This document shows, one piece after another, positions 1 through 32,000 of a stretch of DNA of 32,000 bases. The stretch spans positions 1,020,001-1,052,000 of the forward strand of contig NC_010085.1 of assembly GCF_000018465.1 (NCBI RefSeq), written 5' to 3'. Below the pieces are notes generated by a model. The model worked only from the letters and a program-made list of their open reading frames with translations, ran no database searches and had not been told where the DNA came from. How positions within the stretch are numbered: the first letter of the stretch is position 1; each line of letters starts with the position of its first letter. The translations under genes and the position numbers were made by a program. Source of the stretch: Nitrosopumilus maritimus SCM1. Its GTDB lineage: Archaea > Thermoproteota > Nitrososphaeria > Nitrososphaerales > Nitrosopumilaceae.

Positions 1-1
1 T

Positions 2-613
2 TTGAACAATGATAATTCAGTTCATGGAATCCTTGTTCAATTACCACTTCCAGAACAGCTAGATGAATTTACTACAACATCAAGGATTTCACCACTAAAA
101 GATGTGGATGGTCTAACACCTCACAATGCAGGATTATTAGCAATGAAGAAAGCAGCACTTGTTGCATGTACACCATCAGGAGTAATGGAGATGTTTGATT
201 ATCATGGAATAGAATTAGAAGGAAAAAATATTGTATTGATTAACAGGAGTAATCTTGTTGGAAAACCACTATATCATTTATTGTTAGACAAGAATGCAAC
301 TGTAATTACATGTCATTCTAGAACAAAGAATTTGGTAGAACTGTGTCAATCAGCAGATATCATAATTACAGCAGTGGGAGATAGAAACAAGTTCACATTA
401 ACTTCAGACATGATAAAAGAAGGAGCAATTGTTATTGATGTTGCAATATCAAGATTCCAAGAAAAATTAGTAGGGGATGCAGACTATGAAGACATTATTC
501 AAAAAGCATCTTTTGCAACACCAGTTCCAGGAGGAGTTGGTCCAATGACAGTTGCAATGCTTTTGAAAAATACAATAACTGCAGCATCATTGAGTAGTCA
601 AATTGGAAAATAA
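2..613 (+). CDS. folD: Methylene-THF dehydrogenase / methenyl-THF cyclohydrolase FolD, C-terminal part (5' end lies outside the window)
   Basis: Carries the FolD hallmarks VHGILVQLPLP and PVPGGVGPMTVAML. The ORF runs off the left edge of the window. Confidence 0.9.
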   Translation: MNNDNSVHGILVQLPLPEQLDEFTTTSRISPLKDVDGLTPHNAGLLAMKKAALVACTPSGVMEMFDYHGIELEGKNIVLINRSNLVGKPLYHLLLDKNATVITCHSRTKNLVELCQSADIIITAVGDRNKFTLTSDMIKEGAIVIDVAISRFQEKLVGDADYEDIIQKASFATPVPGGVGPMTVAMLLKNTITAASLSSQIGK

Positions 614-1166
614 TTCTGAAAAAAAATCACTGCGAAATCTTCTTTTAGAAAAAAGAGATGGTACATCATTTGATTTGATGAAGATTGCCAGTGAAAAAAT
701 TAGTAAAAAATTAAAAAAAATTAAAACTTTCAGAGATGCTCAAAAGATTGGCGCATACTATCCAATTGGAAGTGAAGTACCAACTCAAGACATTATTCAA
801 GAATTGCTCAGTGATGGAAAAGAGGTATTCTTGCCAAGAGTGTCAGGAGAAAACATGGATTTTAAGAAAATTAGTGATTTTTCGAGCCTAGAAAGTGGAA
901 GTTTTGAGATAATGGAGCCAAAGATAGATTGTGAGACTGAAAATAACTTGGATGTAATTCTAGTACCTACTGTAGGCATTACCCCAAAAGGAATCAGATT
1001 AGGATACGGACATGGATTCTATGACAGATTTTTGTCAAATCACAAAATATCAACAATTTCTCTAACACTTGAAAAACAAGTTGTAAAAAATATCCCAAAA
1101 TCTGATCATGACATACTAATTGATTGGGTTGTCACTGAAGACAGAATTATAGATACTCATAGATAA
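603..1166 (+). CDS. 5-formyltetrahydrofolate cyclo-ligase (MTHFS family)
   Basis: GIRLGYGHGFYDRFL and the ILVP block are typical of MTHFS. It has a TTG start and overlaps the folD stop by 11 nt, which suggests a folate operon. Confidence 0.8.
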   Translation: MENNSEKKSLRNLLLEKRDGTSFDLMKIASEKISKKLKKIKTFRDAQKIGAYYPIGSEVPTQDIIQELLSDGKEVFLPRVSGENMDFKKISDFSSLESGSFEIMEPKIDCETENNLDVILVPTVGITPKGIRLGYGHGFYDRFLSNHKISTISLTLEKQVVKNIPKSDHDILIDWVVTEDRIIDTHR

Positions 1167-2422
1167 GACAATCCTTTTTTGCCAATATCTTTTCTGCAGA
1201 ACTTGTGAGGCCAAGAAATCTTTTCAGATGCAGTATATGCATTAGCAATTGCAGATTCCAAAGTGTCACCTAAGGCAGTCACTCCCAAAACACGTCCTCC
1301 ATTTGAGAGAATTTTCCCATCAGTCTGTTTTGTTCCTGCATGAAAGACATGTGCATTATCAGAAATAGAATCAAAACCAACAATCTCTTCATTCTTTGGA
1401 TAAGATTCAGGATATCCTTCTGAAGCTAAAACAACACATACAGAGTATTGGTCCTTCCAAGAGATTTCAGGCATTGAGGATAATTTGCCATCAGCACTTG
1501 CAACAAAATAATCATACAAATCAAAATCCATTCTCATGGTAATGGGTTGACATTCAGGATCACCCATTCTAACATTGTATTCTAAAACATATGGTTCGTT
1601 GTCTTTGATCATTATTCCAGCATAAAGAAATCCTTTGAATGTAATTCCCTCATTTTTCATAGACTGGATTGTTTTATCAATAATTTTTTCTTGAATTTTT
1701 TTGGCCAAATCTTCATCAATTATTGGGGTAGGAGAGTAAGCACCCATACCACCTGTGTTTGGACCTTTATCATCATCAAAAATTCGTTTATGGTCTTGGC
1801 TAGAAGCCATAGGGATAGCAACATTACCATCAGAAAGAGCAATGTATGAGGCCTCAATGCCATCAATTCTCTCCTCTACGATTATTCGATTTCCAGCATC
1901 ACCAAATGTCTTTTTTACCAAAATTGTTTGAATTGCAGAAATTGCCTCATCAGAACTATTACAGACAATTACACCCTTGCCAGCAGCCAAGCCGTCTGCT
2001 TTGACTACGACATTATAATCAAGGGATTTTATATAATCTTGAGCTTTCTCAGCATCATCAAATATTTCAAATCTAGCAGTAGGAATATCATTTCTTTTCA
2101 TGAAATCTTTTGCCCAGATTTTACTTGATTCAAGTTGTGCTGCATCTTTTGCAGGACCAAAAATTTTGAGATTTTTTTGATTAAATTTATCAACAATTCC
2201 TGCAGCTAAAGGAGCTTCAGGCCCTACCACTGTAAAACAATTATTTTTTTGAGCAAAATCTGCAAGAGCATCTAAATCATCAACATCAATTGGAACATTG
2301 TTTTTTGTTCCTCCATTTCCAGGAGCAGTAAATACAGTTTCAATTTTGGGGCTTTGAGATAGTTTCCATGACAAAGCATGTTCTCTTCCTCCAGAACCAA
2401 TTACCAGTACATTTACCAACAA
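1157..2422 (-). CDS. purD: Phosphoribosylamine-glycine ligase
   Basis: IGSGGREHAL at the N-terminus, an ATP-grasp core and a full-length 421-aa ORF with a TTG start. Its 3' end overlaps the convergent MTHFS gene by 10 nt. Confidence 0.92.
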   Translation of the reverse strand: MLVNVLVIGSGGREHALSWKLSQSPKIETVFTAPGNGGTKNNVPIDVDDLDALADFAQKNNCFTVVGPEAPLAAGIVDKFNQKNLKIFGPAKDAAQLESSKIWAKDFMKRNDIPTARFEIFDDAEKAQDYIKSLDYNVVVKADGLAAGKGVIVCNSSDEAISAIQTILVKKTFGDAGNRIIVEERIDGIEASYIALSDGNVAIPMASSQDHKRIFDDDKGPNTGGMGAYSPTPIIDEDLAKKIQEKIIDKTIQSMKNEGITFKGFLYAGIMIKDNEPYVLEYNVRMGDPECQPITMRMDFDLYDYFVASADGKLSSMPEISWKDQYSVCVVLASEGYPESYPKNEEIVGFDSISDNAHVFHAGTKQTDGKILSNGGRVLGVTALGDTLESAIANAYTASEKISWPHKFCRKDIGKKGLSYL

Positions 2423-2505
2423 AAATTATTTTTTGCTCAATTATATAATCCAAGTCTCACAAAACCAATTTAGCTTTATAATGCCACAGATCTACCAAAA
2501 GCCAG

Positions 2506-5500
2506 ATGGAACTATCTACAAAGTTTGATGCAAAAGCAATCGAATCAGAGATTAAAGAATATGTAAAATCAATTGATTTAGAAAAGCAGATTTTTGCATC
2601 AGACAAGCCTGAAAAGATCAGATTCATTGAAGGTCCACCTACAATGAACGGAATTCCTCACGCAGGACATCTTAGAGGCAGAGTCATCAAAGATTTGTGG
2701 TATAGGTACAATACACTCCAAGGGAAGAAGATTGAATTTAATGGAGGATGGGACACACAAGGACTTCCTGTAGAACTACAAGTTGAAAAAGAGCTGGGAG
2801 TTACAGGTGGAAAGACTGAAGCAATCAAACAATTTGGGGTAGAGAGAATTGTATCTGAATGCAAAAAAGTTGTTGAAAAATACAACAAGACATGGGTAGA
2901 AGTTGATGAATTACTTGGGATGTCATTTAATCATGATAAAGCATATTGGACTTTTAGAGATGAATTTATTGAAAGAGAATGGCAAGTTCTAAAAAAAGCA
3001 CACGAGAATGGAATTTTAGAAGAAGATTTTACAGTTATTGCATATTGTCCTAGTTGTCAGACATCACTTAGTCATGCAGAAGTTAATCAAGGGTATGAAG
3101 AAGTAAAGGACCCATCACTATACTATAAAGTAAAACTGGTAGATGAAGATGTATTTTTGATTGTATGGACTACAATGCCATTTACACTAGTTACTGATGC
3201 AATGGTAGGATTACAGCCAGAAGAAGATTATGCTTATGTCAAAGTAGAAAATGAAACTTGGGTTGTTGGAAAAACAAGATTAGAAGAATTCATGACTGAA
3301 GTAAAAATTGAAGATTACAAAATCGAAAAGACTGTCAAAGGTTCAGAATTTGAAGGGAAAAAATACATCCATCCATTATTGGATTTGATTCCAGAGTTAA
3401 ACGAATGCTCAAAGGCAGACAATTTCCATGTAGCAGTATCAGAATCGTTCGTTGATGCTAGTACTGGTAGTGGTCTTGTACATCTGTCTCCAGCAAACGG
3501 TGAGGAAGATATCAAGATTGCAAACAAGAGAAAAGTCAAGATTTTCAGCCCCATAGATGACGAGGTAAAGTTCACTTCTCAGGCAGGAAAATACCAAGGA
3601 ATGTTTGTCAGAGATGCGGACAGACCAATTGTAGAAGATTTGAAAGAGTGTAATGCTCTAGTAAAGATTGGCAAAATCAAACACAAGTATCCACTTTGTT
3701 GGAGATCACACCATCCAATTGTATGGCTTGCAAGAAAGGGTTGGTTCTACAAACTAGACAGACTAGATAACAAGGCAATTGATGCAGCAGAAAGTGTAGA
3801 GTATTATTTTGAACAACCAAAAAACAGATTCTTAGGAATTATCAAAGAGAGACATCCTTGGTGTATCTCAAGGGAGAGAATTTGGGGATGTCCATTGCCA
3901 GTATGGGCATGTGAAGAATGCAATGAAAGAAACTGGTTTTTTACAAGAAAAGAGATTGTAGAATCAGCTGACAATCTTCCTGATGGCCCAGACTTTGAAT
4001 TACACAGACCATGGATTGATAACATTACAATAAAGTGTAAAAAATGTGGCAGTACAAAAACAAAGAGAGAAGAATATGTTTTAGATACTTGGCACAATAG
4101 TGGTTCTGCACCATATTCATCATTAACTGATGAAGAGTACACAAACGAAATTCCAGCACCATTCTTCACTGAAGGAATTGATCAAACTAGAGGATGGGCA
4201 TATACACTACTCATTGAAAATGTAATTCTAAACAACGGACCAACCCCACCATACAAGTCATTCTTGTTCCAAGGACATGTACTTGATGAGAAAGGAGGCA
4301 AGATGAGCAAGAGTAAAGGCAATGTTTTGGAAGGAATTGAATTACTAGAAAAATATCCTGCAGATTTGATTAGATTTTATTTCATGTGGAAGGCTAGTCC
4401 AATTGAACCACTTAGTTTCAGTACAGAAGAGTTAATGTCAAGACCATATCAAGTAATCAACACACTATTCAATTTACACTTGTACTTTAAGCAAAACAGC
4501 CAGTATGATAACTTTGAAAAAGAAAACACGATAGAGTGGGCAAAACAAAAGAATTTGTTAACATCACCAGACATTTGGCTCTTATCAAAACTTCAAAAAT
4601 TAATCTCAAAAATTACAGACCGCAATGATTCTTGCAAATTTCATGAAGGTGCAAAAGCAATTGACGACTTTATCATTAACAATCTAAGTCAAATCTACAT
4701 TCCAATTACAAGAGGAGAATTGTGGGATGAAGACGAGGATAAAAAGGAGAGAAGGCTTGCAATTTATGCAGTACTAGAGGAAGTTCTAAGAACATTAGAT
4801 ATCTTGATTCATCCATTTTGTCCATTTACCAGTGAGCATCTGTACCAAACAGTCTTTGATGGAAAACAAAGCATACTACTAGACAAATGGCCAAAATCAC
4901 AAGAGTCACTAGTCAATGAAGAGATTGAAGAATCATTTGACATTATGAAAGATGTAGTATCAGTTTCATCAGCTGCAAGAATGAAAGGCAAACTCAAAAG
5001 AAGATGGCCATTAAATGAAGCAAAAATTTGTGTTAAGAAAGGACTAAAGTCAAAGTTAGAATCACTATCAGAACTACTCCAGTCTCAGCTAAATGTAGAG
5101 AAATTCAGCATTGCTGAAACTGAAAAAGAATCAGGATTAGAACAAATTTTAGAATTAAAACAACTAGGACTGCCTGCAAAGCCAATTGTTGAATTGGAAA
5201 GAAAGAGAATCGGGCCAAAAGCAAAACAACACATGGGAAAACTTGTTGCAAAGTTCTCTGAAACAAATCCTGATGAAATAATTTCATCTTTACAAAATAA
5301 TTCAAAGTTTGATTTTGATATTGATGATGAAACGATTTCACTTGACAATGAAGATTTTGTTGTAGACTTTGATGCTGATGAAAATTATGCAATGTCAAAA
5401 AGAGATGATTATGTAGTGTTTATCTCAACATCGCGAAACAAAGAGATGATGGCAAAAGGATTAGTCAAAGATGTTGCAAGAAGATTGCAAACTTTGAGAA

Positions 5501-5703
5501 AAGAGAGAGGATACAATCCAACTGATGTTTTAGGAGTCGCATCAATTCTTGATTTAGATGAAGAATCACTTGAAATGATCAAAGAAAAATCAGAAGACTT
5601 GGCTTTCTTGGTAAGAGTAAAGCAAGTCAACTTTACAGAATCATGTAAAGAATACAAAGATGACGACATTGATGGTCAGAAGATTAGAATTTCAGTAGAG
5701 TAA
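2506..5703 (+). CDS. ileS: Isoleucyl-tRNA synthetase (archaeal-type, 1065 aa)
   Basis: Class I signatures are present: a HIGH-type motif (PHAGHLRG) and KMSKS (GGKMSKSKGN), plus Zn-binding Cys pairs and an IleRS-like editing domain. A TATA-like tttataat lies about 30 nt before the ATG. Confidence 0.95.
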   Translation: MELSTKFDAKAIESEIKEYVKSIDLEKQIFASDKPEKIRFIEGPPTMNGIPHAGHLRGRVIKDLWYRYNTLQGKKIEFNGGWDTQGLPVELQVEKELGVTGGKTEAIKQFGVERIVSECKKVVEKYNKTWVEVDELLGMSFNHDKAYWTFRDEFIEREWQVLKKAHENGILEEDFTVIAYCPSCQTSLSHAEVNQGYEEVKDPSLYYKVKLVDEDVFLIVWTTMPFTLVTDAMVGLQPEEDYAYVKVENETWVVGKTRLEEFMTEVKIEDYKIEKTVKGSEFEGKKYIHPLLDLIPELNECSKADNFHVAVSESFVDASTGSGLVHLSPANGEEDIKIANKRKVKIFSPIDDEVKFTSQAGKYQGMFVRDADRPIVEDLKECNALVKIGKIKHKYPLCWRSHHPIVWLARKGWFYKLDRLDNKAIDAAESVEYYFEQPKNRFLGIIKERHPWCISRERIWGCPLPVWACEECNERNWFFTRKEIVESADNLPDGPDFELHRPWIDNITIKCKKCGSTKTKREEYVLDTWHNSGSAPYSSLTDEEYTNEIPAPFFTEGIDQTRGWAYTLLIENVILNNGPTPPYKSFLFQGHVLDEKGGKMSKSKGNVLEGIELLEKYPADLIRFYFMWKASPIEPLSFSTEELMSRPYQVINTLFNLHLYFKQNSQYDNFEKENTIEWAKQKNLLTSPDIWLLSKLQKLISKITDRNDSCKFHEGAKAIDDFIINNLSQIYIPITRGELWDEDEDKKERRLAIYAVLEEVLRTLDILIHPFCPFTSEHLYQTVFDGKQSILLDKWPKSQESLVNEEIEESFDIMKDVVSVSSAARMKGKLKRRWPLNEAKICVKKGLKSKLESLSELLQSQLNVEKFSIAETEKESGLEQILELKQLGLPAKPIVELERKRIGPKAKQHMGKLVAKFSETNPDEIISSLQNNSKFDFDIDDETISLDNEDFVVDFDADENYAMSKRDDYVVFISTSRNKEMMAKGLVKDVARRLQTLRKERGYNPTDVLGVASILDLDEESLEMIKEKSEDLAFLVRVKQVNFTESCKEYKDDDIDGQKIRISVE

Positions 5704-5776
5704 GTTCTAGAAAAAATTTGATTGCAGTGCAGACTCACTTTTTATTAATAAAAAATACAAAAAATCAATCATATTC

Positions 5777-5830
5777 CAGAAGAGATTGGCATCTAGGTCC
5801 CCCAACCAGTATTTTCTCCTATCTCTTCTG
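5777..5830. repeat. Inverted repeat CAGAAGAGAT ... ATCTCTTCTG (10-bp arms, 34-nt spacer containing a locally GC-rich GGTCCCCCAACC)
   Basis: The arms at 5777..5786 and 5821..5830 are exact reverse complements. The element lies about 60-110 nt upstream of the Dps-like gene. Confidence 0.45.
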
Positions 5831-5888
5831 AGAATTAATTTCTAGATTCATGTAATATTTTTATTAGAATCATAGTAGACATAGGGAA

Positions 5889-6476
5889 ATGTCCGAATCA
5901 AAGGAACCTAACGTAGTTGGGATTAATGTCCTAAAGCAAAATGGTGTAGATGTTGATGAATTAGTAAATGAGCTAATCAAAAATGCAGCCGTAGAATTTA
6001 CTGCATACTACTACTTTACCAACCTTAGAGCACACTGCACAGGCATGGAGGGAGAAGGACTCAAAGGAATTATTGAAGATGCCAGACTAGAAGACCTCAG
6101 TCATTTTGAATCATGTATTGAGAGAATCTATCAATTAGGTGGTTCACTTCCAAATGATGCAACTGAATTTATCAAAATTTCAGGATGTGAGTTTTTACAA
6201 CTTCCACCAAATCCAACTGATCACAAAGCAATTCTAGAGAAATGTCTCAAAGCAGAACAAGGTGCAATTGTCAACTGGAATAAAATTTGCAAGATGACAC
6301 TTGGAAAAGATCCAGCAACATATGATATTGCAAAAGACATCTTGGCTGAAGAGATCGAGCATGAGTCTTGGTTCTTAGAGTTAATCTATGGAAGACCATC
6401 AGGACACATGAGAAGAAAGTATGCTGGAGAAAGACCACATACAAGAAAACACTCTAGAGCTCTTGATATGGCCTAA
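5889..6476 (+). CDS. Ferritin-like / Dps-like (DPSL-type) di-iron protein
   Basis: Four-helix ferritin-like pattern with E..H di-iron ligand motifs (EEIEHESWF, EDLSHFE). The size of 195 aa is typical of archaeal Dps-like proteins. Confidence 0.6.
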   Translation: MSESKEPNVVGINVLKQNGVDVDELVNELIKNAAVEFTAYYYFTNLRAHCTGMEGEGLKGIIEDARLEDLSHFESCIERIYQLGGSLPNDATEFIKISGCEFLQLPPNPTDHKAILEKCLKAEQGAIVNWNKICKMTLGKDPATYDIAKDILAEEIEHESWFLELIYGRPSGHMRRKYAGERPHTRKHSRALDMA

Positions 6477-6578
6477 GCCAGATCATCTTCTTTCTTATTT
6501 TATGTAATTTTAATGACGACAAATAGTGAAGATGCGTTGTTTTATCACGGTTAAATAGAAAAATTACGTATTGATATC

Positions 6579-6908
6579 ATGGTAAAGCAGATTAGTCTTG
6601 ATGCATGGCAGATTCAGCATCTAGCAGACTTGCTTGAAAAGGGCTCTAAAATTGTTGAGAAAACTAATCGACCTATTGTCCTTTACAGACAAACTCTAGA
6701 AGAAGAAGATGAATCTTATGAAGAGATTGTGTGTACACTTACCAAAGGATATGTAATTGAGCAGATGGTGACATCAGGAGGAGTCCTAGTTCCAAGTTTT
6801 CACCAACAGTTTGTATTTACCATTGAAGAATATCCTCAAGAATTGTTGAGAAAAAGCAAGGATCGCTTTTTAGAAATGATTGACTTTCTTGATGAGCAAC
6901 TAAGATAA
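6579..6908 (+). CDS. Hypothetical protein (109 aa, acidic, cytoplasmic)
   Basis: Clean ORF in a gap between genes. I recognise no motif. Confidence 0.45.
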   Translation: MVKQISLDAWQIQHLADLLEKGSKIVEKTNRPIVLYRQTLEEEDESYEEIVCTLTKGYVIEQMVTSGGVLVPSFHQQFVFTIEEYPQELLRKSKDRFLEMIDFLDEQLR

Positions 6909-6948
6909 CGCCATAATTAATAAAGACCGTAAAATTCAGGATTTTTGC

Positions 6949-8055
6949 ATGCAATTACTAGAATTTCAGGCAAAAGAGCTATTTCGTGAATATGGCATCA
7001 ACCTGCTAGACAGTATTTCATCTACAAATATCGAAGAGGGTAGAAAGCATGCAAAAGAGTTAGGATATCCATTTGTGATTAAAATTCAGGTTCCAGTAGG
7101 AGGCAGAGGTAAGGCTGGAGGTATCCAAAAATGCCAAAATGATGATGAATTTGAGATAAAATATCCCCAAGTCATGGATTTGACAATAAAGGGAGAAAAA
7201 GCAAGAGCCATTCTTTTGGAAAAGATGGCAGATATCAAAAAAGAGTTGTATCTTTCAATATTTTTGAATCGTTCAAAGAGATGTTATACAATTATTGCAT
7301 CTGATGAGGGCGGTGTTGAAATTGAATCAGTGAAAAACCAAATCATCAAAGAGATCGGATTAGGTGAAGTTTCAGATGATCTTGCACAAGAAGTTGCAAA
7401 AGAGATGGGACTAGAAGGAAAACACGCTGAAGGTGTTGTAGACACTTTGAAAAAACTATCAAAACTTACAATTGAAAAAGAAGCAGAACTTGTTGAAATT
7501 AATCCACTTGCAATTATGCAAGACGATTCAATAACTGCACTAGATGGAAAGTTTGTTACAGATGATAATAGTAACTTTAGACATCCAGAGTTAGAAAAGT
7601 ATCAAGAAAAGTCAGAGATTGAAGAGCAAGCTGAAAAAAGCGGATTCTCACTAGTTGAATTAGACGGAGACATTGCAGTAGTAGGTAATGGTGCAGGACT
7701 GGTAATGTCTACATTAGATATGTTATCAGATAACGGAGGAAAGCCAGCATGTTTCTTAGATGTTGGTGGCGGTGCAACAACTGAATCAGTTTACGAAGCA
7801 CTAACTTTGATTAGTAAATTAGATAGAGTAAAAGGAATTTTGGTAAACCTCTATGGAGGAATTGTAAAGACTACAGTAGTAGCTGAAGCATTTCTCAAAG
7901 CATATGAGGATAACGTAATTGACTTACCAGTATTTTCAAGACTAAAGGGAACAGAATCAGAAAAAGCAACAGAGATGCTGCAAGGTTCTAGAACCAAAAT
8001 TTTCAGTACAGTTGAAGAAGCAATCAACGCAGCAGTAATGGGAGTAAAGAATTGA
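6949..8055 (+). CDS. sucC: Succinyl-CoA synthetase (ADP-forming) beta subunit
   Basis: The N-terminus MQLLEFQAKELFREYGI and the ATP-grasp fold are typical of SucC. Its stop overlaps the sucD start by 4 nt. Confidence 0.9.
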   Translation: MQLLEFQAKELFREYGINLLDSISSTNIEEGRKHAKELGYPFVIKIQVPVGGRGKAGGIQKCQNDDEFEIKYPQVMDLTIKGEKARAILLEKMADIKKELYLSIFLNRSKRCYTIIASDEGGVEIESVKNQIIKEIGLGEVSDDLAQEVAKEMGLEGKHAEGVVDTLKKLSKLTIEKEAELVEINPLAIMQDDSITALDGKFVTDDNSNFRHPELEKYQEKSEIEEQAEKSGFSLVELDGDIAVVGNGAGLVMSTLDMLSDNGGKPACFLDVGGGATTESVYEALTLISKLDRVKGILVNLYGGIVKTTVVAEAFLKAYEDNVIDLPVFSRLKGTESEKATEMLQGSRTKIFSTVEEAINAAVMGVKN

Positions 8056-8969
8056 CAGACATTTTTGGACTACTAAAGGGAAATCCAGGAGATTCTGATT
8101 ATGAGAAGAAAGGAGTAATTGTTCAAGGGATTACTGGAGCATATGGTTCACTACATGCAAGAAACATGATTGCATATGGAACAAATGTTGTTGCAGGAGT
8201 TACTCCTGGAAAAGGTGGCCAGAAATTTGATGATAAAGTTCCAATTTACAATTCAATGCAAGAAGCAGTAGATGCAACTAATGCTAAAATATCAATTGTC
8301 TTTGTTCCAGCAAAGTTCTTTCTTAGTGCTGCAAAAGATGCACTAGAGGCAGGAATCAAACTACTAGTTGCAATTCCAGAGCACGTTCCAGTTAGAGATA
8401 CAATGGAAACACTAGAGCTTGCAAAACAAAAAGGAGCAGTAGTCATTGGTCCAAACACTCCAGGAATAATGATTCCAGAATTAATTAAAATTGGAATTAT
8501 GCCACCAATGCCTTTCAAGGCAGGAAAGATTGCCGTTTTATCAAAGAGCGGAACATTACTTTATGAGATTTCAGATGCATTAACTAATGCAGGATTCGGT
8601 CAATCAATTACAATTGGCATTGGAGGAGATCCAGTTAATGGAACAAGACTCATTGATGCATTTGACATGGTAAAAGACATTCCAGACTTGGAAGGAATGG
8701 TAGTTGTAGGAGAAATTGGTGGAGACTCTGAGGAAATGTTAGCTCAAAGAATTATTGATTCAGGATTTAACAAACCAACTGTTGCATACATTGCAGGTAG
8801 AGCAGCACCTAAAGAAAAGAGAATGGGACATGCAGGTGCAATTGTCATGGGAACATATGGTTCAGCTGAATCCAAAGTTTCAATGTTTAACAAGGCAAAC
8901 ATTCCTGTAGCAAAAAGACCTGCAGAAGTACCAGTTTTGCTAGCAGGAAAGATGGAAAAATCCGATTAG
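8052..8969 (+). CDS. sucD: Succinyl-CoA synthetase alpha subunit
   Basis: CoA-binding GITG..G motif and the phosphohistidine loop MGHAGAIV. It is translationally coupled to sucC. Confidence 0.92.
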   Translation: MTDIFGLLKGNPGDSDYEKKGVIVQGITGAYGSLHARNMIAYGTNVVAGVTPGKGGQKFDDKVPIYNSMQEAVDATNAKISIVFVPAKFFLSAAKDALEAGIKLLVAIPEHVPVRDTMETLELAKQKGAVVIGPNTPGIMIPELIKIGIMPPMPFKAGKIAVLSKSGTLLYEISDALTNAGFGQSITIGIGGDPVNGTRLIDAFDMVKDIPDLEGMVVVGEIGGDSEEMLAQRIIDSGFNKPTVAYIAGRAAPKEKRMGHAGAIVMGTYGSAESKVSMFNKANIPVAKRPAEVPVLLAGKMEKSD

Positions 8970-9000
8970 ATTAAAAGAGAGTGTTTTAGGAGAGAATCAA

Positions 9001-9168
9001 ATGCCAATCACAGACCCAGAAAAGAAACGAATTGCACAGCAAGCTAGACTTGTCATGAGAATTTGTTTTAATTGTGGGGCACGAAACGATGTTGGCGCTA
9101 CTAGATGCAGAAAATGCAGAAACCCATACTTGAGATTAAAGAACAGAAATCTCGGCGTAAAGAAATAG
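9001..9168 (+). CDS. rpl40e: Ribosomal protein L40e (55 aa; too short to appear in the supplied ORF track)
   Basis: Hand translation gives MPITDPEKKRIAQQARLVMRICFNCGARNDVGATRCRKCRNPYLRLKNRNLGVKK. This is the archaeal L40e pattern with a C..C-x10-C..C zinc ribbon and a basic tail. Confidence 0.8.
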   Translation: MPITDPEKKRIAQQARLVMRICFNCGARNDVGATRCRKCRNPYLRLKNRNLGVKK

Positions 9169-9170
9169 AA

Positions 9171-9419
9171 CTAGAAATTCATCAGTCTTTGTCTATAATC
9201 TACAATTGCAGATTTTATATCAGAATTGTACCTCATTACAAAAGATTTTGCTAAATCAGAATTCTCCAACTCTTCTAGATCAATTTGTAGATCATCAGGT
9301 AGTTGTTCGTTCATTTGAAAGAGAATCTTTGCAGCATCAGTATATTGTCCAAGATTTTCAGCATACTCAAATGCTAATTTCATCCTGTCAATTAATGCAT
9401 CAAATTCCTGTAAAGACAT
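9171..9419 (-). CDS. Hypothetical small acidic helical protein (82 aa)
   Basis: ORF only, with no recognisable motif. It is more plausible than the overlapping + strand ORF 9206..9481. Confidence 0.4.
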   Translation of the reverse strand: MSLQEFDALIDRMKLAFEYAENLGQYTDAAKILFQMNEQLPDDLQIDLEELENSDLAKSFVMRYNSDIKSAIVDYRQRLMNF

Positions 9420-9514
9420 GTTATGATTTTTCAGAATTTAGTACTAAAGGGATTGGTAATTACAAAATATCCAGAATCTAAAGACAAAAAAACTCGTAGT
9501 TGCGTAATTTTGTT

Positions 9515-9611
9515 GGACCGGTCGTCTAGTTTGGTTTGGATGACGCACTCACACTGCGTAAGGGAACAAAATTCTCCGCAAAGGTCGTGGGTTCAAATCC
9601 CATCCGGTCCA
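9515..9611 (+). tRNA. tRNA-Val (anticodon CAC at 9550..9552) with a 22-nt intron in the variable-loop region (about 9560..9581)
   Basis: Hand fold. The acceptor GGACCGG pairs with CCGGTCC, with discriminator A. The D arm is GTCT/GGAT with a GG-containing loop. The anticodon arm is ACGCA-CTCACAC-TGCGT. The T arm is GTGGG-TTCAAAT-CCCAT. An extra 22 nt lies between the anticodon stem and variable loop AGGTC. It folds as helix TGCG/CGCA, 3-nt bulges TAA and AAG, and an inner hairpin GGGAA-CAAAA-TTCTC, which is bulge-helix-bulge-like. Confidence 0.75.
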
Positions 9612-9731
9612 CCTACCTTTATGGGTATTATTTTGGACGCAGATATTCATCGATTTTTCCATATCCCCAAAGAATAAGATGTGAAATTTGAATCTGTAAG
9701 AATTCATAATCTTGTAGAATTGTACAATTGG

Positions 9732-9745
9732 TTTACAAATGTAAA
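9732..9745. promoter_or_regulatory. Palindrome copy tttacaaatgtaaa (1 mismatch to TTTACAATTGTAAA)
   Basis: Intergenic, 94 nt upstream of the 9839 start. It directly follows a second perfect palindrome, AATTGTACAATT, at 9718..9729. Confidence 0.6.
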
Positions 9746-9838
9746 ATATTTCAAGTGTATTTTATCATTCAATTGCTTTATACAATTTTTTTGCTATATG
9801 TAAAGATCCTTTAAATCAATGAAAGTATTAACATATGC

Positions 9839-10519
9839 ATGACTAAAAAAATTCCTTCAGACAAAGAAATTTTAGATGATATGATAGATGTATTTGATCC
9901 TACATTACCAGTATTTACTCCGCTCTCTATTGTTTTAGCTGGCCTAGCTAGTCAAAAGTCTCCTTTACACGAAATTCCTGAACCTGACAAATGGAAAGAA
10001 AAGGCGAAAAGAGGATTGGGATTAACAGTTGTCAAACAAGGAAAGTTAACAGCTACTAGAGAAGGCAATTGTGTTGTAAGACGAGGAACTCACATTTTCA
10101 AGCACAGATTACATTCCATATGTGAGCCTCACAGTACTGTGATTATTGTTGAAAAATCATCTTCAGAACCTGCAGGAGGAGGAGCAACAATACTAGGAAG
10201 TGGAGGCAGTGTCACTACTGCAAATACCATTTACCGAGTTGCAAAATACGACATTGGTACATTATACAGATATGAGTTTAGAGTAACAATTAAAGTAAAA
10301 TTAACAGTGTGTCCAGGCCAAGAGCCAACAAGCAAAAAAGAAGTTGTTGGTGGAGGCTGGTTCTTGGCAGGTGTTGTCTCACAGTCTATTTGTAAAAGAG
10401 AAATCATCGCTGATGGAATTGACAACCCAAATGACGCTAAGAAAGTTGCAGATAATAGTGCACCTAAGGGTTCGGGCATTAAAAGATCTCATTCAGGTCT
10501 TGGCTTAAAAGATCAATGA
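9839..10519 (+). CDS. Hypothetical protein (226 aa, Gly-rich central segment, no clear signal peptide)
   Basis: Long clean ORF. The antisense ORF 10231..10479 is judged spurious. I recognise no family. Confidence 0.5.
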   Translation: MTKKIPSDKEILDDMIDVFDPTLPVFTPLSIVLAGLASQKSPLHEIPEPDKWKEKAKRGLGLTVVKQGKLTATREGNCVVRRGTHIFKHRLHSICEPHSTVIIVEKSSSEPAGGGATILGSGGSVTTANTIYRVAKYDIGTLYRYEFRVTIKVKLTVCPGQEPTSKKEVVGGGWFLAGVVSQSICKREIIADGIDNPNDAKKVADNSAPKGSGIKRSHSGLGLKDQ

Positions 10520-10564
10520 TCTAGTTTTACATTTATGAGAAGACAGTGTAATTTTACATAATCT

Positions 10565-10593
10565 CAATTAGATTGTGCAAATGAATCTAATTG
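10565..10593. terminator. Hairpin CAATTAGATT-(9 nt)-AATCTAATTG between convergent genes (possible bidirectional terminator)
   Basis: 10-bp perfect stem. An alternative 8-bp pairing is TTGTGCAA (10573) with TTGCACAA (10591). It overlaps the stop codon of the ZnuA-like gene. Confidence 0.3.
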
Positions 10594-11531
10594 CACAAAG
10601 CATCTTTCAAATTAATGAGATTATTATCCATTCTTTCCATAAAGGTGCCATCTTCATCTCCAAACTCTAACGGAGACAACATCAGTACTTTGCTGCCAAT
10701 CTCATCAGCAATTACTTGAGACATTTTTGGATTTACTCCCTCTTCAGTAAATATGACATTGGCATTCAAGATTCTTGCCAAATCAATTACTTCCTGAATA
10801 TCCTGCGGACTGGGTTCGCTTAGAGGATCAATTGACTTTAAGACAGTATGTTGATTCAATCCATATTCTTGGGCAAAATATGAAAATGCATCATGAAATG
10901 CAAAGAAATCTTTCTTGCTGCATTGCGCCAATTCATTTCTGATTTTTTTATCCATAGAATCAAGCTCAAGTTTGTATGCATCAGCGTTATTTTGATAATA
11001 AATTTTATTTTGAGGATCGAATTCTATTAGCGCATCAGCAATATTTTGCACTTGTGTTTTAATTGTTATTGGATTAAGCCAGATATGAGGATCTGTCGTA
11101 AGTTCTTTTGATTTTGCACTAATTTGCAATCGGTAATCGGATTCAATATAGATTGGGTCTATACCGTTGCTAGTATCGATTACATTTACATCAGAATTGA
11201 TTTCAGCAACATCATCAATCCAAGTTTCAAATCCAAGACCATTAATTATTATCAGATCTGTTTCTTGTATTCTTTGAAGATCTTTTACTTGCGGCTCCCA
11301 ATCATGAGGCTCCGCTCCAGGATTAACTAATAATGAAACATTCACTTTATCTTTGCCCACTTTTTTTGTAAACTCCTCAATGGGATAAAATGAGGCCAAT
11401 ACATTGATTTTTTGTATTTCTAAATCAGAGTCAGGTAGTTCTGCAGGAGAGTCAACATTCCATAAAGCAAACGACATAACAGGAACAATCACTCCAAATG
11501 CGACAAGTATTATTTTGATTTGATTATTCAC
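10587..11531 (-). CDS. Periplasmic-type metal (Zn/Mn-class) ABC substrate-binding protein, ZnuA/TroA family, with no adjacent permease or ATPase
   Basis: N-terminal membrane anchor. Family motifs are EPHDWEP, DPHIWLNP and FHDAFSYFAQEYGL. GTG start. Confidence 0.85.
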   Translation of the reverse strand: MNNQIKIILVAFGVIVPVMSFALWNVDSPAELPDSDLEIQKINVLASFYPIEEFTKKVGKDKVNVSLLVNPGAEPHDWEPQVKDLQRIQETDLIIINGLGFETWIDDVAEINSDVNVIDTSNGIDPIYIESDYRLQISAKSKELTTDPHIWLNPITIKTQVQNIADALIEFDPQNKIYYQNNADAYKLELDSMDKKIRNELAQCSKKDFFAFHDAFSYFAQEYGLNQHTVLKSIDPLSEPSPQDIQEVIDLARILNANVIFTEEGVNPKMSQVIADEIGSKVLMLSPLEFGDEDGTFMERMDNNLINLKDALCN

Positions 11532-11569
11532 CTTGATTCAATAAAAAATAACATATTTAATTACGAGAC

Positions 11570-11583
11570 ATTACATTTGTAAA
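11570..11583. promoter_or_regulatory. Palindrome copy attacatttgtaaa (2 mismatches)
   Basis: 39 nt upstream of the GTG start (11531) of the ZnuA-like gene. An AT-rich TATA-like stretch lies between them. Confidence 0.65.
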
Positions 11584-11641
11584 ATTCCATTACTAAAATA
11601 ACATCGTAGTTCATGGCGTCTTTTTTTCAAATATGAAATAA

Positions 11642-11776
11642 CTATTTTGTAGAGTTTGACTTTTGATGTAATTTACATTTTTTTGAATTTTTATGCCTTT
11701 GTTTGAAATATTTTTCACCCATAGAATAACCACATTCAGGACAAGTAATCTTTTTGATTTTTTTATATATCGCCAT
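11642..11776 (-). CDS. Possible small zinc-finger protein (44 aa), below the ORF-track cutoff
   Basis: Hand translation gives MAIYKKIKKITCPECGYSMGEKYFKQRHKNSKKCKLHQKSNSTK. The C-x2-C-x12-H-x5-C-x2-H spacing is C2H2/C2HC-like. The ORF is short and the region is AT-rich, so it could be a chance ORF. Confidence 0.3.
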   Translation of the reverse strand: MAIYKKIKKITCPECGYSMGEKYFKQRHKNSKKCKLHQKSNSTK

Positions 11777-11845
11777 AAGATTGGATACATGTATTCATTT
11801 TTTCGTTCATGAAATAATTTCCTAAATCATGTAGTAGATAAAAAA

Positions 11846-13105
11846 CTAAATTCTCTTTTTGATTTGCCATACAACAACAGCAGGTGCTGCAATATACATT
11901 GCCAAGTTAAGTGCAATAACAGATATTCCCAATCCTAAAACTTCTGCTTCTGAACCATCTTCAGCCAATGTCATAATAGACAATGTTGAAATCATTGGTG
12001 TGATGAATGCTCGTACAGATTCTTTAAACATTGGGTTTTCTCGTTCCAGATCAGCAATTGTTGGTGAGAATGAATAATACAATTGGTTAAAACCAGTCAT
12101 AAAGGATGCACCAGATGCCGTACTCATTACAGTGTTATCTCGAATTTCTCTTAAGAATTGAACTTGTGGTGCCAGTTCTGTTCCATATGCTGCTGTTGCA
12201 ATCAAACACCCACCACCACTAGACTCTGCTTCATCAGATGTTGTTTCCATCACAGAATCATCTGCCATCATAGTTTCTTGTTCCATCATAGAGTCATCTT
12301 TCATCATGTCTTCTTCCATCATAGATTTTTGTGGAGGGATTTCTTCATAATCAATTTGAACGTCAACTACGAACTGATTTGTATTAAAAGTATGAACGGC
12401 TAGAGCATTTCCAGAAAAATCCCATTCGCCAGAAGAAGATTCTTGATCAACTAGGGTCAACTCAAATTTAGTCTTACCGTCAGGAGTCCAAATTTTTCCA
12501 GCAGTTTCATCAGATCCAAGTGGACCCCTCAAACTTACAAGTTGAATAGGTTCAGATGCATCATATCTTAATGTTCCAGCATAGGTATTCTCGCTTGGAG
12601 CCAACAAAATTGCTAGTTGATGCTCTTCATGGCCAACGCCAGGATCTTGCATTGATTCAAATCTGTCCCAACCAAACATTTCAGCCTTCATGGGTTGCTC
12701 CATCACATCATCCTCCTCTGCAGATACTTCTTGAACAATTATTGTTCCCAACATCCAAGGATGAACCATACAATAATAATCATATTCACCAACTTCATCT
12801 GGACTCCATTCAAATGAATTTCCAGTCATCAACAAACTACTATCAAAGATACCATCAGGTCCATCTTCAGGATTTCCTGAAGTGTATGTGTGTCCTGCAG
12901 TGTCAGTGTTTGACATGATTACAACACCGCCAACATCAACTGTTGCAGTACTTGGAATGTAACATCCATCTGCAGTTTTTTCACAACCAGGTGAGCCAGA
13001 ACCATCTGCAGGTACAACTGTAACTTCTGAATGATCTGCAAAAGCAGGAGATAAAGAAATGATACTAAACAACATTAAAACTGAAAAGATTGCTAGCGTT
13101 TTCAC
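11846..13105 (-). CDS. Exported type-1 (blue) copper protein, plastocyanin/cupredoxin domain, with a Met-rich acidic linker and a C-terminal Cys-box plus membrane-helix module
   Basis: Cupredoxin ligand block YYCMVHPWMLGTI plus an upstream GH. Linker MMEEDMMKDDSMMEQETMMADDSVME. C-terminal GGGCLIATAAYGTELAPQVQFLREIRDN followed by hydrophobic helices. I moved the start from 13210 to the GTG at 13105, which gives the signal peptide (M)KTLAIFSVLMLFSIISLSPAFA. The ORF-track N-terminus would contain the palindrome at 13158. Confidence 0.8.
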   Translation of the reverse strand: MKTLAIFSVLMLFSIISLSPAFADHSEVTVVPADGSGSPGCEKTADGCYIPSTATVDVGGVVIMSNTDTAGHTYTSGNPEDGPDGIFDSSLLMTGNSFEWSPDEVGEYDYYCMVHPWMLGTIIVQEVSAEEDDVMEQPMKAEMFGWDRFESMQDPGVGHEEHQLAILLAPSENTYAGTLRYDASEPIQLVSLRGPLGSDETAGKIWTPDGKTKFELTLVDQESSSGEWDFSGNALAVHTFNTNQFVVDVQIDYEEIPPQKSMMEEDMMKDDSMMEQETMMADDSVMETTSDEAESSGGGCLIATAAYGTELAPQVQFLREIRDNTVMSTASGASFMTGFNQLYYSFSPTIADLERENPMFKESVRAFITPMISTLSIMTLAEDGSEAEVLGLGISVIALNLAMYIAAPAVVVWQIKKRI

Positions 13106-13157
13106 AAGGTGTTGTAAATTATTACAACATAAAAACTTTAAATTTTTTTCAAGCAAC

Positions 13158-13171
13158 TTTACATTTGTAAA
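13158..13171. promoter_or_regulatory. Palindrome copy tttacatttgtaaa (1 mismatch)
   Basis: 53 nt upstream of the revised GTG start (13105) of the blue copper protein. Confidence 0.65.
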
Positions 13172-13352
13172 ATTTGCAGAGGATTTCTCCTCTACAAATA
13201 ACGAAGACATATAGCATAAAGCTATACTGACATACTGTAATCATAATCAAATATAAAATTTCATTGAGAAAAACAATCTTAAAAAAAATCAAAAAGAAAA
13301 AACATTCAAGTTTGTTTAACACATGTAAATAAAAATTAAAACTCATTAACAG

Positions 13353-13366
13353 TTTACAATTGTAAA
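13353..13366. promoter_or_regulatory. Palindrome copy tttacaattgtaaa (exact)
   Basis: Lies in the 355-bp gap between the blue copper gene and the 3' end of the ZIP gene. No convincing ORF lies next to it. Confidence 0.6.
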
Positions 13367-13564
13367 GAGTTCTACAACAATCAACAGTTATGTTTTGAAA
13401 AGAATTGTATTTTAATTCAGTGTGGAAAATAGATTTTTTCTTTTAAAGATTAACTTTGTTGGTAGAACATATTTTTTAAATTAAAATGAAATAGTGACAA
13501 GTTACATTCTAAAACAGATATTGTGCATGTTTAACAAAAATTATTCAATAAAATTTCCAGTACT

Positions 13565-14743
13565 CTAAACTAGAATACTTGTCAGATACATTACAAGCAT
13601 TCCTACTGCAAATCCAGATGCTACAGATGCACTGGAGAGATTTTTGTCACCTTCTTCTCGAATCCATTTTAGAACAGTAATAATGACTTGAAATATTGCG
13701 CCTGCGCCAACAGACAAAAAGACAACAGAGGTAAATGGAGAATATACAAATCCGCCAATCCAAGCGCCAAAAATTGCAGGTGCACCTGCAATCATGCCCA
13801 TTGCAGCAAGTTTCCCAATCATCAATTTTCCTCTAGACATAGGTGCAGCAATTGCAATTCCTTCAGTAGTATTATGAAGAGCAAATCCAACAATCAAAAA
13901 TGTACTAAATGCAATAGAACCCAAGCCTACTGCAGCACCTATTGCTAGTCCTTCACCAAAGTTATGTAGTCCTATTCCAATAGAAATCATCAAAGCAATT
14001 GCAACAGGTTTTGCAAGTTTTGAAGAACTTGCTCTTTGAACTAATTTTTCTCCAGTATAATACAATCCAAGAAATGAAAATGTGATAACAGTAGCAATAA
14101 GCAACATGCCATTAAAGCTACCAGCAAGATTTTCTTGAGAAACTTCTACTGCCTCCTCAATAGAATCAATTCCCAAAAATAACAACAATCCTGCAGTCAA
14201 TGCCAAAAAAAAGTGGTATTTCTGCTTGCTAATTTTTTTGATAAAGGGTAACCAAAGTAAACCGATCATCACAGGGATAATTCCAACATAAGTTCCAATA
14301 ATAGCAAAAAATGCAGCGAGTTCAATTGTTGGTTCTAATGCAGGAGCCGCAGCTTCAATCTCTTTTTCAAATCTAGTTCCATCTTCAATGGTGATTCCTA
14401 CAATGTAAGGCTCTGCTTCATTCCATTCAAAAGGAATTCTTACCAAAGCTGTCTCATACCTGTTTAGATATCTATCAGGTTCGACTGCAGCAGGTTGTAT
14501 CCTGTCATTAACATCGGCCATTGCAACTTCAACTGGAATTGGTCCAGTATTTCTGACTGTGATTTGTATTTCAGATTCTACAAAATCTACCCTCTCCATT
14601 GTAATTTCAGGTAAAGGTATTCCCAAATCAAGCAGGTCTGCACCAGGACCAAAAATGTATGCAATCATAATTACCAAAAATGCAAATGGGATAATGCCAC
14701 TTGCAACTATCTTTACTTTGGATGATTTGTTACTAAGTTCCAT
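13565..14743 (-). CDS. ZIP-family divalent metal transporter (ZupT/GufA-like) with an N-terminal extracytoplasmic extension
   Basis: ZIP signatures GLHNFGEGLAIG and ALHNTTEGIAIA sit in transmembrane helices. It overlaps the upstream MCO gene by 11 nt, indicating an operon. Confidence 0.85.
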   Translation of the reverse strand: MELSNKSSKVKIVASGIIPFAFLVIMIAYIFGPGADLLDLGIPLPEITMERVDFVESEIQITVRNTGPIPVEVAMADVNDRIQPAAVEPDRYLNRYETALVRIPFEWNEAEPYIVGITIEDGTRFEKEIEAAAPALEPTIELAAFFAIIGTYVGIIPVMIGLLWLPFIKKISKQKYHFFLALTAGLLLFLGIDSIEEAVEVSQENLAGSFNGMLLIATVITFSFLGLYYTGEKLVQRASSSKLAKPVAIALMISIGIGLHNFGEGLAIGAAVGLGSIAFSTFLIVGFALHNTTEGIAIAAPMSRGKLMIGKLAAMGMIAGAPAIFGAWIGGFVYSPFTSVVFLSVGAGAIFQVIITVLKWIREEGDKNLSSASVASGFAVGMLVMYLTSILV

Positions 14744-15791
14744 ATCCCTCGGAGTCTACATTATTTTCATCTTCATTTACCATGAATATTCCAACCCATC
14801 CTTTTTCAGAAAATTCCACTTTGTGCGCATGGAAAAGGTATTTTCCAGGATATTCATATTCAAATTCCATAATTCCACGCTCAGTCTGAGACAGTGTTAT
14901 CATGTCCGTGTAAAATGACGGCACAATGTCAGTTCCTGTCGGATAATATTTGTACAGATTTCCATGTAAGTGAAGATTGTTTATAGGATCAAATTCCACC
15001 ATGTTGACAACATAAACTCGAATCAATTCATTGGCATTGATTTGAATTGGATGATGTTGATAATAGAATGGAATGGTATTTGCAGCATAGAAATTATTTT
15101 CAGTGTCAAAATCAGTATCAAGACCGTTTAGAACCATAACCATTTCATCAGCTGGTGGACGTTCTTCTTTGGGATCTACAATGAATACTCCATACAAACC
15201 ATGAACAATGTGTTCTTCAAGTGGCATTACATGGCAGTGATAAGGATGAACGCCCACAGGACCTGCTTCAAACTCATAAACGAATTGTCCCCCGTTTCCA
15301 CCTACAGGTTCAAAAACACCATCCATTCCAGCAGGATGAATTCCATGAAAATGCATCGTGTGTTCTTTTTCTCCGTTATTGATGAACTTGATTCGAACAA
15401 CATCTCCTTCTGTTGCTCTTATTGTTGGTCCTGGAACTGTTCCATTAAATGTCCAAACATTGTAAAATATTCCAGGCGATACTTCCATTATTTCATCATC
15501 ATTAGCAATTATCGTGTATTCGCGCAGAGTTGTGCCATCATCTAATTGTAAAATACGACCATAATTGAAATCTCGCAGATATTCCATAGGATCAAACTCT
15601 ACTGTTGCACTAGTATACAGAGGATCCAGTACTTCTCCAGTTGTTTTTACCACAGCGCCAGTATGTGTGACAAAAGTATTCTCTTCTTGTTGAGCATCAA
15701 TTCCCTCAGGAAATGCGGTAAAGAGTACAGAGATGGTTCCAACTGCAATTAGTAATATCAACATAATTCCTGAACGTGATTTTATCATCAA
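14733..15791 (-). CDS. Two-domain multicopper oxidase (NirK-like / small MCO), exported
   Basis: Signal anchor. Copper-ligand motifs are HTMHFHGIH, HPYHCHVMPLEEHIVHGLYG, NLHLHGN and FHAH. Confidence 0.8.
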   Translation of the reverse strand: MMIKSRSGIMLILLIAVGTISVLFTAFPEGIDAQQEENTFVTHTGAVVKTTGEVLDPLYTSATVEFDPMEYLRDFNYGRILQLDDGTTLREYTIIANDDEIMEVSPGIFYNVWTFNGTVPGPTIRATEGDVVRIKFINNGEKEHTMHFHGIHPAGMDGVFEPVGGNGGQFVYEFEAGPVGVHPYHCHVMPLEEHIVHGLYGVFIVDPKEERPPADEMVMVLNGLDTDFDTENNFYAANTIPFYYQHHPIQINANELIRVYVVNMVEFDPINNLHLHGNLYKYYPTGTDIVPSFYTDMITLSQTERGIMEFEYEYPGKYLFHAHKVEFSEKGWVGIFMVNEDENNVDSEGYGT

Positions 15792-15813
15792 AATTACAAA
15801 AAAATCTAATAAT

Positions 15814-15839
15814 ATAAAGTTAGCCTAGGCTAACTTTAT
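15814..15839. promoter_or_regulatory. 26-bp perfect palindrome ATAAAGTTAGCCTAGGCTAACTTTAT, a putative DtxR-family operator
   Basis: Lies 23-48 nt upstream of the MCO start (15791) and just downstream of the DtxR-family gene. The TTAGC/GCTAA half-sites resemble the DtxR/IdeR box. TATTAGCT direct repeats follow at 15837 and 15856. Confidence 0.6.
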
Positions 15840-15936
15840 TAGCTCAAGGCAATATTATTAGCTTGACGCAAATCTAAAAACAATGCCACAAAAATCAAAA
15901 AAATTGAATTTCTGAAATTCAGATTCATAGAAAATT

Positions 15937-16431
15937 TCATTTGTTAAATAAAACAAGTAAATCAGGATTGGATTTTAGAAAAGTGGTAAATTTTCTTAGT
16001 TGTTTCATAGTTTTTGGGTTTATGTGATGCTCTATTCCCTCTGCATCCTTGTTTGCAATGGATCTATCCACTCCAATAATTTCAAAAAAGTTCAACAATT
16101 CACTGTGTTTTTGGCGTATGTCATTTGCAATACTGATTCCTTTGGCAGTTAGTTTTATTCCACGATACTTGGCATATTCCAGACAGCCAGCAGAATCTAA
16201 TTTCTGTAGCATTTTAGTTACGCTAGGTGGACGAACTCCCATATAGTTTGAAATGTCAGTAGGAGATGCGTGTCCTTTTAATTCAACCAATTCATAGATC
16301 ACTTCAAGATAGTCTTCCATAGTTGTAGTAAACGAATTTTTTTGGCTATGTGCTTTTTTGATTGATTCTAGTCTTTTTTCTTTTTTAACAGAAGGTTTCT
16401 CTTTTTGTTTGCCAGTCATTTTATTGCTCAC
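15937..16431 (-). CDS. DtxR/MntR-family metal-dependent transcriptional repressor
   Basis: MEDYLEVIYEL...ISNYMGVRPPSVTKMLQKL is a winged HTH, and the metal-site region includes EGIEHH. The Lys-rich 37-aa N-terminal extension may be an over-call. An alternative ATG lies at 16320. Confidence 0.85.
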   Translation of the reverse strand: MSNKMTGKQKEKPSVKKEKRLESIKKAHSQKNSFTTTMEDYLEVIYELVELKGHASPTDISNYMGVRPPSVTKMLQKLDSAGCLEYAKYRGIKLTAKGISIANDIRQKHSELLNFFEIIGVDRSIANKDAEGIEHHINPKTMKQLRKFTTFLKSNPDLLVLFNK

Positions 16432-16517
16432 AAATTTTTTTCATGTCTAGTTTTTATGTTTTTGAAAATAGTTTTTTTGAAGAAGGATAATGTTTTAATC
16501 AATATATCAACACCGAT

Positions 16518-16739
16518 TTAAACAACTAAGATTCCGCTGATAAAGTCAACAAAAGATATTATCACATGCTCAAAATCATGTAAGAAGAATTCTTCTTGAA
16601 AATTTTCATCATCCATATTATGGGAATGGGAATTCATAAGTTCCGGAGTTGCATGAGGATGAGCCTCAACCATAGAAACCATCCCAATAGCAAATACAAG
16701 AAGGAACAAAAATGTAGGGATAATTAAAGATTTCAACAT
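16518..16739 (-). CDS. Small exported His-rich protein (73 aa)
   Basis: Signal peptide ending VEA, then HPHATPELMNSHSHNMDD...HDFEH and a hydrophobic C-terminus. The palindrome lies 58 nt upstream. Confidence 0.45.
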   Translation of the reverse strand: MLKSLIIPTFLFLLVFAIGMVSMVEAHPHATPELMNSHSHNMDDENFQEEFFLHDFEHVIISFVDFISGILVV

Positions 16740-16796
16740 GTTTTTTTCTTATCAATTACATTTTAACTTTTGAATATTGAATTTGTTTGAATCACA

Positions 16797-16810
16797 TTTA
16801 CAATTGTAAA
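16797..16810. promoter_or_regulatory. Palindrome copy tttacaattgtaaa (exact), shared by divergent genes
   Basis: 58 nt from the start of the His-rich peptide gene (16739, -) and 56 nt from the Kelch gene start (16866, +). Confidence 0.7.
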
Positions 16811-16865
16811 GTAAAACTTTGTTTCAAAAGCAATTCTTTAATCAAATTAAATGAAACAAAATTAA

Positions 16866-17891
16866 ATGAAAAAAATATCATTTTTCTTAATTCTGTTAAT
16901 TTTTCCTGTTTCAGATATTTTTGCAGAAGAAGATTCAGAAGGGTGGAAAAGATTGGCAGACATGCCAGAAGTAAGGTCAGAGATGGAATCAGCTGCAATT
17001 GATGAAAAGATCTATGTGGTGGGAGGCATAGCCAATACAAATCAAGTATCAAATTCTGTTTTTGTTTTTGATACCAAAGATGAATCATGGAGTACTGGAA
17101 CCCCAATGCCAATAGAATTACATCATGCTGGAACTGCAGCCCATGATGGGAAGCTGTATGTTGTTGGAGGATACATGAAAGGGTGGAGTCCATCAAACGC
17201 ATTACTAATTTATGATTCTGTCAAAGATTCTTGGAGTCAGGGCAAGGATATGCCAACTGCTCGCGGTGCACTGACTGCAGAATTTGTAGACGGCAAGCTG
17301 TATGCAGTTGGAGGATTCAATGAGAATTCCCGTACTGAAAATGAAGTGTATGATCCTGCAGACGACTCTTGGGAGAAAATGGCCCCAATGCCTACAGCCA
17401 GGGAACACCTAGCATCAGCAGTTCTAGACGGACAGTTGTTTGTCATTGGTGGCAGGGCAGGACAGGTAAATTCTGATGCAAACGAAATGTACGACTATAC
17501 CTCAGATACTTGGAAAATATTAGAACCACTTCCAACTGCAAGAAGTGGATTGGCTGCATCTGTTATTAGCGGAGCAGTTTTTGTTTTTGGGGGAGAAAGC
17601 TCACTAAGGACATTTGAAGAAAATGAAGCATACATTCCTGAAGAAGGATGGTTTGCACAGCAACCAATGCCAATACCAAGACATGGCTTAGCATCATCAA
17701 CTGTAGGGGACAACATCTATCTTATTGGCGGGGGAGTAGTTCCAGGTTTTAGCTTTAGTGGAATTACTGAAAAATATCACAACACAGTCGTTCCAGAATT
17801 CGGCGTCTTGTCAATTGTGATTTTGGGAATCTCAACTGTCATGATAATTTTGTTTACAAAGCCTAAATTTCAACACATCATTCAGCAATGA
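16866..17891 (+). CDS. Exported Kelch-repeat beta-propeller protein with a C-terminal membrane anchor
   Basis: Signal peptide. There are about six repeats of the Kelch pattern (G.(I/L)YV(V/I)GG ... W ... (M/L)P..R). A C-terminal transmembrane helix is present. Confidence 0.8.
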   Translation: MKKISFFLILLIFPVSDIFAEEDSEGWKRLADMPEVRSEMESAAIDEKIYVVGGIANTNQVSNSVFVFDTKDESWSTGTPMPIELHHAGTAAHDGKLYVVGGYMKGWSPSNALLIYDSVKDSWSQGKDMPTARGALTAEFVDGKLYAVGGFNENSRTENEVYDPADDSWEKMAPMPTAREHLASAVLDGQLFVIGGRAGQVNSDANEMYDYTSDTWKILEPLPTARSGLAASVISGAVFVFGGESSLRTFEENEAYIPEEGWFAQQPMPIPRHGLASSTVGDNIYLIGGGVVPGFSFSGITEKYHNTVVPEFGVLSIVILGISTVMIILFTKPKFQHIIQQ

Positions 17892-17920
17892 AGAATCTAA
17901 ATTCACAATCTACTTTCGTT

Positions 17921-18316
17921 TTAGATAGTTGTAAAAGAAGAAATTTCAGAAGTGATTTTTTCTTCAGAAATTTCTCCAATGTATCTATATTCATATTCTG
18001 TGTTTAGTAACAATTCTGGAATTTTGACTATATGTCCAGTATGAGGAACAGAATCATGTGAGACAATCATTGAATTAGAAAAGCCATCTCCATTTAGAGC
18101 ATATTCAACTTCACAGACCACAGGGATTTCTGTTTGCGCATATACAACTACGCTATTCTCATGAACATCAATTGCCATAATCTGTTCAAAAGTCATTTCA
18201 GTTTGAACATGTGAATCAGAGTATACGGTAACTGGAGTCATCATGACAAAGACACTACCCAACATCAACAACATTATAAGTATTGTATTTTTCAAACAAT
18301 TTCCAACAGTTTTCAA
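17921..18316 (-). CDS. Hypothetical exported protein (131 aa)
   Basis: N-terminal signal/anchor and a beta-rich body. The palindrome lies 52 nt upstream. Confidence 0.5.
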   Translation of the reverse strand: MKTVGNCLKNTILIMLLMLGSVFVMMTPVTVYSDSHVQTEMTFEQIMAIDVHENSVVVYAQTEIPVVCEVEYALNGDGFSNSMIVSHDSVPHTGHIVKIPELLLNTEYEYRYIGEISEEKITSEISSFTTI

Positions 18317-18367
18317 TAAATTTAAACCAAGTAGATAGTTTTCATTATTGGTTGTCTAGAACAATAG

Positions 18368-18381
18368 TTTACAAATGTAAA
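18368..18381. promoter_or_regulatory. Palindrome copy tttacaaatgtaaa (1 mismatch)
   Basis: 52 nt upstream of the start at 18316 (-). Confidence 0.65.
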
Positions 18382-18394
18382 GACAGAATTGAGT

Positions 18395-20071
18395 TTAATT
18401 AAAATTCCATATTCGTTTTTTGAAATAGAACAACCACATTCCAGCAATAATAATCAATATAATTCCCAATATCAAGTTCATAGAATATTCAAGATGTTGT
18501 TTTTCATCAATTTGGTTTTCTGGAAGATCCTGAAGGTATGGATTTTTTGTAATAGGGTTAATCAAAACTTCCGAAGGATTGTATTGATCAGTCAAAAATG
18601 GAACATCAGTTGTCGCGATTATTCCAGTATAGAAGTGCTCTTGTCTGCTTAATTCATCACTCAAATAATCCACAGGACTGTTTTTTGAGAGTTCCAAAAG
18701 CAACAATCTGTCAAACTCGTAAGGCTGATTTGATGAAACTATCATGATATTTTGAATGAATGTGGGTTTTTCTTCAGTTGGAAAAACATAGGATACTGGG
18801 AATGTCTCTTTCATTGTTTTGTATACAGAACGTACCAAAGGGGAGTTATTTCCTTCAATTGAGCCGATTAGATTGGATACAACAATGCCATTTGGCTCAA
18901 GTCTTTTTTCAAGTAATTGAAAAAACTCATGAGTCATCAAATGATAAGGAACATAATTTGTAGCATATGCATCCAGGATTATAAGATCATATTTCTTGTC
19001 AAACATTGAGAGATGTTTTCTTGCATCATCATTGAATATCTGCAGCCGGGGATTTGTTTCTAGATTAAAGTAGGTCTTGGCAACATCAATTACATCAGAA
19101 TCAATTTCAATTACATCAATTTTTGTGTCAGGATATAATGCCAGAAAGTTTTTTGGTCCTGAAAATCCCCCTCCACCTACAAACAAAATATCTTTAGCTG
19201 CAGGATTAAACATCATCCCCAAATGAAAGTACTCAGTATAATCTATCACCAAATCTAGCGGATCACGCATGTTCATAGAGCTGTGCCGCAATCCATCAAG
19301 ATACAAACTTCGATTATCGCCGTATTCTATAATATCCAAATGGCTAAACATAGTTTCTTTTTCAAAAATTAGCATTCCATTGTGAGATATTGTACTTACA
19401 GAAAAAGAAGACCACGGAACAATCAAAATTATAACAATGCCAATTGCAATAATCTTTGGAGATATTTTAAGGCCAATTAGGGAACTGGCAATTAATGCAA
19501 TTCCTAATCCAAAAATTATCTGGTGTACTGTTACATTAGGAATTAAAACAAAAACAGTAACAAATGTTCCAAAAATACTTCCTACAGTTGCAATAGAATA
19601 AAGATTGCCAGACATATTTCCAACTTTTTGCAAGGATTTTGTGCCAAGCTTGATTACATAAGGAGAGACAAATCCAAGCAAGACAGACGGAAGCATCAAC
19701 AGCAAAAAAGTTGCAAGCAATGGAGTGTATTGGGAAATGGGCATGATTGCAAGAGAAAAGTCTACGACATGTGATGCAAAAAATGGCATGCCCACGATAA
19801 AGAGCCCTACTGAAAAAACAATTCCACAAATCTTGTCAAATTTCGGATGTTTGTCTGCTATGCGACCTCCCAAAAAATAACCAAGACTCAAACCGCTTAG
19901 GATTACGCCAATCAGGCTTCCCCAAGTGTAAATTGTGCTTCCAAATACAGGAGTAAGAATTCTGCTTGTCGCAATTTCCAAGGCCATAACAATAGCGCCA
20001 GAAGAAAATGTGAGAACTTTGAGTTTCCACAACATTTCCTGAGATAGTTTTGAATAAGACAGAGAGCTCAT
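18395..20071 (-). CDS. Membrane-fused spermidine-synthase-like (aminopropyl/methyltransferase fold) protein
   Basis: The first ~230 aa form multiple transmembrane helices. The C-terminal part has the Rossmann motif LFVGGGGFSG plus D.I(E/D)ID and ILDAY, as in spermidine synthase-like enzymes. A final transmembrane helix follows. Confidence 0.75.
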   Translation of the reverse strand: MSSLSYSKLSQEMLWKLKVLTFSSGAIVMALEIATSRILTPVFGSTIYTWGSLIGVILSGLSLGYFLGGRIADKHPKFDKICGIVFSVGLFIVGMPFFASHVVDFSLAIMPISQYTPLLATFLLLMLPSVLLGFVSPYVIKLGTKSLQKVGNMSGNLYSIATVGSIFGTFVTVFVLIPNVTVHQIIFGLGIALIASSLIGLKISPKIIAIGIVIILIVPWSSFSVSTISHNGMLIFEKETMFSHLDIIEYGDNRSLYLDGLRHSSMNMRDPLDLVIDYTEYFHLGMMFNPAAKDILFVGGGGFSGPKNFLALYPDTKIDVIEIDSDVIDVAKTYFNLETNPRLQIFNDDARKHLSMFDKKYDLIILDAYATNYVPYHLMTHEFFQLLEKRLEPNGIVVSNLIGSIEGNNSPLVRSVYKTMKETFPVSYVFPTEEKPTFIQNIMIVSSNQPYEFDRLLLLELSKNSPVDYLSDELSRQEHFYTGIIATTDVPFLTDQYNPSEVLINPITKNPYLQDLPENQIDEKQHLEYSMNLILGIILIIIAGMWLFYFKKRIWNFN

Positions 20072-20146
20072 TAGAATTTGAAAGTTATTAGATGAAACAC
20101 AATATCAAGATAATGTTACTTTGTTTCAAAATGTAATACAATGGAG

Positions 20147-20160
20147 TTTACATTTGTAAA
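20147..20160. promoter_or_regulatory. Palindrome copy tttacatttgtaaa (1 mismatch)
   Basis: 76 nt upstream of the start of the spermidine-synthase-like gene (20071, -). Confidence 0.6.
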
Positions 20161-20199
20161 ATCAAACTGAAAAAATAATTTTTGATTGCATTTACAAAA

Positions 20200-21807
20200 T
20201 CAATTTACGGTAATTTCAGTAATCATTCCAGCTTCTGCATGCTCAAGAATATGACAATGCATAACCCAATTTCCAGGATTTGAGAAGTCAACTAGAATAT
20301 CTACAGTTTTTCCAGTAGGAACTAAAACAGAATCTTTCCAGGCCAAATTCTCATTTGGAATTCCATCTTCAGACAAGACCAAGACTCGTTGTCCGTGAAT
20401 ATGTATTGGATGTTGCATGGGATGGGCAGATTCTGGATTGTTGTACAATCTGATTTTTTTGACGTCCCCAACATTTACCTGATAGCCAATATCAAATCCT
20501 TCTTTTCCGGAATTCATATCGCGTATAATCCATTTTGTGTTTTCGTCATCAGACATCGCATTCATTTTTGGCATTTCATCTTCCCATTCAATTTCATCAA
20601 TCTCTTTTTCATGAACTCCCATACTCATTGAATGATCATCCATAGACATTGTTTTAATGTCAAATTCAAGTTCCAAGTCAGGAGGATCAGAGAAGAATTT
20701 TCTAAACTGATCAATTTCTTGGACTATGTCAGAATTTTGTTCTATAGAGTAAAAACTGGAATCAATTTTGTTCAAAGAGGGGGTGACAGAGATAGTTCCA
20801 AGAACATATGTTTTGTCAGATGTTGAATGTGTAATATCATACTGTCCTGATTCTTCAAATAATACATCAATAGTTCTTCTCTCAGAAGATGCCATAATTA
20901 CAGAGTCAACAAATTCTTGTCTTTCATATTCACTTGCATCATCTGCAATTAATTTGATTTTTTGCTGTTCAATTCCAAAATCAAAAGTTCTGGTGTTTGC
21001 AGCGTTTGTGAGGTAGAACCTCACAATATCGCCCTGTTTGAATTCAAGTGAAAGATTTGCATCCCCATTAGCAATCATGGTGTTTCCAAATCGTCCCATT
21101 AGCGTATGAGTGGTAATATCAGGGTCAAATGATTGCAGTTCATTATCCACAATCGAAATATCGTCTAGGAATAATGGAATTTCATAGTCTACAGGGAGAT
21201 TATCGGAGTTTTTTGATTCAACTAGAATATTTCCATACAATCCCATATCCATTTGCATTTCTGTTTTTACATGAGGGTGATAGAAGAAAATTCCAGTGTC
21301 AGGGAATTTTAGAGAATATTGAAAAGTTTCTCCAGGAAGCACAGGGTCTTGTGAAACTCCAGGCACTCCATCACTAGCAGAATCAAGTCTTAACCCATGC
21401 CAATGAACAGTAGTAGGTAAATCAAGATTATTGGTAAAATTTACAGTTATCTCGTCGCCTTGTGAAACTATCAATAGAGGGCCAGGAGTTTGTTCATTAT
21501 AGCCAAACATTTGAAGTGTTTTACCATCAATGTTTTTTGTGATTTGACTTGCAGTAAGATCAAATGTGTCATTGTTTGAAACAGATACAGAGGAAACTGT
21601 TGAAAGTAATTTGGCACCGCCATCAGAGACATTTTGAGGAATTTCACCGCATAGTTTATCCCCACAGACAATATTGCTTGTTGCTTTTCCAAAGCTTTTT
21701 GGGGATTTTGCATTTTTAGCCTTTAGTGCATCTGCACTGTCAATACCACTTAAAAAAATACTGCCAGAAAAAATAATAAACAAAATCAAAATGGTGTAAA
21801 ATTTCAA
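20200..21807 (-). CDS. Three-domain multicopper oxidase (laccase/CueO/CopA-like), exported
   Basis: All four MCO copper motifs are present: VHWHGL, FFYHPH, HPIHIHG and HCHILEHAEAGM. It has a signal peptide and a TTG start. Confidence 0.88.
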   Translation of the reverse strand: MKFYTILILFIIFSGSIFLSGIDSADALKAKNAKSPKSFGKATSNIVCGDKLCGEIPQNVSDGGAKLLSTVSSVSVSNNDTFDLTASQITKNIDGKTLQMFGYNEQTPGPLLIVSQGDEITVNFTNNLDLPTTVHWHGLRLDSASDGVPGVSQDPVLPGETFQYSLKFPDTGIFFYHPHVKTEMQMDMGLYGNILVESKNSDNLPVDYEIPLFLDDISIVDNELQSFDPDITTHTLMGRFGNTMIANGDANLSLEFKQGDIVRFYLTNAANTRTFDFGIEQQKIKLIADDASEYERQEFVDSVIMASSERRTIDVLFEESGQYDITHSTSDKTYVLGTISVTPSLNKIDSSFYSIEQNSDIVQEIDQFRKFFSDPPDLELEFDIKTMSMDDHSMSMGVHEKEIDEIEWEDEMPKMNAMSDDENTKWIIRDMNSGKEGFDIGYQVNVGDVKKIRLYNNPESAHPMQHPIHIHGQRVLVLSEDGIPNENLAWKDSVLVPTGKTVDILVDFSNPGNWVMHCHILEHAEAGMITEITVN

Positions 21808-21848
21808 ATGTATTTTTTTTAGATCCCATTCATATAATAATCAGTTGT

Positions 21849-21862
21849 TTTACAATTGTAAA
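21849..21862. promoter_or_regulatory. Palindrome copy tttacaattgtaaa (exact)
   Basis: 42 nt upstream of the TTG start of the three-domain MCO (21807, -). A TATA-like attattatatg lies between them. Confidence 0.7.
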
Positions 21863-21872
21863 GTTGCATACA

Positions 21873-21886
21873 GTCACATTTGTAAA
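21873..21886. promoter_or_regulatory. Degenerate palindrome copy gtcacatttgtaaa (3 mismatches)
   Basis: 24 bp from the exact copy at 21849. The right half-site is perfect. Confidence 0.35.
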
Positions 21887-21991
21887 AAATTAATTTAATT
21901 ATTACAAACTAATTTTTCAGATGTAAATTTTGTAAGTAGAATTTTTGAGATAAGTAATTAATATCACCGTTACAATAATTTTTTTGTAAAT

Positions 21992-22363
21992 TTGAAAGCA
22001 TACAACATCATGATTGTCTTTGGCATAACAGTCATTGTAATAATTGGAGGAGTAATGGGATTTCCCATTGCAAAGATGTTTGTAGGCATACCAGATTATG
22101 ACATACGTGTTGATGCAGTAATAGATGAACAAGAAATTACTCCAATAGGGCAAGTACTAATACAAAATACAGGCTCTAAACCTCTAACTGAGGTCAAAAT
22201 AGACTTTGGGGAAGGCGAAAAAATGGAATTAGGTACACTTGACGTAAGAGACAGAATGATCCTTACACCTCCATACAATAACAAAATGGAATCTGTAACG
22301 GTATCTGCAGATCATCATATTTCTGTGAACAAAGAATATAGAAATGAAAACTTGCAACATTAA
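21992..22363 (+). CDS. Hypothetical membrane-anchored protein (123 aa; the true start may be the ATG at 22007)
   Basis: N-terminal transmembrane helix and a beta-rich ectodomain. No motif recognised. Confidence 0.45.
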   Translation: MKAYNIMIVFGITVIVIIGGVMGFPIAKMFVGIPDYDIRVDAVIDEQEITPIGQVLIQNTGSKPLTEVKIDFGEGEKMELGTLDVRDRMILTPPYNNKMESVTVSADHHISVNKEYRNENLQH

Positions 22364-22518
22364 TTTTTGAATTTTTACAAAAAAAATTATCGTAGAATGT
22401 TTACAAGTAAAAAATAAGATGCTATTCCGCCAATTATCATCAATAAAGAAAATTTTTTGTTAGATTGTAATTTCAAATGAAATTAATGTTACGAATTCAT
22501 AATAGATAATTGTATAGT

Positions 22519-22532
22519 TTTACAATTGTAAA
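22519..22532. promoter_or_regulatory. Palindrome copy tttacaattgtaaa (exact)
   Basis: 56 nt upstream of Zn-ribbon paralog 1 (22588). Confidence 0.7.
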
Positions 22533-22587
22533 ATATTGAGGGTTATTTTCAAAAGGTATTTCAACTATTGAAAATAAAATTTTTGTT

Positions 22588-22794
22588 ATGAGTTGTAATG
22601 GGGTATGTCAAAGATACAAAGCAAAAAAGCCTAAAAACACAAGCAGGTATGAAGCAGGACAAAAAAGATGTAATATTTGTAACATGTATATGAATTGGGA
22701 AGGACTGTATTGCCCTTGTTGCAATATGAGAATTAGAGTTTCATCAAGATATTCAAAACTCAAAGAAAAACATCTTAAGATTCAGAGAATTTGA
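22588..22794 (+). CDS. Small six-Cys zinc-ribbon protein with a basic tail (paralog 1)
   Basis: CNGVC...RYEAGQKRCNICNMYM......CPCCNMRIRV. It is a paralog of 23897..24118. The exact palindrome lies 56 nt upstream. Confidence 0.55.
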   Translation: MSCNGVCQRYKAKKPKNTSRYEAGQKRCNICNMYMNWEGLYCPCCNMRIRVSSRYSKLKEKHLKIQRI

Positions 22795-22802
22795 GATGAA
22801 TT

Positions 22803-23501
22803 TTACTTTTGGACAATTCTTTTGTTTTTTGATCTTACAACTTTGATGTAAGATGATATTTGCAAAGCGAGAACTATCACACTCATAGCAACAAAAGGAA
22901 TTATGAAAGTGCTTTCTGGTGGCACATTTTTGTGGAAAGATTCCGTATAATGAATGAAAAGAAAATAGGACGTGTGAATGGCAACTAGATAAAAAACAAT
23001 GTGGGAACCAGTATGAATCCACTTCCAAGATGATGCCCCTAACCATTTCATTGCCCTATCTGAAGAGGTTATGGCCATAATTGCAATCCACAAAAATGCT
23101 ACAAATCCCAGCGTGTTTGCAAGCCCAAATCCAGGTTCCAGTCTCACCATTCTGCCCAATTGGGGGACAAATTCATACCCAAAGAATTGGGCAACATCCC
23201 AATTTGCCCATCCATGTGCAATAAGAATTCCATGAGTTGTTGCAAGGGCAGCAAACCAAATCCCAAATTCTCTTCTCCACTTGAGCAAGAAAGATGTTCG
23301 TGTCCATATCTTACTTAACGGACCTATAATCAGAGTTACAAATAACAAAGTGTATCCAGAATCGCCAAACGCCCTCCACAATCGCATTTCATCATGCCAT
23401 TCATAGTGAGCTAACCAAAAAACAAAAGTCAATGACAATGCAATAGAAAATACAAGAGAATGTCTAGTTACAAAATTATTTTTAATTTTTAGTTTAATCA
23501 T
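22803..23501 (-). CDS. Ferric-reductase-like transmembrane domain protein (YedZ/MsrQ-like di-haem b membrane protein)
   Basis: Six transmembrane helices. WRREFGIWFAALATTHGILIAH and ITSSDRAMKWLGASSWKWIHTGSHIVFYLVAIHTSYF parallel the conserved His-bearing helices of E. coli MsrQ/YedZ, which I am recalling from memory. No MsrP-like partner is adjacent. Confidence 0.6.
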   Translation of the reverse strand: MIKLKIKNNFVTRHSLVFSIALSLTFVFWLAHYEWHDEMRLWRAFGDSGYTLLFVTLIIGPLSKIWTRTSFLLKWRREFGIWFAALATTHGILIAHGWANWDVAQFFGYEFVPQLGRMVRLEPGFGLANTLGFVAFLWIAIMAITSSDRAMKWLGASSWKWIHTGSHIVFYLVAIHTSYFLFIHYTESFHKNVPPESTFIIPFVAMSVIVLALQISSYIKVVRSKNKRIVQK

Positions 23502-23521
23502 TTTAAATCAATTGATGCATG

Positions 23522-23542
23522 TATTTCAAACACAGTTTGAAA
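23522..23542. promoter_or_regulatory. Separate palindrome ATTTCAAAC-ACA-GTTTGAAAT (9-bp arms)
   Basis: 21-41 nt upstream of the YedZ-like gene start (23501, -). It is unrelated in sequence to the TTTACA palindrome. Confidence 0.35.
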
Positions 23543-23586
23543 TTTTCATGTTAGAAATAATGTAGGTACATACTTAATGATAATAG

Positions 23587-23600
23587 CTTACAATTGTAAA
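23587..23600. promoter_or_regulatory. Palindrome copy cttacaattgtaaa (1 mismatch)
   Basis: 86 nt upstream of the YedZ-like gene start and immediately after the stop of the small membrane ORF. Confidence 0.6.
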
Positions 23601-23603
23601 ATA

Positions 23604-23813
23604 TCAAGTAGTAAGTTCAGGTTTGATACTCCATACAATTGCCAACATTACAAACGGAATTGACATTATGCCAATTATTCCCAAGATAGTAAGAAAAGAC
23701 GATTCAGAAACATCAGGATTGTTAATTATCCACGGTAATGGTAATGAAATGATAAACCAAATCACTGCAAGCAAAATATACATTTTTGTTTTTTTATTTA
23801 GATTCAATATCAT
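23604..23813 (-). CDS. Small two-helix membrane protein (69 aa)
   Basis: Two hydrophobic helices. It lies 33 nt from the palindrome at 23846 and directly upstream of the YedZ-like gene. The antisense ORF 23623..23835 is judged spurious. Confidence 0.4.
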   Translation of the reverse strand: MILNLNKKTKMYILLAVIWFIISLPLPWIINNPDVSESSFLTILGIIGIMSIPFVMLAIVWSIKPELTT

Positions 23814-23845
23814 AGTTACAGGGATTGGATATTAATTCGATGTGC

Positions 23846-23859
23846 TTTACAATTGTAAC
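23846..23859. promoter_or_regulatory. Palindrome copy tttacaattgtaac (1 mismatch), shared by divergent genes
   Basis: 33 nt from the 23813 start (-) and 38 nt from the 23897 start (+). The conserved block GTTAAGTATCAAAA follows after 8 nt. Confidence 0.7.
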
Positions 23860-23867
23860 ATCCACTA

Positions 23868-23881
23868 GTTAAGTATCAAAA
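23868..23881 (+). promoter_or_regulatory. Conserved block GTTAAGTATCAAAA (putative TATA/core promoter), copy 1
   Basis: Identical 14-mer to 26965..26978. Both start exactly 22 nt after the start of a palindrome copy and end 15-16 nt before an ATG. Confidence 0.45.
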
Positions 23882-23896
23882 AAATACAAAGCCAGC

Positions 23897-24118
23897 ATGG
23901 CAACCGTATGTAAAGGAATTTGTGTTAGATTTAGAGCGACAGGGTATGTAGGAAAGCACAGATATGAAAAGGGACAAAAAAGATGTCCGGTGTGCGAGAT
24001 ATTTATGACGTATCCAGAAGTAAGATGCCCCTGTTGTAGTATCAAACTAAGAGTTACACCTAGAGGAAACAAGGCTAGAAAGGAAATTCAGAAAAAAAGA
24101 AATTATGTTTGGCATTAA
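23897..24118 (+). CDS. Small six-Cys zinc-ribbon protein with a basic tail (paralog 2)
   Basis: CKGIC...RYEKGQKRCPVCEIFM......CPCCSIKLRV, with the same Cys spacing as 22588..22794. The palindrome lies 38 nt upstream. Confidence 0.55.
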   Translation: MATVCKGICVRFRATGYVGKHRYEKGQKRCPVCEIFMTYPEVRCPCCSIKLRVTPRGNKARKEIQKKRNYVWH

Positions 24119-24795
24119 TCCTGGAATCTATCAACAACTTCTTCAAACAACACTCTTGGAATTCCACCTTTGAAAACATGTTCCTCTCCTTTGAAATTGA
24201 CAATCTTGAATAAAGGAATTTTTTCAACGCCAAGACTATTTGTGTAATCAATATTAGATTGAATGTCTTGGCCATATTTTCCTGAATCTAAGCAGTTTGA
24301 AAACTGGTCTATATCCAAATCAAGTTCTAATGCAAAATTCTTTAATTGATCAGATTTTGCCCAAGTATCAATTTCTTGTTGCGACACGTATAGCATTTCC
24401 TGGTATTCTGAATACTTTTTTTGTTCGTCTGCACAAAAAGTAGCTTGAGATATTAAAATAGAATCATCTCCTAACGGGGAAACATCCAAAAATACAATGT
24501 TGGCTTTGTTTGTTTCAACAAGTTTTTCTGAGATTTCAGAATAGTTAGTATCATACCAATATTTACAAGAAGTGCATTGGTAGTCATTGAATGCAAAAAT
24601 TGTTACAGGAGCATCAGGATCACCGACTACAGGGGAAACTGACGGAGGTACACTGTTAAAATCATTATTTGAAAGAGTGTCTGAATCATTTTCCGGAGTA
24701 AATTTTTTGTCTATCTCAGGGGAAACCAAGCTGTGCAACAAAAATATGATTGCAATAATAATTGCACCTATGATAATTTTTTTGCTTAATTTCAT
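24115..24795 (-). CDS. DsbA-like thioredoxin-fold thiol:disulfide oxidoreductase (active site CTSC), membrane-anchored
   Basis: The pattern (V/I)TIFAFNDYQCTSCKYW is the classic DsbA-family context. N-terminal anchor. It starts 4 nt after the Met-rich gene, indicating an operon. Confidence 0.8.
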   Translation of the reverse strand: MKLSKKIIIGAIIIAIIFLLHSLVSPEIDKKFTPENDSDTLSNNDFNSVPPSVSPVVGDPDAPVTIFAFNDYQCTSCKYWYDTNYSEISEKLVETNKANIVFLDVSPLGDDSILISQATFCADEQKKYSEYQEMLYVSQQEIDTWAKSDQLKNFALELDLDIDQFSNCLDSGKYGQDIQSNIDYTNSLGVEKIPLFKIVNFKGEEHVFKGGIPRVLFEEVVDRFQD

Positions 24796-24799
24796 GATA

Positions 24800-25402
24800 T
24801 TAATTCATAGATTGCATCATTGGGTGATTAGACATAAGAACTTGCATTTCATCCATGTGGCTTTGCATCAGTTCTGTCATTTTCATATTAAATTCATCAT
24901 CTGTTAAATCCGAAGACAGTAATTCTTGCATTTCAGAGACATGTTTTGACATTATCTGAATCATTTCTTCCCTTGTTTCAGGATCTTGCATCATTTGCAT
25001 CATCATTTCCTGATTCATCATCATGCCTTGTCCCATCATATCTGAATTCATCATTTGATCATTATCCATCATGGATTTCATCATGTTTTGGTTTTGCATC
25101 ATCATATCCATCATCTGTGGTCGCATCTGAGGATCGTTCATCATTCTATCCATCATAGGTCCCATCATCATTTCCATGTGTTGAGGGTCATTAAGCATCA
25201 TATCGTGTATCTCATTCATTGTTTCAGGATCATTCATCATATTTCCCATCCATTGATTCATTAATTGAGGATCATTCATCATTTGGTTTTGCATGGGCAT
25301 ATTTCCAGTCATCATGGAATTAGCGGAAATTCCCAATCCCACAAGTAAACCTACTAAAAATACCCCTACAGTAATTCCTATCCATAAAGTTTGGTTAGCC
25401 AT
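24800..25402 (-). CDS. Membrane-anchored methionine-rich protein (56 Met in 200 aa) with MMNDP(Q/E) repeats
   Basis: N-terminal transmembrane helix, then a low-complexity M/N/D/Q/P region with QMMNDPQLM, NMMNDPETM, DMMLNDPQHM, RMMNDPQMR and QMMQDPETR. The exact palindrome lies 40 nt upstream. Confidence 0.7.
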   Translation of the reverse strand: MANQTLWIGITVGVFLVGLLVGLGISANSMMTGNMPMQNQMMNDPQLMNQWMGNMMNDPETMNEIHDMMLNDPQHMEMMMGPMMDRMMNDPQMRPQMMDMMMQNQNMMKSMMDNDQMMNSDMMGQGMMMNQEMMMQMMQDPETREEMIQIMSKHVSEMQELLSSDLTDDEFNMKMTELMQSHMDEMQVLMSNHPMMQSMN

Positions 25403-25441
25403 ATGGGAAAATTAGAAATGTTATGTATTAAAAAAGAGTAC

Positions 25442-25455
25442 TTTACAATTGTAAA
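25442..25455. promoter_or_regulatory. Palindrome copy tttacaattgtaaa (exact)
   Basis: 40 nt upstream of the Met-rich protein start (25402, -). Confidence 0.7.
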
Positions 25456-25477
25456 AATCTAATCCATTAATGAAAAA

Positions 25478-25526
25478 AATATTTTGAAGGAGGTGTGCTA
25501 GAGGCAAAAGTCTCCTTCAAAATATT
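25478..25526. repeat. 15-bp perfect inverted repeat AATATTTTGAAGGAG ... CTCCTTCAAAATATT with a 19-nt spacer
   Basis: The arms at 25478..25492 and 25512..25526 are exact reverse complements. It lies in a divergent promoter region where no gene ends. Confidence 0.6.
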
Positions 25527-25600
25527 GCTCTATAGATTGGGAATCAAAACAAACTACAGGCACATGTTCTGTAAACAAAATAGATACTTAACCAATATAG

Positions 25601-25614
25601 TTTACACTTGTAAA
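25601..25614. promoter_or_regulatory. Palindrome copy tttacacttgtaaa (1 mismatch)
   Basis: Distal member of a tandem pair (36-bp spacing) upstream of the cupredoxin gene at 25689. Confidence 0.6.
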
Positions 25615-25636
25615 ACAAAACGATACTCAAGGAAAT

Positions 25637-25650
25637 ATTACGATTGTAAA
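25637..25650. promoter_or_regulatory. Palindrome copy attacgattgtaaa (2 mismatches)
   Basis: 39 nt upstream of the TTG start of the cupredoxin (25689). Confidence 0.6.
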
Positions 25651-25688
25651 GTGTATTTGTTAAATATCAACTTTCAACAATTCAAACG

Positions 25689-26150
25689 TTGAGTACTCCA
25701 ACTTCTAGTCATGCTTATGGTATTGGGTTAATTACATTGCTTGTTGGGTTGTCAGCATCTGTAGTCTTTTACACTTCATTTTATCTTCCCGAATCTTTAG
25801 CAAAACCGTCTGTCTCTGAGAATATATTGGAACCTGAAAAAGAATTAATCATAGAAATTGTTCCAGGAGCAGTAATAGAAGGAAATGAAAGCTATGTTCC
25901 AAACAAAGCAACTGCACTACTTACAATAAACAACAAAGTGATTTGGAAAAATAATGACGATACTGCACACACTGTAACTCCTGATCATAGATATACAGAT
26001 GGATTTAGCGGAGAATTTGGTTCTACAGGAGTTTTAAAGCCAGGTGATACGTACGAGTTCTTATTTACAGAAGAACAAGAAATACCATATCATTGCCAAC
26101 CACATCCTTGGATGAAAGGAAAAATTTCAGTGGAGAAAAGCAGATTCTAA
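25689..26150 (+). CDS. Membrane-anchored cupredoxin (plastocyanin/amicyanin-like blue copper protein)
   Basis: Type-1 Cu ligands: DTAHTV (His) and YHCQPHPWMKGKI (Cys, His, Met). N-terminal transmembrane helix. TTG start. Confidence 0.8.
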   Translation: MSTPTSSHAYGIGLITLLVGLSASVVFYTSFYLPESLAKPSVSENILEPEKELIIEIVPGAVIEGNESYVPNKATALLTINNKVIWKNNDDTAHTVTPDHRYTDGFSGEFGSTGVLKPGDTYEFLFTEEQEIPYHCQPHPWMKGKISVEKSRF

Positions 26151-26153
26151 AAA

Positions 26154-26167
26154 CTGTCATTTGTAAA
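26154..26167. promoter_or_regulatory. Weak palindrome-like site ctgtcatttgtaaa (4 mismatches, right half-site intact)
   Basis: 74 nt upstream of the DsbA-like gene at 26241. Confidence 0.25.
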
Positions 26168-26240
26168 GTATAGAAAATAAGTATGTTAATTTTTTATAAA
26201 AAATGTTGTTTTTTAGAATTTTAAAATCAGAGGCAGTCAA

Positions 26241-26906
26241 ATGAAAATACAATACTTTTCTCTAATAGTAATTGCTGCAGGAGTAATAACAGTAGGAGCC
26301 ATATTTTCAACAACATCAAATGATTCAGAATCAATTAATCTGGACATGAATAGAAAAATCGGTACTGTTGATACATCGCTTGGCTCTCCAATACTAGGAT
26401 CACCTAATGCTCCCATTACAATAATAGAATTCGGAGATTACCAGTGTTCAAATTGCAAAAAATGGTTTCTAGACACAAAGCCGGACATTATGACAAATTA
26501 CATAGATACAGGCAAAGTTAACCTGGTCTTTGTAGATATTGCATTCCTAGGAAAGGATTCAGGTCCCGCATCAGTTGCAACTTACTGTGCCGAGGAACAA
26601 GGCAAGTATTGGGAATATCACGGATTTTTGTATTCAAATCAAATGTCAATTGACAATGGCTGGGCTAATTCAGACAGTTTGAAAGGCTATGCAAACAATC
26701 TAGGACTAAATATGGAGATGTTTGTAAGCTGTCTTGATTCTGAGAAATATTCAAAACGTGTTCAATTCAACACAGATGAGTCAAAAAGAAACGGAGTCAC
26801 AGGTACGCCCACATTTTTCGTCATAGGACCTAACGGCGAACAAGAGAAAATAGCAGGGCCACAACCATACACGGTATTTGAAAAGACAATCGAGTCAATG
26901 ACATAA
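26241..26906 (+). CDS. DsbA-like thioredoxin-fold thiol:disulfide oxidoreductase (active site CSNC)
   Basis: ITIIEFGDYQCSNCKKWF and GTPTFFV (the cis-Pro loop region). N-terminal anchor. Confidence 0.85.
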   Translation: MKIQYFSLIVIAAGVITVGAIFSTTSNDSESINLDMNRKIGTVDTSLGSPILGSPNAPITIIEFGDYQCSNCKKWFLDTKPDIMTNYIDTGKVNLVFVDIAFLGKDSGPASVATYCAEEQGKYWEYHGFLYSNQMSIDNGWANSDSLKGYANNLGLNMEMFVSCLDSEKYSKRVQFNTDESKRNGVTGTPTFFVIGPNGEQEKIAGPQPYTVFEKTIESMT

Positions 26907-26942
26907 GGAAACAATTCTAACGACATGGTAAGGAATTGTTTT

Positions 26943-26956
26943 CTTACAATTGTAAA
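26943..26956. promoter_or_regulatory. Palindrome copy cttacaattgtaaa (1 mismatch)
   Basis: 39 nt upstream of the CcdA-like gene start (26995). GTTAAGTATCAAAA follows after 8 nt. Confidence 0.7.
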
Positions 26957-26964
26957 GCCTACTT

Positions 26965-26978
26965 GTTAAGTATCAAAA
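26965..26978 (+). promoter_or_regulatory. Conserved block GTTAAGTATCAAAA (putative TATA/core promoter), copy 2
   Basis: Identical to 23868..23881, with the same 22-nt offset from its palindrome. Confidence 0.45.
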
Positions 26979-26994
26979 TTGAGTGTAGAGGAAC

Positions 26995-27993
26995 ATGTCA
27001 ACGGTGGTAATTGCAAAAAAATCAATGGTAATAATTTCATTTGCATTATTTTCATTAATCTTTCTTGGAATAATTTTTTCGCTTGGAACAAATTTTACAA
27101 TAGAAGGTAAAGAACACACAACATACCTCTCATGGATAGTAATTGCATATGTTGCAGGATTGTCCATGATTGTTCTTCCATGTACACTGCCACTGGTATT
27201 CATCATAGTTCCACTAAGTATGGGACAAGGGTACAAGAAAGGATTAGCCATGGCATTACTTTTTGGTCTAGGACTAGTCATTACAATTGCATCTTATGGA
27301 ATTGCAATTGCAGGAATTGGGCAAAGTGCATCACTAGACCAAGCATCAACTATCATGTTCTTAATTGCAGGAATTGCGGCATTTGTCTTTGGATTATCAC
27401 AACTAAAAATTATTTCATTAAAGCTACCATCGTATTCAGGAACTCCAAAGTTTATCCAGAACAGAGGAGAATATACAAAATCATTTTTCATGGGATTACT
27501 ATTAGGAAATGCAGGAGTTGGATGCCCCAATCCGTTGTTTTACTGGCTACTAATCTACATTGCAGGAACAGGCAGTATCGAAGTCGGAGCTTCATTAGGA
27601 GTAGTTCACGGAGTTGGAAGGGCAATTCCCCTAATTTTGATGTCAGTTCTTGCAGTAATTGGAATCAATGCAACAAAGAGTTTGACTCTAAAACGAGAAT
27701 CAATTGAGCGAGCATCAGGATGGATGCTAATAGTGATTGGGGCATTTTTGATAATCAACGGACTGCCAGAGGGACACGAATGGTACGAAGAACTATTCAT
27801 CCATCAAGGATGGAATCAACTCGTTGAGATGACAGGAATACCAGCAGAATTTGAGATGGACGAACATACACATGACCACGGACATGTAGAAGGAAGAGAT
27901 TTCAAAGTATTTTACACAGCTTTGTTAGCGGTATTGGTATTGAGTCCGTTGTTCATACGTTCAGTTAGAAAAATCAGGGAGGTGAATGCATGA
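26995..27993 (+). CDS. CcdA/DsbD-family transmembrane thiol:disulfide electron transporter with a His-rich C-terminal loop
   Basis: Membrane-embedded Cys motifs LPCTLPL and GCPNPLF are typical of the DsbD_2/CcdA family. C-terminal EMDEHTHDHGHVEG is followed by a last transmembrane helix. Confidence 0.8.
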   Translation: MSTVVIAKKSMVIISFALFSLIFLGIIFSLGTNFTIEGKEHTTYLSWIVIAYVAGLSMIVLPCTLPLVFIIVPLSMGQGYKKGLAMALLFGLGLVITIASYGIAIAGIGQSASLDQASTIMFLIAGIAAFVFGLSQLKIISLKLPSYSGTPKFIQNRGEYTKSFFMGLLLGNAGVGCPNPLFYWLLIYIAGTGSIEVGASLGVVHGVGRAIPLILMSVLAVIGINATKSLTLKRESIERASGWMLIVIGAFLIINGLPEGHEWYEELFIHQGWNQLVEMTGIPAEFEMDEHTHDHGHVEGRDFKVFYTALLAVLVLSPLFIRSVRKIREVNA

Positions 27994-28130
27994 AAGATCC
28001 TGTATGTGGAATGGAGATTGAAGAAAAAGGAGAAGTTTTTTCTTACAATGGAAAAGATTATCGTTTTTGTTGTGCCAGCTGTAAATGGGCATTTGAAAAT
28101 AATCCAGAGCAATTTGAAAATGAATCATAA
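27990..28130 (+). CDS. YHS/TRASH-domain small metal-binding protein (46 aa; not in the ORF track)
   Basis: Hand translation gives MKDPVCGMEIEEKGEVFSYNGKDYRFCCASCKWAFENNPEQFENES, a textbook YHS pattern (DPVCGM...Y.FC...C...F). Its ATG overlaps the CcdA stop as ATGA. Confidence 0.7.
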   Translation: MKDPVCGMEIEEKGEVFSYNGKDYRFCCASCKWAFENNPEQFENES

Positions 28131-28350
28131 GATAGAAATTCTAACAACGCCATCTTGTGGAAATTGCAAAGTGGTAGAGGCAATGCTAGATGAAATGAAT
28201 ATAAAATACACAGTAATTGACGTCACAGAAAAACCAGAATACTTGGAAAAGTATCCAATATTTACTGCACCCGGAGTTGTAATTGACGACAAGCTTGTAT
28301 TTACAGGAATTCCAAAAAAACACGAATTACTTGAAAAACTATCTGCATAG
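28120..28350 (+). CDS. Small thioredoxin/glutaredoxin-like protein (active site CGNC, 76 aa)
   Basis: MNHKIEILTTPSCGNCKVVEAML...APGVVID is a Grx/Trx-like fold. The track ORF 28006..28350 is over-extended at its 5' end. The internal ATG at 28120 overlaps the YHS gene by 11 nt. Confidence 0.7.
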   Translation: MNHKIEILTTPSCGNCKVVEAMLDEMNIKYTVIDVTEKPEYLEKYPIFTAPGVVIDDKLVFTGIPKKHELLEKLSA

Positions 28351-28372
28351 TTTTATTATTGCAGATATCTTT

Positions 28373-28392
28373 TTGACTTTGTAAAAAGTCAA
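28373..28392. terminator. Hairpin TTGACTTT-GTAA-AAAGTCAA downstream of the thioredoxin-like gene
   Basis: 8-bp stem and 4-nt loop, 23 nt after the stop at 28350. It is preceded by a T-rich run (ttttattatt) and lies between convergent genes. Confidence 0.3.
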
Positions 28393-28464
28393 GGTGTCAA
28401 CAGTTACAATGCCAAAATTAACAGTTTTGATTATTGATTAAAATAAAATGCTTTAACTCCACAA

Positions 28465-29598
28465 TTATGATCCAGGCCTTGGTTCAAGAGTAAGAACGAC
28501 ATTAATTGCCTTACCATCTCTAATGATTCCCAAATCTAGTGTGTCGCCAACATTTTTCTCACGTTGCAAATGTGTTAAAAGATCATCAATTTTTCTTACT
28601 TCCTTTCCATCAATGGATAAAATAATATCTCCACCTATAGTATACTCAATTTCATCATACACTGCAGTTTCAGATGAGCCTCTAAGGCCTGCTTTATTGG
28701 CAGGACTGTCTTTTACAACTGTCATAACTAAAACACCTTTTGCATCTTCGAGATTCAATAGTTCTGCAAGATCAGGGGTAATGTTTGCACTAGAAATTCC
28801 AACCCAAGGATGATGAAATTCCCCATCCGTAATCAAAACAGGGACAATTTTTAAAATAACATTTGATGGAATTGAAAATCCAACACCTGAAAAGCTACCA
28901 TCACTTGAATAAATTGCAGTGTTTACCCCAACTACTTCGCCTTTCATATTCAATAGTGGTCCTCCCGAATTTCCTGGATTGATTGCAGTATCTGTCTGGA
29001 TTACATCAGGAATGGAAAATCCAACACCTGTAGGCAACAATCGTCCTAATTGACTCACAATTCCAGAAGTCATAGAGCCTGACAATCCAAAGGGATTACC
29101 TATTGCAGTTATTTGCTCTCCTACTTTGAGATTAGAGGAATCACCTATTGGTAGAGGGTAAAGTTTTTCAGAATTTACATCAATTTTGAGTACTGCGATA
29201 TCTGCATAAGGATCAGTTCCTACAACTTTTGCACGATAAGATGTTCCGTCAGTAAAAGTTACATCAATTTTCTTACTATCCCTTACCACATGATTGTTTG
29301 TTATGATGTGACCCTCCTTGTCAAAAATAAATCCAGAGCCAACACCACTAGCATCTCCATGAGGGGATGTTTTTGTAACTGCAATACTTACTACACCAAA
29401 TTCTGAGCGTTCAAATATTTCAACAAGTGAAAGGTCAGAAGAGGATTCAACATTAGATTGAAGATTCTCAGAGGAGTAGGAATTGTCTTGTGCAAGTACA
29501 GGTGACAGAAACGCAACAGACAGCCCCAACATCAAAACAACGCTAAAGACTACTCCTCCAAGCAAAATTTTTGAATTATTTCTAAACAAGCAATGCAC
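28465..29598 (-). CDS. HtrA/DegP-family serine protease with a C-terminal PDZ domain, exported
   Basis: Catalytic motifs TNNHV, DIAVLK and GNSGGPLL are present. A PDZ-like C-terminus, a signal anchor and a GTG start complete the picture. Confidence 0.9.
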   Translation of the reverse strand: MHCLFRNNSKILLGGVVFSVVLMLGLSVAFLSPVLAQDNSYSSENLQSNVESSSDLSLVEIFERSEFGVVSIAVTKTSPHGDASGVGSGFIFDKEGHIITNNHVVRDSKKIDVTFTDGTSYRAKVVGTDPYADIAVLKIDVNSEKLYPLPIGDSSNLKVGEQITAIGNPFGLSGSMTSGIVSQLGRLLPTGVGFSIPDVIQTDTAINPGNSGGPLLNMKGEVVGVNTAIYSSDGSFSGVGFSIPSNVILKIVPVLITDGEFHHPWVGISSANITPDLAELLNLEDAKGVLVMTVVKDSPANKAGLRGSSETAVYDEIEYTIGGDIILSIDGKEVRKIDDLLTHLQREKNVGDTLDLGIIRDGKAINVVLTLEPRPGS

Positions 29599-29643
29599 CT
29601 AATACAAAAAAAAGATAGATTATGGGATAAATAACAATAGTAT

Positions 29644-29657
29644 TTTACAATTGTAAA
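29644..29657. promoter_or_regulatory. Palindrome copy tttacaattgtaaa (exact)
   Basis: 46 nt upstream of the HtrA start (29598, -) and 2 nt after the stop of the Lrp-TRASH regulator gene. Confidence 0.7.
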
Positions 29658-29658
29658 A

Positions 29659-30102
29659 TTAATTTTCTTCTCTTGCTTTTTCTATGAGAGATTGAATACG
29701 TCCATTGTTTTTTTCTTTGTATTGAGTTTTGCAGGTGTTGCAACAAAAAAATCTCTCAAAATTTGCAAATTTGTAAACATGAGGTTTTTGTCCAACAGGA
29801 CCCTCACAGAAATCACATTTGAGTTTTACAGACATTCCAGATTCTAAAGAAACATCATGATGACCATCAGAATGACAACTGCACGTTTCAATTTTTTCTT
29901 TGTGGTCGCTATCAAGATTTGATGAATCAATAATAGGAGAAATGGATTTTATTAAACCAATATTAACCAGTCTTTGATATCTTGCCTGAATTGTAGGAGT
30001 ACTAATGTCCAGTTCACGTGAGATTTGTCTAAAGGACTTTCTTCCATCTTCCTGCAAAGACTGGATTATTCCAATATCTACTTCATCTAATTCATGAGGC
30101 AT
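29659..30102 (-). CDS. Lrp/AsnC-type HTH + TRASH-domain transcriptional regulator (CopR-like putative metal sensor)
   Basis: The N-terminal IGIIQSLQEDGRKSFRQISRELDISTPTIQARYQRLVNIGLI is an AsnC-type HTH. A Cys/His linker CSCHSDGHH follows. The C-terminal CDFC-x20-CCNTC matches the TRASH pattern C-x2-C-x19-22-C-x3-C. Confidence 0.8.
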   Translation of the reverse strand: MPHELDEVDIGIIQSLQEDGRKSFRQISRELDISTPTIQARYQRLVNIGLIKSISPIIDSSNLDSDHKEKIETCSCHSDGHHDVSLESGMSVKLKCDFCEGPVGQKPHVYKFANFERFFCCNTCKTQYKEKNNGRIQSLIEKAREEN

Positions 30103-30140
30103 GGATTATCATACAATCTTTCCATATTTATGAACCAAAC

Positions 30141-30154
30141 TTTACAATTGTAAA
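30141..30154. promoter_or_regulatory. Palindrome copy tttacaattgtaaa (exact) in the regulator's own promoter
   Basis: 39 nt upstream of the ATG of the Lrp-TRASH regulator (30102, -). A TATA-like cataaatatgg lies between them. Confidence 0.7.
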
Positions 30155-30212
30155 ATTACAAAAATGCTAGTTATTGGCTAGAGATGAGTATTATCTATGA
30201 AATCTTACTTCA

Positions 30213-31010
30213 TTACCTGTTTAATTGCCCGTCAATGACTCTCTGAAATGTAGAGTATGGCTGAGCCCCAGATATAGGAGTAAATCCGATATCTGCATTT
30301 CCTACAAAGAATCCAGGAGTTCCAGAGACACCATACGTGCGCCCATCATTGAGATCATTTTGAACCTCCTCAATGTATTTTCCTGAATCCAAACAAGAAT
30401 CAAACTCGATAGAATCAAGACCCAGTTCTGATGCATATTGCTTGTAAAGTGTAACAGATTGAGCAACAGGCAGGTCTTTCCAAATTTGTTGGTCTTCAAA
30501 AATCATGTCATGCATCTCCCAGAACTTTCCTTGATCATCAGCGCATTCAGATGCCAGTGCTGCAGGAACAGCATTTGGATGAATGTTTTGAATTGGGAAA
30601 TCTCTGTAAACAAAGTTCACTTTTCCTGTTTGGATATAGTTTTGCTCTATTAGTGGAAGTGTTGTCTCATGAAATTTTGCGCAAAATGGGCACTGGAAAT
30701 CAGAGAATTCAACTATGGTAATTGATGCGTTTGGATTTCCCTTCATAGGATCATCATCAAAAGAGATGTTTCTAATAATCTGAGGCCCAAATTGTTGTTG
30801 AGAAGCAGTACTTGGTTGCAGGTTTGGAACAGATTCCCTTATGACAACTTCTTTTGGCTCAGCAGTCTCTCCACCAATTACATAACCTCCCAAAAATGCA
30901 GAAACGATAGATACTGCAACAATTGCCACAATTAGCCGATTAAATGTGGATTTGCTTACAGAGATTTCTTTGTCTGGTTTTTGATCCTCAATGAATTCAA
31001 AATCTTCCAC
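30213..31010 (-). CDS. DsbA-like thioredoxin-fold thiol:disulfide oxidoreductase (active site CPFC), membrane-anchored
   Basis: ITIVEFSDFQCPFCAKFH and GTPGFFV. It has a transmembrane helix after an acidic N-terminus and a GTG start. Confidence 0.85.
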   Translation of the reverse strand: MEDFEFIEDQKPDKEISVSKSTFNRLIVAIVAVSIVSAFLGGYVIGGETAEPKEVVIRESVPNLQPSTASQQQFGPQIIRNISFDDDPMKGNPNASITIVEFSDFQCPFCAKFHETTLPLIEQNYIQTGKVNFVYRDFPIQNIHPNAVPAALASECADDQGKFWEMHDMIFEDQQIWKDLPVAQSVTLYKQYASELGLDSIEFDSCLDSGKYIEEVQNDLNDGRTYGVSGTPGFFVGNADIGFTPISGAQPYSTFQRVIDGQLNR

Positions 31011-31047
31011 ACAACATGTAATTTCTCAAGAAATATAATAACAGGTC

Positions 31048-31061
31048 TTTACAATTGTAAG
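31048..31061. promoter_or_regulatory. Palindrome copy tttacaattgtaag (1 mismatch)
   Basis: 38 nt upstream of the GTG start of the DsbA-like gene (31010, -). Confidence 0.65.
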
Positions 31062-31124
31062 GAATATCAGAATTTTAAAAAAAATAACACATATCAAGAA
31101 ATGTACAGAATAAATCAGATAATT

Positions 31125-31814
31125 CTAATTTTTGGCCCAACCACGCTGAATTAGCTTTTCCGCAGTATTGGAACTAACACAAGCAGGACTGTTATCTGTA
31201 GTTTTGAGTACCAATTGCAAATTTTCTTTGCATAAAATGTCATCAGGTAAAATACCACTTGCAACTTGTTTTAGGGGCGCCAGGTCTGAAGCAGGAGGAT
31301 CTACGTTAACATCTGATTCCAAATTATCGTTTTCCAATTTTTCTATGATTTGTACTACTAGAAATTCATAAACTAATGTTTCCACATCATTTGTGATTAA
31401 AACAAGTTTGTATTTTCCAGGAAGCTCATTAAAGAAGAATGTTTGAGGAAGTTGCCATTCACTGTGTGAAGTTGAAGGAGCTATACCTGTTTCTTTGGTA
31501 GTTGTCTTCCAGAGAACGCTGTCCCTGTATACGTTGATCATATCAGGGATTGTTCCATTCCCACCTATTCCATAAAAAGTTCCCAGATCAACAACAGGTA
31601 ATTTGGTATCAGGATCCTCAAAAATTCCAACAGAGCTGTCCACTACACTAAATATGCTCACGGATTGAGGTACAAATGTTTCATCACACAGTATGTTTTT
31701 TGTATTATTCATATTGATGCATTCATCATGTGCTGGCGAATCATCTGCAAATGATTTTTCAACATCAATTGTTAAAAGAAAAATTAGTGGAAGAATTATC
31801 CAAATTAGTTTCAT
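31125..31814 (-). CDS. Hypothetical exported protein (229 aa)
   Basis: Clear signal peptide (MKLIWIILPLIFLLTIDVEKSFA). No family recognised. The palindrome lies 58 nt upstream. Confidence 0.5.
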   Translation of the reverse strand: MKLIWIILPLIFLLTIDVEKSFADDSPAHDECINMNNTKNILCDETFVPQSVSIFSVVDSSVGIFEDPDTKLPVVDLGTFYGIGGNGTIPDMINVYRDSVLWKTTTKETGIAPSTSHSEWQLPQTFFFNELPGKYKLVLITNDVETLVYEFLVVQIIEKLENDNLESDVNVDPPASDLAPLKQVASGILPDDILCKENLQLVLKTTDNSPACVSSNTAEKLIQRGWAKN

Positions 31815-31871
31815 TGTAGATATGAAATTAAAATCATAAATAAATCTAATTGAAAAATTGGTAGTATCGTC

Positions 31872-31885
31872 ATTACAATTGTAAA
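31872..31885. promoter_or_regulatory. Palindrome copy attacaattgtaaa (1 mismatch)
   Basis: 58 nt upstream of the start at 31814 (-). Confidence 0.65.
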
Positions 31886-31900
31886 ATTAATTTTTTTCAT

Positions 31901-31914
31901 TTTACAGTTGTAAA
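31901..31914. promoter_or_regulatory. Palindrome copy tttacagttgtaaa (1 mismatch)
   Basis: 42 nt upstream of the ATG at 31956 (+) and 29 bp from the copy at 31872. The two copies sit back to back and serve divergent genes. Confidence 0.65.
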
Positions 31915-31955
31915 TATACAAAGTAATAACTGATAAAAATAATTTTCAAAACAAA

Positions 31956-32000
31956 ATGAACAAGGATGTTTTTGTGTTAGCAGGAATTTTAATTAGTGTT
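31956..32000 (+). CDS. 5' end of an ORF (MNKDVFVLAGILISV..., probable signal/anchor) that continues beyond the window
   Basis: ATG lies 42 nt downstream of the palindrome copy at 31901. Only 15 codons are visible. Confidence 0.25.
   Translation, partial: MNKDVFVLAGILISV

Follow-up and report, generated by a model that had tools for sequence, protein, structure and literature searches.

The palindrome TTTACAWWTGTAAA, which recurs before most transcription units of a copper/redox island in Nitrosopumilus maritimus SCM1, is probably the operator of a CopR-like copper sensor encoded within the island at 29659-30102 (- strand), and as judged from the sequence it would drive about 19 promoters. 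The candidate reader is a 147 amino acid protein with an AsnC-type winged HTH and a TRASH domain; it is most likely the thaumarchaeal counterpart of CopR (also called CopT or CopY), a type of regulator known from other archaea, and we found no description in the literature of this operator or of its large regulon. Should the assignment be correct, one regulator co-controls copper handling and cell-envelope protein folding in marine ammonia-oxidising archaea.

The window (the whole 32,000-nucleotide stretch of DNA that was analysed) contains seven exact copies of TTTACAATTGTAAA, together with 11 copies with one mismatch and two with two mismatches, all of which had been placed correctly in an earlier, sequence-only reading. 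The 20 sites span 9.7-32 kb of the window, where fewer than one is predicted by chance: no exact copy arose in 100 dinucleotide shuffles versus the seven observed, and 22 matches with up to two mismatches were counted versus 0.79 expected. The two matches beyond the 20, both absent from the earlier list, are CTTACAATTGAAAA at 7465, within a coding ORF of the housekeeping part, and TTTAGAATTTTAAA at 26212, which probably represents no more than the AT-rich box of the DsbA2 promoter. Two further copies that the earlier reading had called weak proved to be mere half-sites, GTCACATTTGTAAA at 21873 with three mismatches and CTGTCATTTGTAAA at 26154 with four; the former faces ORF 21992-22363 (+). 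A position weight matrix (PWM) gave a bimodal score distribution, the 20 sites on which it was itself trained scoring 16.9-24.0 bits and the next best match 12.3. As had been noticed earlier, mismatches fall at position 1/14 and in the central AATT, and the half-site TTACA/TGTAA is invariant, the sole exception being one G in site 25637. The palindrome extends weakly to A-Y-[14-mer]-R-T, but the flanks hold no information past +/-2 nt, and the sites are thus not part of a longer repeat. All 20 sites lie within the 3,166 nt of intergenic DNA between 9701 and 32000; the coding DNA of the island (~19 kb) and positions 1-9700 contain none. That every copy is intergenic, as previously claimed, requires in the case of site 13158 that translation of the blue copper protein begin at GTG 13105, the corrected start proposed earlier, which gives a good signal peptide.

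The distances from site to start codon that had been given earlier for 16 genes were accurate to within 1 nt, and fall into two groups. Ten genes lie 37-45 nt from their site: the ZnuA-like gene 10587-11531 (-; 38 nt; site 11570..11583, ATTACATTTGTAAA, two mismatches), the 3-domain multicopper oxidase 20200-21807 (-; 41 nt; 21849..21862, exact), the Cys-rich ZnrB 23897-24118 (+; 37 nt; 23846..23859, TTTACAATTGTAAC, shared with a divergent membrane peptide at 23604-23813, -), the Met-rich protein/DsbA1 operon 24115-25402 (-; 39 nt; 25442..25455, exact), the cupredoxin gene 25689-26150 (+; 38 nt; 25637..25650, ATTACGATTGTAAA, two mismatches), the ccdA-YHS-thioredoxin operon 26995-28350 (+; 38 nt; 26943..26956, CTTACAATTGTAAA), HtrA 28465-29598 (-; 45 nt; 29644..29657, exact, beginning 1 nt past the regulator stop codon), the Lrp-TRASH regulator's own gene (38 nt; 30141..30154, exact), DsbA3 30213-31010 (-; 37 nt; 31048..31061, TTTACAATTGTAAG), and a small ORF running from 31956 (+; 35 amino acids in locus L001; 41 nt; 31901..31914, TTTACAGTTGTAAA). 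Six more lie at 51-57 nt: the blue copper protein gene 11846-13105 (-; 52 nt; 13158..13171, TTTACATTTGTAAA), the divergent His-rich peptide 16518-16739 (-; 57 nt) and Kelch protein 16866-17891 (+; 55 nt), which share the exact copy at 16797..16810, ORF 17921-18316 (-; 51 nt; 18368..18381, TTTACAAATGTAAA), the small Cys-rich ZnrA 22588-22794 (+; 55 nt; 22519..22532, exact), and the exported ORF 31125-31814 (-; 57 nt; 31872..31885, ATTACAATTGTAAA).

The remaining sites are more distal. Site 9732..9745 (TTTACAAATGTAAA, one mismatch, 20.3 bits), directly right of tRNA-Val, is 93 nt upstream of ORF 9839-10519 (+); 20147..20160 (TTTACATTTGTAAA) is 75 nt upstream of a membrane spermidine-synthase-like gene, 18395-20071 (-); and 23587..23600 (CTTACAATTGTAAA) is 85 nt upstream of the YedZ/ferric-reductase-like gene 22803-23501 (-), a distance kept at 76-96 nt in other species. 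The cupredoxin gene has a second, distal site at 25601..25614 (TTTACACTTGTAAA), 74 nt away; a TATA-like box there also points leftwards, with no ORF on that side. The exact copy at 13353..13366 has no ORF at the usual distance; it marks either an orphan promoter or a distal, second site for the promoter region of the blue copper protein. The statement that nearly every transcription unit is preceded by the palindrome is sound apart from the DtxR/2-domain multicopper oxidase/ZIP block, which lacks it and has another palindrome.

The earlier proposal of a TATA-like box between site and start was confirmed, and the box keeps a constant position: over 242 site-gene pairs, the window included, a TTAAATAT box occurs in aggregate at +10 to +17 past the site, and the distances from site to start codon show a sharp peak at 37-38 nt. 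The palindrome is not a generic promoter element: in the window, the promoters of housekeeping genes space TATA and ATG in the same way yet have no palindrome.

Conservation was assessed in 78 non-redundant thaumarchaeal loci (569 kb), in which the palindrome is kept before orthologous genes. They contain 67 exact and 99 one-mismatch copies versus 0 and about 1 in Markov resamples, and 193 of the 197 sites found with the PWM built from the 20 window sites are outside coding DNA. The most conserved target is CcdA, with a site at most 120 nt upstream in 34/34 orthologues; corresponding figures are 11/13 for both DsbA3 and ZnrB, 14/18 for the Met-rich protein, 10/14 for HtrA, and 46/361 for the remaining genes, including copA and those for SurA-like, YtkA-like, and BNR proteins. 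The cultured N. adriaticus NF5 has the same island, with 12 sites. Orthologous promoters, avoidance of coding DNA and absence from housekeeping promoters together support the earlier proposal of one regulon with a dimeric operator, joining copper and metal functions to extracytoplasmic thiol-redox and protein quality control.

The Lrp-TRASH protein, treated as a mere target in the sequence-only reading, is the best candidate for the reader of the site. All comparison loci were retrieved via either the regulator gene or one of its neighbours in the island, and co-occurrence of site and regulator is consequently in part built into the finding that 48 of the 60 distinct orthologous loci, at protein identities as low as 51%, have a site 30-46 nt before the regulator start codon. 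Together with the ccdA operon, the regulator gene is among the most constant targets. Two loci with no site at the regulator gene still link the two: in L084 the regulator is the third gene of a ccdA operon with a site at the operon head, and in L087 it adjoins a site-bearing copA. No palindrome was found within 12 kb in some orthologous loci (L081 and L100), nor in the higher-GC locus L098. The site before the regulator's own gene is suggestive of autoregulation, but only suggestive, because conservation of any regulon member would entail conservation of its site. In distant relatives (51-69% identical) the regulator gene adjoins, mostly divergently, a P1B copper ATPase gene that is itself preceded by the palindrome; this P1B ATPase (E1-E2_ATPase with HMA or YHS domains) has the palindrome 37-40 nt before its start in L077, L050, L053, L043, L087, and others. 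The regulator HTH segment DGRKSFRQISRE..STPTV.ARY.RLVN.GLIK is almost invariant across the lineages with orthologues, which fits the invariant half-site. It counts against the assignment that the protein has no RAM domain, and its AF2 model comprises only the HTH, a disordered Cys/His-rich linker of ~35 residues and the TRASH domain, and thus does not explain dimerisation or signal transfer.

In the mechanism we favor, a dimer of the regulator would bind the palindrome, the end of which is 9 nt before an 8-bp TATA box, with the start codon ~20 nt past that box. On presumed near-leaderless transcripts the site would lie at roughly -53 to -40, directly against the BRE, and the copper-loaded regulator would most likely aid TFB/TBP recruitment, i.e., act as an activator. 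The ~19 promoters of the 23-kb block, the regulator's own included, would then fire together, yielding copper-binding and copper-oxidising products (the 3-domain multicopper oxidase, cupredoxins and the Met-rich protein), the YedZ-like reductase, and a thiol-redox and repair set of three DsbA proteins, CcdA-YHS-Trx and HtrA.

The same protein and site might instead work with the logic reversed, as a repressor released by copper or an inducer under copper limitation, which is possible though rather unlikely; the latter would make it a regulon for acquisition and cuproprotein maturation, not stress protection. In N. viennensis it is copper limitation, not excess, that raises expression of DsbD-family genes, multicopper oxidases and copA2, the last clustered with CopT (PMC7785015). 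The ZnuA-like binding protein, YedZ-like reductase, cupredoxins and Met-rich protein are plausible members of an uptake or maturation regulon, and in the copA-type lineages the site before the regulator gene itself is 30-34 nt from the ATG and touches the TATA box, as is typical of repression. However, at nearly all target promoters the site is wholly upstream of BRE/TATA, the position used by archaeal activators. HtrA, DsbA and CcdA-Trx are also reminiscent of bacterial repair sets for copper stress, among them Scs and DsbRS-dsbDEG (cf. 10.1101/2020.08.17.255257), which likewise counts against reversal. Furthermore, characterised CopR proteins activate a copper exporter at copper excess, CopR occupying the activator position upstream of BRE/TATA at copA (PMC7830388).

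That another factor reads the palindrome is improbable. The paralogues ZnrA and ZnrB (39% identity) share eight conserved Cys and a basic tail, and both promoters carry a site, but homologues turned up in marine Nitrosopumilus-type loci only, the distant copA-type loci keep the palindrome without any Znr within +/-6 kb, and Znr could be matched to no family and no reliable fold. A bacterial-type CopY/BlaI-family repressor encoded elsewhere is conceivable, the palindrome being the Gram-positive cop box: in L. lactis, the CopR operators of copB and yahC have exactly this 14-mer, whose core fits KACANNTGTA (PMC7253601). Nevertheless, a Penicillinase_R/CopY-family domain was present in none of the 44 window ORFs scanned, and the outer positions are Y..R here, opposite to the R..Y of the bacterial extended cop-box consensus.

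As its alternative, the sequence-only reading had suggested that a paralogous TFB/TBP recognises the palindrome as a promoter element; the fixed distance from TATA would suit this, and a TFB paralogue in one Nitrosarchaeum MAG (L017 11727-12659) carries a site in its own promoter. We consider such an element, like a generic promoter, repeat or mobile element, very unlikely. The palindrome is perfect and symmetric, whereas a BRE is directional; an ordinary TATA box lies downstream, at the TATA-ATG distance of housekeeping promoters that have no palindrome; and one copy can serve two divergent promoters. The uninformative flanks speak against a MITE or longer repeat, only the above 46/361 unrelated neighbouring genes carry the palindrome, and among 2.9 million viral contigs there are 53 occurrences of the 16-mer, almost always one per contig. 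Least credible of all is the island's DtxR/MntR-like regulator (15937-16431), which may be co-transcribed from the promoter with site 16797 but is accounted for by a separate perfect palindrome of 22 bp, iron-box-like in its core (AAAGTTAGCCTAGGCTAACTTT, GTTAGCCTAGGCTAAC box), between its gene and the 2-domain multicopper oxidase/ZIP operon, kept before the orthologous operon in L010 and L016 (three species with the window), and a DtxR homologue is found in 0/13 genome loci with TTTACA sites. This second operator had been missed earlier.

The CopR-like sensor remains our preferred reader, and a characterised parallel is P. furiosus CopR, an activator of copA that occupies TTNNCAWWWTGNNAA immediately upstream of BRE and also binds the promoter of its own gene (PMC7830388). 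The site here, TTNNCAWWTGNNAA, has the same position, ending 9 nt before the TATA box, although half-site spacing differs by 1 bp. The regulator/P1B ATPase pair in relatives is the canonical archaeal copR-copA locus of the cop cluster, and the 46 amino acid YHS/TRASH protein within the ccdA operon (27990..28130, +) takes the slot of the TRASH metallochaperone (CopM/CopT) in archaeal cop clusters (PMC7830388). The system differs from known CopR systems in its 14-bp site, in the absence of copA from the window and its immediate flank, in a much larger regulon, and in a regulator that lacks the Lrp/AsnC RAM domain present in both the characterised CopR proteins and the 195-215 amino acid relatives.

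The window (G+C 34.8%) contains seven exact copies of the 14-bp palindrome TTTACAATTGTAAA, each where the sequence-only reading had placed it, and none appeared in 100 dinucleotide shuffles. The eleven copies with one mismatch and the two with two mismatches claimed by that reading are likewise all present, but the two it had called weak, at 21873 and 26154, are merely half-sites. With up to two mismatches allowed, 22 copies were counted overall, against 0.79 expected for the window; two previously unlisted two-mismatch matches lie within housekeeping coding sequence (7465) and in an AT-rich box 15 nt before the start of the gene for the DsbA-like protein DsbA2 (26212). Scores from a position weight matrix (PWM) are bimodal, the 20 good sites, named here by their start positions, scoring 16.9-24.0 bits and everything else at most 12.3 with a matrix trained on the same 20. 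The half-sites TTACA/TGTAA are unchanged in all 20 except for one G, and the variable positions are 1/14 and the central AATT; TACRNNTGTA is present in every site, as TACANNTGTA in 19 and as TACGNNTGTA in one (25637). Beyond a weak extension, A-Y-(14-mer)-R-T, the flanks carry no information, so the palindrome is not part of a longer repeat, and a MITE or similar element was ruled out on this ground.

Intergenic DNA makes up 3,166 nt of the 9.7-32 kb island and holds all 20 sites, and the ~19 kb of coding DNA holds none; for the site at 13158 this requires the start of the blue copper protein to be GTG 13105. Searches of Pfam and NCBIfam bore out the gene labels first assigned. On the metal and redox side, the island encodes a ZnuA-like protein, a plastocyanin-like blue copper protein, a ZIP transporter, a cupredoxin, two-domain and three-domain multicopper oxidases, and a ferric-reductase/YedZ-like protein, together with a DtxR/MntR-like regulator, a Kelch protein and a membrane spermidine-synthase-like protein. 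Its thiol and folding genes specify three DsbA-like proteins, CcdA/DsbD_TM, a thioredoxin and HtrA, and it further holds an AsnC-HTH plus TRASH regulator and a small YHS/TRASH ORF of 46 aa (27990-28130). Positions 1-9700 encode FolD, 5-FTHF cyclo-ligase, PurD, a class I aminoacyl-tRNA synthetase, a ferritin-like protein, succinyl-CoA-ligase-like subunits and a zinc-ribbon protein with weak resemblance to L40e; DNA further to the left added almost no new control sequence. A tRNA-Val(CAC) gene (9515-9613), whose length of 99 nt makes an internal intron probable, lies exactly at the left edge of the island, with the first site (9732) 119 nt later; it was the sole known RNA family found in the window. 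Measured between the start codon and the nearer edge of the site, the distance is 37-45 nt in ten genes and 51-57 nt in six, in keeping with the constrained placement first described, and 75-93 nt in the remaining three.

Two strong sites, 13353-13366 and the leftward face of 25601-25614, are followed by TATA-like boxes, yet no ORF begins at the expected spacing in the direction faced, and none of the small ORFs behind them is conserved; these orphan-facing sites may drive long 5' leaders or non-coding RNAs, or may be auxiliary sites. Between the promoters of the Met-rich protein and the cupredoxin, a hairpin of the form GAAGGAG-N19-CTCCTTC (25486-25518), with T/A runs on both sides, looks like a bidirectional terminator-like structure. 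The Met-rich protein itself (24800-25402, minus strand) is membrane-anchored, has methionine at 56 of its 200 residues (28%), and has no family match. Two small Cys-rich paralogues, ZnrA (22588-22794; 68 aa) and ZnrB (23897-24118; 73 aa), are 39% identical, share the pattern C-x3-C ... C-x2-C ... C-P-C-C followed by a basic tail, and each have a site in their promoter. No Znr family was found in Pfam or NCBIfam, an AF2 model (pLDDT 64) was too poor for a fold search, and the homologues, eight by word-indexed search, were seen only in marine Nitrosopumilus-type loci.

When 242 site-gene pairs, taken from the window as well as from related loci, were oriented to give an aggregate promoter, the site was followed by G-T at +1/+2 and by a TATA-like TTAAATAT at +10 to +17, with start codons in a sharp peak at +38/+39. 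From this geometry of TATA box and ATG we infer that transcripts begin at the ATG or just before it, which would place the palindrome at about -53 to -40, directly against the BRE. It had been recognized from the outset that a palindrome standing equally before housekeeping genes would be a generic promoter element; in the window, housekeeping genes have their TATA box equally far from the ATG, but their promoters contain no palindrome.

The protein from Marine Group I thaumarchaeote SCGC RSA3 / AAA799-D11 shares 99% identity with the window regulator, and contigs with an identical regulator protein extend the island by ~1 kb to the right of the window, as far as a fourth DsbA gene preceded by two sites. 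In the comparison locus L001, these sites, directly adjacent with an offset of 15 nt, occupy 4565-4593 (~32,906-32,934 on the window scale) in front of the fourth DsbA-like gene, which forms the right edge of the island; site-free genes follow, including those for TrmB-like and ArsR-type regulators. The expectation that orthologous promoters would retain the palindrome held in 13 genome loci from other species (68-77% regulator identity), where it precedes orthologues of the same genes and the flanking unrelated genes are without it. A metagenome scan added 80 loci with regulator identities of 51-78%. The 78 non-redundant loci together cover 569 kb and contain 67 exact copies and 99 with one mismatch, where first-order Markov resamples gave 0 and ~1, and 193 of 197 PWM sites are non-coding. 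A site lies no more than 120 nt upstream of all 34 CcdA orthologues (34/34), 11/13 of DsbA3, 11/13 of ZnrB, 57/73 of the regulator, and 10/14 of HtrA; the Met-rich protein gene is also among the most constant site-bearers (14/18), and the figure for all other genes is 46/361. Those other bearers that were scanned with Pfam include P1B ATPases, BNR/sortilin-like, YtkA-like and SurA-like proteins, a YNCE-type propeller, rhodanese, and one TFB paralogue. The distance from site to start codon is characteristic of each gene family and is kept across relatives. Cultured N. adriaticus NF5 (CP011070.1, 178.5-198.8 kb) has the same island with 12 sites. As a crude background, the 16-mer TTTACAATTGTAAAGT occurred 53 times in 2.9 million viral contigs, nearly always once per contig.

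Some individual loci deserve mention. The TFB paralogue (TFIIB repeats plus Zn ribbon) is from a Nitrosarchaeum MAG (L017, 11727-12659, minus strand); the palindrome lies 37 nt upstream of its start, and a general-factor paralogue may therefore belong to the regulon in that species. Site-bearing BNR/sortilin-like (sialidase-like) genes occur in several lineages (L013 11908-12873, L031 3125-4051, L050 9520-10443, L054 6452-7354), and a 'sialidase' is also present in the copper-limitation-induced cluster of N. viennensis (PMC7785015). No palindrome was found in the DNA retrieved for L081 and L100 (12.4 kb each, whole loci) or L098 (48% G+C), whose regulator orthologues are 52-54% identical with a conserved HTH; the operator may be different or missing in some lineages.

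Four observations point to the 147-aa HTH-TRASH regulator (29659-30102, minus strand) as the candidate reader of the site: the palindrome in its own promoter, a canonical cop locus in distant relatives, the precedent of P. furiosus CopR, and a separate palindrome for the other regulator of the island. Its N-terminal AsnC/Lrp-type winged HTH (residues 5-52; PF13404 5.5e-13, PF13412 1.8e-12) is joined to a C-terminal TRASH domain (residues 94-132; PF08394 Arc_trans_TRASH, 2.2e-08) with conserved residues C96, C99, C120, C121 and C124. The AF2 model (pLDDT 77) has a confident HTH (7-47), a Cys/His-rich, low-confidence linker at about 55-92 with ~35 disordered residues, and a confident TRASH domain followed by a C-terminal helix. 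A PDB sequence search gave Lrp/AsnC HTH domains as the best matches; only the Lrp HTH was matched, and no solved CopR-like protein was among the matches. The regulator's own promoter contains the site at 30141, 38 nt upstream, and in 48 of 60 distinct orthologous loci, down to 51% identity, the palindrome lies 30-46 nt before the regulator start; the HTH segment is nearly invariant across these loci. Among the site-less cases, the regulator gene of L084 is inside a ccdA operon with a site at its head, and that of L087 is beside a site-bearing copA. In distant relatives (51-69% regulator identity), the gene adjoins that of a P1B copper ATPase, mostly divergently, and the palindrome lies 37-40 nt before the ATPase start (L077, L050, L053, L043, L087, and about six more distant loci); in L077 a single palindrome is 38-40 nt from both divergent start codons. 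This neighborhood is the canonical archaeal copR-copA locus (PMC7830388). Neither in the window nor in marine loci L007-L019 does the regulator gene have such an ATPase as its neighbor, and no copA was found in the window or ~5.5 kb past its right end.

No PF01037 (RAM) match was obtained in the 147-aa protein, whereas in 195-215-aa relatives this domain separates the HTH from TRASH; the window regulator may thus fall outside the octameric wrap-around model. Paired sites are rare, a 43-44-bp spacing recurs at divergent promoters (L050 and L061 each have two sites 43 bp apart), and no phased multi-site arrays of the kind expected of an Lrp octamer were seen, just a few pairs. A simple dimer on a single site fits better.

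Other readers were considered. A bacterial CopY/BlaI-type repressor would account for the identity of the DNA to Gram-positive cop boxes: TTTACAATTGTAAA occurs within the operators of L. lactis copB and yahC, the window sites match the bacterial core KACANNTGTA, and the bacterial regulon is copper-responsive, as is predicted here (O'Brien et al. 2020, PMC7253601). However, no Penicillinase_R-type repressor and hence no BlaI/MecI-type CopY was found among the 44 window ORFs that were scanned with Pfam, and the extended consensus RNYKACANNYGTMRNY, with outer R...Y, is not matched, the outer positions being reversed here (Y in 16/20, R in 16/20). The bacterial box also overlaps -35/-10, whereas the archaeal site is upstream of TATA; the reader families are different, and the identity of the 14-mer is best read as convergence. 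The DtxR-like regulator was rejected because it has a conserved palindrome of its own: a perfect 22-bp AAAGTTAGCCTAGGCTAACTTT with an iron-box-like core (15816-15837), between the DtxR/MntR-like gene and the two-domain multicopper oxidase/ZIP operon, whose 16-mer core is kept before the orthologous operon in L010 (4328-4343) and L016 (153-168). The 14-mer is also unlike a ~19-bp iron-box-like operator, and with this separate palindrome the island comprises at least two regulons. The Znr proteins were dismissed as readers because distant site-bearing loci have no homologue of theirs within +/-6 kb.

With the HTH-TRASH protein as putative reader, the original interpretation of a single copper and envelope-folding regulon is supported for the 14-mer and can be made more specific: a CopR-type operator, for which a candidate regulator is named. 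This protein would sit as a dimer on the palindrome beside the BRE, and copper bound through TRASH would promote recruitment of TFB/TBP, so that ~19 promoters would fire jointly. The predicted output is copper oxidation and buffering via the multicopper oxidase, Met-rich protein and cupredoxins, together with the CcdA-Trx reducing pathway, DsbA oxidoreductases and HtrA, which overall would amount to a copper-driven response of envelope protection and maturation. The presumed sign of regulation is the weakest step of this mechanism. In N. viennensis, DsbD-family genes and copA2, which is clustered with CopT, are up under copper limitation (PMC7785015). Where the locus is of the copA type, the site before the regulator gene directly adjoins the TATA box, an arrangement that suggests self-repression in those lineages. 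A wider evolutionary reading is offered tentatively, as one we consider somewhat less than probable: marine ammonia-oxidizing archaea would have rewired a minimal, RAM-less CopR-type sensor from the guard of a single efflux pump into a copper-triggered envelope stress and maturation response of at least 20 promoters, an archaeal counterpart of Cpx/Scs and a master switch of copper economy, acting as a dimer on a single 14-bp site by the BRE and not as a DNA-wrapping Lrp octamer.

The energy metabolism of ammonia-oxidizing archaea runs on copper enzymes, and copper sensing and management are an acknowledged gap; Reyes et al. 2020 (PMC7785015) write that how the cop genes are regulated 'remains an open question'. 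Searches of the literature found nothing joining Nitrosopumilus with TRASH and copper regulation, or TACAATTGTA with archaea, and an H2O2 proteome paper, searched by copper, disulfide and protease terms, names no island-type proteins among those responsive to H2O2. Full-text searches likewise gave no account of the motif or regulon in ammonia-oxidizing archaea; the study of copper stress in N. maritimus by Qin et al. 2018, which reportedly includes a regulatory-network model, lay outside the search and may hold a prior mention. What is supplied here is a sharply defined operator, a named candidate sensor, and a list of putatively co-regulated genes, many of them of unknown function (Kelch, Met-rich, His-rich peptide, Cys-rich Znr, YedZ-like reductase, membrane spermidine-synthase-like). 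Copper regulation in a globally important group becomes directly testable because cultured strains such as N. adriaticus NF5 have the same layout. The system is also a natural example of a one-promoter metal-resistance switch growing into a large envelope regulon and, if the candidate reader is the true one, of a CopR-type regulator without the Lrp oligomerization domain.

Several known systems invite comparison. Salmonella ScsABCD is a copper-induced envelope thiol-redox system in which DsbD/CcdA-like and DsbA/DsbG-like proteins are switched on. A copper signal similarly turns on thiol-redox proteins of these kinds through P. aeruginosa DsbRS-dsbDEG (bioRxiv 10.1101/2020.08.17.255257). The functional logic is alike by analogy only; the bacterial regulators are two-component or Cpx and the operators different. 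The copper-limitation motif TTCSGSMTTTGWACYANT of N. viennensis also lies 35-70 nt upstream of copper-related gene starts, its targets including DsbD, multicopper oxidase and sialidase/BNR-like genes, but its sequence is different, it is not a palindrome of the present type, and it has no assigned regulator (Reyes et al. 2020, PMC7785015). The archaeal cop cluster of copR/copT, copA and a TRASH chaperone is known from Sulfolobus/Saccharolobus, Thermococcus, Ferroplasma and Halobacterium (Ettema 2006, as cited in PMC7830388); it is matched by the P1B ATPase beside the regulator in distant thaumarchaeal loci and by the small YHS/TRASH protein of the window. In the window's marine lineage, however, ccdA-YHS-trx replaces the ATPase as neighbor, and the predicted regulon is expanded to ~19 promoters.

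The likeness is greatest to CopR of P. furiosus (PF0739; Gruenberger et al. 2021, PMC7830388), which controls many targets as a 'global' copper regulator, as is predicted here from the sites. That protein also combines an AsnC-type HTH with TRASH, activates copA, and binds its own promoter, to which the site in the promoter of the window regulator corresponds. Its motif, an AT-centered palindrome with half-sites TTNNCA/TGNNAA, likewise lies directly upstream of the BRE at nearly all regulated promoters (PMC7830388). When the window site is read as TTNNCAWWTGNNAA, its half-sites and position agree with those of the semi-palindromic CopR operator TTNNCAWWWTGNNAA, the center being 2 nt instead of 3, i.e., a 14-bp site (WW) here and a 15-bp site (WWW) there. 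The two systems differ in that the window regulator, at 147 aa, is without RAM, paired sites are few, phased arrays and a nearby copA are lacking, and the targets are exported thiol-redox, protease and cuproprotein genes; motif conservation is also far sharper here. Among known systems, the archaeal CopR regulon comes closest; the thaumarchaeal version is a variant of it that lacks RAM, uses a 14-bp site, and has far more envelope targets.

Follow-up and report, generated by a model that had tools for sequence, protein, structure and literature searches.

A probable RAM-less CopR/CopT-type regulator and its palindromic box in a copper and thiol-redox gene island of Nitrosopumilus maritimus SCM1

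Which protein acts on the palindrome TTTACAATTGTAAA, which recurs before copper and thiol-redox genes of Nitrosopumilus maritimus SCM1, and to which signal does it answer? Ammonia-oxidizing archaea (AOA), which count among the most abundant microbes of the sea, respire through a copper-centred chain, and the regulation of their cop genes has been called an open question (Reyes et al. 2020, PMC7785015). The locus considered here lies in a stretch of 32,000 nucleotides (contig NC_010085.1, positions 1,020,001 to 1,052,000), referred to as the window, in which all coordinates are counted from the first letter. A 147-aa protein encoded there is probably a shortened metal-sensing factor of the CopR/CopT type, belonging to the Nitrosopumilaceae and acting through this box. 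No paper found in our literature search linked a TRASH regulator or the palindrome to Nitrosopumilus. The regulator gene and the parts of its product are placed as follows.

29659..30102, minus strand: regulator gene, 147 aa (ORF; Pfam; AlphaFold)
29947..30090, minus strand: winged HTH, aa 5-52 (Pfam HTH_AsnC-type and HTH_24; PDB sequence matches; invariant columns)
29857..29883, minus strand: linker motif C74-S-C76-H-S-D-G-H-H82 (alignments)
29707..29823, minus strand: TRASH domain, aa 94-132 (Pfam Arc_trans_TRASH; alignments)

A sequence-only reading of the window had described this 147-aa ORF as an Lrp-type HTH joined to a TRASH domain, and the description was borne out by Pfam matches above the cut-offs, namely HTH_AsnC-type (PF13404) at aa 5-45 (E 5.5e-13), HTH_24 (PF13412; E 1.8e-12) and Arc_trans_TRASH (PF08394) at aa 94-132 (E 2.2e-8; score 34.5 bits, cut-off 27). 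By sequence, the HTH comes closest among PDB chains to Lrp/AsnC proteins (E 1.6e-9 over aa 4-59). The Cys/His linker and the CDFC-x20-CCNTC module of that reading are likewise present in the protein, the TRASH domain carrying C96-D-F-C99, 20 residues and C120-C121-N-T-C124, with C96, C99, C120, C121 and C124 invariant in alignments of homologues at 40-99% identity. As C96-x2-C99-x20-C120-x3-C124, this arrangement matches the TRASH cysteine consensus reportedly set out by Ettema et al. in 2003, C-x2-C-x19-22-C-x3-C. The putative recognition helix, S34-T-P-T-I-Q-A-R41, is invariant in close orthologues at S34, T35, P36, T37 and R41, while linker residues C74 and C76, absent from the more distant homologues aligned, reach at least 90% conservation within Nitrosopumilaceae. 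The AlphaFold monomer (mean pLDDT 65.9, pTM 0.38), which holds no confident inter-domain or dimer information, is folded at the HTH (residues 1-53) and at TRASH (93-146), and residues 54-92, with pLDDT below 50, are modelled as a disordered or flexible linker. A database protein that is 99% identical comes from Marine Group I thaumarchaeote SCGC RSA3 / AAA799-D11; its database name 'LysM' is unsupported, as NCBIfam scores are far under the LysM, Lrp and LrpA cut-offs.

The HTH and TRASH architecture agrees with the proposed CopR/CopT class; the RAM domain of the approximately 210-aa relatives is missing here. RAM (PF01037) was found by Pfam neither in the regulator nor in homologues P0121-P0128, and is present in P0129, P0130, P0135 and P0137; these RAM-containing relatives are 209-212 aa long, and the regulator shows a gap of about 70 columns when aligned with them. 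In Lrp-family proteins the RAM domain mediates dimer and octamer formation, so that an octameric Lrp-like assembly, as for Pyrococcus CopR, is unlikely for a regulator that lacks it. A 212-aa RAM-containing relative from a cluster labelled Bathyarchaeota has TTTACATTTGTAAA located 38 nt before the adjacent YHS-ATPase gene. The RAM-containing P0129 and P0135 lie on contigs too short to tell much; on one of these a single 2-mismatch box stands some 580 nt past the gene, and the other has none.

The box TTTACAATTGTAAA is a perfect 14-bp palindrome with 8 bp between the centres of its half-sites. Allowing up to two mismatches, 22 boxes were counted in the window (8 exact, 10 with one mismatch) as compared to 0.79 expected by shuffling and a maximum of 3 in 100 shuffles; all but two of them are intergenic and they lie between 9.7 and 32 kb of the window. 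A single tRNA was the sole Rfam match in the window at the gathering threshold, indicating that the boxes are not part of any known RNA family. Two exact copies flank the regulator gene (here and below, boxes are given without strand).

30141..30154: exact box TTTACAATTGTAAA, presumed autoregulatory operator, with a 38-nt gap to the regulator ATG at 30102
30124..30131, minus strand: TATA-like ATAAATAT, 9 nt downstream of the 30141-30154 box and 21 nt before the regulator ATG
29644..29657: exact box TTTACAATTGTAAA, presumed promoter of the HtrA-like gene, 1 nt past the regulator stop codon (29659-29661)

The first of these had been placed 39 nt upstream of the ATG, which agrees with the proximal end of the box at -39. 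The second, also described in that reading, is present at a distance of 1 nt rather than 2 nt from the stop codon; it is followed by TTATTTAT at 29627-29634 and lies 45 nt before the GTG (29598) of the HtrA-like gene. The nine further targets credited with the same spacing proved a slightly generous count, as gaps of 37-39 nt are seen for six other genes (ZnuA-like, 73-aa Zn-ribbon, orf200, cupredoxin-153, DsbD-like and DsbA-265), followed by MCO-535 at 41 nt, HtrA at 45 nt and the remaining targets at 51-142 nt. The putative targets and their boxes are as follows.

28465..29598, minus strand: HtrA-like serine protease (Trypsin_2 and PDZ; Pfam), box target
31048..31061: 1-mismatch box, 37 nt before a DsbA-like thioredoxin gene (30213-31010, minus strand)
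26943..26956: 1-mismatch box, 38 nt before a DsbD-like gene (26995-27993, plus strand), downstream of which follow a 46-aa YHS protein (27990-28130) and then a glutaredoxin-like protein (to 28350)
25601..25650: two boxes, 25601-25614 (1 mismatch) and 25637-25650 (2 mismatches), before a plastocyanin-like cupredoxin gene (25689-26150, plus strand)
25442..25455: exact box, 39 nt before orf200 (24800-25402, minus strand), followed by a DsbA-like gene (24115-24795, minus strand)
23846..23859: 1-mismatch box, 37 nt before the gene of a 73-aa Zn-ribbon protein (23897-24118, plus strand)
23587..23600: 1-mismatch box, 85 nt before a ferric-reductase-like membrane protein gene (22803-23501, minus strand)
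22519..22532: exact box, 55 nt before the gene of a paralogous 68-aa Zn-ribbon protein (22588-22794, plus strand)
21849..21862: exact box, 41 nt before a three-domain multicopper oxidase (MCO) gene (20200-21807, minus strand)
20147..20160: 1-mismatch box, 75 nt before the gene of a 558-aa membrane spermine-synthase-like protein (18395-20071, minus strand)
18368..18381: 1-mismatch box, 51 nt before orf131 (17921-18316, minus strand)
16797..16810: exact box between divergent genes
13158..13366: a pair of boxes, 13353-13366 (exact) and 13158-13171 (1 mismatch), before or within the annotated start of a 454-aa cupredoxin-like gene (11846-13210, minus strand)
11570..11583: 2-mismatch box, 38 nt before a ZnuA-type metal-binding protein gene (10587-11531, minus strand)
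9732..9745: 1-mismatch box at the left end of the island, with 93 nt to the gene of a 226-aa unknown protein (9839-10519, plus strand)
31872..31914: two 1-mismatch boxes, 31872-31885 and 31901-31914, before a WING-49 domain protein gene (31125-31814, minus strand)

Next to the box at 16797-16810, the plus strand encodes a Kelch-repeat protein (16866-17891) and the minus strand a His-rich protein of 73 aa (16518-16739), a DtxR-type regulator (15937-16431), an MCO with two domains (14733-15791) and a ZIP-like transporter (13565-14743); the minus-strand genes (13565-16739) are presumably co-transcribed. A copper P-type ATPase is absent from the 32-kb window.

The consensus of 49 box promoters is TTTACAATTGTAAAGT, then approximately 7 nt, then TTAAATA or ATAAATA, with a modal gap of 37 nt between box and start codon. 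Some 9 nt separate the box from the TATA box and some 37 nt separate it from the start codon. This spacing implies leaderless promoters, that of the regulator being predicted as leaderless or nearly so, and would put the centre of the box at around -45, immediately ahead of the BRE.

Conservation across other genomes ties the box to the regulator gene. The box is found at -51/-52 of the regulator ATG in 13 of 14 genome loci, and conservation does not extend to the sequence upstream of it. In a metagenome sample of 80 loci encoding homologues at 51-78% identity (74 testable) it lies no more than 130 nt ahead of the regulator gene in 70 of the 74, as compared to 0.2 expected, and in 43 of the 46 loci at 63% identity or less. 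Four loci have no box in these 130 nt; one shows a degenerate box at the expected position, and in the other three the regulator directly follows a gene with what we read as a Dps-like C-terminal sequence. The hint of autoregulation in the sequence-only reading was thereby strengthened, the box before the gene being kept down to 51% protein identity while the flanks diverge. As all comparison loci were picked for encoding the regulator, the co-occurrence that had been suggested as a check is seen from the regulator's side, at 13/14 genome and 70/74 metagenome loci, as an association which cannot show that motif-bearing genomes always have the regulator. Many distant loci, 2-6 kb long, contain no box apart from the one preceding the HTH-TRASH gene. 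The 265 nt upstream of P0128, which is 40% identical and has a different recognition helix, contain no box, a single case that fits recognition-helix specificity.

The partners of the regulator vary between groups. In Nitrosopumilaceae the box precedes the regulator gene in 13 loci, DsbD and DsbA-265 in 8 each, HtrA in 6, orf200 in 5 and the Zn-ribbon protein in 4, and no copper ATPase is present in the Nitrosopumilaceae comparison loci. The box precedes DsbD in approximately 20 distant loci as well. In distant loci with homologues at 47-58% identity, one box is common to the regulator and a divergent P1B ATPase of the HMA or YHS type, and where the ATPase is of the HMA type the box stands halfway between the two genes; this canonical cop layout supports the likeness to CopR/CopT drawn in the sequence-only reading. 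In locus L092, an HMA-type case, the single box is 38 and 40 nt from the two start codons, and in locus L017, another such case with a GC content of 51%, the box is the exact 14-mer TTTACAATTGTAAA. Distant loci also pair the box with a YHS-type P-type ATPase, a Csp-type protein, small YHS proteins or a DsbD-like gene, the single box in the last case sitting between the regulator and that gene. In L017 and L018 an ArsR-type gene comes after the regulator.

From these observations we propose that two copies of the regulator would sit on the palindrome through their recognition helices, and that the protein would control its own gene and about 20 transcription units in the window. The predicted regulon would comprise functions in thiol-redox and protein quality control outside the cytoplasm (DsbD, four DsbA-like proteins, a glutaredoxin-like protein and HtrA), copper proteins (two MCOs and cupredoxins), ZIP-like, ZnuA-like and YHS proteins for metal transport or binding, and small Zn-ribbon proteins. 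The TRASH cysteines may serve as ligands for Cu(I) or a different thiophilic metal, whose binding would then alter the effect of the bound regulator on TBP/TFB recruitment. Box position, together with the CopR proteins of Pyrococcus, Saccharolobus and Halobacterium, favours metal-dependent activation, which we hold to be slightly more likely than not, with derepression as the less likely option; T. onnurineus CopR is reported as a repressor, so that the direction of regulation is not transferable. A more specific version is speculative and rather unlikely: Cu(I) bridging TRASH and the clade-specific CxC cysteines would assemble a RAM-less dimer on a CopY-convergent box, as the switch for a copper/thiol-redox island of at least 22 kb and approximately 20 transcription units.

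Judged by its targets alone, the regulon could just as well be one for thiol or oxidative stress, and the HTH-TRASH protein may bind the box in answer to a signal other than copper, either as a thiol-redox switch for disulfide stress or as a sensor of another thiophilic metal such as Zn, Cd or Ag, with the envelope thiol-oxidoreductases and protease as its regulon. DsbD, DsbA-like proteins and HtrA, not copper exporters, are indeed the most conserved Nitrosopumilaceae targets, the window is devoid of P-type ATPases, genes of the ZnuA and ZIP types have boxes or belong to box-headed gene strings, and the additional linker CxC is specific to the clade of the regulator. We nevertheless regard a non-copper signal as improbable, given that approximately 20 distant loci share the box with HMA- or YHS-type P1B ATPases, small YHS proteins or a Csp-type copper storage protein, that characterised TRASH regulators respond to copper, and that MCOs and cupredoxins are among the box targets in the window.

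A different question is whether the HTH-TRASH gene is merely a target of another factor, be it the DtxR-type protein (15937-16431), a Zn-ribbon protein or a factor encoded elsewhere. The comparison loci were selected by the regulator, the island holds the DtxR-type regulator and two basic Zn-ribbon proteins, and the ArsR-type gene stands behind the regulator in L017 and L018, all of which would suit such a binder. The isolated boxes of the 2-6-kb distant loci, however, precede the HTH-TRASH gene, no other candidate is seen as a box partner across the distant loci, and the homologous Pyrococcus protein binds equal half-sites at an equal promoter position, which makes another binder quite improbable. 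The two Zn-ribbon proteins, named earlier as alternative binders, turned out not to be better candidates: boxes precede both of their genes, and Pfam and NCBIfam recognise no DNA-binding domain in them. Least probable of all, to a degree that it can almost be set aside, is that the palindrome is no operator of a dimeric regulator and instead belongs to the basal promoter, read by a specialised paralogue of TFB or TBP; the fixed distance between box and TATA and the abutment of the box on the BRE position would agree with this, whereas a perfect 14-bp palindrome, one central copy of which serves divergent promoters, whose exact sequence is kept in a 51% GC genome and which travels with one specific regulator gene, speaks against it.

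If the box is recognised by the HTH-TRASH protein, as we consider probable, this would explain the control of copper and thiol-redox genes in copper-dependent nitrifiers. The pairing supplies a concrete candidate regulator, an exact predicted operator and a predicted target list, and the box could help to mark out copper and thiol-stress regulons when AOA genomes and metatranscriptomes are annotated. Should the regulator be a CopR-type sensor, such a sensor could work without the Lrp RAM oligomerisation domain, and a metal-assembled RAM-less dimer, if true, would make maturation of the respiratory chain, with its copper proteins, depend on copper status.

CopY is a copper-sensing repressor of Firmicutes with a BlaI/MecI-type winged helix and a C-terminal CxCx4CxC motif. 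In Lactococcus lactis, the CopR operators at copB and yahC have the exact 14-mer TTTACAATTGTAAA as their core, the classical cop box core being TACANNTGTA (PMC7253601). The box described here contains TACAATTGTA, and both systems would be cysteine-based copper sensors, putatively so in the case of our regulator. The regulator differs from CopY in that its linker has CxC only and its C-terminus is a TRASH domain; it gave no Penicillinase_R match in Pfam at E up to 1, and CopY, BlaI and MecI chains are absent from its PDB matches at E up to 1. A CopY-like binder encoded in the window was also considered and rejected, as Pfam and NCBIfam found no BlaI/CopY-type protein among the annotated ORFs, including small ones. 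Since the regulator matches the Lrp/AsnC-type HTH only and the window encodes no BlaI/CopY-type protein, the operator shared with bacterial CopY is best read as convergence or coincidence. With the Lrp/AsnC proteins (LrpA, Ss-LrpB, FL11 and LysM), the regulator shares the HTH domain and a short AT-rich palindromic box, while it has TRASH in place of the RAM ligand-binding and oligomerisation domain.

Within the same class of AOA, a 'CopT' of Nitrososphaera viennensis has been described as clustered with CopA2 and CopZ (Reyes et al. 2020, PMC7785015), and the RAM-less homologues in L017 and L092 share this kind of layout. The motifs reported for N. viennensis Cu-limitation genes are TTCSGSMTTTGWACYANT and an AT-rich one, the palindrome being unmentioned (PMC7785015); we rejected these motifs as equivalents of the box, as neither matches TTTACAATTGTAAA. 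The archaeal CopR/CopT proteins P. furiosus PF0739, T. onnurineus TON_0836, S. solfataricus SSO2652 and Halobacterium VNG1179C, to which the regulator is likened by architecture and box, and through the copA-type ATPases divergent from its 47-58% identical homologues, offer the closest comparison. P. furiosus CopR binds TTNNCAWWWTGNNAA directly upstream of the BRE, as established by ChIP-seq, MEME, EMSA and footprinting, and deletion of TRASH reduced its metal sensitivity (PMC7830388). The central spacer of the Pyrococcus box is one base longer, giving 15 bp as compared to 14 bp here; a RAM domain is inferred in characterised CopR from the reported octamer whereas our regulator has none; and in the window no ATPase is nearby and the local target set is much larger, consisting mainly of Dsb, HtrA, MCO and cupredoxin genes. 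Half-sites are nevertheless equal, and both systems combine an N-terminal Lrp/AsnC-type HTH and a C-terminal TRASH domain with a semi-palindromic box, TTNNCA...TGNNAA, directly upstream of the BRE and before the regulator's own gene.

The regulator is encoded by a single reading frame:

29659-30102, minus strand: regulator gene, 147 aa (ORF call)

Pfam searches placed an HTH_AsnC-type domain at aa 5-45 (E 5.5e-13) and an Arc_trans_TRASH domain at aa 94-132 (E 2.2e-8), both above their curated cut-offs, as was HTH_24, and these matches together with the sequence confirmed the earlier proposal of an AsnC/Lrp-type HTH joined through a Cys/His linker to a C-terminal TRASH module. The linker carries C74-S-C-H-S-D-G-H-H82, of which C74 and C76 are at least 90% conserved within the Nitrosopumilaceae and missing from more distant homologues in our alignments, while the cysteine pattern of the TRASH domain is C96-x2-C99-x20-C120-C121-x2-C124. 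The AlphaFold model (mean pLDDT 65.9) shows two folded parts, HTH (aa 1-53) and TRASH (aa 93-146), joined by disordered residues 54-92. Neither the regulator nor the clade of 140-182-aa homologues contains a RAM domain (AsnC_trans_reg) by Pfam and alignment; the order HTH, RAM and TRASH was found in relatives of 209-212 aa (P0129, P0130, P0135 and P0137). The regulator shares 99% identity with a protein of the Marine Group I thaumarchaeote SCGC RSA3 / AAA799-D11, from which the window is taken to derive from a Nitrosopumilus-type ammonia oxidiser of marine origin. The name 'HTH-type transcriptional regulator LysM', under which the 99% identical P0001 is deposited, finds no support, as the match to the NCBIfam LysM model scores 34 bits where the cut-off is 180. 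Some orthologues of 182-190 aa (P0016, P0074 and P0121; loci L010, L013 and L080) possess an extra hydrophobic, His-rich C-terminal tail of about 38 aa (...AVASITSLSVIGAGVCINHGIEHIFHSATNLA), absent from the regulator of the window, which might be a membrane anchor.

Exact copies of TTTACAATTGTAAA at 30141-30154 and 29644-29657 flank the regulator gene as the sequence-only reading had described, the spacings being slightly different from those given there: a gap of 38 nt separates the former from the regulator ATG, and the latter begins 1 nt rather than 2 nt past the stop codon, 45 nt ahead of the GTG of the HtrA-like gene. Counting up to 2 mismatches, 22 boxes were found in 32 kb versus 0.79 expected from shuffles, with no more than 3 in any of 100 shuffles; 20 of the 22 fall between genes, and 21 occupy the stretch from 9.7 kb to the right end. 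Housekeeping genes, such as that for succinyl-CoA ligase, occupy the first 9.7 kb, where the single match has 2 mismatches and is intragenic. From about 9.7 to 32 kb this AT-rich window (33-37% GC) is densely packed with metal and thiol-redox genes, an island whose transcription units are nearly all headed by boxes.

Genes of the island (about 9.7-32 kb; Pfam/NCBIfam annotation)
In gene string 13565-16739, minus strand: DtxR-type regulator
In gene string 13565-16739, minus strand: two-domain multicopper oxidase
In gene string 13565-16739, minus strand: ZIP-like transporter
22588-22794 and 23897-24118, plus strand: two paralogous small basic Zn-ribbon proteins, 68 aa and 73 aa, a box ahead of each
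ZnuA-type binding protein
Two cupredoxin-like proteins
Three-domain multicopper oxidase
Kelch-repeat protein
Ferric-reductase-like membrane protein
DsbD-like protein
Four DsbA-like thioredoxins
46-aa YHS protein
Glutaredoxin-like protein
HtrA

A tRNA-Val(CAC) gene at 9515-9613 (plus strand), which from its length of about 97-99 nt probably contains an intron, lies just left of the first box (9732), so that the box-rich island starts directly after it. The gene string 13565-16739, which also encodes a His-rich 73-aa secreted protein, stands behind the box at 16797, and a second metal regulator, the DtxR-type protein, may thereby belong to the box regulon. Two boxes precede the gene for a 229-aa secreted protein (31125-31814, minus strand) with a C-terminal WING-49 domain (NCBIfam NF058652, E 5e-24). 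The Zn-ribbon paralogues have the pattern C-x3-C ... GQKRC-x2-C ... CPCC in common and match no Pfam family and only one NCBIfam model, below threshold; boxes also precede orthologues of the 73-aa protein in L001, L006, L012, L013 and L080. Both had been put forward as alternative regulators, a role for which they seem no better candidates, being themselves box-headed and having no DNA-binding domain recognisable by Pfam or NCBIfam.

When 49 promoters with a box, drawn from the window and from 13 related loci, were aligned, the consensus was TTTACAATTGTAAAGT, followed by about 7 variable bases and TTAAATA or ATAAATA. The TATA box starts about 9-10 nt past the box, the modal distance from box to start codon is 37 nt (18/49), and some 24 nt separate the TATA centre from the start codon. 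Judged by the TATA-to-start distance that is usual in archaea, the mRNAs would have no leader or almost none. With such a start the box-TATA spacing puts the box centre at about -45, immediately upstream of where the BRE would lie, and the constant '39 nt' spacing noted earlier would reflect this leaderless geometry and not any translational signal. That the box is a basal promoter element is highly improbable, as it is a perfect palindrome serving divergent promoters.

Autoregulation, suggested from the window alone, gains support from relatives of the regulator. In 13 of 14 genome loci with orthologues (68-99% identity) a box stands at -51/-52 of the ATG, followed by a TATA box. Upstream of the box these loci show no sequence relationship to one another, and in the one exception a degenerate copy takes its place. 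A metagenome scan yielded 80 loci with homologues at 51-78% identity, of which 74 extended 100 nt or more upstream of the gene, and 70 of these 74 carry a box within 130 nt upstream of the regulator (63 of the 70 with at most 1 mismatch) against a shuffle expectation of 0.2. At 63% identity or below the proportion was 43/46, and in many loci of 2-6 kb the box ahead of the regulator is the sole one. Among the four loci with no such box in the 130 nt, one has a 3-mismatch box at the right place; in the others (L091, L097 and L100, a lineage of about 52-56% identity and 40-42% GC) no box occurs within 600 nt, and the regulator directly follows an ORF with a C-terminal sequence read by eye as Dps/ferritin-like, with which it probably forms an operon. 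The proposed check of co-occurrence between regulator and motif thus came out positively as run from the regulator side, every comparison locus having been picked through the regulator; this choice of loci leaves room for a different factor binding the box, which we nevertheless consider improbable as no other candidate accompanies the box across these loci. Two contigs of MAG CAZBBN01 (L007 and L011) each carry a homologue (74% and 70% identity) with an upstream box, either paralogues or a strain mixture, and four loci of about 33% GC with Nitrosopumilus-type genes including the regulator (L006, L009, L013 and L014) belong to MAGs labelled Phycisphaerae, Amylibacter, Planctomycetota and Phycisphaeraceae, which looks like binning contamination.

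At distant loci the regulator and a divergently oriented gene share one box halfway between them, placed for both promoters (in L092 its distances to the two starts are 38 and 40 nt).

Partner genes sharing a box with the regulator
HMA-type P1B ATPase, 800-819 aa: L017, L074, L086, L087, L089, L090, L092, L094, L095, L098, L099, L102, L103
YHS-type P-type ATPase, about 700 aa: L061, L065, L072
DsbD-like protein, 331 aa: about 20 loci
Small YHS proteins, or Csp-type copper storage protein (L021)

The exact 14-mer is kept in the copA-regulator intergenic region of L017 despite 51% GC, and TTTACATTTGTAAA lies 38 nt ahead of the YHS-ATPase gene adjacent to a RAM-containing 212-aa relative (cluster label Bathyarchaeota). 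In the marine clade loci no ATPase occurs near the regulator, and the conserved box targets are DsbD, DsbA-265 (30213-31010, minus strand), HtrA, orf200 (24800-25402, minus strand) and a Zn-ribbon protein. Boxes were also seen ahead of a BNR/sialidase-like exported protein and a Met-rich YtkA-like protein in distant L064, L066, L075 and L079; a 'sialidase' and DsbD are among the genes induced by Cu limitation in N. viennensis, with a different motif (Reyes et al., PMC7785015).

Given the conservation of the box, its partner genes and its likeness to the CopR box, the pairing has, at the level of sequence, the classical marks of a factor that regulates its own gene through this operator, and the regulator probably binds the box. 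Each of two HTH domains would contact one of the TTTACA half-sites, the TRASH cysteines would bind Cu(I) or another thiophilic metal, and the bound regulator would alter recruitment of TBP and TFB at the adjacent BRE/TATA. With no RAM domain and a disordered linker, the regulator might, speculatively, form a dimer on the perfect palindrome through metal bridges between TRASH cysteines or through paired C-terminal helices. Metal-dependent activation is favoured by the box position upstream of the BRE and by the way CopR behaves in Pyrococcus, Saccharolobus and Halobacterium; CopR of T. onnurineus is reported as a repressor, so derepression is possible. The box targets fit a copper-stress response in the extracytoplasmic space, in which DsbD, DsbA and the glutaredoxin-like protein may repair mis-oxidised cysteines, HtrA may clear damaged proteins, MCOs, cupredoxins and YHS proteins may oxidise or buffer copper, and metal transport may form a further part. 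The main alternative for the input, a thiol-redox signal or another metal, seems unlikely, if somewhat less so than a different box-binding factor.

The regulator family is already known and this is not a new principle; rather, it is a well-supported, directly testable prediction, relevant to how a group of global importance controls copper. Our literature search, of incomplete coverage, returned no paper tying a TRASH regulator or the palindrome to Nitrosopumilus. In N. viennensis a 'CopT' homologue was noted beside CopA2, its operator not being identified there (Reyes et al. 2020, PMC7785015); the authors call the regulation of cop genes open, and the motifs that they report differ from the regulator box. 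The exact 14-mer, within which lies the classical 'cop box' TACANNTGTA, also forms the core of the operators that CopR of Lactococcus lactis has at copB and yahC (PMC7253601), a likeness that we read as convergence or coincidence because only Lrp/AsnC-type HTH models and PDB chains match the regulator HTH in profile and PDB sequence searches. The P. furiosus CopR box has the same promoter position and the same pattern as the regulator box TT-TA-CA-AT-TG-TA-AA, the latter having one central base fewer.
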